A stretch of DNA of 60,000 nt from Candidatus Woesearchaeota archaeon (GCA_043819495.1 JBDRET010000030.1:71463-131462); one strand, 5' to 3'; counted from the first letter of the stretch, positions 1 through 60,000 are shown. Numbers and translations are program-made. The notes: generated by a model not told the origin, from the sequence alone.

Positions 1-405
1 ATGCTCCAGGAGATCGAGGTCCCAAAGCAGAAACAGGTGGATATGGACAGGCTTTTCGAGCAGGCGAGTGACATTGAGGAACAGGTGAAGTCAGCTAAGA
101 TCAAACTTGATGGCGGTGGTTCAGACTATGGTAAGCGTATCCAGGAACTGCTTCCTCAGAACACCCTGCAGGAGATCCAGCAGTGGTACTCACAGGATAA
201 TGTCCCTCCGACGAGGGAGGAGTTCCTTACTGTCTACGAGCATGCAAGGGAAGCATATTCTACTGTTCAGCAGAGCATGCAGGATGCCCCTAATAAGGAG
301 CTTTATTCATCACCATCAGATAAGCTTGTAGAGAATGTGGTCAGTTCGATGCGTATATTGCGTTCGATGGGCTACAAGATGGACTGGTTCGGACCCGCAG
401 GATAG
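1..405 (+). CDS. hypothetical protein (probably 5'-truncated by the window edge)
   Basis: ORF open from position 1; no recognisable motif; 14 bp upstream of the next gene. Confidence 0.6.
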   Translation: MLQEIEVPKQKQVDMDRLFEQASDIEEQVKSAKIKLDGGGSDYGKRIQELLPQNTLQEIQQWYSQDNVPPTREEFLTVYEHAREAYSTVQQSMQDAPNKELYSSPSDKLVENVVSSMRILRSMGYKMDWFGPAG

Positions 406-419
406 AAGATATGAGCTGA

Positions 420-1238
420 TTGGCTTGGAGATATGATAAGAACATGGAGACTGATCTTAAACCACGGAAGCTGCACAATCTTGGGCATGTTGATGACAAG
501 AGATTCAGGCAGCTGCAGGTATTTTCAGATGCGCTGGTTGCCAGATACCCTAAAGCGATGGCTTCTATCATTGTCAAGCGCCCTGTTTCAGTGAGCGCAG
601 ATCTTGAGGTGCTTCTTGTAGTTGATGACCTGAATGATCTTGTTGTCGCAAAGAAGGTATCTGATATGAGGATTGCTGCTTCAGAGCTTGCGTTCTCAAA
701 GGACCTCCCTATACGCTGTGATGCGATGCATGCATCTGATCTCTGGAAGGGTTTTCAGTCGTATGATCATGACGCTCTTCAGATTTTCCGGGAATCCCTT
801 ATGGTCCATGATAATGGTTTCTTTGCCCCATTGCAGGAGCTTCTTATCACAGGTAAGATGCGCCCTTCAAAGGAGAGTGTCAATATATATTTCATAAAGG
901 CGGAACGGTCGATCAAGAATGCAAATGGCAATGTCGCAAAGGCAGTCCTTGACCTGTATTGGGCAGTGATAGATTCAGCTCATGCTGCTGTCATGGTAGC
1001 AGGTATAACTCCTCCTTCGCCAAAGGATCTTGCAGATACTGTCAAACGTGAGCTGGTCCTCAGGAATCTTGTGCATAAGAGATGCGGAGAGATAGTGGAG
1101 CGGTTCTATGATATCGCCAAGAAGATAATGCACAAGGAAGTGATAGATATATCTGGTAAGGAGTTCGATTCATATCTGCATGACGCTGATTTTTTCATGA
1201 AAGAGATAGATAAGTTCGTAAGGGAGCATGTGAAATAA
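420..1238 (+). CDS. nucleotidyltransferase-like (degenerate Pol-beta fold) plus HEPN-like domain protein
   Basis: Paralog of 3320-4144 (DLYWAVIDSAHAAVM vs DLYWSVVDSSHAVLM); has ADLEVLLVVDD but lacks the FGS motif. Confidence 0.7.
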   Translation: MAWRYDKNMETDLKPRKLHNLGHVDDKRFRQLQVFSDALVARYPKAMASIIVKRPVSVSADLEVLLVVDDLNDLVVAKKVSDMRIAASELAFSKDLPIRCDAMHASDLWKGFQSYDHDALQIFRESLMVHDNGFFAPLQELLITGKMRPSKESVNIYFIKAERSIKNANGNVAKAVLDLYWAVIDSAHAAVMVAGITPPSPKDLADTVKRELVLRNLVHKRCGEIVERFYDIAKKIMHKEVIDISGKEFDSYLHDADFFMKEIDKFVREHVK

Positions 1239-1239
1239 G

Positions 1240-3291
1240 ATGCAATTCAGCTCAGGGCCGTATTACACGCCGATGGACAGGGAATATCATGGAAGGGAGT
1301 TCCATGGAGGTATTTCTGATGAGCCTAAGATTGAGAAGCCGATAATGGCGATCAATGAGTTGGGCATAACTGTCGTAGAGAAGGATCCGATAACAGGTGG
1401 AGGGTTCATCCAGAACGTCGATGCTGCGATAAGGATGGGTGCAAGCAAGATGCAGCTGGTCTTCAATCAATCATCCCAGCAGGCGATAGGTGGCAGGCCT
1501 AAAGCATATGGTAAGGAAGTACGTGAGAACATCCGTGAGCTTGCCAGAGTGAACGAGGTAGCGATAGAAGGGGTTGAGATGCCGACATCAAGCATGAGCA
1601 ACCTTTCAGGTTTTGATCCACAGCGGTTCAATATCTCTGAGCAGAAGAGGCAGACGGACCTTCAGGAAGTAAAGGATGCGATAAAGTTCCTTGGTGATGT
1701 CGCTGGTGGTGGTGGTGTTGATATCTGGTCACAGGAGTTCACGAGAAATATAGTTGATGCTTCATGGAACGTCAAAGGTAAGCATGCAGGTAAGTTTGAG
1801 GCGTATGAGGAAGAGAATAAGTTCGCTACAGAATATCTTGTAGACAAGCGTACAGGACAGGTCCAGCAGGAGATAAAGCATTCGTCAGATATCTACGAGC
1901 CCGTATACGCTGAATCCGATAAGGAGAAGTGGGGCAAGGATCGTGAGAATAATGATGTCCTCATCAAGAAAGGTGATTGGGTGGATATAGATGGTAGATG
2001 GATCGATCCGCTTGACAAGGAGGCACTGCTTCATAGGGTGCCTGCATGGGATGAGATTAATAAGAAATTTAAGACAAGAGCCGTAGATTGGGACGAGATA
2101 GTCAAAAGGACTTCAGAGTTCAATGATCGTTTCTCTAAAAAGGTAGGTTCTGAATTGGATCCTGGAGAGTACGCGTTCAGGTTACAGCTTGAGAATAAAT
2201 GGATCCAGGCAAGAGGTCATTCGTTGTTCTATACTGCCCGGTATGAGACTGAGAGGAAACAGAGGAATGCATTGAAGGATGCATTGAATTATTATGAGAA
2301 GCTAGAGAGTACGATGCCTAAGGAAGAGATAGACAGGATAATGCAGGAGGACAATTCATTGAAGAGTACTCTGGGAGGGCAGTTCATACCTTCAGAATAT
2401 AAGCGACCGACAGATATCATAAAAGAAGGTCTTGAGCAGATCGAGCATCACCTCAAGCACGTCCATGAGGCGTCTGCAGCATCTGATGCGCAGGCTGATG
2501 AGGTATTGCGGACCATGGGCGAGGTTGTCTCTCTGAAGAAATTTGCAAAAGAGAAAGCTATCGATTCTTATTCTGATGCAGGGATATTTGCCCTTGATGA
2601 GGAGAAGCATAACAAGAACGTGACAAGGACGATTCATGTAGGACCTGAGATAGGATGGCCTACAGGTTATGGAGGACATCCTGATGAGTTCATAGAGCTG
2701 ATACAGGAATCACGCAAGAAGATGACTGAGAAGCTCATCAAGGATAGGGGTTATTCACAGAGTGAAGCTAAAGAAGAGGCTAAGAAGCATCTGAAAGGAT
2801 GTTTTGACACTTCGCATCTTGGTATGTGGCTCAATCATTTCAAGAAAGAGCATCAGGAGAGTGAAGAGCACCGCCTTAAGAGATTCAATAAGTGGTATAT
2901 GGAGATGGTGGACAAGATGCAGGAGGCAGGAGTGATAGGTAGCGTGCAGGCTGTCGATTCTGCAAGTGGTGCGCACGGGCATCTGCCTCCAGGACAGGGA
3001 ATATTCCCTGTGGTAGAGGCAGTCGATCTTCTGAAGTCAAAAGGATTCACTGGTTTTGTAGTATCTGAAGGCCATGAGGAAGAGCAGTTCGGCAGAGGGC
3101 GTATATTGCTCCAGACCTGGAGGGCTTTTGGTGCAGACATCACTGACAGTTATTTTGCTCCTGGGGCGCAGACCCGATGGAGCGATGTTTCAGAATCATA
3201 TTTCGGACATGCAAACCCTCCGCCTTACATCGTAGGCCAGTACAGGCCAAGTGATGACTGGGTGTTCTGGAGCGGTGTGCCATTGGAGTGA
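1240..3291 (+). CDS. xylose-isomerase/AP-endonuclease-2-like TIM-barrel protein with a large helical insertion
   Basis: C-terminal motifs GPE, CFDTSH, D-x5-HGHLPPGQG, VSEG; about 270-aa charged insertion in the middle. Confidence 0.7.
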   Translation: MQFSSGPYYTPMDREYHGREFHGGISDEPKIEKPIMAINELGITVVEKDPITGGGFIQNVDAAIRMGASKMQLVFNQSSQQAIGGRPKAYGKEVRENIRELARVNEVAIEGVEMPTSSMSNLSGFDPQRFNISEQKRQTDLQEVKDAIKFLGDVAGGGGVDIWSQEFTRNIVDASWNVKGKHAGKFEAYEEENKFATEYLVDKRTGQVQQEIKHSSDIYEPVYAESDKEKWGKDRENNDVLIKKGDWVDIDGRWIDPLDKEALLHRVPAWDEINKKFKTRAVDWDEIVKRTSEFNDRFSKKVGSELDPGEYAFRLQLENKWIQARGHSLFYTARYETERKQRNALKDALNYYEKLESTMPKEEIDRIMQEDNSLKSTLGGQFIPSEYKRPTDIIKEGLEQIEHHLKHVHEASAASDAQADEVLRTMGEVVSLKKFAKEKAIDSYSDAGIFALDEEKHNKNVTRTIHVGPEIGWPTGYGGHPDEFIELIQESRKKMTEKLIKDRGYSQSEAKEEAKKHLKGCFDTSHLGMWLNHFKKEHQESEEHRLKRFNKWYMEMVDKMQEAGVIGSVQAVDSASGAHGHLPPGQGIFPVVEAVDLLKSKGFTGFVVSEGHEEEQFGRGRILLQTWRAFGADITDSYFAPGAQTRWSDVSESYFGHANPPPYIVGQYRPSDDWVFWSGVPLE

Positions 3292-3319
3292 TTGTAGAAT
3301 AGGAGATAAGAGGATAATC

Positions 3320-4144
3320 ATGCAAGCAAGGACAACATCAAGAAAATATGTCGCAACACCTGGCGAGATAGAGGAGATTGTCAAGAGTTTCTCTGACTCT
3401 ATGCAGAAAGAGATGGGTGCTCTGATAAAATCAGTTGTCTGGTTCGGCTCTGCTGTGCGTGGAGGATTCAAGGAAGGCAAGCTTTCATTGAGGGATGATG
3501 CGCTCTTTGGCAGTGACATAGATATCCTTATCATATTTGATGATCTGGTGCACATACTTACACCTGAAGTGATAACTGCTTATCGTGTGGTGACTGAGAA
3601 GGTCGCATCAGATGTATCTAAACGTCTCCATGTGACCAGCATGCCGCTCACGAAATTCTGGGATTATTCATTGAAGGGAGATCCTATATTGATAAACATG
3701 TTGCGTGACGGTACTGCAATCCATGATGAAGGATGTTTTGGCATGGCAAAGAGGATGCTAGGGTCAAGGATGATCCTTCCTAGCAAAGAGATAGTCTGGA
3801 TATATCTTGCTAAGGGTCCGATGTCAGTATCTAATGCTAAATGGAACATGAGACAGGCAGTCATCGACCTGTACTGGTCTGTTGTCGACTCATCTCATGC
3901 AGTATTGATGCATCAGGGGATAGTTCCTGAGACTCCTGATCATATCATACCATTGCTCAAGACGCATCTGGTGATTACAGGAAAGATGGATAAGAGATAC
4001 CTGTCGATCGCTACAGAACTGGTCAATGTAGGAAAGATGCTGATGTCTGGCGAGATCCATAAGGTATCTGGTGACCATTACGACAGGTACCGAAAGGAAG
4101 CAGAAAAGTTCTTTCACGCAATCAAGGGGATCCTTTCAGCATAA
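3320..4144 (+). CDS. minimal nucleotidyltransferase (MNT) plus HEPN-like domain fusion
   Basis: VVWFGSAVRG...SDIDILIIFDD Pol-beta signature; helical C-terminal domain with Y-x6-H; ATG at 3320 after a purine-rich RBS. Confidence 0.8.
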   Translation: MQARTTSRKYVATPGEIEEIVKSFSDSMQKEMGALIKSVVWFGSAVRGGFKEGKLSLRDDALFGSDIDILIIFDDLVHILTPEVITAYRVVTEKVASDVSKRLHVTSMPLTKFWDYSLKGDPILINMLRDGTAIHDEGCFGMAKRMLGSRMILPSKEIVWIYLAKGPMSVSNAKWNMRQAVIDLYWSVVDSSHAVLMHQGIVPETPDHIIPLLKTHLVITGKMDKRYLSIATELVNVGKMLMSGEIHKVSGDHYDRYRKEAEKFFHAIKGILSA

Positions 4145-4269
4145 TCTTTGTACTATTTCTTGTTTACATTATTTATAGTTCCAGCACCGCCGCCTAGCGA
4201 GCGCAGCAGGGGTGATGCGGGATTAAGATAGCAGTAGTTTTAATAATCTCCTCATCTACATCAACTCTT

Positions 4270-4791
4270 ATGGACTCCGCCCTCCTTGAAAAAATAAAAC
4301 GCACCTATTCCAAGAGACACAGCACTCTACTCATATCAGGACAATCACAGCGCGCCACTGCTTTAGGTTACTGGGCAGCATCTGACCCGACACAACTTTT
4401 CGAGCTGTTCAAGAAAGTCAGACTCCAGAACTTCAAGAAGTTTCTTGACCTCGGCTCTGGTGATGGTATCGCAGTCGCTGTCGCTTCTCTTTTCACAGAT
4501 GCATCAGGGATAGAGATCGATGCAGAGCTCCATAAGGAAGCAAAGCAGTTGACCTCAAGACTTGGTCTGCACTGTACTCTGAAATGCAAGGATTATCTGG
4601 ATGAAGACCTGTCTGCATATGACTTTATCTTCATCAACCCTGACAATTATTTCCACAGGCTCGAGAAGAAGCTGGTGGAAGAGTTCAAGGGGACTCTTGT
4701 CATTGTTGATAATATATTCAGGCCTCTCACTCTGGATACTGGCCGATCGCTGTCTGTTGCAGGAGTCAGCTACAGCAGGTTTTTGCTATGA
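4270..4791 (+). CDS. class I SAM-dependent methyltransferase
   Basis: FLDLGSGDG motif I, GIEID motif II, YDFIFIN. Confidence 0.85.
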   Translation: MDSALLEKIKRTYSKRHSTLLISGQSQRATALGYWAASDPTQLFELFKKVRLQNFKKFLDLGSGDGIAVAVASLFTDASGIEIDAELHKEAKQLTSRLGLHCTLKCKDYLDEDLSAYDFIFINPDNYFHRLEKKLVEEFKGTLVIVDNIFRPLTLDTGRSLSVAGVSYSRFLL

Positions 4792-4875
4792 TTGTGCTGT
4801 TCATGCTCTTATGATCCGCTCATACAGGCAGTTATGATAGACACTTTTTTATACTCTATTTGTGTGTTGACCTTT

Positions 4876-5922
4876 ATGGCATTCAGCAAATACCTTGAAA
4901 TGAGCCTTAAAGCACTCAGGAAAGAGAAGAAGATTCTTGGACTCATTCGTAGACATGTGTTGGAGATAAGGTCATCTCTTGAGGATGCGTATACTGGAGC
5001 AAAAGAGGATAATCCGAAATTCGGGACCATGGCTGAAAGCATCAAGAGACATTGCAGGTCTAAACTTATCATTATACACAGGTTAGCGTCTGGCTTGCAG
5101 GCACAGAATATGAAGTTCACTGTAGGGGTGACAGGGATCAAAGGCGATATGAAGGCAAAACCGCTCAATGAAGTGATACCTCTTGTCCAGGATATTGAAT
5201 CAGATATGTTACGCATGAAAAACTTCTTTGATATCAGTAAAGGGAGTCTGTCTTTCATCTTTCGTGACAAGAGATTGATTGGTTTTGATGGTTCTTGTTC
5301 ACAGTTGATGAGAGTGATCGATGATAATATAGTCCATTCTACTTTAGATTCTATGGAAAGTGATGTGGATAGGGTATATGGACTTCTGAATGGGGATATC
5401 AAAGTGATGCATCTGCTGATAGGTCATGGGATAAGCACATCTGAACGTGCCGCCCATATGTTCAGGAGGCATCAGTACATCATAGATACTTCTTTCCTGG
5501 TCAATGTCGAGAAGTCAAAGAAGGGTGCTGCTGACTACAGGTTTGATTTTGATTCTGACCTTGTGATGCTGAATAAAGTGGACAGGGAATGCATGAGGCA
5601 CATAAAAAATGACTTGAGAGCATATGTCAATGGGATTGCTGTGCGGGGAGATGAATCTGAAGCAAGACCTTATCTGACTAATGTGGAGAATGCATGGATT
5701 GTGAATCACACTGCTGGTAAGAGCATCAATGATTTTAAGAAGGGAGCAGATATCTGGATACTTGCTTATGCCTGGGCAAAGTCAATATCAAAGAAGCCAG
5801 TCCTGATATTGTCCGATGATCCTGCTGATTTTGCACCGGTAGTTGAATACATGCATGATGTTGAGAAGTTACCTGTCAAGCTGTTAGGTTTTAAGGATAT
5901 TAAAACAAGAAAGATCATTTGA
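4876..5922 (+). CDS. protein with a C-terminal PIN (RNase) domain
   Basis: YIIDTSFL...ADIWILAYA...VLILSDD acidic PIN pattern; helical N-terminus; start chosen at MAFSKY. Confidence 0.65.
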   Translation: MAFSKYLEMSLKALRKEKKILGLIRRHVLEIRSSLEDAYTGAKEDNPKFGTMAESIKRHCRSKLIIIHRLASGLQAQNMKFTVGVTGIKGDMKAKPLNEVIPLVQDIESDMLRMKNFFDISKGSLSFIFRDKRLIGFDGSCSQLMRVIDDNIVHSTLDSMESDVDRVYGLLNGDIKVMHLLIGHGISTSERAAHMFRRHQYIIDTSFLVNVEKSKKGAADYRFDFDSDLVMLNKVDRECMRHIKNDLRAYVNGIAVRGDESEARPYLTNVENAWIVNHTAGKSINDFKKGADIWILAYAWAKSISKKPVLILSDDPADFAPVVEYMHDVEKLPVKLLGFKDIKTRKII

Positions 5923-6610
5923 TTTCCTTTGGGTCTTTTATTGCGTATCTGTAACTGCTGTTCTTTTCATGATCCAGTTCATGCTCTGCATTGAATGCTG
6001 ATCCTTCTGTCATCTCGATTATCTTCTGCATTGTCCTATCGATCAGTTGAGTTTGTTCTGTAGATATTGAGATGTATTTTCCATCTTTTCCGCACTTCTC
6101 TGCTGTGATGATTTCAGGATTCGGGTCTCCAGGGAATAATGCGAGATATCTCCTCATGCCTGTGCGCAAGAAGTCACTGGCAACTCTTGAGTGTATGTCT
6201 TCCCTAGATTCGTATCCTGTGGTGTAGGGAACCAGTACCCTCACAAGGTAATGTTCAGGATCATTTTCGATCGGTTCTTGTCCTGAAGTGCGGGTCACCA
6301 TATCGACCAATGTCCCATTGACTCTGGCAGCTCTCCGTTCTACAACAAGATGTGCCCCGGTCATCACTGCTTTTTCTATGCAGTCTTTCATGATAAGGAT
6401 GGGATTTTTCCGGTTAAGTTCTTCGCCCAAGATGTGGGACAATTGTCTCTTTGATACATGCTGTTGCGACAGATCTATGTAGCTCTTGTGTTGCTCTACT
6501 GCATTCTTCTTGCACCGTTGTTTAGTTTTCACGATATCCCCTGAATATTTACTCCCTATATTATTCAGAGGGTCCTGTTTATAAATATTATTATTTTTAA
6601 CTACTGACAC
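5915..6610 (-). CDS. hypothetical protein
   Basis: 231-aa ORF, start uncertain, no motif. Confidence 0.55.
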   Translation of the reverse strand: MSVVKNNNIYKQDPLNNIGSKYSGDIVKTKQRCKKNAVEQHKSYIDLSQQHVSKRQLSHILGEELNRKNPILIMKDCIEKAVMTGAHLVVERRAARVNGTLVDMVTRTSGQEPIENDPEHYLVRVLVPYTTGYESREDIHSRVASDFLRTGMRRYLALFPGDPNPEIITAEKCGKDGKYISISTEQTQLIDRTMQKIIEMTEGSAFNAEHELDHEKNSSYRYAIKDPKEIK

Positions 6611-6657
6611 GTAATTACAATAAAATGGGTTTTAAGGTCATTTAAATGGATTATGAT

Positions 6658-7269
6658 TCATTTTCCGCCACCTCCACCCGAACCACTCGACCCTCCACTA
6701 TATCCTCCGGAACTTCCTCCTTTGCCGCCAGAATAAGCGCTTCCACCAGCATAAGCTGCGCCACCTTTCCCTGCTTTTCCAAGATATCCTGCGGATTTCC
6801 CTTCTGCCATCATCAGGCCATAAAGTCCATTGAGTACATTGTATAGTGCTTTACCCCTGTTCTCGTGTGGAGTCACAACACCCATATTGTACATTGTCCC
6901 ATCTGGCGCAGTATACTGTATACTCAGTTGCGATGTAGGTCCATACCCTTCAGGTCTCATCTGATGCATGCCCTGCATCGCCTGCATAGGGTTATAGCTG
7001 TTCAGCATATTTGGTCCTATCTGTGATGGGAGTGCATACTGGCTTGCAGGTCTTGGTCCTCCCTGCCCTCGCATCCCTGCAGGATGACTTGCTGTCGGTG
7101 TCATGAGGAATTTGTTCTCCTCGTCTTCATCGAGTCCCAATTCTTTCAGGAATCTCCTGATATTATCATCGTATTGGCTCGTGCCTGATCTGGATCCTTT
7201 AGGTCGGTCTGTTCCATTCTCTTTTTCATATCCCATATATATGGGAGCCATCATATTTGTAGCTTGCAT
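6658..7269 (-). CDS. low-complexity hypothetical protein (Met/Gln/Pro-rich centre, Gly/Ser-rich tail)
   Basis: GGTGA RBS before ATG 7269; C-terminus SGGKGGSSGGYSGGSSGSGGGGGK. Confidence 0.7.
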   Translation of the reverse strand: MQATNMMAPIYMGYEKENGTDRPKGSRSGTSQYDDNIRRFLKELGLDEDEENKFLMTPTASHPAGMRGQGGPRPASQYALPSQIGPNMLNSYNPMQAMQGMHQMRPEGYGPTSQLSIQYTAPDGTMYNMGVVTPHENRGKALYNVLNGLYGLMMAEGKSAGYLGKAGKGGAAYAGGSAYSGGKGGSSGGYSGGSSGSGGGGGK

Positions 7270-7430
7270 ATCTCTCACCTTGCATGTTTATCCTATATGT
7301 TGTGACATCAGTGCAACTGCATAGATGCCTGTATGGTGATATGTCTGCCAGAATTAAATGGATTTATCTTGCATAGCATACTTTAATGTGACATTGCTGT
7401 CCCGGACGTGCGGAGCTGTCTTGCCCTGTT

Positions 7431-8981
7431 TCACTTCTTGGGTATTATGTCATCAGTCTTGGCACGTTCTCTTTTTGCTTCGTAGTGCTTGCCGTCCTCA
7501 TCCTTGTCAAGGATCTCCCAGCGTTTAGAGCTGTTCCGATCAAAGTCTATCCGAAATGGTCTGTCTCCGATCACTGCCTTTACGTCATATCGCTCTATCC
7601 TGCCATCTTCTTGCGTGATTGAGACGTTATCTCCTATGATATTGACCTTGACCTTCTTTCCCTTATATTTTTCGTCAGGCTTGTAGAACTCGACAACCCT
7701 TGCCCCGCCAGTGTATTCCAGTGCGATCCATTTGATCTCTGCAGCCATGCGTCCATGGTCAGGTGTCTTTTCAGGGTCTATGTCTCTTTTTACGTGTACC
7801 TTGAAGCGGGTAGGCGTGTCGTCAGCAGATGCAGTATAGTTGTCAGGGAGGAAATGTTCCCAACCATTATTGTCTATGTCGTATGCTGCCATGTCGACCT
7901 TGCCCGCTTCTGCGATATGCAGAGGATTCAGGTCACTGATGTCTGGTCGTGCTCTTGACTCTTCCATCCTTTTCTTCTGGAACACGAGGTCTATCAGCTC
8001 TTTACGCTGGAGAAGCTCTTGTCCGTTCTCTATCATGAATACTCTTCCTACATGGTCTGGCACACCATATCCTGGATCCCCCTCAAAATCGAAGTCTGCT
8101 ACGATGACTTCAAGTTCATCAGATCCTGAAGGCTTGAATATCCTCACTGCGGGAAGCTCCTCTTTGTCCCCTTTGTCGTCTAGCCTGTAGACTTCAATAT
8201 AGTCCGGCTTTTTTTCAGGGTCGTTATCAAGGTTGAATGACTTTATCATTATGCCGCCTTTACGTCTCTTATACGTCCAGGGATTGACACCTTTGTCGAC
8301 CTTATACTGTGGGTTAGGTATCTTTTCAAGGAATGACAGTATGTGCGCGACCTCTTCAACTACAAGGTCCTTGTCATCGATGTCTCCACTTTTACGTGCT
8401 TTCTTGACATAATCAGCATCGAATTCTCTTGTTGCCCTATTTAGCGGGAAATGTGTTGAAAGGGAATATCTTTCATCAGGTTTTACAGAGAACTGGCTCA
8501 TGGCATTTCCATAATATCCATAGCTGTAGTAGCCTCCATACCAGTTATGTGGTTGGACAAGATCCTTGAATTTACGCTCAAGCACCTTGGATTGGAGCAT
8601 ATCCAGATGGAACTTCCACACTTTCTCCTGTTTCTGCAGGTGTTCGCCGATGCCTGTACTGTCCATGTATTTCATCCATTCTATTGATCCTTCTGTCTTC
8701 AGGCTCTCATGGATATCCGAATAGGTCTGCTTCACTACCTGGAGAGTATCTTCATCACTGAACACATCATAGTTCAGCTCATAGGTCACAGTGCCGTCTT
8801 CGTGCTCTGTCTTGTCTGTGAATAATCTTCTTCGACCTTCTGCAGCACCGACTTCTGCCTGGGATCTTGTGTAACCTTTTGCCATTATCTTGTCTTCCAG
8901 GTTCTTTTCGAAGCTTTCACATCCTGCCATGGTGCTGATTATCCCTAATGCAAGAAGTGCTTTTGTTATTGCGTGTCTCAT
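7431..8981 (-). CDS. putative lipoprotein, acidic, with Dx[DN]xDG-like Ca-binding loops
   Basis: MRHAITKALLALGIISTMAG|C lipobox-like signal; DNDPEKKPD, DFDFEGDPG, DKDEDG motifs; ATGA overlap with the upstream gene. Confidence 0.7.
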   Translation of the reverse strand: MRHAITKALLALGIISTMAGCESFEKNLEDKIMAKGYTRSQAEVGAAEGRRRLFTDKTEHEDGTVTYELNYDVFSDEDTLQVVKQTYSDIHESLKTEGSIEWMKYMDSTGIGEHLQKQEKVWKFHLDMLQSKVLERKFKDLVQPHNWYGGYYSYGYYGNAMSQFSVKPDERYSLSTHFPLNRATREFDADYVKKARKSGDIDDKDLVVEEVAHILSFLEKIPNPQYKVDKGVNPWTYKRRKGGIMIKSFNLDNDPEKKPDYIEVYRLDDKGDKEELPAVRIFKPSGSDELEVIVADFDFEGDPGYGVPDHVGRVFMIENGQELLQRKELIDLVFQKKRMEESRARPDISDLNPLHIAEAGKVDMAAYDIDNNGWEHFLPDNYTASADDTPTRFKVHVKRDIDPEKTPDHGRMAAEIKWIALEYTGGARVVEFYKPDEKYKGKKVKVNIIGDNVSITQEDGRIERYDVKAVIGDRPFRIDFDRNSSKRWEILDKDEDGKHYEAKRERAKTDDIIPKK

Positions 8982-10513
8982 CTTTTGAGCACCTCCTCTT
9001 CAAGGTCATAGTTCACTATCCCCAGCCGGTACATCCTGATTCCGAAGTCGATCAGCTCTTCAGGGTTGTTGACTGGTGCGCCCATGCTTTTGGCGAATCC
9101 GATGAGTCCCTGTCTCTCTTGTGGGGTCATATCGTCAAGCCTTCTCTCAAGTTCGCCCTTTATCTTCTCTCTCGTCGCGGCATCAAATGAGTCACTGCCC
9201 TGATCCCTCCCTCTGCTCTTGAGATCCCATGCGACTTCCCGGGCCAGCTTGTCGAATACCTCTTCGTTCTCCTGCAGGAAGTCTCTTGTCTTCTCGAATC
9301 CTCCGAGGAGTGTCGGCTCATAGTGCATGTACATCATTAGCTTGAAGGTCGCATTGTCTTCCTTGAGGAAGTGGTTCATCGTCATGAAGTAGAACGGGTG
9401 CGTGTAGAATGCAGGTATGTAGTGATCAAACGCTACATGCTGTACCATTGCAGCTATCTTCTCAGTCTTGTCTATGTTCTCACGCAGTTTAGCCATGTCG
9501 TATTCAGGGCCCATTGCAAAATTGAATCTCAGGATATCCTCATTTGCAAGTTCACTGTCAAAGTTCCAGAGGACCTTTGCAACTTTCCTGACATCATTGA
9601 GATAGCTATGGAACATGAAATGTCCGAAATCTTCTCTTGTGAGCATAGGCAATGATGCCCAGAGCTCAGCGTCGAACTTATTCAGCATGGGCCAGCTCTG
9701 GAACTTCGGGTTCCTGTGTGTCATCTCATGCACGAATATGGTGGGCCAGCCATTGATGTGGTCAAGAACCCTTGCTTTAGGGTCTATCGCTACAACTCCT
9801 GTGTTTATGTAGCACAACCCTAGTGCAGGTATCTCTCCAAAATAATACCTTGTAGGGATAAAATCCTGTATCTTGGTTTCTGGAGTGAACATCACATCTC
9901 TTATTGTAAGGCCAGGATATCCAGGGACAGCATCATCCAGCATATCTGCCAGCTTATCATCTTCTTTTAGCGCCCCTTCTTCTTTGAGCATCTTCTCCTG
10001 AGAGGTGATTATCTTATCCAATGTTTTTTCATAATCTTTCATTGCCAGGCTTGCACTGTGTTTCATGTATTGTATCTGGTCCTGCACGATGCATTCGAAC
10101 TCTTGTGGTGAATACCTGTCCATACCTGCAGCATGATAATGGTTGACACTATCATCTTCCTGCCTTACATAATTAGGGAATATGATTATCGTGCTGGCTC
10201 CATGGATCTTGCGTGTCACTTCAATTGACCCGTTAAGTGCATTATGGCTGCTTCCGTAAGGATACTTGGTCTTCATTGATTTGTATACCCTGTCCTTCTC
10301 AAGCATCCTCTCAGCTGGATCTGCAGGGGATTCCATCATGGTCCCGTCGGGTTCCTGAAGATATTTAGGTACACATTCTGTGTAGCGCACTGTCTTTGTC
10401 GGATTTGCCGCTTCCGCTGTTCCCATCTGTCCTGGAGAAATAGCGATGTAGGCTCCGAGTACCGCACTTGCAAGTCCTCTGCCTGCTACCTTTAGCGAGT
10501 TTTTGAGTTTCAT
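8978..10513 (-). CDS. secreted zincin-type metallopeptidase-like protein
   Basis: Signal peptide ending AEA-A; IFVHEMTH (HExxH) with a downstream E (DAELWA). Confidence 0.65.
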   Translation of the reverse strand: MKLKNSLKVAGRGLASAVLGAYIAISPGQMGTAEAANPTKTVRYTECVPKYLQEPDGTMMESPADPAERMLEKDRVYKSMKTKYPYGSSHNALNGSIEVTRKIHGASTIIIFPNYVRQEDDSVNHYHAAGMDRYSPQEFECIVQDQIQYMKHSASLAMKDYEKTLDKIITSQEKMLKEEGALKEDDKLADMLDDAVPGYPGLTIRDVMFTPETKIQDFIPTRYYFGEIPALGLCYINTGVVAIDPKARVLDHINGWPTIFVHEMTHRNPKFQSWPMLNKFDAELWASLPMLTREDFGHFMFHSYLNDVRKVAKVLWNFDSELANEDILRFNFAMGPEYDMAKLRENIDKTEKIAAMVQHVAFDHYIPAFYTHPFYFMTMNHFLKEDNATFKLMMYMHYEPTLLGGFEKTRDFLQENEEVFDKLAREVAWDLKSRGRDQGSDSFDAATREKIKGELERRLDDMTPQERQGLIGFAKSMGAPVNNPEELIDFGIRMYRLGIVNYDLEEEVLKR

Positions 10514-10631
10514 GATATTCTATATTGCCGTCTAGCGATTTATAATACTAATCCGTAGTATTTTTATCAGAACGCAAATATTTCACGACATACAACAGCA
10601 ATAGAAAATTATGCGCCGAAGTTATTACGGA

Positions 10632-11255
10632 TTAGCTCTCAAGTCGGACGTGATCCATCCCCATCCAGTATTCTGTATTGTACACGGCATCCTGATGCAT
10701 CTTTATGAAATCCCTGTGTCTGAGCTCTTCATTTGCAACAATCTTGAGGAATTCACTTATCTTCCTGTTCTTGACTTTCTTGGCCAGTTTCATGTACAGG
10801 TCATACCCATCTGTCTCGAACTGCAGTGCCTGATTGAACACATGGTATATTGCAGATTTTGTCCTGACAACTTCTTGGAGCTGTCTCATCCCAAATAGCG
10901 GATTCTTGAGCTTGGGCTGGGGCGAGTAACTCGCAGCGACTTTTGCCGCATCGGAAGTTCCTTTCTTCTTTTCTGCTTCGTATATGCCTGTGAAGTATTT
11001 GAGATGTACGTTCTCCTGCTCTATCAAAGTGTCCATAAGTCTTTTCATGTTGTAGTCATTTATCTTGCTCTTGACTTCTGTATAGAACTTGATCCCTTTC
11101 TTCTCTGTACTGATAGCTAGTTTGATGTATGTGAGGATATCTTCTTTTTTTGTAGCAGAAGGTCTTGCTTTCGGCTTCACTTGTATTGCCTTTGTCTTAA
11201 AGACATTTTTAGAATGACTCTTCACACTCGTTTTCTTGACAGCTTTCTTTGCCAT
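10632..11255 (-). CDS. ferritin-like/rubrerythrin family di-iron protein with a Lys-rich N-terminal tail
   Basis: Two E...ExxH repeats (TEKKGIKFY...EQENVH; FETDGYDLY...EELRH); GAGGTG RBS. Confidence 0.85.
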   Translation of the reverse strand: MAKKAVKKTSVKSHSKNVFKTKAIQVKPKARPSATKKEDILTYIKLAISTEKKGIKFYTEVKSKINDYNMKRLMDTLIEQENVHLKYFTGIYEAEKKKGTSDAAKVAASYSPQPKLKNPLFGMRQLQEVVRTKSAIYHVFNQALQFETDGYDLYMKLAKKVKNRKISEFLKIVANEELRHRDFIKMHQDAVYNTEYWMGMDHVRLES

Positions 11256-11321
11256 GCACTCCACCTCAGTGCCTGACTGGTATTGAGTGTTTAAATACTT
11301 TTTGTACTGTCTTTATGAGAA

Positions 11322-13067
11322 TCAGTCTAACTTGACAAAAGTATATCCTTGTCTGCGTAACTCAGGGAGGGCAAGCTCCAGCCCTTCTTTTGTGTTCCAA
11401 TTTGGGTGGTGCATGTGCATTACTACGATAGAACCTTTCTGCGCAGTCAGGATCTTATCCCGTATGAACTCTGCGGAGTTTTTGCCTGTGTGATCGCCTG
11501 AAACGACATCAAAATTGGTAAGAGAATTACCGTTCTGTTCTATCAGTTCTTTTGCTTCATGCTCAAACCATCCTGTTCCTGGCCTGTAGCGCGTAGGTCT
11601 GTTTCCGGTCAGTTCCTCTATCCTATCAGCACTTGCATCTATCTCGTGTAATGCATCAGCCTGGCTTCGCGTACCAGTAACTCCGTATGCTGATTTGCCT
11701 GAGAATGATAATGGTCTGTGTGACTCGCCATGATTCTGTATTGAAAACAGCTCTTCATGAGCCAGCTCTTGTGCAGCTTCAGGATTGCTCTTGATCCATC
11801 TGCCTGTCAGGAACATCGTTGCAGGTATCTGTTCCTGTTTCAGATAATCCACAAGTTCAGAGTCATATCCTTTTCCACCGCACGCGTCAAAAGTGAGTGC
11901 GATTATCTTTTCATCTGTGTCCAGATGGGTTGAAGGTTTGACAAGCCCTCCTTTACGTACTGTGTCATCGGTTATTGTGTGTAAATTAGTGTAGCTGGTC
12001 GAGCGTATCGGTGTCATCTCTGTAGTCATTCCAGGAGAAGTGATTTCTTTCTCTTTGACATTTTTCGCAGGCTCATATCCTCTGCTCATCCCGCTATGGG
12101 TGTTGCTCACTGCCTGTGGGGTTGATGGGGTGATTGGATGATAGCTCTCACCCGAAGACATCGCACCTCCTTTAGCTGTGGACAGGATCATTGTTGCAGC
12201 GATGCAAGCTGCTTTTGCTACATTTCCGAGTCGGGACAAGAAAGATTTTGACTCTGCAGGTTGTCGCTTATGGATCTTAGATTGTTTGATCGGTTCTTCT
12301 TCTCTCTTGTTTTCTTTTTTCAGATCATATTGTGATTTCGCCCGATTTATGGTATCGCGCATTGTCCAGAGTGTAGAGATGAAATCAGCAGCTATCTGTG
12401 TATCTTTTCCTATCTTTGACTTTATGTAAGAATCATTCTCCATGTTTGCTGCTATGTTCTGTAGATCCATTATGCCCTGTGCAGAGGTCTGTTCTACATC
12501 CACTCCTGCAGCATGATCCTTTATCTTCTTCAGCTCATTCCTTGCGTATGTCTTCTTGGCAGAATCAATCTTGTCGCGCAGCACCCACAGTGTAGACACA
12601 AAGTCTGCTGCAAGCTGCTTGTTCTTGCTCATCCGTGCCCGAAGATAAGAGCTGTTCTGCAGTCTGCTCTCAAGCAGTTGGAGATCAAGCACATCATCGG
12701 CAGATACTTCGGATGTTTCAGCGGAATACAGGTCTGATTTTATCTTTTTCAGCCTGTCTGAGTAGAAGAAATTCTCGCCTTTACCTTCAAACTCTTTGAA
12801 GAGATGGCTGAATTGTCTTTCTGGTGTGTCTTCTTTTATCACAGTCAGCTTCTGGCGCAGGCGGTCATATACTTTATTGGCCTTCTGCTCAAGCTTTGGT
12901 CTTGAACTGCGTTTATTGTCTACATAATCAAGCAGGGAGATCAATGTCTCTTCATCATCACAGCTTTCTATGTACTCTGATAATGCATCATACCTCTTAT
13001 CAAGGTTCCAGAACTCATCCTTTCCCTGTACTATATCGGAAAGTTCGCTATCATCATTGAACATCAT
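11322..13067 (-). CDS. membrane-anchored polysaccharide deacetylase (NodB/CE4) with a long N-terminal helical region
   Basis: ALTFDAC, PATMFLTG, QNHGESH, YRPG, IVVMH; hydrophobic segment AACIAATMIL; Ser/Thr linker. Confidence 0.8.
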   Translation of the reverse strand: MMFNDDSELSDIVQGKDEFWNLDKRYDALSEYIESCDDEETLISLLDYVDNKRSSRPKLEQKANKVYDRLRQKLTVIKEDTPERQFSHLFKEFEGKGENFFYSDRLKKIKSDLYSAETSEVSADDVLDLQLLESRLQNSSYLRARMSKNKQLAADFVSTLWVLRDKIDSAKKTYARNELKKIKDHAAGVDVEQTSAQGIMDLQNIAANMENDSYIKSKIGKDTQIAADFISTLWTMRDTINRAKSQYDLKKENKREEEPIKQSKIHKRQPAESKSFLSRLGNVAKAACIAATMILSTAKGGAMSSGESYHPITPSTPQAVSNTHSGMSRGYEPAKNVKEKEITSPGMTTEMTPIRSTSYTNLHTITDDTVRKGGLVKPSTHLDTDEKIIALTFDACGGKGYDSELVDYLKQEQIPATMFLTGRWIKSNPEAAQELAHEELFSIQNHGESHRPLSFSGKSAYGVTGTRSQADALHEIDASADRIEELTGNRPTRYRPGTGWFEHEAKELIEQNGNSLTNFDVVSGDHTGKNSAEFIRDKILTAQKGSIVVMHMHHPNWNTKEGLELALPELRRQGYTFVKLD

Positions 13068-13235
13068 ATTGCATGCACTATGAGAAAGATAGCAGTTTTC
13101 CCTTTTTAAATCTTTCGTTTTTTACTACTTTTCAAGGACGATATATCTGTCGACGATAGATTACAAAAATGTCACAGTATGTGGTGTTGTACCCTGATTT
13201 TCTTTATAAACAGAGTTATCTTATCAGGGTCTACT

Positions 13236-13427
13236 ATGACATATTCGTCTTGCAACTCAGGAGGGTCATGTGGTTATGGCTGCAGTAGCGGTCCAAGCTA
13301 TATGCATGACACTATGTTGAGCAGCAGCTATACTGGAAACAGTGTGCAATCATTTTCCCCTTCTGATGCTTATCAGAGAGGGACAAAGAGTGACTCGAGC
13401 TTATACCAGATAGTACGGGCAACTTAA
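13236..13427 (+). CDS. small Ser/Gly/Cys-rich hypothetical peptide
   Basis: 63-aa ORF MTYSSCNSGGSCGYGCSSG; TTTATAAA TATA box about 30 bp upstream; 11 bp before the next gene. Confidence 0.5.
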   Translation: MTYSSCNSGGSCGYGCSSGPSYMHDTMLSSSYTGNSVQSFSPSDAYQRGTKSDSSLYQIVRAT

Positions 13428-13438
13428 AGGGATACAAA

Positions 13439-14380
13439 ATGAGCTACGCACCAGGACCTATCAACTGCTATAGTGCAGCGGCATCAGGAAGATTGGATCA
13501 GGTAGTCAATAAGTTCTACATGAACGTGGGTGCAGTCAATATCAACAATGGCAATATCAACCACGGGATCCAGCATTCTATCGCAGCACAGCGCACGGGT
13601 GACATCCATGTGTACAATCAGACCATAGACAACAGGGTGGGTGTGCAGAACAATTATGTCCTTAATCTTGATAACAGGAAGATTGAGTTTGTCTCGCCAT
13701 ACATCAGTGATGGGAGCAGCCGTCCTCAGGTCAGCTATTCTGAAAGACCAAGCGCTTATCTTCTTTCCGCACCATCAGGTGCATATGCATCATCAGCTCC
13801 TGCTTATGTCAATACTATAACTTCTGGTCTCCTGAAGTCAAGACGGCCTCATACACAGTTCATAGATTCTGCTGAGGAGATAGAGGTCCTGGTCCGCCAT
13901 ACTTTTGAGAAGCTCACCGGCAAGGTATTTCCTGATGACATCGTGATAAAGGTGTGCAGTGAAGAGGAGATGAAGAAGGCGCACTCTGCGAATGGAGGAA
14001 GGTGGAGTCCGGGCATAATGGGATTTGCGATGAACAGGCATCCATTGCCGAGTTCAATCTTTGTGCGCAGGAATAATCTTGATGCATTGATGCTTACAGT
14101 AGGTCATGAGATCGGTCACGTAGTTGCGCCAAGACTCCCTGATGCTCTTGATGAAGAGGCAAAGGCTTTTGCTTTCGAGCTTGCCTGGGTAAAGACGATA
14201 GTCGAGAATGACATAGGTGGATTGGCAGACAGTTTCAACCCTGATTTCACTCCTGCAGCAAATGGTCTGCATGACAAGGCATTTGCGTTTGTCCAGAACA
14301 CGGTAAGGAAAGGGAAAGGAGCTATTGATGTATTCTTGGGATTGGCTAAAGGGATATTTACAACTTCTTATTTAGCATAA
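13439..14380 (+). CDS. HExxH metallopeptidase-like protein with a low-complexity N-terminus
   Basis: VGHEIGH followed by EEAKAFAFE. Confidence 0.7.
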   Translation: MSYAPGPINCYSAAASGRLDQVVNKFYMNVGAVNINNGNINHGIQHSIAAQRTGDIHVYNQTIDNRVGVQNNYVLNLDNRKIEFVSPYISDGSSRPQVSYSERPSAYLLSAPSGAYASSAPAYVNTITSGLLKSRRPHTQFIDSAEEIEVLVRHTFEKLTGKVFPDDIVIKVCSEEEMKKAHSANGGRWSPGIMGFAMNRHPLPSSIFVRRNNLDALMLTVGHEIGHVVAPRLPDALDEEAKAFAFELAWVKTIVENDIGGLADSFNPDFTPAANGLHDKAFAFVQNTVRKGKGAIDVFLGLAKGIFTTSYLA

Positions 14381-14381
14381 A

Positions 14382-14548
14382 CAGAGCCGCGCCCTACTTC
14401 GCTTTGCTCACACAGTTCGCAAAGCTCTCGTGCCGCCACGCACGCAGGAATTTGTCAAACGTGGTTTTCGCCGAAGGCGTACCTTATTTATTGATTATTT
14501 TTGATGGATCGCTAGCGTGCTGATCAGGCGGCAACGGTCGCGACTCTG
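14382..14548. repeat. structured intergenic repeat, copy A
   Basis: Nested inverted repeats cagagccgcg/cgcgactctg, gctttgc/gcaaagc, tgccgcc/ggcggca, gcacgc/gcgtgc; homologous to 33335-33487. Confidence 0.75.
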
Positions 14549-14632
14549 CGTAATGGCAAAATAGGGTGTGATTATATTGCTTTGACTCTACATTAGAAAC
14601 CAATTTATACTACGACAACCATATTATTTCTC

Positions 14633-14989
14633 ATGGAAACCAAACAGCAGGTAACCAAGAGACTTGTAGCAGGGGTAGTCATAATCATATTCTCATTTGT
14701 TCTGGGTAAGATATCATTGATACCTCTTTTCTTCCCTGGTGCTGCATGGAAGATATCTGCGGTATCGATCTACACTGCTTCATGGCTGCTGCTTGTTACC
14801 GGATTATTACTTGCAGGAGTCGAAGGATTCAGGCTTGCTACGCACAAGTACAAGGAATATCATCATAAGACTGTGCATCAGGTGAAGCAGCACAGCAGGA
14901 ATGCTGTCCGACACACAGCCAATATAATTAAACATCCTATAACACGATCCAAGAGGCTTGTCAGGAGAGCTACAAGGAAGGGCGAGTGA
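14633..14989 (+). CDS. small membrane protein
   Basis: Two hydrophobic segments and a basic C-terminal tail. Confidence 0.7.
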   Translation: METKQQVTKRLVAGVVIIIFSFVLGKISLIPLFFPGAAWKISAVSIYTASWLLLVTGLLLAGVEGFRLATHKYKEYHHKTVHQVKQHSRNAVRHTANIIKHPITRSKRLVRRATRKGE

Positions 14990-15099
14990 CTTTTCTGTCC
15001 CACTCCTGACCATGTTTACATATAAGTCTTTATAAATAAAGGGCGCTTTCTACATCTCATCTGGCAATATTGTCAGGATCATATGTACTGGAGGTAAAA

Positions 15100-15390
15100 A
15101 TGGCAATCAAAGAAGTCAAATCAACAAGACCTGAAGCAGTTAGACCTGCAGCTGGCGGAGCAAGCAAGGACGAGCAGGTAGGGTTCCACAAAGGAGCATT
15201 ATCAACACTTGCAAAAGAGAGGGAAGAGATGCTGAAGATATTGAGCATTGTCGAACAGCTTATGCAGATGCACGTCGCAGCGCTCAAAGAGCTTGGTGTT
15301 GACCTTGAGAAGATAGCAAAGCAGGCAGCAGCTTCACAGTCTCAGGCTAAGGGTGGTAAATCAGTATCACTTGAGAAATCACTCAGGTAA
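15100..15390 (+). CDS. small coiled-coil hypothetical protein
   Basis: GGAGGT RBS; T-rich terminator-like tract after the stop. Confidence 0.75.
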   Translation: MAIKEVKSTRPEAVRPAAGGASKDEQVGFHKGALSTLAKEREEMLKILSIVEQLMQMHVAALKELGVDLEKIAKQAAASQSQAKGGKSVSLEKSLR

Positions 15391-15562
15391 TTTTTATTTT
15401 TTAAGTTCAATTTTTTCAGTTAAACACACAAAAAAGGGCGTTTCTCAGTATAACATTCAGGTCACAGATGTCACACTATCGGATATTACATCAAAATAAT
15501 GCTTAAAAGCACAGTTCACATGATATGTTCCGGGTGGTGATTAAGTCACACCTAAAACGATC

Positions 15563-16243
15563 ATGAGGGATGATTATATGACACAAGAAAAACAAGAAGA
15601 TCCTGCAAGACAGGTGTATGATTCAGGAGTAAAGGCTGCAGCAAGGCTTGATAAGGAGTATGGACGGAAAGCGAACGTCATACAGAAGGCATATGAGGCT
15701 GCGGTAGATGAGCTCGGCTACTCGGATAAAGAGCTCTCGGATAAGTCAAAAGCAAAGAAAATCGCAAAGTTGATGTTCAGCGATAAGTATCTGGGCAATG
15801 CAGGATTCAACCCGCTGCTGAAAGAGAGTTCACTTTACCAGGACTTTGAAAAGAAAGATGATATCGAGAAAGGGCGTCTGTACGAGCACATGCTCGGGAT
15901 GAATGTCGACACTTTAGTCAGAGGGACAATAGAGCAGTATGGTGGTCTTAAGAGAAGCGGACTTGTCGCTGCAGTCGACAGGCATTATAACAACAAGGCA
16001 GCACAGCAGCTCATGGCTCTTGCATGGCAGAAGGCATACGATCCTGATAAGTCACTTGAGCAGAACATGAAGAGCTATGTGGATGCATTGAGCCAGGATC
16101 CGATAATATCAGGTTCTGGAGCAAAGATCAATCCAGGGAAGTTTGAGAGCATCGATGATGCGGCACATGCGCTCACTACTGCTTTCAGAGGTCAGTCCAC
16201 AAGGGACAGCTATCAGTATGATCATGGAGTGGATTTCAACTAG
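15563..16243 (+). CDS. hypothetical protein
   Basis: 226-aa ORF, 2 bp from the next gene. Confidence 0.7.
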   Translation: MRDDYMTQEKQEDPARQVYDSGVKAAARLDKEYGRKANVIQKAYEAAVDELGYSDKELSDKSKAKKIAKLMFSDKYLGNAGFNPLLKESSLYQDFEKKDDIEKGRLYEHMLGMNVDTLVRGTIEQYGGLKRSGLVAAVDRHYNNKAAQQLMALAWQKAYDPDKSLEQNMKSYVDALSQDPIISGSGAKINPGKFESIDDAAHALTTAFRGQSTRDSYQYDHGVDFN

Positions 16244-16245
16244 AG

Positions 16246-17292
16246 ATGATGCAACCAGATATCAGCTACAGGAAGATTGAAGAGGAGAAGAGACAGTCCT
16301 CAGGAGATTTCAGTAGTAGGTACTCTGCAGGGAACAGGAATCGTGAAGAGCTCGCTTACAGGATAGAGAAAGAGATCTCATCAGAGCTCCAGCCGCCATT
16401 GCAGGACATGATGTATGGTATGGCAAGGAGTCTGACAGACACGATATATAGTGCGAGCGCTGAACAGCAGTTCCCGACCAGGAAAGAGTCGATGGATTAC
16501 TTCGATAAGCAGTTCATGGGCCGAGAGATACGGCGTGTCAAAGGTAACCTGACACAATACGTGCGGGACGCATTTGGCACAGAGGATGACCGTGAAGTCA
16601 ACAACCTGCGCAGGAACGTGTACAGGAAAGTTGAACGTTATGGGCTTGGGGATATTGTCGATGAGGCACGTCCCTGGAAGAACACATTGCTTGACGATAA
16701 GATAGCAAACGCGACATACCTGAAGCCTGACAGCGTCGAGAATTCTCTTGCATCTGCACTATCCAGCTACAAGGAGATAATACAGCCTTCGCTATACGAT
16801 AGCATGAGCTCAATGATAAAGGAGAAAGCACCAGTCATTGCAGAAAGGCTTGCAGGTTATATGCCGACTCCTGCAAACAGGCTCAATCAGATGCTGCAGA
16901 GTACAGAAGGGATCACCAACTACAAAGAAGCGAGTCACGTATTTGAGAAGCAGTTGGTATATGGTGCGCTTGAGGCAGCAGGATTTGACAAGAATAAAGC
17001 TGCAGGTTATCTTGGTGATTCACTAAGGACACTTAACAGGCGCATAGAGGAACTGGGGATAGATGCAAAGCCACAGAAAGGACAGGCAAGAGAAGCAAAG
17101 GTAGTAAGCATAGAAGATTCTGTAAAGAGCAAAGACAGTGATAAAGCATCTGCACCAGAGAATGCGGTGAATGAGATGGAACGCTTCCAGCAGCTTGTGA
17201 TCCAGTACAACAGCAAAAGAGAATCAGAAAGGAAGCGAAAAGACATACTTAAAGACAAAGTGCGACATACTTCTATGAGTAAGGCTGCTTAA
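16246..17292 (+). CDS. Fis-type HTH protein (one intact and one interrupted Fis-like unit)
   Basis: FEKQLVYGALEAAGFDKNKAAGYLGDSLRTLNRRIEELGI; colinear similarity to 25904-26539. Confidence 0.7.
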   Translation: MMQPDISYRKIEEEKRQSSGDFSSRYSAGNRNREELAYRIEKEISSELQPPLQDMMYGMARSLTDTIYSASAEQQFPTRKESMDYFDKQFMGREIRRVKGNLTQYVRDAFGTEDDREVNNLRRNVYRKVERYGLGDIVDEARPWKNTLLDDKIANATYLKPDSVENSLASALSSYKEIIQPSLYDSMSSMIKEKAPVIAERLAGYMPTPANRLNQMLQSTEGITNYKEASHVFEKQLVYGALEAAGFDKNKAAGYLGDSLRTLNRRIEELGIDAKPQKGQAREAKVVSIEDSVKSKDSDKASAPENAVNEMERFQQLVIQYNSKRESERKRKDILKDKVRHTSMSKAA

Positions 17293-17418
17293 GAATCAGG
17301 CAGGTATATCCTTTCTAGGCTGTCTGTTTCTGGATCGGTTATGTTATTATTATCTCTGTCAAGTATGAACAAAGTTTATATAAGGAACAGCAGTAGATGG
17401 ATTCTAGAGATGACTGAC

Positions 17419-17639
17419 ATGAAAAAACATTGCTTTTAGGATTATCGATGCTCATGCTTCCTTCTGTTCTCGCAGACTATGGGGACATGATGGGCGGATA
17501 CGGGATGATGGGCGGAACAGGATGGTTTGGTATGTTGCTATTGGGCCTGTTATACCTGGCTATAGGAGCATTCGTGTTCTCAGTGGTATTCTGGTTGACA
17601 CACAACTGGCTTGTGAAAGGAAAACATAAGAATAGGTGA
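17419..17639 (+). pseudogene. small Met/Gly-rich membrane protein, frameshifted in an A6 run (or alternative TTG start at 17430)
   Basis: Adding one A to ATG AAAAAA CATTG restores the signal peptide MKKTLLLGLSMLMLPSVLA, followed by MMGGYGMMGG and a TM helix. Confidence 0.6.
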
Positions 17640-17643
17640 AAAT

Positions 17644-17892
17644 ATGACGAAAGATGGATTGAACGCACTTGCATTAGGATACGCATCAGCAAGCATCTCT
17701 GCAGCAGGTATGTTGCTTTTAGGCATACTGGGCAATATGGGCTTATACATTGGTGCTGCCGAGATGATGAGGCAATGGCACATGTTCTTTTCCCTCAGCA
17801 TAGGAGGGATAGTAGGCGGGATGATAGAAGCGGCAGTCATAAGTTTCGTGTTCATGTATACCTTCGGATGGGTGTATAATAAGTTCATCTGA
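17644..17892 (+). CDS. small membrane protein (DUF5676-like) in a copper cluster
   Basis: Hydrophobic 82 aa; WHMFFSLS...GGMIEAA. Confidence 0.6.
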   Translation: MTKDGLNALALGYASASISAAGMLLLGILGNMGLYIGAAEMMRQWHMFFSLSIGGIVGGMIEAAVISFVFMYTFGWVYNKFI

Positions 17893-17922
17893 GTCGCACG
17901 TTAAAAAAAAGAGGTTAAATAA

Positions 17923-18612
17923 ATGCACGAGTGGTTGACATTTTCAGCAATACTGTTAGGGATATGGTTTATACTATATATAGCTAAGCCGATACTTAGG
18001 AAAGAGATGTTCTGGGTTAGTTTGTTCACGATGCCTTTTGGCTTGACGGAGCCCTTGTTCGTTCCTGAATATTGGAGTCCGCCCTCTTTGTTCAATCTCG
18101 CCGCGAGAACAGGATTTGATATTGAAAGCCTGATATTCTGCTTTGCAGTAGGCGGAATCGGGGCCGTGCTGTATGAAGCTGTTTTCAAGGTAAGTCACCA
18201 GAAGGTGAGCAAGGAAGAAATACACGGCAAGAGGCACAGGGTCCATAAGCTCGCTTTATCATCACCAGTTATCGTATTCCTGCCTTTGTATTTCCTTACT
18301 AGCCTGAACCCGATCTATTCAGCAAGCATCGCAATGTTCATCGGGGGGATAGCTGCGATACTTTGCAGACCTGACCTAAAAAAGAAGATATGGATTGGAG
18401 GATTATCGTTTCTTATCCTTTACTTTGTGTTCTTCTTGTTTTTCAATCTTGCTTATCCGGGGCTGGTTCAGGAGGTCTGGAACCTTTCAGCGATTTCAGG
18501 AATACTTATCTTAGGAGTTCCCTTGGAAGAATTGATGTTTGCATTCACTTTCGGGATGCTGTGGTCAAGTGTCTATGAGCACGCATCATGGTACAAGTTG
18601 AAAAATATATGA
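17923..18612 (+). CDS. lycopene-cyclase-domain-like multi-TM membrane protein
   Basis: Two repeats ending DIESLIFCF and GVPLEELMFAF; multiple TM segments. Confidence 0.7.
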   Translation: MHEWLTFSAILLGIWFILYIAKPILRKEMFWVSLFTMPFGLTEPLFVPEYWSPPSLFNLAARTGFDIESLIFCFAVGGIGAVLYEAVFKVSHQKVSKEEIHGKRHRVHKLALSSPVIVFLPLYFLTSLNPIYSASIAMFIGGIAAILCRPDLKKKIWIGGLSFLILYFVFFLFFNLAYPGLVQEVWNLSAISGILILGVPLEELMFAFTFGMLWSSVYEHASWYKLKNI

Positions 18613-18691
18613 AATGGTGAGAGAAGAAACAATAGATGTAAAGAATACTAAATCTTAACAAAGCAGGCAGTTCAGGATCAAGGAGGGAAAA

Positions 18692-20776
18692 ATGGCCAGA
18701 TACAAATGTCCAAAATGCGGGATGGAGTATGACAAGCCAGGCAAATGCACAATGGAGGGTGCTACGCTTGTCAAGGTAGGGGATGAAAAATCCCCTCACC
18801 ATCCCTCTGAACATGCAGGTCACGACCACAGTAGACACCATGAGATGATGGTCCAGGATTTCAAGAAAAGGTTCTTCGTATCAATCGTACTGACGATACC
18901 TATTCTTGTCCTGTCTCCTTTGATACAGAAGTTCTTAGGCTTCACTGTTGCATTTACAGGAGACAAATATCTGCTTTTCCTTCTCTCAGCAGCGGTATTC
19001 TTCTATGGCGGATGGCCATTCATCAAAGGATTATTCACAGAACTGAAGGGCATGGCTCCGGGCATGATGACTCTTATAGCATTGGCTATAACGGTTGCTT
19101 TCGTCTACAGCGGTGCTGTCGTGTTCGGCCTTACTGGCAAGGTATTCTTCTGGGAGCTTGCCACGCTTATAGATATCATGCTTCTTGGGCACTGGATAGA
19201 GATGAGATCGGTCATGGGAGCGTCCAGGGCGCTCGAAGCTCTTGCCAAGCTCATGCCTTCAGAGGCTCATCTTGTCAAGGGGAATAGTACAGAAGACGTG
19301 CCGATATCACAGCTTGCCAAAGGGGACATAGTTCTTGTCAGGCCGGGTGAGAAAGTGCCTTCTGATGGAGTGATAGTCAAAGGTGCGACCAGTGTAAATG
19401 AGGCTATGCTTACAGGAGAATCAAAGCCAGTAAACAAGAAGAAAGGAGATAAAGTCATCGGCGGTTCAGTGAATGGTGAGGGAGCTATACATGTCAAAGT
19501 CACGCATACGGGAGAAGAGTCATACCTATCACAAGTGATAACTCTAGTTAAGCAAGCTCAAGAGTCGAAGTCAAAAACACAAGATTTAGCGAACACCGCA
19601 GCAAAGTGGCTCACAATAATATCTATATCTGTTGGAACAATAACACTTGTGTCATGGTTATTCTCTGGGAAGGATTTTGCTTTTGCAATTGAACGAATGG
19701 TCACAGTCATGGTCATTACCTGCCCACACGCACTAGGTCTCGCAGTACCTCTCGTAGTAGCAGTATCTACATCACTCTCAGCTAAGAATGGGCTTCTCAT
19801 AAGGAACAGGACGGCATTCGAGAATGCCAGGAAAATTAATGCTATAGTGTTTGACAAGACGGGAACATTGACAAGAGGAGAGTTTGGTGTTACAGACGTC
19901 GTTACGTTGGGAAATAACAAAGAGAAAGACGTGCTTCACTATGCAGCCTCACTTGAAGGTAATTCAGAACACCCAATAGCAAGAGGAATAGTGAACAAGG
20001 CTAAGAAAGAGAAGATAGCACAAGGCAAAGTTAGCAATTTTAAGGCATTGCCGGGAAAAGGCATACAAGGCAGCATAGGTAAGAAGAAAGTTATGGTAGT
20101 AAGCCCTAACTATCTGGACGAGAAAAAGATCAAGATGACTGACGAAAGGATCAAAAAGCTTTCTGAGCAGGGGAAGACTACGGTTTACGTCCTTTCACAA
20201 GGCAAGTTAGTTGGTGCTATTGCGCTTGCAGACCTCGTCAGAGAGGAATCAAAAGAAGCGATAAGTAAGTTGAAGTCCATGGGAATCAAATGCATGATGC
20301 TTACAGGAGATAACAAGACGGTCGCAGAAGCAGTATCAAAAGAACTAGAGCTTGATGACTTCTTTGCAGAAGTCCTTCCACACCAAAAATCAGAGACGAT
20401 AAAGAAAGTTCAATCACAAGGATTTAACGTAGCGATGGTAGGAGACGGCGTGAATGACGCACCAGCACTCGTACAAGCTGATGTAGGGATAGCGATAGGT
20501 GCAGGCACAGATGTTGCTATAGAATCCGCAGACATAGTGCTTGTGAGGAATGATCCAAGAGATGTAGTATCAGTTATAAGACTGGCGAACGCTACCTACA
20601 GCAAGATGAAACAGAACCTACTGTGGGCCACAGGCTACAACGTCTTTGCAATACCACTCGCAGCAGGAGTCTTATACCCTTACGGAATCCTACTTAGCCC
20701 TGCAGCGGGTGCAGTACTGATGTCTCTAAGCACAGTTATCGTAGCGATAAACGCGAGATTCTTATCGATGAAATAG
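18692..20776 (+). CDS. copB: copper-exporting P1B-type ATPase (CPH subtype)
   Basis: TGES, CPHAL, DKTGT, SEHP, GDGVNDAP; N-terminal CPKCGM...PGKC and His-rich segment. Confidence 0.93.
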   Translation: MARYKCPKCGMEYDKPGKCTMEGATLVKVGDEKSPHHPSEHAGHDHSRHHEMMVQDFKKRFFVSIVLTIPILVLSPLIQKFLGFTVAFTGDKYLLFLLSAAVFFYGGWPFIKGLFTELKGMAPGMMTLIALAITVAFVYSGAVVFGLTGKVFFWELATLIDIMLLGHWIEMRSVMGASRALEALAKLMPSEAHLVKGNSTEDVPISQLAKGDIVLVRPGEKVPSDGVIVKGATSVNEAMLTGESKPVNKKKGDKVIGGSVNGEGAIHVKVTHTGEESYLSQVITLVKQAQESKSKTQDLANTAAKWLTIISISVGTITLVSWLFSGKDFAFAIERMVTVMVITCPHALGLAVPLVVAVSTSLSAKNGLLIRNRTAFENARKINAIVFDKTGTLTRGEFGVTDVVTLGNNKEKDVLHYAASLEGNSEHPIARGIVNKAKKEKIAQGKVSNFKALPGKGIQGSIGKKKVMVVSPNYLDEKKIKMTDERIKKLSEQGKTTVYVLSQGKLVGAIALADLVREESKEAISKLKSMGIKCMMLTGDNKTVAEAVSKELELDDFFAEVLPHQKSETIKKVQSQGFNVAMVGDGVNDAPALVQADVGIAIGAGTDVAIESADIVLVRNDPRDVVSVIRLANATYSKMKQNLLWATGYNVFAIPLAAGVLYPYGILLSPAAGAVLMSLSTVIVAINARFLSMK

Positions 20777-20831
20777 AGTGGTTACGAGCAGAAAATCAAA
20801 GATTTTTGAGCTTACAACCTGCTGATGCGAG

Positions 20832-21015
20832 ATGGCTAAGACAAGAATGATCCTATTCAGGGTAAGCCTCATAATACAAGAGTATCATGAACAACGCTCA
20901 AGCTAAAGGACATAAGACGATGGCTAGTTACCTGAGAGATGTATCGCTGAATAAAGACCGGGTGTTCGAGAGAAGATTTGACGAGATGTACAAAGCGATT
21001 GTGGGAAAAAGATAA
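20832..21015 (+). pseudogene. frameshifted small ribbon-helix-helix (MobC/CopG-like) DNA-binding gene
   Basis: MAKTRMILFRVS in one frame, then YKSIMNNAQAKGHKTMASYLRDVSL...GKR* in another. Confidence 0.45.
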
Positions 21016-21126
21016 TAGCATTGGCCTGTTAAATTTTATTTAGGCACATCTCCTGCTCCTGTACCAACAAGGTTCATTGTTCAGTGAATAAAAACATTAA
21101 AAAATGCTATTTGCAGTTGTTTGTTT

Positions 21127-21894
21127 ATGGTAACAATAGCGCACATCTCAGACTTGCACTGCGGCAAGACAGGTTTCAAGTCCAAGAAGCTTTCAGCATG
21201 TATCAAGGAGATAAACAAGCTCAAGCCAGACGCTGTTGTAGTGACTGGAGACCTGACACTCAATGGATACAAGAAAGAATATGAGATGGCTAAGAAATAC
21301 CTCTCAAAAATCAAGCCCAAGACACTGATAATCCCGGGTAACCACGATTCCAGGCTCTGTGGGTATGAGTATTTCGACGAGTTCTTCGGCTACGGGAACA
21401 CTTCGCTTGACATAGGAAGCATCCACATAATCGGTGTCGACACTACTGTACCTGATCTTGATGAGGGTAATATAGGAAGAGGCAAGCTGCGCTGGCTTCT
21501 GGATGAGCTTGAGAAGCGTCCTAAGGATGAGTTGAGGATTGTCGCGATGCATCACCATCTCGTGTCTGTCCCTAGGACCGGCAGGGAACGCTCCACTATA
21601 TCTGATGCTGGCACAGTGCTTCATGCCCTTGTCAATGCAGGTGTTGATGTCGTGCTCTGCGGTCACAAGCACACGCCTCATTCATGGCTTGTGGATACTC
21701 TTGCTGTGGTCAATGCTGGTTCTGTATCTGCTGTAAAGTTAAGGGCAAATGTCCGCAACAGCTACAACATCATCAGGATAGCTGACGGCAACATAGAGGT
21801 TCTTCTGAAAGAGACCGGTAAGAAGCCGAAGCACATGGTGAGCTATGTGACTTCCAGTTCTGAGAGAGGGATGGTTGTGAGCAGGAAGAGTTGA
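21127..21894 (+). CDS. calcineurin-like metallophosphoesterase (CpdA/Icc-like)
   Basis: SDLH, TGDLT, PGNHD, MHHH, GHKH motifs. Confidence 0.9.
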   Translation: MVTIAHISDLHCGKTGFKSKKLSACIKEINKLKPDAVVVTGDLTLNGYKKEYEMAKKYLSKIKPKTLIIPGNHDSRLCGYEYFDEFFGYGNTSLDIGSIHIIGVDTTVPDLDEGNIGRGKLRWLLDELEKRPKDELRIVAMHHHLVSVPRTGRERSTISDAGTVLHALVNAGVDVVLCGHKHTPHSWLVDTLAVVNAGSVSAVKLRANVRNSYNIIRIADGNIEVLLKETGKKPKHMVSYVTSSSERGMVVSRKS

Positions 21895-21940
21895 GACACC
21901 AGTTCGATGTGCTGCGGAAAAATCGCTTCTTGACACCTCT

Positions 21941-22231
21941 TTATTGCTTTTTCGTCTTCTGGAATGCCTCTTCCATCAGTTCCATCTGCATCTGCTGTAT
22001 CTCGAGGAGCCTATGCCATTGGTTTGAGAGCAGCTGGTCTACCTTCCAGTTGAGGTGGCGGATCATGAGCTCTGAGTTGAGGTTTGTCTTGTAGTCCTGT
22101 TCTGACCTCATGCGGTCCTTGGCCTCCTGCCTGTTCTGGCTCATCATGATGACTGGTGCCTGGATGGCTGCAAGGCAGGAAAGTACTAGATTCAATAGTA
22201 TGAACGGGTAAGGATCGAATGGTCTCGCCAA
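21941..22231 (-). pseudogene. DUF1003-like membrane protein, C-terminal fragment
   Basis: FDPYPFILLNLVLSCLAAIQAPVIMMSQNRQ signature with the N-terminal part missing. Confidence 0.75.
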
Positions 22232-22551
22232 CAGGACGGTTTACGACCTTCTTTTGAAGCATGCGCTGTCTCCTAAGACAGTCTACACCTGGTTTCTTCT
22301 TGAGCGTACCCCGCATCATGTAAAGGACACAAGACCCTATCAGGTTACCTTTGGGATATTGCGCTGAATAAGGATATGATTTTCGAACAGAGATTCAATG
22401 AGCTGTATCATGTTATTGTTGAAAATGATCCTGGTTTGTCAAAGAAGGATAAATCGGAGATTATTCAAAATAACTAATTAAATGTACAAATTTTGTACTT
22501 ATTTATACAAAAATAGTAATATTTATATACTAGTTATGTTTCTATCTTATT

Positions 22552-23172
22552 ATGGATGAAAGAAATAGCAAGATAACAAGTGCGAATGAGTTGTTTGAAT
22601 TGCTTAATTCTATTTCTAAGTATTTAGAGCGCAAGATTAAGTTTTATGCTCTGGGTGGCACTGCGTTAACTATTCTAGGGATCAAGCAATCTACGTTGGA
22701 TGTTGATATTGATATCTGCTCCAAAAAAGACTATGAATATTTATGTTCGATATTTGAGAAGATTGGTTTCAAGAGGTTGGGAACAATTAGATGGCAGACT
22801 CAGGAGGGATTATTCTTTGACTTGTTTGAAGGTTCAAACATACTGGGCACTGCATTGCTGTCTGATTTTGTAAGTAAATCTAAGTTCATCAGATCCTTTG
22901 ATAATATCGAGCTTTACACCATGTCGTTGGATGATATTATCATCAGTAAATTAGCGAGAGGTGACCCAAGAGATTTTGATGATATCAGGAGAATATTTGA
23001 GACTCAGAAGATTGACTTGAAAGAGTTGGTGAAGAGATATGAGGATACGATGGAGACCTCAGTTGTGGCGCTTTACAAACAGAAATTGCTGGACTTGATT
23101 GAGATAGAGTTCAATAATTGGGGTTTTACTCTAGATATGAAACTTATCGATGAGGTAAAAAAATGGGAATAG
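22552..23172 (+). CDS. DUF6036/AbiEii-like nucleotidyltransferase
   Basis: YALGGTAL...STLDVD...ISKLARGDPRDFDD; AT-rich DNA. Confidence 0.8.
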   Translation: MDERNSKITSANELFELLNSISKYLERKIKFYALGGTALTILGIKQSTLDVDIDICSKKDYEYLCSIFEKIGFKRLGTIRWQTQEGLFFDLFEGSNILGTALLSDFVSKSKFIRSFDNIELYTMSLDDIIISKLARGDPRDFDDIRRIFETQKIDLKELVKRYEDTMETSVVALYKQKLLDLIEIEFNNWGFTLDMKLIDEVKKWE

Positions 23173-23966
23173 ACATTGATAAAAAACTGACCGAAGCAGG
23201 GTATCGGATGTTTGGTGCTGCTGCTGAGAATGAAGACCTGATATTATCTATCCTTGATGATGGAAATCTGCGTTATCTTAAAGCCGTCCCTTTCCTAATA
23301 TACAATTATGATATTGATCTGGAAAAAATTAATTCAAGGACAAAGCAGAAGAAACTTTTGGCACAGATAATCTCTATTACGAGAAGGATGTTCAAAGAAG
23401 AGGGAATACCAAAAGCTCTGCCGAATATTGACCAGGAGGGCGACTTTGATTATGCGGATTTCAAGCAGGAGTTTGATATGCAAAAGCTTGCGTCAGAAAA
23501 ACCGAAACTCTTAATCGATAAACAGAAGATTTACGCAGAGAGAGATACTTTGATGTGGTTATCCAGCTTGTTTACAAAGAAAGAAAGGCAGATAATAAGA
23601 AGAATATTTGACGATAAGCCGGTAAGTAAAACAGAATATGAATATTATTCTCGTAAGACAAAGAAGAAACTGCATAGCATAATCAATCTGCAAGAGTTAG
23701 CTAGGACTCTGGCCAATAAATCTCCTGCGTATGATGAAGAGTTGTTCAAATTAAAATCATCGCTGGAAAAATGGCTGGAGAATGCAGATAAAATTGAGGA
23801 AGCTTCAATTCAAAGATTTTTCATAGCCGACGATATCATATCCATATTTTATAATAAGAAGGAACCGAAAGAGCAAACTTTCAATACGCAAAAGCTGCTG
23901 AAAATTATTAAGGATAAAGATATTATTAGACTTTTGGATATATACAAAGAGCACGATTTTACATAG
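23163..23966 (+). CDS. hypothetical protein, likely partner of the upstream nucleotidyltransferase
   Basis: Overlaps the upstream gene by 10 bp; same AT-rich composition. Confidence 0.7.
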   Translation: MGIDIDKKLTEAGYRMFGAAAENEDLILSILDDGNLRYLKAVPFLIYNYDIDLEKINSRTKQKKLLAQIISITRRMFKEEGIPKALPNIDQEGDFDYADFKQEFDMQKLASEKPKLLIDKQKIYAERDTLMWLSSLFTKKERQIIRRIFDDKPVSKTEYEYYSRKTKKKLHSIINLQELARTLANKSPAYDEELFKLKSSLEKWLENADKIEEASIQRFFIADDIISIFYNKKEPKEQTFNTQKLLKIIKDKDIIRLLDIYKEHDFT

Positions 23967-24127
23967 GCGGTTCATTTCCTCGTTGGCAGGGTTTCTGCCG
24001 ATTTTGGGAAAAATGCTGGATTGGTCGTAAAAAAAACAAGAGTGCCAAGAAAGCTAATATTGCGGTTTTCGAGGAAGAGACGGCCACAGAGTGGATTTCT
24101 GGCTTTGGCGGTGAAAGTCAACAAAAA

Positions 24128-24200
24128 TGGGGTTGCGAGGATTTGAACCCCGGCCGGGCGGCCCCGAACCACCAGTCATACCAAACTAGACTACAACCCC
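24128..24200 (-). tRNA. tRNA-Pro(CGG)
   Basis: GGGGTTG/CAACCCC acceptor stem; GGTGG-TTCGGGG-CCGCC anticodon arm; CGGGG-TTCAAAT-CCTCG T arm; no encoded CCA. Confidence 0.9.
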
Positions 24201-24209
24201 TTGGATAAA

Positions 24210-24380
24210 GTAAAAATCCCGATGCAGTCAGGATTTTTGTTTTTCTAAGGCTCGAAAATGCCTATGACTTAAGAATCGGCATTTTCTTTGCCTTGCATAC
24301 AAAAATAATCCCGACTTCATCGGGATTATTGAGCATACAAAAAGGTAAGATTCCGACTTTATCGAAATCTTACCTTTCTC
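24210..24380. repeat. array of four hairpins between the tRNA genes
   Basis: aaaaatcccga..tcaggattttt; aaaatgcc..ggcatttt; ataatcccga-cttca-tcgggattat; aaaggtaagatt..aatcttaccttt; gcatacaaaaa occurs twice. Confidence 0.75.
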
Positions 24381-24383
24381 GCA

Positions 24384-24457
24384 TGGACTTGTCGGGATTC
24401 GAACCCGAGGCCTTTCCGTTGCGAACGGAACGCTCTACCGAGCTGAGCTACAAGCCC
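24384..24457 (-). tRNA. tRNA-Ala(CGC)
   Basis: GGGCTTG/CAAGTCC acceptor stem with G3:U70; TTCCG-TTCGCAA-CGGAA anticodon arm; TTCGAAT T loop. Confidence 0.95.
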
Positions 24458-24543
24458 TTTTTGAAAAGATTTTTTGTTCGTACTGTTGAGCTTAGTGAAA
24501 CAGTACTGGGTTCGCGTGTGCACGGAGCGATGCCGTGCCGCGT

Positions 24544-24565
24544 TACCGAGCTGAGCTACAAGCCC
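24544..24565 (-). repeat. 22-bp direct duplicate of the tRNA-Ala 5' end
   Basis: taccgagctgagctacaagccc is identical to 24436-24457. Confidence 0.9.
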
Positions 24566-24652
24566 ATTTAACCCAAGAAATCTCTATTTTATATTTAAAT
24601 CTTGACTTGTTGGCCTGACTATTTTTTATATTCCATCAGATTCCCTTGCATT

Positions 24653-25144
24653 ATGCAACTTACACTGATAGCAGCAGTATCTGATAACCACATGATAGGT
24701 TACAGAGGCAGGACTCCCTGAGTCATACCTAACGACCTTGCCAGGTTCAAGAACATCACTATGGGGCATCCTGTGATCATGGGCAGGAAGACTTATGATT
24801 CTATAGTCCAGCCTCTGCAGGGACGGCTGAACATAGTCCTTACAAGAGAGGAGAATCCATACTTACCAGGAGCGGTCCCTTACCGTTCTGTGAACGACCT
24901 TATCGAAGACCTGGATGAAGGCAAGCTTCAACATGAAGGCATCGACACAAGTGAAGTGTTCATCATCGGAGGCCAGCAGATATATGAGCAGACCATCGGG
25001 TTGGCAGATCGTCTTGAGATAACTGAAGTGCACAGAGAATATCCTGGTGATGCAGTCTTCCCTGAGATAGACAAGAAGATATGGAAAGAGACTGAAAGAG
25101 AAAGTTGGCCTGGTTTTGATTTCGTGAGCTATGTCAGAAGATAG
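24653..25144 (+). pseudogene. folA: dihydrofolate reductase with an in-frame TGA at codon 23
   Basis: MQLTLIAAVSDNHMIG...TP*VIPNDLARFK...GHPVIMGRKT...IIGGQQIY...GDAVFP; the TGA at 24719-24721 sits at the conserved Trp. Confidence 0.85.
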
Positions 25145-25150
25145 ATGATA

Positions 25151-25372
25151 TTATTTCTTCTTTTTAGGTTTCCATGTCCCTCTGTGTTCTTTCACTGCAA
25201 GTGTGGCAAACACTGCAAATAGGAATGCGACAACAACGATGAGGAAGAACAGCACTGCAGCCGCCTTGATGAACACCGGACGACCAGTAAGTATGCCTAA
25301 GATCCCGATGATTATCAGGAAGAATCCGAGTATCTCTGCAGTTATGAGCGTGTGTTTAGTCTTTTGTCTCAT
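25151..25372 (-). CDS. small two-TM membrane protein
   Basis: Two hydrophobic helices; overlaps the upstream GNAT gene. Confidence 0.65.
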   Translation of the reverse strand: MRQKTKHTLITAEILGFFLIIIGILGILTGRPVFIKAAAVLFFLIVVVAFLFAVFATLAVKEHRGTWKPKKKK

Positions 25373-25907
25373 ATTCTGACCTTAACAGACCAAATCGTCT
25401 TTCATCATGCCATTTATTATTGTGGAAGATGTGTCTTCGTAGGCAGCCTTCATCTTTGAATCCTGCTTTCATCAGTAGACCTGAAGATGCATCATTGTGA
25501 TAAAATGTCCTTGCGTACATCTTCTCAAATTTAAGTTTCTTAAAACCGAATTTAAGCAGCAAGTTTAATGATTCTCGTGCATATCCGTTTCTCCAGAACT
25601 TTTTGCCGATCCAATATCCTATCTCTGCATTCTTGTGCTTTTTGCTGATATTGCATATTCCCATTCCGCCGATGAGCTCGTCGGTTTCTTTGAGAAATAT
25701 GGAGAATAAGTATCCGGTATCTTCGCGCAGTTTTTTTTGGACCATGTGCTTTATGTACCACTCGCCATCTGATCTTTTGTACGGATGAGGTATGGTATCC
25801 ATGAACCTGACTATGTGCTTATCATTTATGTGTGTTTTTATTGCATCCACATCTTTCATAGTAGGTATCTTAAGATATATCCGTTCCCCTTTCAGCACAG
25901 TCTTCAT
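25356..25907 (-). CDS. GNAT N-acetyltransferase, RimJ/RimL family
   Basis: AEIGYWIGKKFWRNGYARE, NDASSGLLMKAGF. Confidence 0.9.
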   Translation of the reverse strand: MKTVLKGERIYLKIPTMKDVDAIKTHINDKHIVRFMDTIPHPYKRSDGEWYIKHMVQKKLREDTGYLFSIFLKETDELIGGMGICNISKKHKNAEIGYWIGKKFWRNGYARESLNLLLKFGFKKLKFEKMYARTFYHNDASSGLLMKAGFKDEGCLRRHIFHNNKWHDERRFGLLRSEYETKD

Positions 25908-26539
25908 CTCAGCTTCAACCCCTTTACTTTCCGCAATAATGTCTCATACCGAAGACCGATCTTCTTTGATGTCTTGGTGAGGCTTCCACCATTATCTGCA
26001 AGAGCTTTCTGTAAGTACTCGCGCTCGAATTCCTCTTCTGCTTTCTTGAGTGTTACGCGTTTATCAGGGAGTCCATCAAGGATGTCTTTTGATACTGTAT
26101 CCACCTGCTTGTACACTTCTGCCATCCGTGAAGGATGTATGATCTGCTTGTAATGCTCAAGCACATCTTCGATGACACTGCCTACTGCTTTCTGTCTTAT
26201 CTGGTATGGTTTGATCATCTCATCCCGCATGCGGGCGACATCGATGCCTGCAGATTTCACTATCCGGTGTATGCTCCTTCGGTCGACTCCTGCTTTCTTT
26301 GCGACAACAGATATGTTACCATAGCTGACTCTCAATAATCGTCTGAGGAATTGTTGTTTGAACTGCTTCTTTGCTTTCTTGAACCTGACCTTTGTATCTA
26401 TATCGAATAATAGTAATGGGCTGCGCTCAAGCTTCGCAGAGATATCCTTATTCAGCTCACCTATACTGATCCCTAGAATTGGTCTCATAGCATCATCTAC
26501 TATGTGTTCCATGCTTTTCTTGATGGGTTCTTCTTCCAT
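25904..26539 (-). CDS. tandem double Fis-type HTH protein
   Basis: FKQQFLRRLLRVSYGNISVVAKKAGVDRRSIHRIV and FEREYLQKALADNGGSLTKTSKKIGLRYETLLRKV. Confidence 0.85.
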   Translation of the reverse strand: MEEEPIKKSMEHIVDDAMRPILGISIGELNKDISAKLERSPLLLFDIDTKVRFKKAKKQFKQQFLRRLLRVSYGNISVVAKKAGVDRRSIHRIVKSAGIDVARMRDEMIKPYQIRQKAVGSVIEDVLEHYKQIIHPSRMAEVYKQVDTVSKDILDGLPDKRVTLKKAEEEFEREYLQKALADNGGSLTKTSKKIGLRYETLLRKVKGLKLR

Positions 26540-26735
26540 GCTGAAACTCTGGTTTTCCGGCTTTATAAAGGTTTTTGTACATAATGTTTATAAATAAGTT
26601 CATTCAAACAATCACCACTATTGGGCAATGACTAGGTCTACTAAGGTGATAAATATCACCACACAATCATAAATACATCTTTGGCAATGCTGTGTACAGG
26701 CGTTACTGAGCAATTATATGGTGGTATGATACAAA

Positions 26736-29486
26736 ATGAGCTTACATGATAATCTGACAAGATTGCTGCTTCCGGGTGTGAAGAATAGCAAGGAGAAGAC
26801 CGATCAGGTCATTGAGGTAGTGAAGAGAGTTGCTGAGACCAACAACACCACTGCGGTGTCTGTCCTCCGTAACCTCCTTCAGCTATCTACTTCTAAGGAT
26901 GTATTTGATGCTGTCAGTGAATGGAACCCTATAGGATACTATGAGGCACCTAAATCTGATGCTGGCAGGCGCAAGGCAGAAGTGCGTGGCACTTTGTATG
27001 GTGCTGCACTCTGTGATGCTTACACTCTACAGAACACCCATGATCCTTCCCGCATAATACATGTGGGAGACACATTATACAGGAGGCTTGTCTCTGACTT
27101 CCGTGATTTTGGCAAGCCCGAAGAGCAGAAACTGCTCTCCGACGAAGTTGTTGAGAAAAAGAAAAAGGAGAAGCAGAAACAGCTTGATAATGTTCTTAAG
27201 AAACCAAGGGACACATTAGATGAGGTCCTCAATGAGCCTAAGAACAGGAGAGAGTTGGAGAAGATAGACGCTATAGGACTTCTTGATGATGAGATACGCA
27301 GACGTATCGCGATGCTTGATAAGATTTCCCAGGCACAACCAGAGATGGGTGATTCAAGGGATCATGCAGGTGTGATAGATGATTATACTGAACATCTTGT
27401 ATCTCTTGAGAAGAACCGTGGTTTCATGAGCTGGTTTGGTGATGAATTACGTGCAGGGACATTACCTGAGCAGATAGCAGGGATGTACCTGAAAGCGCGT
27501 GATGACATATTGGATATGGCGCAGTGGGAATCCACTGCACTTTTCATCTATGCTGCGAAGAACAGGCGTGTGATGCGGCGTGCTGTCGTCGGGAGCATAG
27601 AGGATGACCTTAAACTGCTGGAATCGCTTCCATCTGATCATCCTTTGATCAAGAAGTACGGTGCAATTGACCTGACTCCCATAAGTGATCTCTTGGGCAA
27701 GAAAGCAATAACACTTATTGATGCGACGAGGATACTCGACGTGCGTCCGGATATAATCGACATCCGTCAGGAGACCAATGCCGAGGTGGAACGTAGTTAC
27801 AAAGAAGACATATATTCTATACTCGATAAGGTCCGTCCTATATTCATGACTGACAGGTTCCTTTGGCATGAGGAATTCAAGGATGGCAGGAGTGAAGAAC
27901 GTACTAGTCGTACCTTGTACGCAAAGACTTTCAATAACAGGGATTATACTCAGATAAAGAAGGTGCTCGCACGGGCGACGATAGGTGTCGGTGATGTTGT
28001 GCAGAACCTAAGGACAGGGTATTCGATAGGAGAGTTCAGTCAGACCATAGAGGATCTTGTTGTCCTTGGCAGGCGCATGAAGCTTGTTGAGAACATTGCC
28101 AGAGCACAGGAATTGCCTGTCGGTGACGTGTATGATGTTGACCAGAAGACTCTGGACCGTATCGATGTCGCACAGATGTCTAAGGTCAGTGTGCGTGACA
28201 AGAAAGGCAACCTGAAATATCATCCTGCAGAGCACTTTGTGTCACACCCTAAGAATAGTTCAGGTCTTGATCTGGCAGAGATGGTTGCGATGTTTGATGT
28301 CGCTAAAGTAGGTTCACTCGGCAATTTCCATTATCATCAGTTCAAGGAGACGCATTTTCCGAGGATCAGGATGCTGGCAGATGTCGGGCTTTTCCATGAA
28401 GATGATGTTGAACGGCTTGAACAGTATTTCCGTACTGTGAAAAGTAAGGTAGTGTCAGGCAGTTCCGAGGAGATCGGCATTTTCCGGAATGCGATAGAGC
28501 GTGCCCGTGACAATCCGCTGATGGAGTTCATAGGTGAACTGCCTGCAAAGGGATTGAAGATGTACACTAGCGCTCAGGTCAAGGTTCTTGAGGCTGCATC
28601 AAAGGCGTGTGAAGCATTCTACTCTATGATGGATGATGTGGGCGGGCTTGAAGAGCATAAGAAGAGGCTTGCATTCCTCGAATACATAAAAACTGATTGC
28701 ACAGTCTATATCGGAAGGCAGCTCACAAGAGGATGTGAGATACATCGTGCTAAAATCGAGAATGATTCTCTGGTTCAGAAGTCTTTTGACCTCCCTGGAG
28801 CAAGATTTTCATTTGGAGGAGGTCTTCCTGTGAAGTATCTGTCTCCGCATAAGGTCCTTACTGCTGTCGAGAAGTTCAATGAAGAGCACAAGACCCTCGC
28901 AGATATATGTTCAGCCGATCCTCTGTTCCTTGATAGGCTTCACGATCTTGCAGGTGCTGATGATTTCATGCGTAAGAAGCTGATTGAGAACGGCAGTGCT
29001 TTCTATGGCAGTACTGGTGTCTATCTTAAGCAGGAAGCGATGGCTGCACTGCGTGAGATTGCGGGCGAAGGTGCACATGACAAGGTATACCTTTCAAACG
29101 ATCTTGCAGAAGTCGTCAATGGTATGCATTCAGAATTCCAGAAGTATCAGGAGGCCAAGAAAGTTGCTGTTGAAGCAGCACGGGCAGTGCAGGTTGCTCA
29201 AGAAGATGATGCAGTATCATCACCGATGACTGTTGAGACTCCTTCCGAATCTGCTAAAGAACCTATGTACACAGTGCTTGTCCCTAAAGGGTATGGCAAG
29301 TCTGCAACATACCAGCACAGGTATTACCTCGCACGACACCTTGGTATGACTTGGACAAGCGTAGGGTATAAGAAGCTTGACGTGACTGAGTCAGAGTTGG
29401 CTGACATGAGAGAACGGATACAGAAGCTGAACGAAGATAAGGGTTCACGGCTTACTGTGCGGGCAGTCAAGAGACGGGATCAATAA
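26736..29486 (+). CDS. large hypothetical protein (916 aa)
   Basis: Long ORF with no clear catalytic motif. Confidence 0.75.
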   Translation: MSLHDNLTRLLLPGVKNSKEKTDQVIEVVKRVAETNNTTAVSVLRNLLQLSTSKDVFDAVSEWNPIGYYEAPKSDAGRRKAEVRGTLYGAALCDAYTLQNTHDPSRIIHVGDTLYRRLVSDFRDFGKPEEQKLLSDEVVEKKKKEKQKQLDNVLKKPRDTLDEVLNEPKNRRELEKIDAIGLLDDEIRRRIAMLDKISQAQPEMGDSRDHAGVIDDYTEHLVSLEKNRGFMSWFGDELRAGTLPEQIAGMYLKARDDILDMAQWESTALFIYAAKNRRVMRRAVVGSIEDDLKLLESLPSDHPLIKKYGAIDLTPISDLLGKKAITLIDATRILDVRPDIIDIRQETNAEVERSYKEDIYSILDKVRPIFMTDRFLWHEEFKDGRSEERTSRTLYAKTFNNRDYTQIKKVLARATIGVGDVVQNLRTGYSIGEFSQTIEDLVVLGRRMKLVENIARAQELPVGDVYDVDQKTLDRIDVAQMSKVSVRDKKGNLKYHPAEHFVSHPKNSSGLDLAEMVAMFDVAKVGSLGNFHYHQFKETHFPRIRMLADVGLFHEDDVERLEQYFRTVKSKVVSGSSEEIGIFRNAIERARDNPLMEFIGELPAKGLKMYTSAQVKVLEAASKACEAFYSMMDDVGGLEEHKKRLAFLEYIKTDCTVYIGRQLTRGCEIHRAKIENDSLVQKSFDLPGARFSFGGGLPVKYLSPHKVLTAVEKFNEEHKTLADICSADPLFLDRLHDLAGADDFMRKKLIENGSAFYGSTGVYLKQEAMAALREIAGEGAHDKVYLSNDLAEVVNGMHSEFQKYQEAKKVAVEAARAVQVAQEDDAVSSPMTVETPSESAKEPMYTVLVPKGYGKSATYQHRYYLARHLGMTWTSVGYKKLDVTESELADMRERIQKLNEDKGSRLTVRAVKRRDQ

Positions 29487-29525
29487 TTTTATTTTTTATT
29501 CTATTTGTTTAGCTATTTCTGGCAA

Positions 29526-29666
29526 CACAGCCACCGCTCTTTGCGTGTCCTCTGTAAATATGAGTGTAATGGGCTGCACTTTTTCTGATATGTGCGTTTA
29601 TTGCGCAAGCACAGTATGGGTTGACAGAGGATAGCATGCCGACTGCGATGTAGCTGCGTGGCTGTG
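29526..29666. repeat. nested inverted-repeat element between convergent genes
   Basis: cacagccac/gtggctgtg outer pair and tcctctgt/acagagga inner pair. Confidence 0.5.
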
Positions 29667-29734
29667 GTTCAATCTTCGATTGAACCCCACAAACCGAAGG
29701 TTTGTCGTGCTATTATTATTCAGCTAAACAAATA

Positions 29735-30274
29735 CTATTGCAGGTTAAGGAATAAGAACGCCAGCCCAAGCACAGTGATCATCATGATCAGCCCTAATGC
29801 CTGTTTTGTGAAGAGAGGTGCAAAGTCTATCTTGACAGCATCTTCCTGCGGTGCGAAAGAGTCCGCAAACGAGACTGAGGTGTCCTCAAGCAGTTTTTCT
29901 CCGTAGACATGGCTTGCAGCGAATGCGATTATGCATATGACTGCTATCTTGAGCGCTATGCTGAATGGACCTACACTCTTGAGCATAGGCCATATCTTTG
30001 GCTTGTCCATCCCCAGTGTAAATAGGACTGTCGAAACTCCAAAGACAAAAAGGCAGATGAGCACAAAGAAAGGTATTCCGAAGCTCAGCATGCTGAGCAA
30101 TGGTCTGTATGCGATAAGTAATATCATGAAGATGATCAGTACCGGAAGTATGTATGCAGACTTGCTGTCAGAGAACATCTTCCGCTTGCTTAGCCATGCT
30201 TTGACCACTATGACTGTGACTACAAACGCCAAGAATAATGATATCGGATTGTCGCTGAAAAAAAATGTGGCCAT
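29735..30274 (-). CDS. multi-TM membrane protein
   Basis: About five hydrophobic segments. Confidence 0.75.
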   Translation of the reverse strand: MATFFFSDNPISLFLAFVVTVIVVKAWLSKRKMFSDSKSAYILPVLIIFMILLIAYRPLLSMLSFGIPFFVLICLFVFGVSTVLFTLGMDKPKIWPMLKSVGPFSIALKIAVICIIAFAASHVYGEKLLEDTSVSFADSFAPQEDAVKIDFAPLFTKQALGLIMMITVLGLAFLFLNLQ

Positions 30275-30472
30275 AACGCTTCCCCTAAAATTATATTATC
30301 CTTAAATTATATGGTTTCAGCCATTTATAAAATTAACGAAAAATCACCACTTACAAGTGACTATAAACCGAAAGGTTTATAAAGGGGTCTCGCCAAAACC
30401 ATCATAGAGCAATTTCTCAAGGTTCTGGATCTATGGGTAATATTTAAATAAATCTTGGTCAGATATACCTCC

Positions 30473-31363
30473 ATGAAAAAGAGGTTGAAGAACAAGATAG
30501 CTACATCTGATGCTGTACTTTCTCTGTATCCTATCCATGAAGCTATAGCTATCCTCGGCAAGACAGGCTATGATGCAATCGAGCTATGGGCCCAGAACCT
30601 TGATGTCCAGCTCTTGAATAAGAAGACTTCGATGGATAAGATAAAGTCTGCCCTGGAACAGGCAGGCATGACAGGTACGATCCACGCACCTCTCAAGAAC
30701 CTGTTCGCAAAGGAGCCATACAAGTATAATATCTGTTCTAAAAATGTCCGTCTGCGTATAGAATCCATACAGGCAAATCTTCGAGCCATAGACTATACAC
30801 ACAAGCTCGGCTTCAATGTCATAACCATACATCCAGGTCACACAGATTCTCCTGAAGACAAAGCAGACAATGAATACTGGAATCTTCAGATAGATGCATT
30901 CAAGCGTCTTGCACTGCATGCAGGAGAGTTTGGGGTGAAGATCGGCATGGAGCCGATGGAGCACAGGCCAAAAGAGTTTGTGATGGAACCTGCAGAGGTC
31001 GACCTCCTGATAGGTACAGTCGCTTCTGAGAATCTAGGCATAACATTTGATCTTATCCATGCTTACAGCCATGGTGTTGACAAGCCTGTAGAGTTCCTTG
31101 ACAAGATGCACAAGAACATATTCCATGTCCACATGAGCGGGCATTCAAAAGAGAAGAATCATGTGCCGTTCTCGATGACCATCATAGATCATCAGTATCT
31201 TGATGGTGTCCTCTTGAAGCTGGTAGACAAACATACAGAGATCATATCTATAGAGGGGACGATGAAAGGGCTTGTAAAAGAGACAAAGAAGAGTCAACAG
31301 GAGGTTGTCAAGAGCAACCTTGATTATATACACCGGGAACTGAAAGCACTTCACCTGGAATAG
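30473..31363 (+). CDS. sugar-phosphate isomerase/epimerase family TIM-barrel protein
   Basis: AIELW, IHAP, TIHPG, GMEPM, TFDLIH, FHVH, SIEG. Confidence 0.85.
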   Translation: MKKRLKNKIATSDAVLSLYPIHEAIAILGKTGYDAIELWAQNLDVQLLNKKTSMDKIKSALEQAGMTGTIHAPLKNLFAKEPYKYNICSKNVRLRIESIQANLRAIDYTHKLGFNVITIHPGHTDSPEDKADNEYWNLQIDAFKRLALHAGEFGVKIGMEPMEHRPKEFVMEPAEVDLLIGTVASENLGITFDLIHAYSHGVDKPVEFLDKMHKNIFHVHMSGHSKEKNHVPFSMTIIDHQYLDGVLLKLVDKHTEIISIEGTMKGLVKETKKSQQEVVKSNLDYIHRELKALHLE

Positions 31364-31377
31364 TCTTGATCAGATGA

Positions 31378-32154
31378 TCATATCCTGTGTCTTTCTTTCA
31401 TCCTGTCGATGCTGAACTCTATATTCTCAAGAAGAGCGCCATATTTCTTGTTGACAAGTTCGTGAACATTCTTCAGGCTGGTATGTATGAGGTCTTCATG
31501 GAGCAGTTTTCCATATTCGATGAGGTCATTTATGTGAGTCAGTTCCTCTTTATGTATTGTTGCAGAGAATAAGAACAGCTTTCCACCTGCGAAATGCACT
31601 TTGCCAAGAGTGTCAAGGACCTGTGCTTTATGTGCCTCCTTGTCATCGCTGAACATGTACTCGCGATAATTTACCTCGATGCCGACATCATTCTTTGCAG
31701 CATCTTCTGCATTCTGCGAAGTGAGCACGCCACCTTCTTTCTCAGGATGGCATAATAGATCAGAATCAGAGTCTGCACAAGTCACTCTGTTGGCATCAGC
31801 ATTCCCTCCATGTATGAATACCATGAAAGGCACATGGTGCACTTTCCCTTTATGATGTACAGGTATATACTTGCGCCCAAACTCAGATATCAGTCCAGGA
31901 AGCTTAGAATAATCACCATCACGGATTTTAAGCTCCACTGCAGGGAGCATGAGAAGACCCTCTTTCTCGAATATCTCAAAGTGTGACTCGAAGAATTTGT
32001 AGTAATTCTCCTTGTTCTTGACATCTTCACCAGAATTATGAGCATTGACGCCGACGACATAATAACCGTTCGCGACAAGCTCTTTTGCGACCTTTTCAGG
32101 GTCTTCTGCATCACGCAATATCTTGTTGTGAAGGTCGAGATATTTCAGGAACAT
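31378..32154 (-). CDS. RNase P subunit Rpp30-like (PHP-fold) protein
   Basis: YLDLH; IHGGNADANR...DLLCHPE...AAKNDVGIEVN resembles archaeal Rnp3. Confidence 0.55.
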   Translation of the reverse strand: MFLKYLDLHNKILRDAEDPEKVAKELVANGYYVVGVNAHNSGEDVKNKENYYKFFESHFEIFEKEGLLMLPAVELKIRDGDYSKLPGLISEFGRKYIPVHHKGKVHHVPFMVFIHGGNADANRVTCADSDSDLLCHPEKEGGVLTSQNAEDAAKNDVGIEVNYREYMFSDDKEAHKAQVLDTLGKVHFAGGKLFLFSATIHKEELTHINDLIEYGKLLHEDLIHTSLKNVHELVNKKYGALLENIEFSIDRMKERHRI

Positions 32155-32158
32155 GCAT

Positions 32159-32794
32159 TCACCTCAGGATGTCCTCAATATTCATGACATTGATGTCTTC
32201 AATTATCCTTGGACACATGGTGTTGATCCAGCATTCTATGAAGTTGAAGTTCTCTAGCTCAGAGTAGTTGAGCGTCTCTCCGATGAAGAAATAGAACTTC
32301 TTGTCAGGGAATTTCTCTTCAAGCGACTTGACTGCTTCCATGCTTGCCTGCACAGTGCTCTGTCCTTTTTTTGTGGTGACCAACACGCCGATCTTTTTTG
32401 ATGTGTGGAATTTGAGTAGCATCCCTTTCTTCTTTTTCTGTATCCTATTGATATCTTCATCATTCAATCTCTTGAGGATCATGTTGTTAGGGTCAAGAAC
32501 AAAGACAGGTTTCTTCACCTTTAGTGCCACGCCGATAGGATGGAACTCCCCTGTCCCGATATATAGGAACGCATCGACTTCAGACTGATGCTTTTCTGCA
32601 GCAGATGCGTCACATCCTAACACTTGACCCGCAATAACTGCCTGGATCTCTTTCTTCCACAGGAAGTCGACGACCTTCTTCATGTCTGATAGGTATTGTA
32701 TTGTCGTGACTATCCCTATCTTCTTAGGAAGTCCAGAAGTGTCAAACTCTACCTTGCCGAGTCCTGATTTTGCTTCTATGAACACTGTTTTCAT
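32159..32794 (-). CDS. dph2: diphthamide biosynthesis protein Dph2 (short form)
   Basis: TTIQY, GQVLGC, GTGEFHP, STKxGQ-like TTKKGQ, NTMCPRI. Confidence 0.85.
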   Translation of the reverse strand: MKTVFIEAKSGLGKVEFDTSGLPKKIGIVTTIQYLSDMKKVVDFLWKKEIQAVIAGQVLGCDASAAEKHQSEVDAFLYIGTGEFHPIGVALKVKKPVFVLDPNNMILKRLNDEDINRIQKKKKGMLLKFHTSKKIGVLVTTKKGQSTVQASMEAVKSLEEKFPDKKFYFFIGETLNYSELENFNFIECWINTMCPRIIEDINVMNIEDILR

Positions 32795-32831
32795 GTTACA
32801 AAAAGAATGTCGGTCGATTAATAAAGCTTTC

Positions 32832-33287
32832 TTACTTATGATATTCCCTTCCAGCATTTATCATATGTCCCCTATACACCTGCTCTAGAAGTATAAGCCG
32901 CACCATCTGGTGTGTGAAAGTCATATTTGACAAGGACATCTGCATATCTGCATTCTTCAATAATTCTTTTGATAGTCCCATCGGACCGCCGATGACAAAC
33001 GCGATATCGCATGAGCACTGTTCCATTTTCTTCAGCATCACAGCCATCTCTCCTGAGTCGATCTGCTTTCCGCAGGAATCAAGTGCTATCACATAGAAAT
33101 CTTTGATGTTCTTGAGGATCCTCTCTGCTTCGATCTTCTTGACGCGTTCAGAATCCTGGATTACTTTCTCTTCCCTGACCTCGACCAGTTCTATCTTAGT
33201 GAATCTGCCAAGTCTTTTGACATACTCTGCGAGGGCATCCTGCAGCCATTTCTCTTTTGTCTTTCCTACAGAGATTATGCGTATCAT
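32832..33287 (-). CDS. rlmH: 23S rRNA (pseudouridine1915-N3)-methyltransferase
   Basis: IISVGK, FVIGGPMG, SLSNMTFTHQMVRLILLEQVYR, YHK. Confidence 0.93.
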   Translation of the reverse strand: MIRIISVGKTKEKWLQDALAEYVKRLGRFTKIELVEVREEKVIQDSERVKKIEAERILKNIKDFYVIALDSCGKQIDSGEMAVMLKKMEQCSCDIAFVIGGPMGLSKELLKNADMQMSLSNMTFTHQMVRLILLEQVYRGHMINAGREYHK

Positions 33288-33334
33288 AACAAAGAGTGGT
33301 TTTTTGTGGATTAATAAATTTATCTTGTTTTGGT

Positions 33335-33487
33335 GTACTGAAACCTGCTTTCGCTTGGCAAGCCAAGCTCCAGAGCGCCGACGCACGCTCTAGGACGTAG
33401 ATTGAAGTTTCGTCGAAGGCGTTTTTTGATTATTGATTTGTTTTGGTAATTGGTTGGCGTGCTAATTGGCGCTACCGGTTTCAGTAC
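33335..33487. repeat. structured intergenic repeat, copy B
   Basis: gtactgaaacc/ggtttcagtac, gcttggc/gccaagc, agcgcc/ggcgct, gcacgc/gcgtgc; homologous to 14382-14548. Confidence 0.75.
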
Positions 33488-33517
33488 TATGGAGATGAGT
33501 GGTAGAATGAACACAAA

Positions 33518-33829
33518 TTACTGGACTAAAAAATTCTGTCTCACAAATTCCGCTAGATCCTCATGCCCTGTCTTCATCAACAAGTCATACGCTTCCTTAT
33601 GTTGTCCGAGCATTATCTTATTGTCAGCAATCCTCTTCAATTGATCGAGTGGCAGCACCCTTCCTGCGCGCTCCATGGCTATGAATGCCTGCTCGTTCCT
33701 GTTAAGTCTGAGAAGTATATCTGCTGCCTGTGAATACATCTCTTTAATCTGCTCTTCAGGGAACATAGAAAGGTCAACACTATCTACACCTTTTTCAGCG
33801 AGGATCTTCGCAATTGGGTGTGTGTTCAT
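33518..33829 (-). CDS. small helical hypothetical protein
   Basis: 103-aa ORF divergent from pyk. Confidence 0.65.
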   Translation of the reverse strand: MNTHPIAKILAEKGVDSVDLSMFPEEQIKEMYSQAADILLRLNRNEQAFIAMERAGRVLPLDQLKRIADNKIMLGQHKEAYDLLMKTGHEDLAEFVRQNFLVQ

Positions 33830-33921
33830 GCAATATCATACGCTTGCACCGTATTTATACTTTTCTGATACACACCACAGAAACCTTTTTAAATACCCTC
33901 TCCTTATAAACGCATAAAGAG

Positions 33922-35346
33922 GTGAACGTTATAATAAAGACAAAGATAGTCTGTACGATAGGTCCGGGTACTGAATCTGTTTCTGCAATCAAAGATCTGT
34001 ACGATGCAGGCATGAGTGTCGCAAGGATAAACTGTTCTCATGGTGATCATAAGCAATATAGCGGTTTTATCAGGAACATCAAGGCTGCTTCAAAGGATAT
34101 AGCGATTCTATTGGACACACAGGGTCCTGAGATACGTACCGGCATGGTACATCCTGGCACGATACTGGAAGATGGGAGTACGTTCGCTCTGACAACAAGA
34201 AAAGTCATCGGCAATAGCAAGGAGGTCTACGTCACGTACGCAGGTCTTGTTGAAGATGCAAAACCTGGTGAGAGCATACTCATCGATTCAGGATTCCTGG
34301 AACTCAAGGTAGTGAAGAAGACAAAGACAGACATAATCTGCAAGGTCATCAATGGTGGCCCATTAGGGAATCAGAAAGGGGTAAATCATCCTGCCTGTCT
34401 GGCAAGGCTTCCTGCATTCACGAATAAGGATAAGGATGATGTCTCTTTTGGTATCAAGAATGGCATCGATTTCATAGCTGCTTCTTTCATACGCGCTCCA
34501 GAGGATGTCGTGAAGATCAAGGCATTCATCAAGAATCATACTCACATCAAGGTATTTGCTAAGATAGAGAATGCAAAGGCAGTGGAGAATTTCGACAAGA
34601 TACTTGCGGTTGCAGATGGGATAATGGTAGCTAGAGGTGACCTGGGTGTAGAGCTTCCTTCTTCAGATGTTCCAATAATACAGAAACGCATCATAAAAGC
34701 ATGCAATCAGGCAGGCAAGCCAGTCATCACTGCTACCCAGATGCTTGAGACCATGGTCACAAACCCAAGGCCCACAAGAGCAGAGGCGAGTGATGTTGCC
34801 AATGCCATGCTCGACGGCACTGATGCAGTGATGCTCTCTGAAGAGACTGCAATAGGTAAATTCCCTGTTAAGGCAGTCAAGATGATGGTAGAGATTGCAG
34901 AGAAAGTGGAACCGTTCCTTGAGTTCCATAGGGGATTGGATAATGGTTCAACAGACGATGCGATCGCAAAAGCGATATATGACATAGTCAAGAATACTGG
35001 AATCAATAAGATTGTCGTAGCGACATGTTCAGGTCATTCCGCTCGGCTGTTATCAAAGCACCGGCCTAAGGCAGACATAATAGCAGTGACCCCTAACGAG
35101 CAGGTCGTGCGTCAGATGGCTGTGACGTGGGGCATAGACTCTATGATAATCCAGGACGGCAAGATAGAATCTACAAGGGACCTGATATACCATTCGATAC
35201 GTACGGCTTTCAAGAGGAAGATGCTGAAAAGCGATGACCGTGTGGTGGTTGCTGCAGCGCATCCGTTCAACATACGTGGCAAGACAAATCTGATAGAGCT
35301 GCATGTGGTAAGTGAGATACTCAGGAGAGGGCCATCTGCAAAATGA
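33922..35346 (+). CDS. pyk: pyruvate kinase
   Basis: KTKIVCTIGP, DTQGPEIR, AKIEN, MVARGDLG, ATQMLE, PTRAE. Confidence 0.97.
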   Translation: MNVIIKTKIVCTIGPGTESVSAIKDLYDAGMSVARINCSHGDHKQYSGFIRNIKAASKDIAILLDTQGPEIRTGMVHPGTILEDGSTFALTTRKVIGNSKEVYVTYAGLVEDAKPGESILIDSGFLELKVVKKTKTDIICKVINGGPLGNQKGVNHPACLARLPAFTNKDKDDVSFGIKNGIDFIAASFIRAPEDVVKIKAFIKNHTHIKVFAKIENAKAVENFDKILAVADGIMVARGDLGVELPSSDVPIIQKRIIKACNQAGKPVITATQMLETMVTNPRPTRAEASDVANAMLDGTDAVMLSEETAIGKFPVKAVKMMVEIAEKVEPFLEFHRGLDNGSTDDAIAKAIYDIVKNTGINKIVVATCSGHSARLLSKHRPKADIIAVTPNEQVVRQMAVTWGIDSMIIQDGKIESTRDLIYHSIRTAFKRKMLKSDDRVVVAAAHPFNIRGKTNLIELHVVSEILRRGPSAK

Positions 35347-35374
35347 ATCATTCATATGATGCAAGGTAGGATAT

Positions 35375-36025
35375 ATGGTATTCAAGAGAAAACTGGATGT
35401 TGACGAGATTGAGGTGATAGAGCACATAGTAGATTTCGTCAAAGAGAAGCATCATCGCTCTGAAGGACATGATTATTCTCATGTGCTTGAGGTGTGCAGA
35501 TTATCCATTGAGATCGCAAAGAAGATACCTGACCAGATAGACCCTTTCGTGCTGATGTGCGGTGCTTTGCTGCATGACATAGGAAGGATCAATGCTCCTA
35601 ATGGCCTGTTCCATGGTCTTGATGGTGCGGCGCGTGCAAACGAACTTCTCAAAGCGTATACTAATGATGAGACTGTGAGCAGGCAGGTGCAGAATATCAT
35701 AATAAGGCACACTCCTGAATCAAGAGTCCCTCCGCAGGCCCCTGAAGAGAAAGTGGTATTTGATGCAGATACTATTGAACGTCTCGGTTTCATGGGCATG
35801 GTGCGTGGCCTGATGGGCAAGTCAGGGACTATGGAAGAGATAATAGATGACAGGGTCCATAAGCGGCTCCTGGATTATGCCAAGCTATATTATCCTGTAA
35901 GCAGGAGGATGTCTAAGAAAGCGTACAAGGAGACTGTCGCTGTATCAAAGACATTGAAACAAGACCTTGTCAAGAGGGCAAAGGAGATACATGAGATAAC
36001 CTCATACAAGCTGATCAAGCAATGA
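35375..36025 (+). CDS. HD-domain phosphohydrolase
   Basis: GHDYSH, LLHDIG, H, RH, DAD. Confidence 0.9.
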   Translation: MVFKRKLDVDEIEVIEHIVDFVKEKHHRSEGHDYSHVLEVCRLSIEIAKKIPDQIDPFVLMCGALLHDIGRINAPNGLFHGLDGAARANELLKAYTNDETVSRQVQNIIIRHTPESRVPPQAPEEKVVFDADTIERLGFMGMVRGLMGKSGTMEEIIDDRVHKRLLDYAKLYYPVSRRMSKKAYKETVAVSKTLKQDLVKRAKEIHEITSYKLIKQ

Positions 36026-36038
36026 TGGTGCTGGAAAG

Positions 36039-37250
36039 ATGAAAAGAAGATTTCCTATGACAAAACGCGGATTGCTCCAGAGAGGGGCGGATCATATATT
36101 CTCTACCGGCATGAATGATGGCGCATCACATCTTTGTCTTGCGAACATGAAATATGGGCTTGCGAAGATACACTATACTCTCAATAAGTTCAACATGACG
36201 CCTGATGCGACTTTTGCGACGACACCTGATGAGACTGTGAGCAGGAACAGCAGCAGATGGGAGCAGGGGATCGCATATGGTGGGCGGCTGTCCTGGGGTG
36301 TAGGTAAAGATAAGTTCACATTCCTTGATGTCAAGCCGAACTGTTGCGGTATGCTTGTGGGAGGATTGCATGACCTTCCGAAACCTAAGAGTGTACTGAA
36401 GCGTGTCGCAGACCTTCAGCAGGAACCGACTTTCATAGATGATGTAAGGGTCAAATGGGATTTCTATAAAGGCAATCATTTCATAGATGTGTTCCGTGTC
36501 GATGTGAAAGAGAAAGGGCTCAAGCTGCCAAAGTATGCAGTCATAATGCATGCGGGCTGTTCAGAACTTAAAGGCGAGACTGAGGCAGGCATGGGGTTGT
36601 ATTGGGATCATAGCAAGACATTGATGGAGAACTGCAAGACGGTAAAGACACCTTTCGGGAACAATTACGTCCTTCAGGGAAATAATGCTGTAGAATATTA
36701 CAAGTTCAATCTCTTTGCAGAGAATTTCGCAAAGAAGAGACGCGAGATCGCTTTCAAGAGGATATTTGATAATGGCAAGATAGTATGTAACCATACACAT
36801 CAGGGGATGCTGAATATGAATGAGATAGTCCTCGGCTGCCAGACATTTGATAGCACTGACCAGATATTTCCTATATCGATACGTGCTGACCTTCCTTCTT
36901 ATCTTGTGAAGGGCAAGCATAGTTTCACCCCGCATCAGATGGACATGCTGGGCTTCACGGCGCGAGCAGAAGAGTTCGGCGTCTACAATAGGTTGAGTAA
37001 GGTGAACATCTTGCCTCACGGTGGCGGTTATGCATTCCCTGATTCTTTGAGTGTCGAGAAGATATTCGAGATAAATGACAAGCGTTACTTCAAGCTTGAC
37101 ATGACGAACAGCATAGGGAAGAAGATAGTGTCAAACGTTAGGGAGCTGCAGTTTGAGTACAGGGGAAGAGAAGTGATGCAGCGCTGTCTTGACCTGGACA
37201 TGTGCAAAGTATCTGTAGTATTGGACCCGGTGTACACGATAAAGATATGA
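36039..37250 (+). CDS. divergent RtcB-like RNA ligase
   Basis: TPD, NCCGM, GNHF, MHAG, NHTH, PHGGG in RtcB motif order. Confidence 0.7.
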   Translation: MKRRFPMTKRGLLQRGADHIFSTGMNDGASHLCLANMKYGLAKIHYTLNKFNMTPDATFATTPDETVSRNSSRWEQGIAYGGRLSWGVGKDKFTFLDVKPNCCGMLVGGLHDLPKPKSVLKRVADLQQEPTFIDDVRVKWDFYKGNHFIDVFRVDVKEKGLKLPKYAVIMHAGCSELKGETEAGMGLYWDHSKTLMENCKTVKTPFGNNYVLQGNNAVEYYKFNLFAENFAKKRREIAFKRIFDNGKIVCNHTHQGMLNMNEIVLGCQTFDSTDQIFPISIRADLPSYLVKGKHSFTPHQMDMLGFTARAEEFGVYNRLSKVNILPHGGGYAFPDSLSVEKIFEINDKRYFKLDMTNSIGKKIVSNVRELQFEYRGREVMQRCLDLDMCKVSVVLDPVYTIKI

Positions 37251-37347
37251 GTTCTTGATGTTTCAGAACGCCAGCGCCCGAGGACAAACTTACATTTGAT
37301 GTCCGGTCGTGAATCCTTATTATTCCGTCGTTTGAAAAACTTTAACG

Positions 37348-38082
37348 TCATATATCTGCAGGTTTTGCCATATCCCAATACATCTGGAAAACTAGTTTCA
37401 TAGATTGGGCAACCTGTTCGTTGGAGATTATTATTCCAACTAAATCGTTTTTGAGCGTGTATAAAGCCACTTTCTTACCATAAATGAACACCATGCAGGG
37501 AAAATCTTTTAATGCGGGTGTGAATCGCATTTCCGTAATTCTCTTATATTCTTCCTTGTGAAAAGTAGGTTCATCAAAAGGATCTATCACAATCTTAGCG
37601 GGAATTTTTTTATCTAATCTTATTGTCCTGAAGTGTTCAGGTTGATGTTTCAGGACTTCTCTTGAAAGAGAATAAGATCCAAAATAGAAGATTTGTTGTT
37701 TTTTCTTGAAAATATCTGAGAGTATTGTAAACAATCCTCTAGTTCCTTGAAAGATCTCAACATTAGATGTTTCTTTCACTGTTTCTTTGAGAATCTTAAG
37801 TTCTGGAAGAACTGATTGGATCATCTCCTTTTTCTCATTGATTTTATCAATAAGTTTTTCTGGAGATGCTGCTTCATAGAACCGTACTCCTTTCTTCGTT
37901 ATGAACGAGACCAGTCCTTTATTGACTAGGTAGTTCAAGGTATTGTAGATTGTTGTTCTTGGTAAACCTATTCTTTTGCCTATTTCCTGGAGGTTTACAG
38001 AACCTAAAGGAAGAAGTGTTAGATATACCTTAATCTCTTTCTCAGCAAGGCCATACTCCTTAAGGGCTTCTTCTGTCCTCAT
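37348..38082 (-). CDS. TrmB-family transcriptional regulator
   Basis: GLAEKEIKVYLTLL...LPRTTIYNTLNYLVNKGLV wHTH; AT-rich DNA. Confidence 0.88.
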   Translation of the reverse strand: MRTEEALKEYGLAEKEIKVYLTLLPLGSVNLQEIGKRIGLPRTTIYNTLNYLVNKGLVSFITKKGVRFYEAASPEKLIDKINEKKEMIQSVLPELKILKETVKETSNVEIFQGTRGLFTILSDIFKKKQQIFYFGSYSLSREVLKHQPEHFRTIRLDKKIPAKIVIDPFDEPTFHKEEYKRITEMRFTPALKDFPCMVFIYGKKVALYTLKNDLVGIIISNEQVAQSMKLVFQMYWDMAKPADI

Positions 38083-38195
38083 CCATTTTAAAGAGTTTAA
38101 GGAAGTATTTAAACATTCCTATTTGTCGTCCATTTTGGTGGACATCTTTTGATATATCCAAAATGATGTATCCTATTGCGATGAGGTAATGAACA

Positions 38196-38504
38196 ATGAA
38201 TAAACTACAGCAAATGGCAACAATAGCATTGATCTCAGTAAGTTTAGGGCTTGGAGGACTCGTAGCCGGGAAACTATCTTCAGGGTGTCAAATCAAGAAG
38301 TTGGAGAATCGACTCGAATCGGTTCAGTGGGAAAAAAGGGCAATACGCAAAGAGAACTACCAGCTGCATCTTGATCTGATTAAGAGAGATAATCCTTACC
38401 GATGGGAATTATACGGTGATGCCATAGGCAATTGGGGATATAGAAGAGCTGACGAAAATGCAATACTCGGCGCTGTAGGATACATATATCTGACAAACGA
38501 ATAA
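38196..38504 (+). CDS. small membrane-anchored hypothetical protein
   Basis: GAGGT RBS; N-terminal TM followed by a coiled coil. Confidence 0.6.
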   Translation: MNKLQQMATIALISVSLGLGGLVAGKLSSGCQIKKLENRLESVQWEKRAIRKENYQLHLDLIKRDNPYRWELYGDAIGNWGYRRADENAILGAVGYIYLTNE

Positions 38505-38595
38505 AAAGTCACCAGTTGCTGACGTGAACTGATAGTTCTATACCAACGCACGACATCATCATGACATATCTAAAAAAATAAAATATTTCTGCAGA

Positions 38596-39036
38596 TCAGT
38601 TCAGTAGGCTCTCGATTCCTTTTGAAAGCTCTTCAAAATCTCTTCTGCATGCCTGCGCATCTGAATTATGCATGTAGTCCTGCCTCACGAGACCTTCTTG
38701 GATATATGTTCCAAGGTCTGTTGTGCTCTGGAGCTTTACATCTGCCCTTACGCCATTGTTGCTCACAGCGATGGTGAATGTGCCGTGATCTTCATTGTGT
38801 GTCTCGACATAATTGGCTATTGCATCATATCCATTGCCGGTTATGAGGACATCTACATTATGGCTCTGCAGGTAATTCAGTGCCTCTTCCTTATCGCTCC
38901 TGTAGCTGAACCTTATGCCTTGTGCCATCAGGCTCCTTGCGAGTTGCGATACGTAAGGCTTATCTGTTTCACTCATCACTATGAGCGCATTTCTTGGCGC
39001 ATAGTTTGGTGCATCGTTTCGGGTTACATCTCTCAT
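38596..39036 (-). CDS. degenerate response-regulator receiver-like protein
   Basis: ALIVM...EEALNYLQSHNVDVLITG...TIAVS...ADVKL fold pattern; Gly at the phospho-Asp position. Confidence 0.45.
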   Translation of the reverse strand: MRDVTRNDAPNYAPRNALIVMSETDKPYVSQLARSLMAQGIRFSYRSDKEEALNYLQSHNVDVLITGNGYDAIANYVETHNEDHGTFTIAVSNNGVRADVKLQSTTDLGTYIQEGLVRQDYMHNSDAQACRRDFEELSKGIESLLN

Positions 39037-39394
39037 CTTGGTTACTCTCCTTGCTTCTTATTGTATTATTATCAGCTGTCACTGTTGCACCTTTTTTTGT
39101 AGAAAGTCTTTGTTCGGGAAAACAATAATCCCTGGAGGTTGCCTATGATCGTCCTTAATTGTCCATTGCTGGGGAGCTTTGGAGGTTTAATGTGTTTTTG
39201 CAACACTCCAGGTACTTTCTATTATCCTATATGGCAAGATTTATTAATAAAGGTTACGAACGTTTTTCTTACATTAAAGTGACAAATACTGCAAAAACAA
39301 GAAATTAGTAGATAATAATCTATTTTTTATACGATTAATCGATTACAGGGCTTATTTTAAGGGTTGTGGAAAATTATTTATTATCTGCTGTCTT

Positions 39395-39727
39395 ATGGTG
39401 TGTATGGAGATCGAGAGCATAAGACGGTCAGCATATTGGTTCTTCTTCTTTGTATTCATAATCTTGCTCGCAGTCTTCATGATCTCTGATAGATTATCAT
39501 TAATGTTCAAGCTGATATTGATCTGTCTTATGGCAATACTGTCCTCTATGTTCCATCTGAGAGAACAGTATGGGTTCCTATCATTTATTCTGACCATCAT
39601 TGCAGGATTCTCTGCAGGTGCTGTCCTTGCCAATGATGCGAATCAATTCTGGATTTTTGGACCAGTATTCATAATATTTTTTTTCCTGGGCTGCAAATGC
39701 TTTGAGAAGAACTGGCTAGGGGTATGA
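39395..39727 (+). CDS. small four-TM membrane protein
   Basis: Hydrophobic ORF. Confidence 0.7.
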   Translation: MVCMEIESIRRSAYWFFFFVFIILLAVFMISDRLSLMFKLILICLMAILSSMFHLREQYGFLSFILTIIAGFSAGAVLANDANQFWIFGPVFIIFFFLGCKCFEKNWLGV

Positions 39728-39738
39728 CTGACTTCTGT

Positions 39739-39902
39739 TATGTGCATAGCCTGAATCCTTAACCTGCCGCGCCAGCACTACTGCGCTCGCTTGGCATCAT
39801 TTTTCGCATTGACCTGCACAACTGCGATTATTATCGCTACTGTTTTATTCAGCTCACTAGGCAGTAGTGCTGGCGCTATGGAAAATTCTAGCTATGCACA
39901 TA
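39739..39902. repeat. nested inverted-repeat element (perfect 12-bp and 16-bp arms)
   Basis: tatgtgcatagc (39739-39750)/gctatgcacata (39891-39902); gcgccagcactactgc (39769-39784)/gcagtagtgctggcgc (39861-39876). Confidence 0.8.
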
Positions 39903-39947
39903 TGTGCACTGCAAAAATATATAAACACTCGAACCAGATTCTGCCCT

Positions 39948-41426
39948 ATGTCTATTAGAGAGTTAAAAGAGGGGGTGTGCATATCAGCAGATAGGATGAT
40001 GCCTGCTACTGTAGCGACCCAGTTTCCTGATAATGTGGAACGGCCATTCTGGTCTTTCAAAGATGCAATAACTGTTGCAGATGATTTCTTTGATTGTTAT
40101 GTCTCTTTCAAGGACCTTTACTGCCAGGAGTATTTCTGGGACTGGCAGGGACGCAAGCTGGATGAGCTTCTGCTCCAGAAACTAGTAGGTGCGTACAGCA
40201 AATTCTTCAAGGCAAGACCGATAGGCAAGGATCACTTTCTCACATTGAATGTGCGCGATGGTGAAGCGCTCGAACAGATGGGAAAGATATACATGTCGAT
40301 AATAACATCCAATGATTTTGCGCAAGGGCAGAAGATGGCATCTCCGCCATTATTTGAAGTGGTGCACTCAGCAAAGTCTGCAGAGGACCTGACAAGATTT
40401 GCCAATCTGTATAACGAGACAGTATCTATGGCAAGTGAACAGCTTGACCATGACTGCGGGCCTAAGGTATTGTCCATCCTTCCCACTCATCAGTTTGGAG
40501 AGACAGTTAACTGGTATTCAAAGCTGAATGGTTTTTTCACCGCTTTCCAGTCAGCATTCAGATGCCGGATGGATTATTTCCGGCCAGTCATACCAAGAGC
40601 TGCGATTGCTGATGAGCTTGGATTCATCGCATCTACGCTTGCGACTAAGCGGGCAATATCAAGCTATCATTCATTCTCAAAGATCACAGGAGTGGCAGCA
40701 TATCCTGTCATTGATGCAGGGCCTTTGCTTTTCAGGGGAGGACTTGCACCAGATAATGTGAGGCCGTTCCTCTCAAACTATCCTGGTATCAGCACTGTGA
40801 CGATAACATCATCATTCAGGTTTGACAATGACCTGCAGGAAGTAAGGAAGTCTATAGCTGTCCTGAATAAGGAGATGAAGAGAAAAGAATTCACTCCATC
40901 ATCCAGGGATGAGCTAAAAGGGATGCTCGCTATAGAACGGATATTTTCCCGGAATTATAAAGAGGCACTTGAAGCGTTACCTTCTCTTGATGACCTCTCA
41001 GGTATGCTCAATAAGATCAATATCCGTGCAGGAAAAAATATAGGAAGATCATTCGCATTATACTCATTAGGGGTTCCGCCGGAATTCCTGGGGACAGGAA
41101 GGGCGCTCATCGAGTGTATCAGAGAAGGTGTCGTGAATGAGCTTGAAGATTACTATCCTGGCATAAAACAGGATCTTATCCGTGCAGGATCACTTCTGAA
41201 TAAGGAGAATCTCAGGTTCCTTGCAAAGACGGATAAAGGATGGAAATCAGTGCTCAATGATGTTGCATTGGTAGAGGACTATGTTGATGCGACACTCGGT
41301 CCGACATCCACTGATGGGTTCCTGCACCGTAATCACACTTCAAATGTATTCCATCTATCTTCGACAAAGAAAGACATTTCAGCAGACATCCTCGCTGCTG
41401 CAAAAGCAAGGCATTGTCTGGGATAG
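39948..41426 (+). CDS. ppcA: archaeal-type PEP carboxylase homolog, degenerate active site
   Basis: MPATVATQFPDN, QEYFWDWQG, PLLFRGGL, ALYSLGVPPEFLG, C-terminal RHCLG. Confidence 0.75.
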   Translation: MSIRELKEGVCISADRMMPATVATQFPDNVERPFWSFKDAITVADDFFDCYVSFKDLYCQEYFWDWQGRKLDELLLQKLVGAYSKFFKARPIGKDHFLTLNVRDGEALEQMGKIYMSIITSNDFAQGQKMASPPLFEVVHSAKSAEDLTRFANLYNETVSMASEQLDHDCGPKVLSILPTHQFGETVNWYSKLNGFFTAFQSAFRCRMDYFRPVIPRAAIADELGFIASTLATKRAISSYHSFSKITGVAAYPVIDAGPLLFRGGLAPDNVRPFLSNYPGISTVTITSSFRFDNDLQEVRKSIAVLNKEMKRKEFTPSSRDELKGMLAIERIFSRNYKEALEALPSLDDLSGMLNKINIRAGKNIGRSFALYSLGVPPEFLGTGRALIECIREGVVNELEDYYPGIKQDLIRAGSLLNKENLRFLAKTDKGWKSVLNDVALVEDYVDATLGPTSTDGFLHRNHTSNVFHLSSTKKDISADILAAAKARHCLG

Positions 41427-41447
41427 ATCCATAATTCAATTTGTTTC

Positions 41448-42062
41448 ATGATGGTCAATATGATAAAAGCAGTTCTTTTCGATCTTGGCGGAGTATTGGT
41501 GACTGATATAGTCAGGGTTCTTGAGGAATTTGTATCTAAGACTGCTGGCATCCCGATCGATAAGGTACAGTTGGTGCGCAGGGATCATTGGAGCAATTAT
41601 GAACTGAGTAAGATGAGCGGCATCGAGTTCATGCAAAAAGAGATAGATAATGCAGGTATGAAGATGTCGCCGCAGGAACTTCTGGAGCGTTCGTATGACA
41701 TGATAGAATATTATGCGGATTCTGTTGATATGGTCAAGCGCTTGAAGGCTACAGGGAGATACAAGTTAGGAGTGATATCCAACAACACTCTGGAGTGGGC
41801 CAGGTTCGAGAAGGATGATATGGGTCTGGGTCAGTATTTTGATGTTTGGATATCTTCTGCTGATGTAAATGAATGCAAACCGATGCATAGTATCTACTTG
41901 CTCGCTGCAGAGCGTCTGGGCATTGACCCTTCAGATTGTGTCTTCATCGATGACAAGCAGAAATGTATTGCAGGTGCTGTTGAGGTTGGGATGGTAGGGA
42001 TACAGTTTGAGGATGCAAAGCAGTTAGAGGCTGAGCTCAAGCAGTTGGGTTTGGATTTCTGA
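41448..42062 (+). CDS. HAD-superfamily hydrolase
   Basis: FDLGGV, ISNN, KP, FIDD. Confidence 0.92.
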   Translation: MMVNMIKAVLFDLGGVLVTDIVRVLEEFVSKTAGIPIDKVQLVRRDHWSNYELSKMSGIEFMQKEIDNAGMKMSPQELLERSYDMIEYYADSVDMVKRLKATGRYKLGVISNNTLEWARFEKDDMGLGQYFDVWISSADVNECKPMHSIYLLAAERLGIDPSDCVFIDDKQKCIAGAVEVGMVGIQFEDAKQLEAELKQLGLDF

Positions 42063-42146
42063 TAGCTAATATACATTAAACTTTATATACTACTCCAGGA
42101 TATAGGTTGTAGATTATGTGTTAATCTAAAAAAATGAGGTGATTAT

Positions 42147-42527
42147 ATGACTCCAATCGAGATTATTGCATTGTTAGGTGCGTTATTGATTCTTGTGAAG
42201 CTTGTCGTTATAGCGATTAAGCCAAATCTTTGGATGAAGTTGCCACATCATGCATTCAAGTATCCGAAGGTCGCGATGGTAGGATCCCTGTTGCTGGCAT
42301 TTCTGATGTTATACTTCCTTATGGAAGAATTGAACATAATCCAGATATTTGCTTGTGTGATGTTCACTGCGTTTCTAATAGTTTCAGCAGTTACATCTTA
42401 TTCAACAGAGTTTGTTGATCTCCTGAAGAAGCTGCTGAAGGAGAAGCACGTGTTTGCAAAAGCATTGATACCTGTAGCGGTGTGGTTCTTGTTCGCTGTG
42501 TGGGTGCTTTACGCGATTTTCGCTTGA
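42147..42527 (+). CDS. four-TM membrane protein
   Basis: GAGGTGA RBS; hydrophobic; poly-T tract after the stop. Confidence 0.75.
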   Translation: MTPIEIIALLGALLILVKLVVIAIKPNLWMKLPHHAFKYPKVAMVGSLLLAFLMLYFLMEELNIIQIFACVMFTAFLIVSAVTSYSTEFVDLLKKLLKEKHVFAKALIPVAVWFLFAVWVLYAIFA

Positions 42528-42847
42528 TTTTTTATTTTCTTTTTTTTTTTATTTTCTATATCTTATGCTATATATCATTGAGAAATAGCAGGTGTAACAG
42601 TATCTTCTGTGCTGATTAAGTGTTTTTACAGTTCTTTTCAATGATTTTTCTACAATATAAGATTCTTCTAAATAATTATCAGATGCTCAACTGTTTTGCA
42701 CATTGACTGTAACGGTCTACAAAACATTTTTAAATATGGAGGTATATATAATATATAGCATATTTAGCAGTTCTGCCAGATTATGCATATTAAGCGTTTT
42801 AAGCGATATTTAATGTGTTTAAACCATTATTTGTCTACAGCCGTAAA

Positions 42848-43492
42848 ATGAATGCACTCGTACTTTTTGCCAAATTCCCTGAACCAGGTAGGGTCAAGAA
42901 GTGTATAGGCAAAGCCATAGGCATGGAGAATTCTGCAGGCCTCTGTAGGGCGTTTATAAATGACCTGATTGAGGAGAACCAGGATAAGGATTATGATCTT
43001 TATCTCAGCTTCATAGGGCACGAGCATAAAGAACAATACCGTAGCATGTTCCCTAATGCGATACTGTATGTGCAGAGGGGATCCAACCTGAGTGATAATC
43101 TGCAGTTTACTTTTGAGGACCTTCTTGATGATTATGAGAAGGTAGTTGTGCTCAGTTGTGATGTTCCGCAGCTATCATCTCAGACAGTGGTCAAGGCATT
43201 CAATGCTCTTGATTCTTATGAGGTTGTCCTTGGTCCTGCACAGGATGGAGGGTATTACATAATAGGGATGAAGAAGCCGCAGGCTATATTCGAGATGATG
43301 CCTTGGGGAACAGAAGACCTTCTTAAGGCACAGATGGAGAATCTCAGGAAGAAGGGGTTGCCGTTCGTATTGCTCGAGAAGATGTATGATGTTGATACGA
43401 TGGAAGAGTTGCGCCATCTTAAGGAGACATTGACTGAAGGTGAAGCGCCGCGTACATTCGCATTCCTTCATCGGCCTGATATAAAGATCTGA
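42848..43492 (+). CDS. DUF2064/TIGR04282-like glycosyl- or nucleotidyltransferase (CofC-like fold)
   Basis: FAKFPEPGRVK, QRG, DVP, VLGPAQDGGYYIIG, DVDT. Confidence 0.85.
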   Translation: MNALVLFAKFPEPGRVKKCIGKAIGMENSAGLCRAFINDLIEENQDKDYDLYLSFIGHEHKEQYRSMFPNAILYVQRGSNLSDNLQFTFEDLLDDYEKVVVLSCDVPQLSSQTVVKAFNALDSYEVVLGPAQDGGYYIIGMKKPQAIFEMMPWGTEDLLKAQMENLRKKGLPFVLLEKMYDVDTMEELRHLKETLTEGEAPRTFAFLHRPDIKI

Positions 43493-43562
43493 TTATTTTA
43501 TATTTCTTAGGTTTATGCTATAGAACTATCTTGCAGCATCCCGTAGCAAGCTGAAATATCAT

Positions 43563-44570
43563 TCAGTCTTTCTTAGGTATCTTAGGATAGAGTCCTGGAT
43601 TCATGAATACTTTCTGTGTCTTGACGACGATGCCTTTATCCTTCTTCATGATATCTTCAGAGGTCATCCGTGAATTGCCAAGAGCGACAAGCTCGCCTTT
43701 GAGTGTCATGACTGCAATCATCTGGTCAGGCTCTATTCCGCTTTCCAGTCGGGCTACACCAGGGATTGCGAGGTCTGCGCCGTGGCAAAGGGTATTGACT
43801 GTCGTATCAGTGATCCATATCTTTGGCAGGTGCGCGACTGCATTCTCGACAGGCTGTACTACGTGGCGAAGATATCTCTCTTCACCTTCATTCTTGTAAT
43901 GCCAGTAAGCATCAGTCGCATCCTGGAGTGATACTAATGTCTTCTCCTTGAATGGTCCTGCTTTTGTCCTGCGAAGCTCTGCCATGTGAGCCCCTACGCC
44001 AAGCTTGTTCCCTATATCATGGCATAGTTTACGTATGTATGTCCCTGCCTGGCAGCCGACCAAGAATAGCACGTCCTGCCCGACCACTTCGATAACATCT
44101 ATGTAATAGACTGTCCTGTCCCGCCATTCTCTCTTCACTGCAGATTTTACTGGCGGAAGCTGTGTTATCTTGCCTACGAATTCATCTATCACTTCGCGGA
44201 CTTTTGCTTCATCTACTTCTTTGTGCATATGCATGAGGCAGATATATTCTTTTCCTGCGATGAGCAATGCCTGTACTACCCTGGTCGCACGTCCCATCGC
44301 GATAACCAGTACTCCTGTGACTTTAGGGTCCAGTGTCCCGCTATGTCCGCCCTTCTTCTTGTTGAATATCTTCTGGAGATATGCTGATGTCTGGTGTGAG
44401 GTAGGCCCTTTTGGCTTGTCTATGTTGACTACGCCAAGGTCTAGAAATTCTTCTATCTGCCGCTCATCAGGTCTGCATCCGTATTTTGGTGCAGTTTCAG
44501 CTTCTCTCTTGATCAATGTCTTCCTGAGAGAAATCTCAAATGGTAGTAGATTCTTCCGTTCCATGTTCAT
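43563..44570 (-). CDS. cbf5: H/ACA RNA-guided pseudouridine synthase Cbf5
   Basis: IDKPKGPTSH, GHSGTLDPKVTG, GTYIRKLCHD, PUA domain. Confidence 0.96.
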   Translation of the reverse strand: MNMERKNLLPFEISLRKTLIKREAETAPKYGCRPDERQIEEFLDLGVVNIDKPKGPTSHQTSAYLQKIFNKKKGGHSGTLDPKVTGVLVIAMGRATRVVQALLIAGKEYICLMHMHKEVDEAKVREVIDEFVGKITQLPPVKSAVKREWRDRTVYYIDVIEVVGQDVLFLVGCQAGTYIRKLCHDIGNKLGVGAHMAELRRTKAGPFKEKTLVSLQDATDAYWHYKNEGEERYLRHVVQPVENAVAHLPKIWITDTTVNTLCHGADLAIPGVARLESGIEPDQMIAVMTLKGELVALGNSRMTSEDIMKKDKGIVVKTQKVFMNPGLYPKIPKKD

Positions 44571-44605
44571 TCAGATTTGGAGTTTGGGTCTATTTAAAAA
44601 CATTC

Positions 44606-45721
44606 TTATTGCCTGCGTCGCACAGTCTCGACAATCCTGCTTACCGCAGCCTGCTCTCCTTTGTCAGAGTCAAGCTCATCTGCAAGGGTGTCGCCTTCAA
44701 GCGGCAGGTCTGATATGTTCCCTGCAAATCCGAAGTTGATCGTGAGGTTATCGTAATGCCTTCTTTGTGCCTGCTCTATTGCGCTGGCAAGGTCTCTCGC
44801 TTCCATCTCGACACCGTCACAACCATTGGCGCATGCAAGCTCAAGCTGTTCGACTGTCTGGTCTACCACGGATGGGACGTTCAATATTGTGCTTTCGTGA
44901 CTGTCTGGTGCAAGACGATTGTGGAATGGGTGCACAAGTCTCTTCCCTTCCCTTAGCCGTACCCAATCGATGATTCCGGTAGGGATTATCATGTCATGCC
45001 GCAGCATGCCCTGCTTGAGTCCGCCGACCCTGCCGAAGGTGAACACCTCAAGAGACCTGCGGCCTCCCTGTCTCTCAGCAAGCGCAGCATATTCCCGCAT
45101 CATCTTGCTGATTATGAGTCCGCCTTGCCCTCCATAGACATAGCCGATGTTGAGGACAATCTCACCACCTATGTCTACGAGTTGGGCATCAAGGTATTCG
45201 CTTTTTCCTCTCTCGATCACCCTTGCCTGCTTTGCGACAGCTTCAAGAGGTCCGATGACTATCTTGTTTGTGTCTTTCATATCAGTGGATGAGAAGATTC
45301 TGCGGTCTTCATACTTCTTTTCCGGTACGAAAAGCCCTACGACAAAATCATATGCATTGTTTTCATATTGCATGTAAGTGACTCGCTTGTCTTCTCCATG
45401 CTCAATCACTTCTGTCTCTATGTTCCTTCCTGTAGCTTCCAGATATGCGCGAATCATGAGTTCGTATCTTGTCCCTCTTTCGAATATGCTGTATTGTGGT
45501 ATGAACAGGGTCTTTTCTGAGAAGTATATGGGCTCTCGTCCGTTCTTCTGTTGTACCCTGACAAAACCTCCTGCCCTGTCGATTATTGACCTCTCAAGCT
45601 GTGATGGCAGAGGTCCATTATGTAGCTCTATCTTTTCAACATCATCAGGTCCCACATTGCTGCCGAACAGCCGCGTCTCTGCGTATTTGATTACGTCTTC
45701 AGGCTTGAATATGTTTGTCAT
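44606..45721 (-). CDS. nucleoside phosphorylase/nucleosidase-fold (PNP_UDP-like) protein
   Basis: FGRVGGL, GVEMEA, GNISDLPL. Confidence 0.65.
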   Translation of the reverse strand: MTNIFKPEDVIKYAETRLFGSNVGPDDVEKIELHNGPLPSQLERSIIDRAGGFVRVQQKNGREPIYFSEKTLFIPQYSIFERGTRYELMIRAYLEATGRNIETEVIEHGEDKRVTYMQYENNAYDFVVGLFVPEKKYEDRRIFSSTDMKDTNKIVIGPLEAVAKQARVIERGKSEYLDAQLVDIGGEIVLNIGYVYGGQGGLIISKMMREYAALAERQGGRRSLEVFTFGRVGGLKQGMLRHDMIIPTGIIDWVRLREGKRLVHPFHNRLAPDSHESTILNVPSVVDQTVEQLELACANGCDGVEMEARDLASAIEQAQRRHYDNLTINFGFAGNISDLPLEGDTLADELDSDKGEQAAVSRIVETVRRRQ

Positions 45722-46338
45722 CGTGTCTTATTGGTCTCGGATCTTATGAGTTGCCAAGAGTGATCCTGAATGAATGCGCAGGTTCTTCGCTCTTCTTCTT
45801 TTTGAGGTGTGAAAGCGAAGTGGACATTGAGTCTGCCACTGCCTTCAAAATATTTTGATCTGTTTAGAGGTCCGTAGCCTATACTCTTGCCACCATATAA
45901 ACGCGCACCATTGCGATAAAAGACCTGCACGTCCTCAAAACTCTTGCCCGTCTTTGGGAATTGTGCTATTACGAGACTATCGATAGGCCCCATCTCGAGA
46001 GTGTTATCATCAGTCATGTAAGCCCTGATCCGTGTCGGAGATAATGATACATTGTAACCGTCATCCATTAATTCTGGCAGCAATACATCAACATCGATTA
46101 TCGTGCCTGGAGGGCATCCCGGATGTGTCGATGCGACTGTCTCTGGTTCAAGCAATTTGGCAAGTGGGTAGCCTCGCATCTGCTGATCCAGGGGTTTTTC
46201 GACCAGTTTCGTGATCAGGTACTTGTCATCAAAGAAATCAGGCACTGCTGTGGTTAGTTGCCTCAACACATTAGGTCCCATGACCTCTGAGAGTATCTTT
46301 CTTGTCTCTTCATCTATTGCCATTTTTACCTCTGACAC
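45718..46338 (-). CDS. hypothetical protein
   Basis: ATGA overlap with the downstream gene; no motif. Confidence 0.65.
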   Translation of the reverse strand: MSEVKMAIDEETRKILSEVMGPNVLRQLTTAVPDFFDDKYLITKLVEKPLDQQMRGYPLAKLLEPETVASTHPGCPPGTIIDVDVLLPELMDDGYNVSLSPTRIRAYMTDDNTLEMGPIDSLVIAQFPKTGKSFEDVQVFYRNGARLYGGKSIGYGPLNRSKYFEGSGRLNVHFAFTPQKEEERRTCAFIQDHSWQLIRSETNKTR

Positions 46339-46433
46339 CTATTGACGCATTATCTATGGTTTAGTTTGGTGTGTTTCTATTTATAAAATTTTCGTTTAGT
46401 CACTACTGTTAAGTACTTAAAGAAGTTTTTATA

Positions 46434-46454
46434 TTATTGTGGATACTACACAAT
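46434..46454 (+). promoter_or_regulatory. putative NrtR operator (autoregulatory)
   Basis: TTATTGTGGATACTACACAAT fits GT-N7-AC; lies directly after the TATA-like TTTTATAT and 4 bp before the nrtR ATG. Confidence 0.6.
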
Positions 46455-46458
46455 CTAC

Positions 46459-47157
46459 ATGGTAAAATCTCTTGATTTTGAAAGGTTCAGTAAGTTCTCA
46501 CTCACTTCTGACGCAGTAGTCTTCACGATAATGGGAGATGCTCTCAAGATTCTGCTCATAAAGAGAGGGAAACCTCCGTTCGAAGGTATGTATGCCTTGC
46601 CAGGGGGGTTCTTGCGGGATGGTGAGACCTTTGAGCAGGGCTGCACAAGGGAACTTGCTGAAGAGACTAATGTCAGCGATATCTTCCTGAAGAAGCTGAA
46701 CGTATATGATGCTGTTGACCGTGATCCAAGAGGGAGGGTCATCACGACAGCATTCCTTGCGATAATCGATGCGGAGCGTGTCAGGCTTGAGGCTTCGACT
46801 GACGCTGTCGGTGCCGGGTGGTTCGATGTATACTCTCTGCCTAATCTTGCCTTTGACCACGAGCAGATGATAGCGGATGCTCTCGAAGAGTTGCGCTACG
46901 AGATCCAGATATCCAACATCGCTGTCCAGCTCCTTGGCAACAAGTTCACGCTCTCGCAGCTTCAGGCAGCATACGAGACGATTCTCGACACAAAGCTCGA
47001 CAAGCGGAACTTCCGCAAGCGCATAAAAGAGCTTGATGTGCTCGCCCCACTGAAAGAGACTGTGATGGAAGGTGCCCACCGCCCAGCACAATTATACAGA
47101 TTCAAGAGCAAGAAGTATGTTCTTCTGAAAGATAAGATCCATGTGCTGTTGAAGTGA
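46459..47157 (+). CDS. nrtR: Nudix-related transcriptional regulator NrtR
   Basis: Nudix box GGFLRDGETFEQGCTRELAEET, RDPRGR, LAFDH, wHTH FTLSQLQ..YE...DKRNFRKR, RPAQLY. Confidence 0.92.
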   Translation: MVKSLDFERFSKFSLTSDAVVFTIMGDALKILLIKRGKPPFEGMYALPGGFLRDGETFEQGCTRELAEETNVSDIFLKKLNVYDAVDRDPRGRVITTAFLAIIDAERVRLEASTDAVGAGWFDVYSLPNLAFDHEQMIADALEELRYEIQISNIAVQLLGNKFTLSQLQAAYETILDTKLDKRNFRKRIKELDVLAPLKETVMEGAHRPAQLYRFKSKKYVLLKDKIHVLLK

Positions 47158-47202
47158 ATTCTTGATATATTGTGCCAATTCTCCGAAACTTTTATATACT
47201 TG

Positions 47203-47223
47203 TAAGTGTATATATTACACTAA
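47203..47223 (+). promoter_or_regulatory. putative NrtR operator 1
   Basis: TAAGTGTATATATTACACTAA, imperfect palindrome with a GT-N7-AC core, just downstream of BRE/TATA CCGAAACTTTTATATA. Confidence 0.75.
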
Positions 47224-47380
47224 GAGGAAAGATGTGTGGAACACACCAACTCACCCAAAAGCATCCCGTAACTGTGGTGGTTCGGGGCATACAGTATAAA
47301 AACAAGAGATTTTTGATAAAATAACGCCAAAACGGCGCTTATGGAACTAAAAAACGATGAAAATCATTTTAACAAACCAC

Positions 47381-47401
47381 TAAGTGTAAATTTAACACAA
47401 A
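47381..47401 (+). promoter_or_regulatory. putative NrtR operator 2
   Basis: TAAGTGTAAATTTAACACAAA, GT-N7-AC core, upstream of the GGAGG RBS of the first operon gene. Confidence 0.7.
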
Positions 47402-47425
47402 CAAACGATACGGAGGAAATACAAA

Positions 47426-47710
47426 ATGGTAGTCAATCCAAAAACCCTGTTGGAGACTGTAACAGCAAAAGAGAAGGTTACACTTAAGAGATTAGAGGAA
47501 CAGATTGATGAGTTTCTTAAGGAACGGTTTGATGACAGGAATTCTGCAGCTTTTGGTGTGACTAGTGAGTGTACATCGCTGCGACATCAGGTGTACAAAA
47601 GCCTGCTTGACAAGTACCGGACTGCTGGCTGGAATGTCAAGGAAGTATATGATCAGAGAGATGGTGATTACATCCAGTTCTCATACGCCCGAAGAGGTGT
47701 GAAAGAATGA
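47426..47710 (+). CDS. small hypothetical protein, first gene of the NAD operon
   Basis: GGAGG RBS; ATGA overlap with pncB. Confidence 0.7.
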   Translation: MVVNPKTLLETVTAKEKVTLKRLEEQIDEFLKERFDDRNSAAFGVTSECTSLRHQVYKSLLDKYRTAGWNVKEVYDQRDGDYIQFSYARRGVKE

Positions 47711-49107
47711 ACACGACACTCCTTACAGATCTCTATCAGCTCACCATGATGGCAGCATACGCAGCAAATGATAAGGAAGATCAAATAGCAACCTTCGACC
47801 TTTTCATACGCAAGCTTCCAAAAGATTGGGGTTACTTCATAGCTAATGGTATTGAAGACGCAGTGGATTACATAACAAACATAGAGTTCGATGATTCTGA
47901 TATTGATTACCTGAGAGAACAGAATCTGTTCAATGAAGACTTTCTCAATTCACTAAAAGATTTCAAGTTCGAAGGTGATGTCTATGCAGTCAAGGAAGGG
48001 ACAGTTGTTCCTGAGAACGTACCTATAATGCGGATCACTGCACCAAGGTCGCAGGCGCAGCTTCTTGAAAGCAGACTTCTCAATATCATAAATTTCCAGA
48101 CGATGATCGCTACAAAAGCAAACAGAGTAGTCAATGCCGCAGAAGGAAGGCCAGTTGCAGATTTTGGATTGAGGCGTGCACAGGAAGAGACTGCAGCTAT
48201 GAAAGGCTCGCGTGCAGCATACATCGGAGGATGCGTCTCCACATCCAATGTCAAGGCAGGAAAAGAATATGGCATCCCGATATCAGGGACTCATGCTCAC
48301 AGTTTTGTGATGTCTTTCGATACGGAAATTGAAGCATTCAGGGCTTATGCAAAAGCATTCCCTGACAAGCCTACTCTTTTGATAGATACTTACGACGTGA
48401 TGCAGGGCGCGAAGAACGCAGCCATCGTGGCAAGAGAGCTTGAAGCAAAAGGAAAGCAGCTTGGCGCAGTAAGGCTTGATAGTGGAGACCTTACAGAAGA
48501 CAGCAAGCAGGTTAGAGAATTCTTCGATAGTGTAGGGTTGGATTATGTGACTATACTAGCAAGCAATGACCTGAATGAATACAAGATAGCAGACATGCAT
48601 GAGAATGGTGCAAAGACCGGAGGATATGGTGTGGGGACTGAGATGATAACTGCAAAGCCAGTCACCGCAGTCTCTGGAGTGTACAAGCTGGCAGAAGATA
48701 CCGACGAGGCAGGGAATCTTGTGCCGAAGATAAAGTTGGCAGAGGGTAAGCGCACATTGCCTGGTAAGAAACAGCTCTACAGGGTGCAGGGTGTTGATGT
48801 GTACTGGGTGGAAGGAGATGAACGCCGTAAAGTGGAGTACATCATCGGTCTGGATGGAGAGTTGGATAATATGCCCGGGATTGAGGCATTGCTTCAGCCT
48901 GCAGTGATAGAGGGTAAGCCTGTCTACCAGAAGAGCCCACTCAATGAGACAAGGGAATATGTAAGAAAAGAGGTCGAGATGCTGTCTTCAGTATACAAAG
49001 GAGTCCGTGCTGAAAAGCAGCTGAAAGCATCAGTGACTCCGAAGCTTGAGGCACTGACACAATCATTGGTCGATCAATATCATAAGGATAATGAGGAGGT
49101 AATGTAA
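47707..49107 (+). CDS. pncB: nicotinate phosphoribosyltransferase
   Basis: LLTDLYQLTM, DFGLRRAQ, GTHAHS, LIDTYD, VRLDSGD, GVYKL. Confidence 0.95.
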   Translation: MNTTLLTDLYQLTMMAAYAANDKEDQIATFDLFIRKLPKDWGYFIANGIEDAVDYITNIEFDDSDIDYLREQNLFNEDFLNSLKDFKFEGDVYAVKEGTVVPENVPIMRITAPRSQAQLLESRLLNIINFQTMIATKANRVVNAAEGRPVADFGLRRAQEETAAMKGSRAAYIGGCVSTSNVKAGKEYGIPISGTHAHSFVMSFDTEIEAFRAYAKAFPDKPTLLIDTYDVMQGAKNAAIVARELEAKGKQLGAVRLDSGDLTEDSKQVREFFDSVGLDYVTILASNDLNEYKIADMHENGAKTGGYGVGTEMITAKPVTAVSGVYKLAEDTDEAGNLVPKIKLAEGKRTLPGKKQLYRVQGVDVYWVEGDERRKVEYIIGLDGELDNMPGIEALLQPAVIEGKPVYQKSPLNETREYVRKEVEMLSSVYKGVRAEKQLKASVTPKLEALTQSLVDQYHKDNEEVM

Positions 49108-49108
49108 G

Positions 49109-49759
49109 ATGAAAACGATATTCTGGAATGTAGACACTCAATATGATTTCATGAGGGACGATGAATCTTTCAAAGGAGCGCTACCAATCCCTGGAGCGAG
49201 AGAGATAGAGTCAAATCTGGAGAGGTTGACGATGTATGCGAATGAGACCCGTATTCAGGTAGTCAATACTGCAGACTATCACACACCAGCGTCGGAAGAG
49301 CTGTCTGATACGCCTGATTTCAAGAGCACTTTTCCCCCTCATTGCCTGAAAGGGACGCGAGGGGCAGACTTCATATCTGCGACAGAACCTGTTGATGGGT
49401 GGCCTGTGCGGATATATTGGGATGATGCTGACTTTGACGAAGAGGCATTGCAGGGGCATTGCAGGAACATAGTGATCTACAAGGACAGGTTTGATGTCTT
49501 CACAGGAAATCCCCATACAGAGAAGGTCCTTGAAGCGATCAGGCCTGACCGGGCAGTCGTCTATGGCGTCGCTACGAATGTCTGTGTAGACTATGCAGTC
49601 AGAGGACTTCTCAAACGCGGCGTGGAAGTATATGTTCCGACTGATGCGATAAAAGAATTGTCAGGTCTACCTTTAGAGGAGACAATCAGGGCATGGCAGG
49701 ATAATGGTGCAAAACTTGTTACTGTGGATGATATTGTGAAGTACAACATCATGGATTGA
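49109..49759 (+). CDS. pncA: nicotinamidase (isochorismatase family)
   Basis: VDTQYDF, D-x-H, FPPHC, K, GVATNVCV. Confidence 0.9.
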   Translation: MKTIFWNVDTQYDFMRDDESFKGALPIPGAREIESNLERLTMYANETRIQVVNTADYHTPASEELSDTPDFKSTFPPHCLKGTRGADFISATEPVDGWPVRIYWDDADFDEEALQGHCRNIVIYKDRFDVFTGNPHTEKVLEAIRPDRAVVYGVATNVCVDYAVRGLLKRGVEVYVPTDAIKELSGLPLEETIRAWQDNGAKLVTVDDIVKYNIMD

Positions 49760-49781
49760 TGTGGTGCAGGAGGTAATGAAT

Positions 49782-50732
49782 ATGTCCGAAACAAAAATAA
49801 TTCTTCCAAAGATGGATGCTGAGAAGGTTGCTGATGAGATAGGTGATTTTGTATTGGAGAATGTCATCAACCGAGGTAAGTTCGGTTGCGTGATAGGATT
49901 GTCAGGAGGTGTTGACTCGACTGTGACTGCGGCTCTGATAAAGAGAGCCTTTGATAAGTACAACAAGGGACTTGATCATGCAGGAGGTTGGGGTGATCCT
50001 ATGTTCGAGCTTGTAGGTTATGTTCTCCCTTCGACGATAAATGATCCTGCGGACACAGAAGACGGCATCAAGGTCGCAGAGCGCTTAGGCATTCGTTACG
50101 AGGTGCAGAGCATAGATAAGATAGTCGATGCATACAGGACAACTAATATCGAAGCGTTGCAGAAAGATTATCACAAAGGAAATCTCATGTCAAGAATTCG
50201 TGCCAATGTTCTAAACACAAAAGCAGCAACAGAACAAAAAGTGCTCTCGGGCACGGGTAACAAAGATGAGGATTTCTGTATAGGTTACTACACTCTATTC
50301 GGAGATGGTGCTGTACACATGAGTCCTATAGGTGGCCTTTCAAAACGTCTTGTCAGACAGATGGCAGGATATCTAGGTTTTAGTGATCTTGCTGATCGTG
50401 AACCTACTGCAGGTCTTGAGCCTGGGCAGACTGATTTTAAAGATTTAGGGTATAGTTACGATGTCGTCGAGCTGGTGATGGAAGGCGAGCAGCAGATGAC
50501 AAATGGATTTGCAGGTATGTATTGCACCCCACAAGACCTCGCTGAGCATAGTCAGATTGCGCCGCTTCTCAAGAAAGAAGCAGCACAATACAAGAGCATG
50601 TATGGTAAAAAGAGATTTGACAATGCCACAAAATTGGTTGAAGATATTATGCGCAGGCATGAGATAGCTCGTGAGAAAGCAAAACTGGTGAGTCCGGCGA
50701 TAGCGCAGGTCACATTGGAATACAAGAGGTGA
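49782..50732 (+). CDS. nadE: NH3-dependent NAD+ synthetase
   Basis: IGLSGGVDST, GNLMSRIR, GTGNKDE, GYYTLFGDG, PTAGLEPGQTD. Confidence 0.93.
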   Translation: MSETKIILPKMDAEKVADEIGDFVLENVINRGKFGCVIGLSGGVDSTVTAALIKRAFDKYNKGLDHAGGWGDPMFELVGYVLPSTINDPADTEDGIKVAERLGIRYEVQSIDKIVDAYRTTNIEALQKDYHKGNLMSRIRANVLNTKAATEQKVLSGTGNKDEDFCIGYYTLFGDGAVHMSPIGGLSKRLVRQMAGYLGFSDLADREPTAGLEPGQTDFKDLGYSYDVVELVMEGEQQMTNGFAGMYCTPQDLAEHSQIAPLLKKEAAQYKSMYGKKRFDNATKLVEDIMRRHEIAREKAKLVSPAIAQVTLEYKR

Positions 50733-50737
50733 TAGGG

Positions 50738-51658
50738 ATGACAGGCAATAGTAAGAACAACTGCCTCAACAACACGATAGATTGCATATTCGACCTGAAT
50801 GGGACTCATACTGTACTGATAAGGAGAGGACGTGAACCTTTCAAGGGTTACTGGGCGCTTCCTGGCGGACGTCAGTATGAGCAGGAGGATCTGGTCGACA
50901 CAGTTGTCAGGGAGATGGGTGAAGAGGTAGGTGTGGACATCAAGATCATCTCTCCAGGGATACCGACCCCGGTCATTGTCACAGGCCAGAAGACTTGCCT
51001 TGACCAGATAAGGACATATATGTCAGGGACTGACCCTCGAGGGGGGAACACGACAGTCCATGCTATACAGCTGAAAGGGGATATGGATGTTCTGTGCAGC
51101 TATTTCACTGCAGGTGATGATGCTGTCGACCTGAAGATAGTCAGGCATGATGAGTTGCCAGCACTTGCATTTGACCACGCCCAGTTCATAGAGGATTATT
51201 TCATGAGGCTCAAGAGGTACCGCAACCCTTTACCGACGACAGATGTGGTGATAGAGTACAACGATGGCAATAAAGAAGGCATAGTCCTCATAACCCGGAA
51301 GAATCCTCCAAGAGGTTTAGCACTTCCAGGAGGGTATGCTGAATGGGGAATATCTCTTGAGGAGAACGCGGTAAAGGAGGCGAAAGAGGAGACAGGTCTT
51401 GACGTCGTGCTTGATTCCCATGAGATGCCTCTGTGCCTGCATTCAGACCCTTCAAGGGATATGCGTAAGCATACGATAAGTTCTACATTCATAGCTAAGG
51501 GGCAGGGTACTTTGATTGCAGGTGATGATGCTGCTGATGCGAAGCTCTACACGATAGATGAGGTGATGGATCTTGTAGAGAACAATGGTCTTGTCTTTGA
51601 TCATGGGCGTATCCTGAGGAAATACCTTAAGCATAGGGGGTATCTTAAAGATGAATGA
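50738..51658 (+). CDS. tandem double Nudix hydrolase (ADP-ribose pyrophosphatase-like)
   Basis: Two Nudix boxes (ALPGG...REMGEEVG; ALPGG...KEAKEETG), each followed by AGDDA and (A/V)FDH. Confidence 0.88.
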   Translation: MTGNSKNNCLNNTIDCIFDLNGTHTVLIRRGREPFKGYWALPGGRQYEQEDLVDTVVREMGEEVGVDIKIISPGIPTPVIVTGQKTCLDQIRTYMSGTDPRGGNTTVHAIQLKGDMDVLCSYFTAGDDAVDLKIVRHDELPALAFDHAQFIEDYFMRLKRYRNPLPTTDVVIEYNDGNKEGIVLITRKNPPRGLALPGGYAEWGISLEENAVKEAKEETGLDVVLDSHEMPLCLHSDPSRDMRKHTISSTFIAKGQGTLIAGDDAADAKLYTIDEVMDLVENNGLVFDHGRILRKYLKHRGYLKDE

Positions 51659-52292
51659 GGCAAGAGAGGGGAATGGGCTTGGCATAGTCGGTCTGATAGG
51701 AAGGTTCAAGCCGTTGCACAACGGCGGCGCTGCGCTGCTTGAGTCTGTGTGTGAGCAGGCAGAGCATGTCATCATAGGTATCGGGAGCTGCAATAGGTAT
51801 GACCTGCGTAACCCATTCACTGCAGAAGAGACAAAAGGTATGATTGACACAGTCCTCTCGCCGAGATTCATGAATTATGAAGTTATATACGTCCCGGATT
51901 TTGCGCATGATGATCCTGCGGCCGGAGGTCAGAAGTGGAGGGAACATGTCCTGTCAGCTTATGGAGGGATAGACCATTTTGTATCAGGGAATGATTATGT
52001 GCGTGAACTGCTCAAGGATGATTATGTCCTGCTCTCTCCTGAAGAGGTCATCCCAGTATCCCGACAGATATTTGTCAGAGGTACCCGTGTGAGGTTTGAG
52101 CTTGCAAGGGATGGTGATTGGAAATCATCAGTACCCGGAGAAGTTGCAGCGTATCTCGAGCAGAATCATCTTGTAGACCGTTTCAGGGATGAGTTCGGGA
52201 AGCAGATGATTGATAGGTATTCTGGAAAAGATATAAGTATGCGTGAGAGTTCAATCGAGGAATATCTTAATGTATTGGATGTTAGGAAGTGA
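51651..52292 (+). CDS. nadM: NMN/NaMN adenylyltransferase, NadM-like
   Basis: IGRFKPLHNG, IIGIGS, NPFTAEE, GTRVR; the HxGH motif reads HNGG. Confidence 0.8.
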   Translation: MNEAREGNGLGIVGLIGRFKPLHNGGAALLESVCEQAEHVIIGIGSCNRYDLRNPFTAEETKGMIDTVLSPRFMNYEVIYVPDFAHDDPAAGGQKWREHVLSAYGGIDHFVSGNDYVRELLKDDYVLLSPEEVIPVSRQIFVRGTRVRFELARDGDWKSSVPGEVAAYLEQNHLVDRFRDEFGKQMIDRYSGKDISMRESSIEEYLNVLDVRK

Positions 52293-52296
52293 TGTG

Positions 52297-53223
52297 ATGG
52301 ATCTTGACCGGATGATTCTGGTGCCGACAAAGAGCAGGTACGAACTGGAGGTAGGACGTTACGGCAGTGAGTCTGCTGCAAGGGAGATGTTCGGCTCTGA
52401 AGAGGTGTGGGATTATATCTGTGGCAGCCATCATGCACAGAAGGATAATCTTGCACAGGTCCTCAAGGGACTTGACGATCCTTATGTCATAGACCGCTCT
52501 CAACTGACTCAGGACATGATACACGATCATGATCTCTTTGTCTTTCTCGGAGGGGATAATCACTTCACCTATTGTGCGCAGGATATATTGAGATACGTGC
52601 AGCAGAATCCGGGCGATGATAAACTCGTTTCAGGTATTGTGTTGGACCCGGGCAAGAGTGCTGGAGCATTGTTGTATCTTGATGTCGACTCTTTTTTAGG
52701 CAGTATCCCTTTGATCAGAAGAGATGAGTTCGATGTTGAGCATTGGACGGCTCTTGAGGTGAAGATATCTGGTGGATCAGGTGCGACCAGACCGTTCCCT
52801 GCAGTGTGTGATTATTTTATCGGTGAGTATGGCAGGCTGTTCATGTCAAGGAACAGGGTCTATATTGATGGCAAGGAGGTTTTTCCTGACAAGTCTTCAG
52901 GTATCCTGATAGCGACTGGTGCTGGTTCCTGCAGAGGTTCCTGGTATGATAATATCCATAACGTGATGTTCGGTGAGAGTGATTGCTTTGCAAATGATGC
53001 TGATTGCGCAAGTATTATCCTGACAGAGCACGCATCAAAGAGTAAAGCGACATTGCACAAAGGCCAGAAGTTCGTGATTGATTCTTACAATGATGCGAAG
53101 GGGATCATAGCACCTGACTCTCATGAGGAGCATGCTGCTGGATTCATGATAGGATGCAGGGCAGAGATTCGCATATCTGAGTATCATCTGAGCATAATGA
53201 AACCCGGAAACCCTTCTATTTGA
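52297..53223 (+). CDS. NAD kinase-like protein
   Basis: FLGGDNHF, DYFIG, KSSGILIATGAGS..SW. Confidence 0.7.
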   Translation: MDLDRMILVPTKSRYELEVGRYGSESAAREMFGSEEVWDYICGSHHAQKDNLAQVLKGLDDPYVIDRSQLTQDMIHDHDLFVFLGGDNHFTYCAQDILRYVQQNPGDDKLVSGIVLDPGKSAGALLYLDVDSFLGSIPLIRRDEFDVEHWTALEVKISGGSGATRPFPAVCDYFIGEYGRLFMSRNRVYIDGKEVFPDKSSGILIATGAGSCRGSWYDNIHNVMFGESDCFANDADCASIILTEHASKSKATLHKGQKFVIDSYNDAKGIIAPDSHEEHAAGFMIGCRAEIRISEYHLSIMKPGNPSI

Positions 53224-53474
53224 CAGTATTCTGGCTGATATCTGCTTGTAGGGGCTATATGTACACCAAAAGCAGATTCAAAATGCCCCTACCACAGAGT
53301 AACAAAAAAAGAAACATTTATATAGGTCAGTCTGGTTCTAGATGCCTGTTGAGTGCGGTTTAGTTATATATGGGGCGTATAGGACTTCACAAGGTACTTA
53401 TGTGGAGTATCCTGAAATTTATGTTCCATTCAGACAAGTGAGTCATTCAAATAAATTTCATAGCGAGGGATATC

Positions 53475-54866
53475 ATGACTGATAGTGCGGATATTGGTAC
53501 GGATATGGAGATGTTGAACCTTTTGCAGAAAGGTTTGGCTCAATCTATGGTAGATGAAAAAGCTCGCGAGCTAGCTTCAAGTTTCTCAAAAGGGAACATA
53601 AAACCTGTTGTAAGGTTGACTGATACTAAGAAAGTCCTTGAGCAGAAGATAAGGAATTTTGAAGGCAAGCAGATGGAAGAGCTGGGTATTGATGATTTCA
53701 AGTTCAGCGATATATTCAAGCATGAGAACGTTGCCCGGAAAAATTTTGGCATAGGGATGGAACGCAGGGATTATGCCCTGTTGGAAGATCTTCCACAGAA
53801 GATGGATGCGCTTGGCAGGAGAGGAGCATTGAGCATACCTCTTGCAGCAGTCAATCCGCAGGATGATAAAGACAGGATACAGATGATCCTTCCTAACCTT
53901 GCAGGTTCAGGGATGAGTAGGGAAGGTCTTGGAAAATTACTCAACAGGTTTGAGAATGAAAGCACACTCATAACCCGGCTTGACAGTCAGCACATAATCA
54001 ATGCATTAGGTGTCGTGCCAGCAAAGATAGGCAGTCATCTGATGCCGATATTCGGTATTGCGACAGAGTATCTTGAGGAGACTCATACTTTGAGACAGAT
54101 ATTGGATGCTGCACTCATGAAGAGATATAGATTCACTCCGGAAGAGGTCATAGCACTTGCACAGCCGATCGCATCTTCTCTGAGGATGATGCATAATGAC
54201 AGCGAGGACATGGCTCCATATCGTGATGTGCACCGTGAAGAGATGGTCCACAGGGGACCTGAGCCTTCTGCATATCTTGTATCAAGATATGGTCGGATGG
54301 TACTTTTTGATTTTACTCTTGCGCGATTGTTTCCTAAAGTAGAGCCTAAGAATCTCAGGCACGCAGCGACGACCATTGAGATGTTGCCTGATGAGCCCAG
54401 ATATCTTTCTTGGGAACAGACTAATACGGATCCTAAGAAACTCAAGGGAGTCAGTGACTGTCAGACTGCAGGGATTGTATTGTATGAGCTGATGGTCATG
54501 CCTGATGCTGAAAGTCCTTTTGTAGAACTTTATGATAAGACTAGTGTCTTAAGACAGGTAGAAGAGAACAAGTATGTTCCGATATCAAGATTCGCTGACA
54601 AGAAGGTATGGACTTCCAAAGGCAAGGATAAGATAGACTTACGCACTACTGTGGATGATTGTATGAAGCAGATGCCTGCAGATCGGCTGAACCATGTAGA
54701 GGTCAGGGGCGGTGTCTACCACTGCGCAGCAAGGCTTGACGAGGAGCTCAAGGGTTTTGCAGAACAGAAGCCTCTTCCAGCTCTTCTCGACGAGAATCAG
54801 ATATATTCTGAGAAGCGTGCTGAGCAGGTGCGCAGTCAGGTAATACAGAATCTGTTCGGCGCATGA
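53475..54866 (+). CDS. Ser/Thr protein-kinase-fold pseudokinase
   Basis: VHRGPEP (HRD changed to HRG), DFT (for DFG), RYLSWEQ, SDCQTAGIVLYEL. Confidence 0.75.
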   Translation: MTDSADIGTDMEMLNLLQKGLAQSMVDEKARELASSFSKGNIKPVVRLTDTKKVLEQKIRNFEGKQMEELGIDDFKFSDIFKHENVARKNFGIGMERRDYALLEDLPQKMDALGRRGALSIPLAAVNPQDDKDRIQMILPNLAGSGMSREGLGKLLNRFENESTLITRLDSQHIINALGVVPAKIGSHLMPIFGIATEYLEETHTLRQILDAALMKRYRFTPEEVIALAQPIASSLRMMHNDSEDMAPYRDVHREEMVHRGPEPSAYLVSRYGRMVLFDFTLARLFPKVEPKNLRHAATTIEMLPDEPRYLSWEQTNTDPKKLKGVSDCQTAGIVLYELMVMPDAESPFVELYDKTSVLRQVEENKYVPISRFADKKVWTSKGKDKIDLRTTVDDCMKQMPADRLNHVEVRGGVYHCAARLDEELKGFAEQKPLPALLDENQIYSEKRAEQVRSQVIQNLFGA

Positions 54867-54885
54867 TGTTTAATGATATTGATTG

Positions 54886-56004
54886 ATGAGAGATGAAAAA
54901 ATGACGAGGATATGGCCATTACCGATGGATCTCCGCTATGTGAGCAGGAGTGAGCGTAAGATGCGAGAGCAGAAGAAGACTGCTGAGATACTTCTTGCAG
55001 AAGCAAGGCGTGCTTTGGGAGAGTCTCCTGATGGGACTCCTGAGCTTCAGATGGGAGAGGTTCTTCTGGTGCCCGTACCTGATACTGGTTTCATGGACAA
55101 ACATATCAACAGCACATATAATCTTAGGGGTGGTGATGTAAGCGACATAACCCGGGAATCTTTTGAGCAGTTGATGAGGTGCGTAGGCAGGAGAGAACCA
55201 TTCACCGATCCGCGGGCCAAGGATAGTTACATAGACCTCAAGAGATCTGCAGAGCTTCAGGGACGCAATCCTGAAGATGTCGAGAAGGAGGCCATAGCGC
55301 TTTTCACAGGTAACATGAGTCAGATAATCGGAGGGACTTCTGATTTTGATGAGTTCATGCTCAAGTTCAGGCTTCAGGTAGAGATGTGGGGTCAGGAACT
55401 GCCGTTCAAGATACAGAACATTTTCTTCAATAACACAAGGCATTCTCCGAATTTCCCTAAGATGATATATGATAAATTCGGCGTCGATGCTGAGAAAGAG
55501 ATTGCAGCTTACATTATTGCAAACACGAACAGCCCTGTCTTTGAGGACATCAGGATGGTCACTCTTGATCGTAGAGGTATCATGACTGACATGGTCGTCT
55601 CAAAAGATGCTCCGTATGTAGAGTTCCATGCTGCACACTACCTTGCTGCTTCCAAGCATTATGTCAGGGAGAATAGCAATAAGCCCAAGAAAGCACTGCG
55701 TAAGCAGACAGACCTTGAGAGAAGGATAGTCAATGCAGAGTTCCGTGAGGAAGATATTGTCCTGGGCGTCACTGAGTACATATCAAGATTGCTCGAGTCA
55801 CCAAGTTACAGGGCGACCATAGCGGTGGATGATACTGCTGATGGAAAAGGTGTCACGATAAAGGAGATTGGTGCTGATCTTTTTGCTACTGTAATCGCTT
55901 TCGATAGCAGTTTCTCAAATTCAATATGGAAAGTGAATGAGCAGTATAAGAAGAGCGGCGCTAAAGTGGGATGGGTCAAGGACTTCAGATTCCCATATAG
56001 GTAA
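54886..56004 (+). CDS. hypothetical protein
   Basis: About 372-aa ORF between the kinase genes with 19- and 14-bp spacing. Confidence 0.7.
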   Translation: MRDEKMTRIWPLPMDLRYVSRSERKMREQKKTAEILLAEARRALGESPDGTPELQMGEVLLVPVPDTGFMDKHINSTYNLRGGDVSDITRESFEQLMRCVGRREPFTDPRAKDSYIDLKRSAELQGRNPEDVEKEAIALFTGNMSQIIGGTSDFDEFMLKFRLQVEMWGQELPFKIQNIFFNNTRHSPNFPKMIYDKFGVDAEKEIAAYIIANTNSPVFEDIRMVTLDRRGIMTDMVVSKDAPYVEFHAAHYLAASKHYVRENSNKPKKALRKQTDLERRIVNAEFREEDIVLGVTEYISRLLESPSYRATIAVDDTADGKGVTIKEIGADLFATVIAFDSSFSNSIWKVNEQYKKSGAKVGWVKDFRFPYR

Positions 56005-56018
56005 AATGTTGCTGGAAA

Positions 56019-59000
56019 ATGTACAATCAGGCGCAAGCGGATTTCGAATTGAGGACAAGTGTGTTCAGATGTCTTAATGATAGCTCTGACTCTCATGATT
56101 ATTCTTCTCTGCCTGATCATCAGGGGACTGTAGAAGCAGGTACGATATTACGACGCCCTTCTGCGACCCAGACTGGACTGGTACAATGCTACTGGCGCGT
56201 ATCTGATGATATCTCAGCTCCATTCATTGCTGAAGTGTTTCCGAAGCAGGATGTGAGTTACGCTTTCTTCAAGGATATCTCTCCAAGGGTGCTGGCAGAG
56301 CTTATCATATCATGTTCTGCAAAAAGTACTGATGATGAGGTAGTTGCTGGAGCGCTCGAGTCAGTGATAGGGACGGGACATCCTGGAAGGGACAGTAAAA
56401 ATTATTCAGGCATGGTTGACGAGATGAGGATGTCAGGTCCTGAAGCGGTCTTGGATTTTGATTCAATATCCTCTTATCTCATGAATGATTCTGATGCAGG
56501 TGATGTTGATCCTATGGATGTCCTTGCGATGTCGGTAGCAGATATGAACCTGCAGTATAAAGGTCCATCTTCTGATGGTGAAGTTCTGGGCTCTATAAGT
56601 TCTGTCGCGTGTTCAGCATTATTGCCTGCTGTGGAGCAGGCTTATGAAAGCAGGTTTTCAGGAGATTTATATGCTCATGTATTGAAATTGGTCTCAAGGA
56701 AAGGGAAGAATAGGCTTGCTACCAGCAGAGCAGTAGACTCATACCAGACTGAGTATGGCTCATCTGCATTATCTGATGATATACGTAAAGCCAAACAGCT
56801 TGTTGAAGGTGATCAATCAGGTTCTGTCAGAAAATCTAATCTGACTGTCCTTTCAAAGATCATTGAAGAGCATAAGAGGCCGATATCTGATATGGTCAAT
56901 GACCTGCGTCTTGGAGATGATATAGGTGAATTTGATGCTGATAAGGTCAAGTTATTCCACGAGCAGAATGCGGGCTTGAGAAAGGCTGTCGCAGGGTATC
57001 TTGACCAGTGGTACTGTTTTGCATCTGGTGAAGTGAATGCTGATCTTCGTGCAATGACTGATGTGTTGAGCATGGATAAGAGTTGGGTCAGTGGAGAGGG
57101 CCTGATGTCGAGGATTGAAGGGGTCATCCGTGGCTATGCTGCTAAGGAAGCATCTGAATCTGAGAGTTCCAGTCACATACTGACAGAACTCAACAGGGAA
57201 TATCTGCAGAGGATATTCAGCGATAGTAACATATCATCTGACTTGGAGACCCTATTAGTGGATCTTTCAGTACATATTATCGGAGATGTTGATATCTCTG
57301 GTGCAGTATCTGTAGTTGAAGATGTTCTCAGCAGGCGCAAAGTCCCTGATGATCTTGATGTTGATTTTGTCGCTTCAGTATATACAGAAGCATTGGCAAA
57401 GTATGCATCGCGGAAGATTGCAGGAGAACGTCTTGGATCAGTGATGTTATCAGGTGTTGATCAGCTGCCGAAGCTTGTTGATGAGTATGTGCACTTCAAG
57501 TCCTGCAGGACTTTTGCGTTGCGCAATAATAGCGCTTCCACTGTCAGGGACACTATTTTTGGTGATGAGTTCAGTTATATCCTTCATACTGCCACAGGAT
57601 CTTTCCTGAATACAGGAGACTTGACTGGAGATGCATTCAATGATAAATATGATGGTGAAAAGATATATGTGCGGGAAGGTCCGACGAGATTTGCTCTTCT
57701 GAGACTTTCTGATGCGGTCGCTGCAGAGTATCCTTCGTTGAACGAGTCTGTGGATATCATGTATAAGGTGTGTGACTCATTGAACATCCTCCACAGGAGC
57801 GGCATAGAGCATGGTGGTCTCAACCTTGAGAACGTGCTGTTATCAGAAGATGTTGATGATATACTTTTGACAGGCTATAACCCTGAACAGCGTCACATGC
57901 ACTCATGTTTCTCTGTGCCTGGGATCAGGAATAAGGATGTATTCTCTGCAACAGTGATGCTTTATGCCCTTCTTACGGGTGATGTCCCGTTCACTTCATC
58001 AGAACCAAAAGAGATCATGCAGCAGATTATGGATAAGTCATACATTGATGGTATGTCCCAGGTCTCAAGAAAGATGCGCAAGATGATATCAAATGCATTC
58101 AATAAGGTGATGGTAGGGCAGGAATATTCTGTGAGTGATTTCAAAAGGGATCTTGCAAAAGCATCAGGCAAATCGACTTCAAGATCATACTTTGACTACA
58201 AGAATTATAGAGAGCGCATGAGCTGGGAGCATCTGAAGCAGGCAGAGATGGAGATGTTTGCGGTTGAAGCTGCTGGATACGTCTTGCCTCCTAGATCAGG
58301 AGCCATATCAGGCACTGGTGAGGGGAATGATATTGCTGACGTGAATGTATTTTCGGATGACGGTGGAAGCTCTCAATGCAGGGTCGGCAACCATGTGTAT
58401 ACTGGTGTGAGGAAGATGAGTGTTGGAGGATCTGCAGAAGTCTTTGAGGCGACGCTCCATGATTTGGGATATCCTGTTGTTCTCAAGAAGCTCCGTGATC
58501 GTAAACCGAGTGCAGATCTATCTCAGGAAGCGATTGATTTTCTCAAGCAAAAATTTGCAAGTGAAGCAGTGTTGAGTTTCCAGCTTCAGAGCGCTAATGT
58601 CATCAAGCCTGTAAACTACAGCGCGTCAGAAGGGGTGATGGTCTTTGAGAGGATTGATGGTCTTGACCTGCGTGATGTGAACAATCTCGTGGCGGATGGT
58701 ATGAGTGAGATAGAGGCGATGGTGACTGCGGAGTGGGCGTGTTATGCTCTTGAAGAGGCACATAAGAAAGGCATAGTCCATAGAGATATATCTCCAGGAA
58801 ATATGATGATACAGAATAGGAGCTTTCGGGCATTGCTTGCTGATTTTGGAGTTGCAGCGACAAAAGATGATATGAATCGTGGTGATTCTGGAGAGGGGAG
58901 TGTGACTGCAGGGACAAAAAGGTACATGTCTCCCGAACAGAGAACCTTTCTGAAGATCGATGGCAGATCGGACATATATGGGTTAGGCATGGTTTTGAAG

Positions 59001-59957
59001 GAGCTGTTTATACGTCGCAACCCGATGCATGTAGATATGGAGCAGAAGAGATTGCCTATGAGTAAGGATGCTGCAGAGATATGTCGTAAGGCAACAAGAC
59101 CTTCACCTGAAGAGCGTTACCAATCTGTAGAAAAACTTCGTGAAGGGATAAAATCATACTTGTTTAAGAGAGGTATAGAGAGTATAGAAGATATGGAGTC
59201 TGTACTTGAGGGTGTGTTGAAGAAAGCATACTCACAAGAGGCGAAGGAAGGTCTTAAACATCGCATTGAAGATGCTTGGGCAGATATAAAATATTTGTCT
59301 GAGAAACTTGACAAGAGCTCAGTAGAGAATGATATGTTCAGGGGAGTCGCTGAACAGCGCAGGGATATTGTCGAGAAGGTGTTTGAGGATGAGCTTGTAG
59401 CTTATGTCAACAGACCTTCGAATGAGACTGTTGCGAAAGGTGTTGATAAGGTGCGGAAGAAGTTTAACCTGCCAGGACCTCTGCCTAACTCTAAGAAGCT
59501 TTTCAGTTCACTGAAGAAAGTGCGCGCCATACTTCCTGAGCAGTTTGAACAGGCGTATACTGAGATCTACAAGCACGGGAATGATTCTGAAAAGGGGGCT
59601 GAAAAGTTCAGGAAAGCATTCAGTGATCACCTGAGTGATAAGTTAGATGAGATGACAGGTTACATTGCGACCATGAGGAAGATAGACCCTTCAGGTTATA
59701 GTGACCTTGTTGGCGATGTTGAGGGGCGTGTTGAGAATGTGATCAAGATGTTTGCGAGCAAACAGTTCCTTAAGGTCGATACTGACATGCAGCGGTATGT
59801 GCTTGAGAGATATGATCGTGCACTGAGATATGTCAAGGTGCTCCTTATGCAGCTCGATCCTGAGAACCAGACTTATGTCCGGCTTGCAAAGAAGATTGAG
59901 AAGAAGATGGAAGAGTTCTCCAAGAAGATAGAGACGCAGGAGAACGGCAGTAAGTGA
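56019..59957 (+). CDS. large Hanks-type Ser/Thr kinase with tandem pseudokinase and kinase domains
   Basis: Degenerate domain IEHGGLNLENVLL...LLTGY...DVFS..VMLYALLTG; intact domain VGGSAEV, VVLKK, HRDISPGN, DFG, GTKRYMSPEQ, DIYGLG. Confidence 0.88.
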   Translation: MYNQAQADFELRTSVFRCLNDSSDSHDYSSLPDHQGTVEAGTILRRPSATQTGLVQCYWRVSDDISAPFIAEVFPKQDVSYAFFKDISPRVLAELIISCSAKSTDDEVVAGALESVIGTGHPGRDSKNYSGMVDEMRMSGPEAVLDFDSISSYLMNDSDAGDVDPMDVLAMSVADMNLQYKGPSSDGEVLGSISSVACSALLPAVEQAYESRFSGDLYAHVLKLVSRKGKNRLATSRAVDSYQTEYGSSALSDDIRKAKQLVEGDQSGSVRKSNLTVLSKIIEEHKRPISDMVNDLRLGDDIGEFDADKVKLFHEQNAGLRKAVAGYLDQWYCFASGEVNADLRAMTDVLSMDKSWVSGEGLMSRIEGVIRGYAAKEASESESSSHILTELNREYLQRIFSDSNISSDLETLLVDLSVHIIGDVDISGAVSVVEDVLSRRKVPDDLDVDFVASVYTEALAKYASRKIAGERLGSVMLSGVDQLPKLVDEYVHFKSCRTFALRNNSASTVRDTIFGDEFSYILHTATGSFLNTGDLTGDAFNDKYDGEKIYVREGPTRFALLRLSDAVAAEYPSLNESVDIMYKVCDSLNILHRSGIEHGGLNLENVLLSEDVDDILLTGYNPEQRHMHSCFSVPGIRNKDVFSATVMLYALLTGDVPFTSSEPKEIMQQIMDKSYIDGMSQVSRKMRKMISNAFNKVMVGQEYSVSDFKRDLAKASGKSTSRSYFDYKNYRERMSWEHLKQAEMEMFAVEAAGYVLPPRSGAISGTGEGNDIADVNVFSDDGGSSQCRVGNHVYTGVRKMSVGGSAEVFEATLHDLGYPVVLKKLRDRKPSADLSQEAIDFLKQKFASEAVLSFQLQSANVIKPVNYSASEGVMVFERIDGLDLRDVNNLVADGMSEIEAMVTAEWACYALEEAHKKGIVHRDISPGNMMIQNRSFRALLADFGVAATKDDMNRGDSGEGSVTAGTKRYMSPEQRTFLKIDGRSDIYGLGMVLKELFIRRNPMHVDMEQKRLPMSKDAAEICRKATRPSPEERYQSVEKLREGIKSYLFKRGIESIEDMESVLEGVLKKAYSQEAKEGLKHRIEDAWADIKYLSEKLDKSSVENDMFRGVAEQRRDIVEKVFEDELVAYVNRPSNETVAKGVDKVRKKFNLPGPLPNSKKLFSSLKKVRAILPEQFEQAYTEIYKHGNDSEKGAEKFRKAFSDHLSDKLDEMTGYIATMRKIDPSGYSDLVGDVEGRVENVIKMFASKQFLKVDTDMQRYVLERYDRALRYVKVLLMQLDPENQTYVRLAKKIEKKMEEFSKKIETQENGSK

Positions 59958-60000
59958 TTCTGTATTGATTGATTTAAGAATTCTTAGAGAATAAAAATTA

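Follow-up and report, generated by a model that had tools for sequence, protein, structure and literature searches.

Two intergenic segments of about 160 nt, lying within a 60,000-nucleotide stretch of a Candidatus Woesearchaeota archaeon genome (the window), share one multi-stem architecture with closing stems that differ in sequence and still pair. The question raised by this locus is whether such elements are structured RNAs or folded, mobile DNA. An initial annotation left both options standing, an undescribed structured non-coding RNA motif or an ssDNA-structured, non-autonomous element of the REPIN/HUH-target-like type in a DPANN archaeon.

Two copies of a multi-stem element

Both look-alike segments exist, and all stems named in the initial annotation are found again. 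The closing stem P1 pairs cagagccgcg with cgcgactctg in copy A, where it runs inward to CC/GG past two mismatches, and gtactgaaacc with ggtttcagtac in copy B. The 5' hairpin P2 is formed by gctttgc/gcaaagc in copy A and gcttggc/gccaagc in copy B, the next stem P3 by gccgcc/ggcggc and agcgcc/ggcgct, respectively, while P4 (gcacgc/gcgtgc) is identical in both. Both copies contain the words tttcgYcgaaggcgt and ttattgatt, and the alignment of copy A with copy B has a mean column identity of 76%. The features in the window are:

14382-14548, plus strand: copy A, full-length element, 167 nt (covariance model R1, 152.1 bits over the copy and 17-nt flanks)
14382-14394, plus strand: copy A, P1 5' arm cagag-c-cgcg-c-cc, partner 14536-14548
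14401-14425, plus strand: copy A, P2 side hairpin, gctttgc, 11-nt loop, gcaaagc
14432-14437, plus strand: copy A, P3 5' strand gccgcc, partner ggcggc at 14527-14532
14440-14445, plus strand: copy A, P4 5' strand gcacgc, partner gcgtgc at 14515-14520
14469-14479, plus strand: copy A, P6 mini-hairpin cgcc-gaa-ggcg with C-GNA-G triloop
14488-14496, plus strand: copy A, conserved unpaired word ttattgatt
14536-14548, plus strand: copy A, P1 3' arm gg-t-cgcg-a-ctctg
33335-33487, plus strand: copy B, full-length element, 153 nt, missing from the orthologous spacer of the closest species (covariance model R1, 157.1 bits)
33335-33345, plus strand: copy B, P1 5' arm gtactgaaacc, partner 33477-33487
33353-33368, plus strand: copy B, P2 side hairpin gcttggc aa gccaagc
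Within 33374-33388, plus strand: copy B, P3 5' strand agcgcc (33374-33379, partner 33468-33473)
Within 33374-33388, plus strand: copy B, P4 5' strand gcacgc (33383-33388, partner 33457-33462)
33411-33421, plus strand: copy B, P6 mini-hairpin cgtc-gaa-ggcg
33430-33438, plus strand: copy B, conserved word ttattgatt
33477-33487, plus strand: copy B, P1 3' arm ggtttcagtac
4135-4236, minus strand: possible decayed remnant, a 5'-end-like piece read from an alignment by eye, with no nhmmer match

The intergenic position holds for both copies. One nucleotide separates the stop of ORF 13439-14380 from copy A, and 84 nt separate the end of copy A from ORF 14633-14989. Copy B sits between two minus-strand ORFs. 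A GTG-start ORF listed at 32832-33386 overlaps it; conservation with the orthologue in the closest species stops at the ATG 33287-33285, which is probably the true start and would place this ORF outside copy B.

Fold, covariation and pairing chemistry

As RNA, the plus strands of copies A and B fold with -63.3 kcal/mol (z -3.52) and -58.4 kcal/mol (z -4.16), and 0 of 200 dinucleotide shuffles are as good in either case. The minus strands behave similarly, with z -3.75 for copy A (1 of 200 shuffles as good) and z -4.39 for copy B (0 of 200). Folds with DNA parameters give weaker support, at z -1.48 (22 of 200) and z -2.61 (1 of 200), respectively.

Across 24 copies, 94.2% of cells are paired compared to 78.4% after shuffling (a value that none of 500 shuffles reaches), and 121 cells carry double changes compared to 37.6 in shuffles. 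For 89 copies from 7 genomes the figures lean towards structure, because this alignment was fitted to the model; here 95.1% of 2369 pair cells are paired, shuffles reach 75.8%, and sliding the partners leaves 27-39%; double-change cells number 495 against 147.8, and 25 of 28 pairs show double changes. Four helices are maintained by compensatory changes. Covariation strengthened as copies rose from 24 to 89, the opposite of the outcome that would have spoken against the initial annotation.

P1 spans 10-19 bp and is free in sequence apart from the innermost CC/GG. It accompanies the element, as the arm GCAGCATCATG recurs at different loci, in three full copies and one truncated copy. P2 keeps its position as a hairpin and has a sequence of its own in each copy; z is below -2 in 45 of 88 copies. 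P3 and P4 are GC-rich helices with almost invariant junction-proximal pairs, and the central module consists of the C-GNA-G mini-hairpin P6 and the A/T-rich word TATTGAT.

Strong covariation in four helices, where the junction pairs are invariant and the distal stems vary, is what functional RNAs typically show, and the RNA folds of both copies beat their shuffles. Under this explanation the family would comprise about 50 paralogous genes for structured small RNAs, or cis-acting RNA elements that are co-transcribed with adjacent genes; the fold would be selected in place at each locus because it serves the host, for instance by sponging proteins or by stabilising or processing transcripts. The pairing chemistry argues against it. 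Among the 2369 pair cells we count 2227 Watson-Crick pairs, 27 G·T, 43 A·C and 72 other mismatches; wobble pairs are therefore no commoner than plain mismatches. The hints at the folding strand conflict: in P1, A·C exceeds G·T (30 versus 12 cells), which would favour folding of the minus strand, whereas the GNA loop is legible as GNA on the plus strand only.

Family size and genomic placement

A search with nhmmer from the two-copy seed yields 46 matches in the genome, and the next round 60; after merging, these are 53 loci in 1.68 Mb, each about 150-260 nt long. The genome-wide collection that the initial annotation called for thus shows a pattern far beyond chance. About 20 of the 53 loci are partial. 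Covariance model R1 gives 41 matches in this genome and detects the element in 10 of 11 further genomes from this genus (9 of 10 without the unpublished G003), with zero copies in one genus genome that is 93% complete and none in 49 genomes outside the genus. The core pattern occurs in 14 stretches of public genome contigs, 13 of them in MAGs titled Woesearchaeota or Nanoarchaeota, in agreement with the proposed DPANN host.

The copies are spread over more than 30 contigs, on both strands and at kilobase spacings, and many lie at contig ends; the element breaks MAG assemblies. Pairwise identity among 29 copies of this genome reaches 0.82 at most, with a mean of 0.59. With no near-identical copies, there is no sign of a recent burst.

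At 47 of 53 loci there is no overlap of more than 20 nt with ORFs of at least 100 aa. The spacers comprise 18 divergent, 14 tandem antisense, 12 tandem sense and 7 convergent contexts and 2 contig edges, close to the genome's own spacer mix. This lack of orientation bias relative to genes, with tandem spacers almost evenly sense and antisense, argues against RNA genes. The same holds for the 5' flanks, which show neither conservation nor a conserved target word beside the copies; the repeat therefore has no shared external promoter. For 27 full copies, the best direct repeat at the P1 borders averages 1.93 nt compared to 2.14 +/- 0.22 nt for re-paired flanks, giving no indication of a target-site duplication. 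The outer part of P1 differs between copies, and there is no family-wide fixed terminal inverted repeat.

Turnover between species

In the closest species (G008), the spacer that holds copy B measures 52 nt instead of 237 nt, and the element is missing. Only this one empty site is clean and has good flanks; 42 nt that lack a G008 counterpart blur its 3' junction and, with it, the exact insertion boundaries. The possible remnant, 101 nt against about 200 nt, lies in a spacer in which G008 carries a full copy (G008 C215:548-746). Among the 19 copies of G008, 12 lie at loci that are occupied in the present genome (G000), 4 at loci that are empty or hold a remnant only, and 3 could not be placed. 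A conserved host function would give the same pattern of 12 shared loci.

The shared loci differ in content. At 3 of 13 shared loci, that of copy A among them, the element is turned around with respect to the genes on either side. Pairs at shared loci are 51-77% identical, compared to 75-87% in their flanks; subtypes can differ, and the closest relatives of a copy are often found at non-orthologous loci. One same-subtype pair at a shared locus (G008 C202 and G000 C40) differs by a compensated C-G to T-A change, as the RNA explanation would predict, while the changes of subtype and orientation speak against it.

Copies also enter one another. The copy at G000 C43:30526 is nested inside the old arms GTCAAAGCC...GGCTTTGAC, further nested copies are found at G008 C200 and G008 C209, and one copy is split by a 3-kb IS with a DDE_Tnp_1 fragment. 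Three 3' fragments and one inversion breakpoint in G000 begin within a few bases of TATTGAT.

Database searches and mobilising genes

Over the whole window, Rfam at gathering thresholds reports two tRNAs only. For 12 copies searched on both strands with E up to 1 there are no matches, to known ribozyme models or otherwise. Of the contigs in an RNA run, none covers copy A or copy B. The motif is undescribed in the sense that no Rfam family matches it.

The genome contains no RAYT gene, contrary to what a REPIN would suggest. Its single Y1 gene is an ordinary IS200-type transposase (IS200 score 108.7 bits, cut-off 55; RAYT score 45.5, cut-off 80), and no element copies lie beside it. Among 12 genus genomes, Y1_Tnp is found in 2, the TnpB zinc-ribbon domain in 2, DDE_Tnp_1 in 3 and RVT_1 in 5, compared to 11 for the element. 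No co-distributed transposase was found in this set; missing transposase genes are weak evidence, since MAGs are incomplete. The tnpA/tnpB loci show no similarity to the element (no nhmmer or R1 match at C47:87-89 kb), and the one copy 161 nt upstream of a tnpB ORF at C61 is the sole such pairing among the 53 loci. Units of 0.35-8 kb bounded by 5' and 3' ends of the element are absent from G000 except for the copy interrupted by an unrelated IS, and no parent IS whose ends match turned up in the genome. G000 carries an RVT_1 gene (C34:826-1473), and 4 of the other 11 genus genomes also have one; RVT_1 is not adjacent to copies.

Origin of the element

We consider it probable, at roughly 60%, that copies A and B belong to a genus-specific family of non-coding, non-autonomous selfish repeats, about 150-200 nt long and MITE/REPIN-like in kind, of a Woesearchaeota (DPANN) archaeon. 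A mobile repeat is favoured over an RNA gene family by the intergenic copies in any orientation, the truncated, nested and IS-interrupted copies, the empty sites, the differences in subtype and orientation and the Watson-Crick pairing. From the earlier proposal of an ssDNA-structured element the kind survives, a genus-restricted, multicopy, intergenic repeat with variable presence, nested and decayed copies and Watson-Crick pairing; its REPIN/HUH link finds no support, given a Y1 gene that is IS200-type and found in 2 of 12 genomes.

Such repeats would spread at a low rate via an intermediate in which one strand is folded back on itself. This intermediate is more likely single-stranded DNA than RNA, judging indirectly from the scarce wobble pairs, the lack of orientation bias and a known property of GNA triloops; the weak advantage of the single-copy DNA-parameter folds over shuffles counts against this choice. 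A trans-acting enzyme may recognise the conserved helix junction. Recognition of the junction would account for three things: only lineages that retain the fold are propagated, subtype stems differ yet remain complementary, and resident copies then decay. New copies may often land in or replace resident copies, and re-entry of this kind would keep the same spacers occupied across species. A more specific version, which we regard as tentative and rather doubtful, is an archaeal counterpart of the REPIN principle: folded ssDNA replicators recognised at a multi-helix junction by a non-Y1, non-RAYT enzyme, possibly host-encoded, with insertion without target duplication, preferential re-entry into or replacement of resident copies, and TATTGAT as the breakage and joining site, as hinted by the G000 3' fragments and inversion breakpoint near this word.

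Selection of the fold in place as RNA is disfavoured and appears unlikely. Beyond its fold and the 12 of 19 loci common to the nearest species, it can draw on Bacillus bcr1, a transcribed repeat with like properties according to the available text of PMC3184786. Against it stand, besides the rare G·U pairs, the absent orientation preference and the unconserved upstream regions, the many truncated, nested or interrupted copies, the genus genome with zero copies and the lack of an Rfam match.

Quite improbable is a host-domesticated DNA structural element, comparable to REP/BIME-like sites for nucleoid or topology proteins, that acts as double-stranded or cruciform DNA and whose spread is a side effect. 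The strand-symmetric Watson-Crick pairing, the placement independent of orientation and the occupation of the same spacers across species agree with it, and the conserved GC-rich junction pairs and the A/T-rich word could be protein contacts. However, the element is restricted to one genus with copy numbers from 0 to at least 41 in sister species, decayed copies are tolerated, and the interior is asymmetric, with P2 on one side only, hence not a simple cruciform. We also know of no binding protein for the element, which counts against this explanation.

An RNA-mediated mobile element or new self-processing RNA (retrozyme- or ribozyme-like), copied by reverse transcriptase, would fit the multiple helices with conserved junctions and the RVT_1 genes, but is very improbable given the presence of RVT_1 in 5 of 12 genomes only and away from copies, the lack of a ribozyme match, wobble signature and orientation bias, and copies without a poly-A or primer-binding-like tail. 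RVT_1-type genes in DPANN archaea usually belong to diversity-generating retroelements.

DPANN genomes are very small and tightly packed, yet those of this genus hold a folded, non-coding repeat in dozens of copies. If it is a selfish replicator, structure-dependent mobile DNA of the REPIN, ERIC or bcr1 type thrives in minimal archaeal genomes too, apparently without any transposase known to serve such elements, which would point to a new mobilising activity. With covariation this clean, the family could pass for a new RNA gene; strong covariation in paralogous repeat copies is therefore insufficient proof of RNA function.

Comparison with known systems

The family lacks what defines the nearest known kinds, namely a target-site duplication, a fixed terminal repeat, a RAYT gene or a co-distributed transposase. 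Integron attC sites, which form arrays with one site per gene cassette in a single orientation beside an integrase, were rejected on account of the dispersed copies on both strands. Small elements derived from IS200/IS605 (PATE-like) rely on the Y1 transposase TnpA, which moves them in single-stranded form. They resemble the family in the missing target-site duplication and the dependence on hairpins, and IS200-type tnpA and tnpB are present in the genome; the family differs in having no similarity to these loci, no conserved 5' target word and transposase genes in 2 of 12 genus genomes.

Similar to classical prokaryotic MITEs (Correia/NEMIS, ERIC/IRU), the element is small, non-coding, intergenic and multicopy with inverted ends, and it is taxon-specific with presence varying between relatives (copy B is absent in G008, and 4 of 19 G008 copies have no full G000 counterpart). 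In contrast to them, it has no family-wide terminal inverted repeat, target-site duplication or matching parent IS, and its conservation lies at inner helix junctions, not at the termini. A MITE census gives 105 MITEs per Mb for one Woesearchaea genome in its available text (PMC11602168).

Compensatory changes are known in hairpin repeats, as described in the available parts of the reports on REPINs (PMC3116915) and bcr1 (PMC3184786). The bcr1 repeat of the Bacillus cereus group, as far as that text goes, is about 155 bp long, transcribed and flanked by 5-bp direct repeats (PMC3184786). It is alike in length, multicopy nature, a distribution not conserved between relatives and a multi-stem fold kept via compensatory base-pair changes (PMC3184786). 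The direct repeats have no detectable equivalent here, and the sequences are unrelated.

REPINs are bacterial REP doublets that form hairpins and occur with RAYT transposases (Bertels & Rainey 2011, PMC3116915). The present family has an archaeal host, no RAYT was found for it, and its interior has four or five helices in an asymmetric arrangement, not two inverted REPs. Both are short non-coding intergenic repeats in tens of copies, with a long hairpin whose two arms show compensatory changes. Both also lack a target-site duplication and persist for long at given loci within a lineage, and for both, recognition as folded single-stranded DNA is proposed (PMC3116915).

Structure of the two copies

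Both intergenic segments singled out in the initial annotation are present exactly as first described, and all of the named stems and conserved words were found.

Features of the two copies, both on the forward strand (stems given as 5' arm / 3' arm)
14382-14548, +, copy A, full segment
within 14382-14548, +, copy A, closing stem P1, cagagccgcg / cgcgactctg, extending past two mismatches to an innermost CC/GG
within 14382-14548, +, copy A, side hairpin P2, gctttgc / gcaaagc
within 14382-14548, +, copy A, inner helices P3 and P4, gccgcc / ggcggc and gcacgc / gcgtgc
33335-33487, +, copy B, full segment
within 33335-33487, +, copy B, closing stem P1, gtactgaaacc / ggtttcagtac
within 33335-33487, +, copy B, side hairpin P2, gcttggc / gccaagc
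within 33335-33487, +, copy B, inner helices P3 and P4, agcgcc / ggcgct and gcacgc / gcgtgc (P4 as in copy A)

The two copies have the words tttcgYcgaaggcgt and ttattgatt in common and are identical in 76% of alignment columns. Their RNA folds beat dinucleotide shuffles on both strands (z -3.5 to -4.4); the margin is smaller with DNA parameters (z -1.48 for copy A, -2.61 for copy B). The element had been proposed as undescribed, and this agrees with Rfam: at gathering thresholds the window yields two tRNAs only, and twelve copies gave no match at E up to 1.

Covariation of the stems

P1, P3 and P4 were recovered by RNAalifold from 24 copies; P6, the mini-hairpin of the central module, was added to this structure by us. 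Standard pairs fill 94.2% of the 669 pair cells (one base pair position in one copy), compared to 78.4% in column shuffles, none of 500 being as high, and 27-42% are paired when partners are slid out of register. Cells with double changes number 121, against 37.6 in shuffles. A larger set of 89 copies, drawn from seven genomes, was aligned to the model and so leans towards the structure; in it 95.1% of 2369 cells are paired versus 75.8% in shuffles. With the same leaning of the alignment, double changes occur at 25 of the 28 pairs, in 495 cells versus 147.8. The compensatory covariation first suggested from two copies is therefore borne out in both sets.

The P2 hairpin always follows P1 at the same distance, and its stem sequence is different in nearly every copy. 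Of 88 copies, 63 have a P2 fold with z < -1, and in 45 of these it reaches z < -2. Nearly every column conserved to at least 90% belongs to a junction-proximal G-C pair in P1, P3 or P4. The P6 loop reads C-GNA-G in 71 of the 89 copies (GAA 41, GCA 15, GTA 14, GGA 1), and the conserved word is present as TTGAT in 62 and as TATTGAT in 45. Support was lacking for a fifth helix, which would lie between P4 and P6: no column pair there has consistent covarying pairing.

Family size and distribution

The genome of the window, G000 (1.68 Mb, 79 contigs, 88.9% complete), was searched with BLAST, nhmmer and R1, a covariance model of the family. Seeded with the two copies, nhmmer gave 46 matches and, in a second round, 60, which merge into 53 loci; R1 gave 41. 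Roughly 30 of the 53 loci hold full-length elements whose P1 measures 10-19 bp; the remainder are partial.

R1 matches 10 of 11 other genomes of the genus counting the unpublished G003 (9 of 10 without it); one same-genus genome, 93% complete, has zero matches, as have all 49 genomes searched outside the genus, which come from the same family and order. In public species-representative genomes the core pattern was located in 14 stretches: 13 lie in MAGs with Candidatus Woesearchaeota or Nanoarchaeota in the title and one in a MAG titled Methanosarcinales. This supports the DPANN host named at the outset. Viral contigs gave no core-pattern match.

In another genome of the genus, G006, 36 of 37 R1 matches reach no further than the central module, at about positions 75-143 of the model. 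These modules (e.g. L185, L189, L194) form part of a larger repeat that is specific to G006 and has low-complexity flanks. A second hairpin element lies about 100-150 nt downstream, its arms (CCTGCCTGYGC...GCRCAGGCAG) resembling the P1/P3 shell of the G000 family, and a spurious-looking 56-aa ORF runs through the module on the opposite strand.

Placement relative to genes

With ORFs from our own crude script, 47 of the 53 loci overlap any ORF of 100 aa or more by at most 20 nt. Their contexts are 18 divergent, 7 convergent, 12 tandem sense, 14 tandem antisense and 2 contig edges; G000 spacers overall are 480 tandem, 221 divergent and 138 convergent. No orientation rule relative to genes emerges among the 53 loci. 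This speaks against a role as promoter, terminator or leader, and also against RNA genes dependent on neighbouring transcription; a promoter, terminator or UTR cassette was rejected on this ground. The 5' flanks of the copies are not conserved, and no target-site duplication was detected in 27 full copies (1.93 nt versus 2.14 +/- 0.22 nt in controls).

Gain, loss and decay of copies

Gene flanks in G000 and in the closest species, G008, are 75-87% identical. The spacer holding copy B measures 237 nt in G000 and 52 nt, element-free, in G008; comparison with this empty site resolves the 5' junction to about 6-8 nt and leaves 42 unmatched nt on the 3' side. The corresponding spacer of copy A holds a different subtype in G008, with an unrelated P1 and in opposite orientation. 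Of 19 G008 copies, 12 are at loci occupied in G000 too, three could not be resolved, and for four the G000 locus is empty or has a remnant only, one being window 4135-4236. Orientation differs at 3 of 13 shared loci. Copy pairs at shared loci are 51-77% identical, and the closest relative of a copy is often found at a different locus or in a different species. At one shared locus (pair p7) the central 45 nt are identical, and the many differences in P1, P2 and P3 are all compensated. Other genome pairs of the genus, tried for exact junctions, have flanks just 72-80% identical.

Copies are also nested, split and rearranged. The G000 copy at C43:30526 sits in the leftover arms of an older copy, whose subtype G008 still has there, and two G008 copies are likewise nested. 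At C61:3737-6920 (L126 737-3920, outside the window) a 3-kb IS (3.2 kb of extra DNA) splits one copy; it has inverted ends starting CAGGGCA, a 121-aa ORF that matches the C-terminal region of DDE_Tnp_1 and a second ORF that is weakly HEPN-like, and G008 has an intact 141-nt copy at this position. Some copies carry extra small hairpins. At C11:18512-18800 (-) a full copy is followed by two extra tandem copies of its 3' third, so that this third occurs three times, in units that begin at TTGAT and end in the 3' arm of P1. An inversion of ~6 kb relative to G008 involves C18:16616-16721 (+) and C18:22723-22795 (-) (L128); one of its breakpoints falls within an element, at the TTATTGATT (TTGAT) word, and the inverted segment has no flanking inverted repeat of 25 nt or more.

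The nested, split, remnant and replaced copies, together with the species differences, show gain, loss, replacement and decay. Such turnover is the behaviour of selfish DNA, not of a conserved gene set. Near-identical copies are absent from G000 (maximum identity 0.82), so spread is slow or old. We conclude that the family is probably, at a rough probability of 0.6, a non-autonomous, structure-dependent mobile repeat. Propagation would be limited to lineages keeping the fold; if these alone propagated, stems would be subtype-specific yet complementary, and resident copies would then decay.

Rejected origins and candidate mobilising genes

A flank-copy model, in which the 3' arm is an inverted copy of the 5' flank, was considered as a general mechanism. 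The G008 empty site has a word like the 5' arm of copy B (8 of 11 bases, by eye), which a rough estimate finds compatible with chance. Identical arms occur at different loci, so P1 travels with the element, and the model was rejected. Insertion into pre-existing REP-like hairpins was rejected as well: a scan for perfect hairpins with stems of 11 bp or more and loops of up to 61 nt gave 59, and the only empty P1-type hairpin among them is at C43:7643-7694, a 16-bp perfect stem with a 20-nt loop containing CCTACTCC. This loop begins with the family junction word TCCTACTCC, and G008 has nested full copies at the locus; the hairpin may have arisen by internal deletion of a copy or as the footprint of an excision. 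As to an autonomous parent, no long G000 unit has the family's ends at its borders; the additional DNA proved to be an unrelated IS inside a copy at C61 and ordinary genes at C24.

The initial annotation had suggested looking for a RAYT or IS200 TnpA gene. G000 has one Y1 transposase (tnpA, C47:88556-88900, at a contig end), which by its score is of the IS200 type and not a RAYT. It also has one TnpB gene (C61:32299-32496), with an element copy 161 nt upstream of its start on the opposite strand, three DDE_Tnp_1 matches and one reverse transcriptase (C34:826-1473, in a 422-aa frame). Across the 12 genus genomes, Y1 occurs in 2, TnpB in 2, DDE_Tnp_1 in 3, reverse transcriptase in 5 and the element in 11. 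No partner mobilising gene was found in these 12, which is weak evidence because such incomplete MAGs often fail to assemble repeated genes.

G000 contains further hairpin repeats. Between the tRNA-Pro and tRNA-Ala genes of the window lie perfect hairpins with 11- and 12-bp stems (24304-24330 and 24341-24377); the first has an identical copy at C39:2461-2487 and a nearly identical one at C30:154022. They could be another repeat family or an unrecognised RNA gene. A 33-nt hairpin, ACCACCAGTCT-loop-AGACTGGTGGT, occurs in four identical copies (C30:199820, C48:7888, C71:9149, C72:54361), and another family has TCAAGAACC-based stems with variable loops (C8:10620, C9:2972, C24:25015, C24:44902).

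DNA or RNA pairing

The 2369 cells comprise 2227 Watson-Crick pairs, 27 G·T, 43 A·C and 72 other mismatches; plus-strand wobble is thus no commoner than single-transition mismatches on either strand. If the copies were structured RNAs under selection in place, they would share the compensated stems and the strong RNA folds; we regard this as unlikely: scarce wobble is unusual for RNA-selected helices and fits DNA-level pairing. When one metatranscriptome run and three DNA runs were compared with window 13900-33800, neither copy was covered by a contig. With that pairing a domesticated DNA structural site would also agree, an explanation to which we give little credence. An RNA-mediated or ribozyme-bearing element is scarcely credible, given the same scarcity of wobble, even with a reverse transcriptase in the genome.

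For the mobile repeat, we infer that folded single-stranded DNA is a likelier intermediate than RNA. DNA forms a very stable mini-hairpin when a GNA triloop is closed by C-G, and the P6 triloop reads as GNA on the plus strand only. In P1, A·C exceeds G·T by 30 to 12 among copies that are not independent, which weakly suggests folding of the minus strand.

Comparison with known repeats

REPINs (PMC3116915) and bcr1 (PMC3184786) are both described as hairpin repeats maintained by compensatory changes; in a census of MITEs (PMC11602168), a Woesearchaea genome ranks with the archaea of highest MITE density. Unlike MITEs, the G000 family has neither a duplication nor fixed termini; unlike REPINs, it has no RAYT that we could find; and unlike bcr1, it has no direct repeats. 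Since it departs from MITEs, REPINs and bcr1 in defining features of each, we place it among the small structured intergenic repeats, in no named kind.
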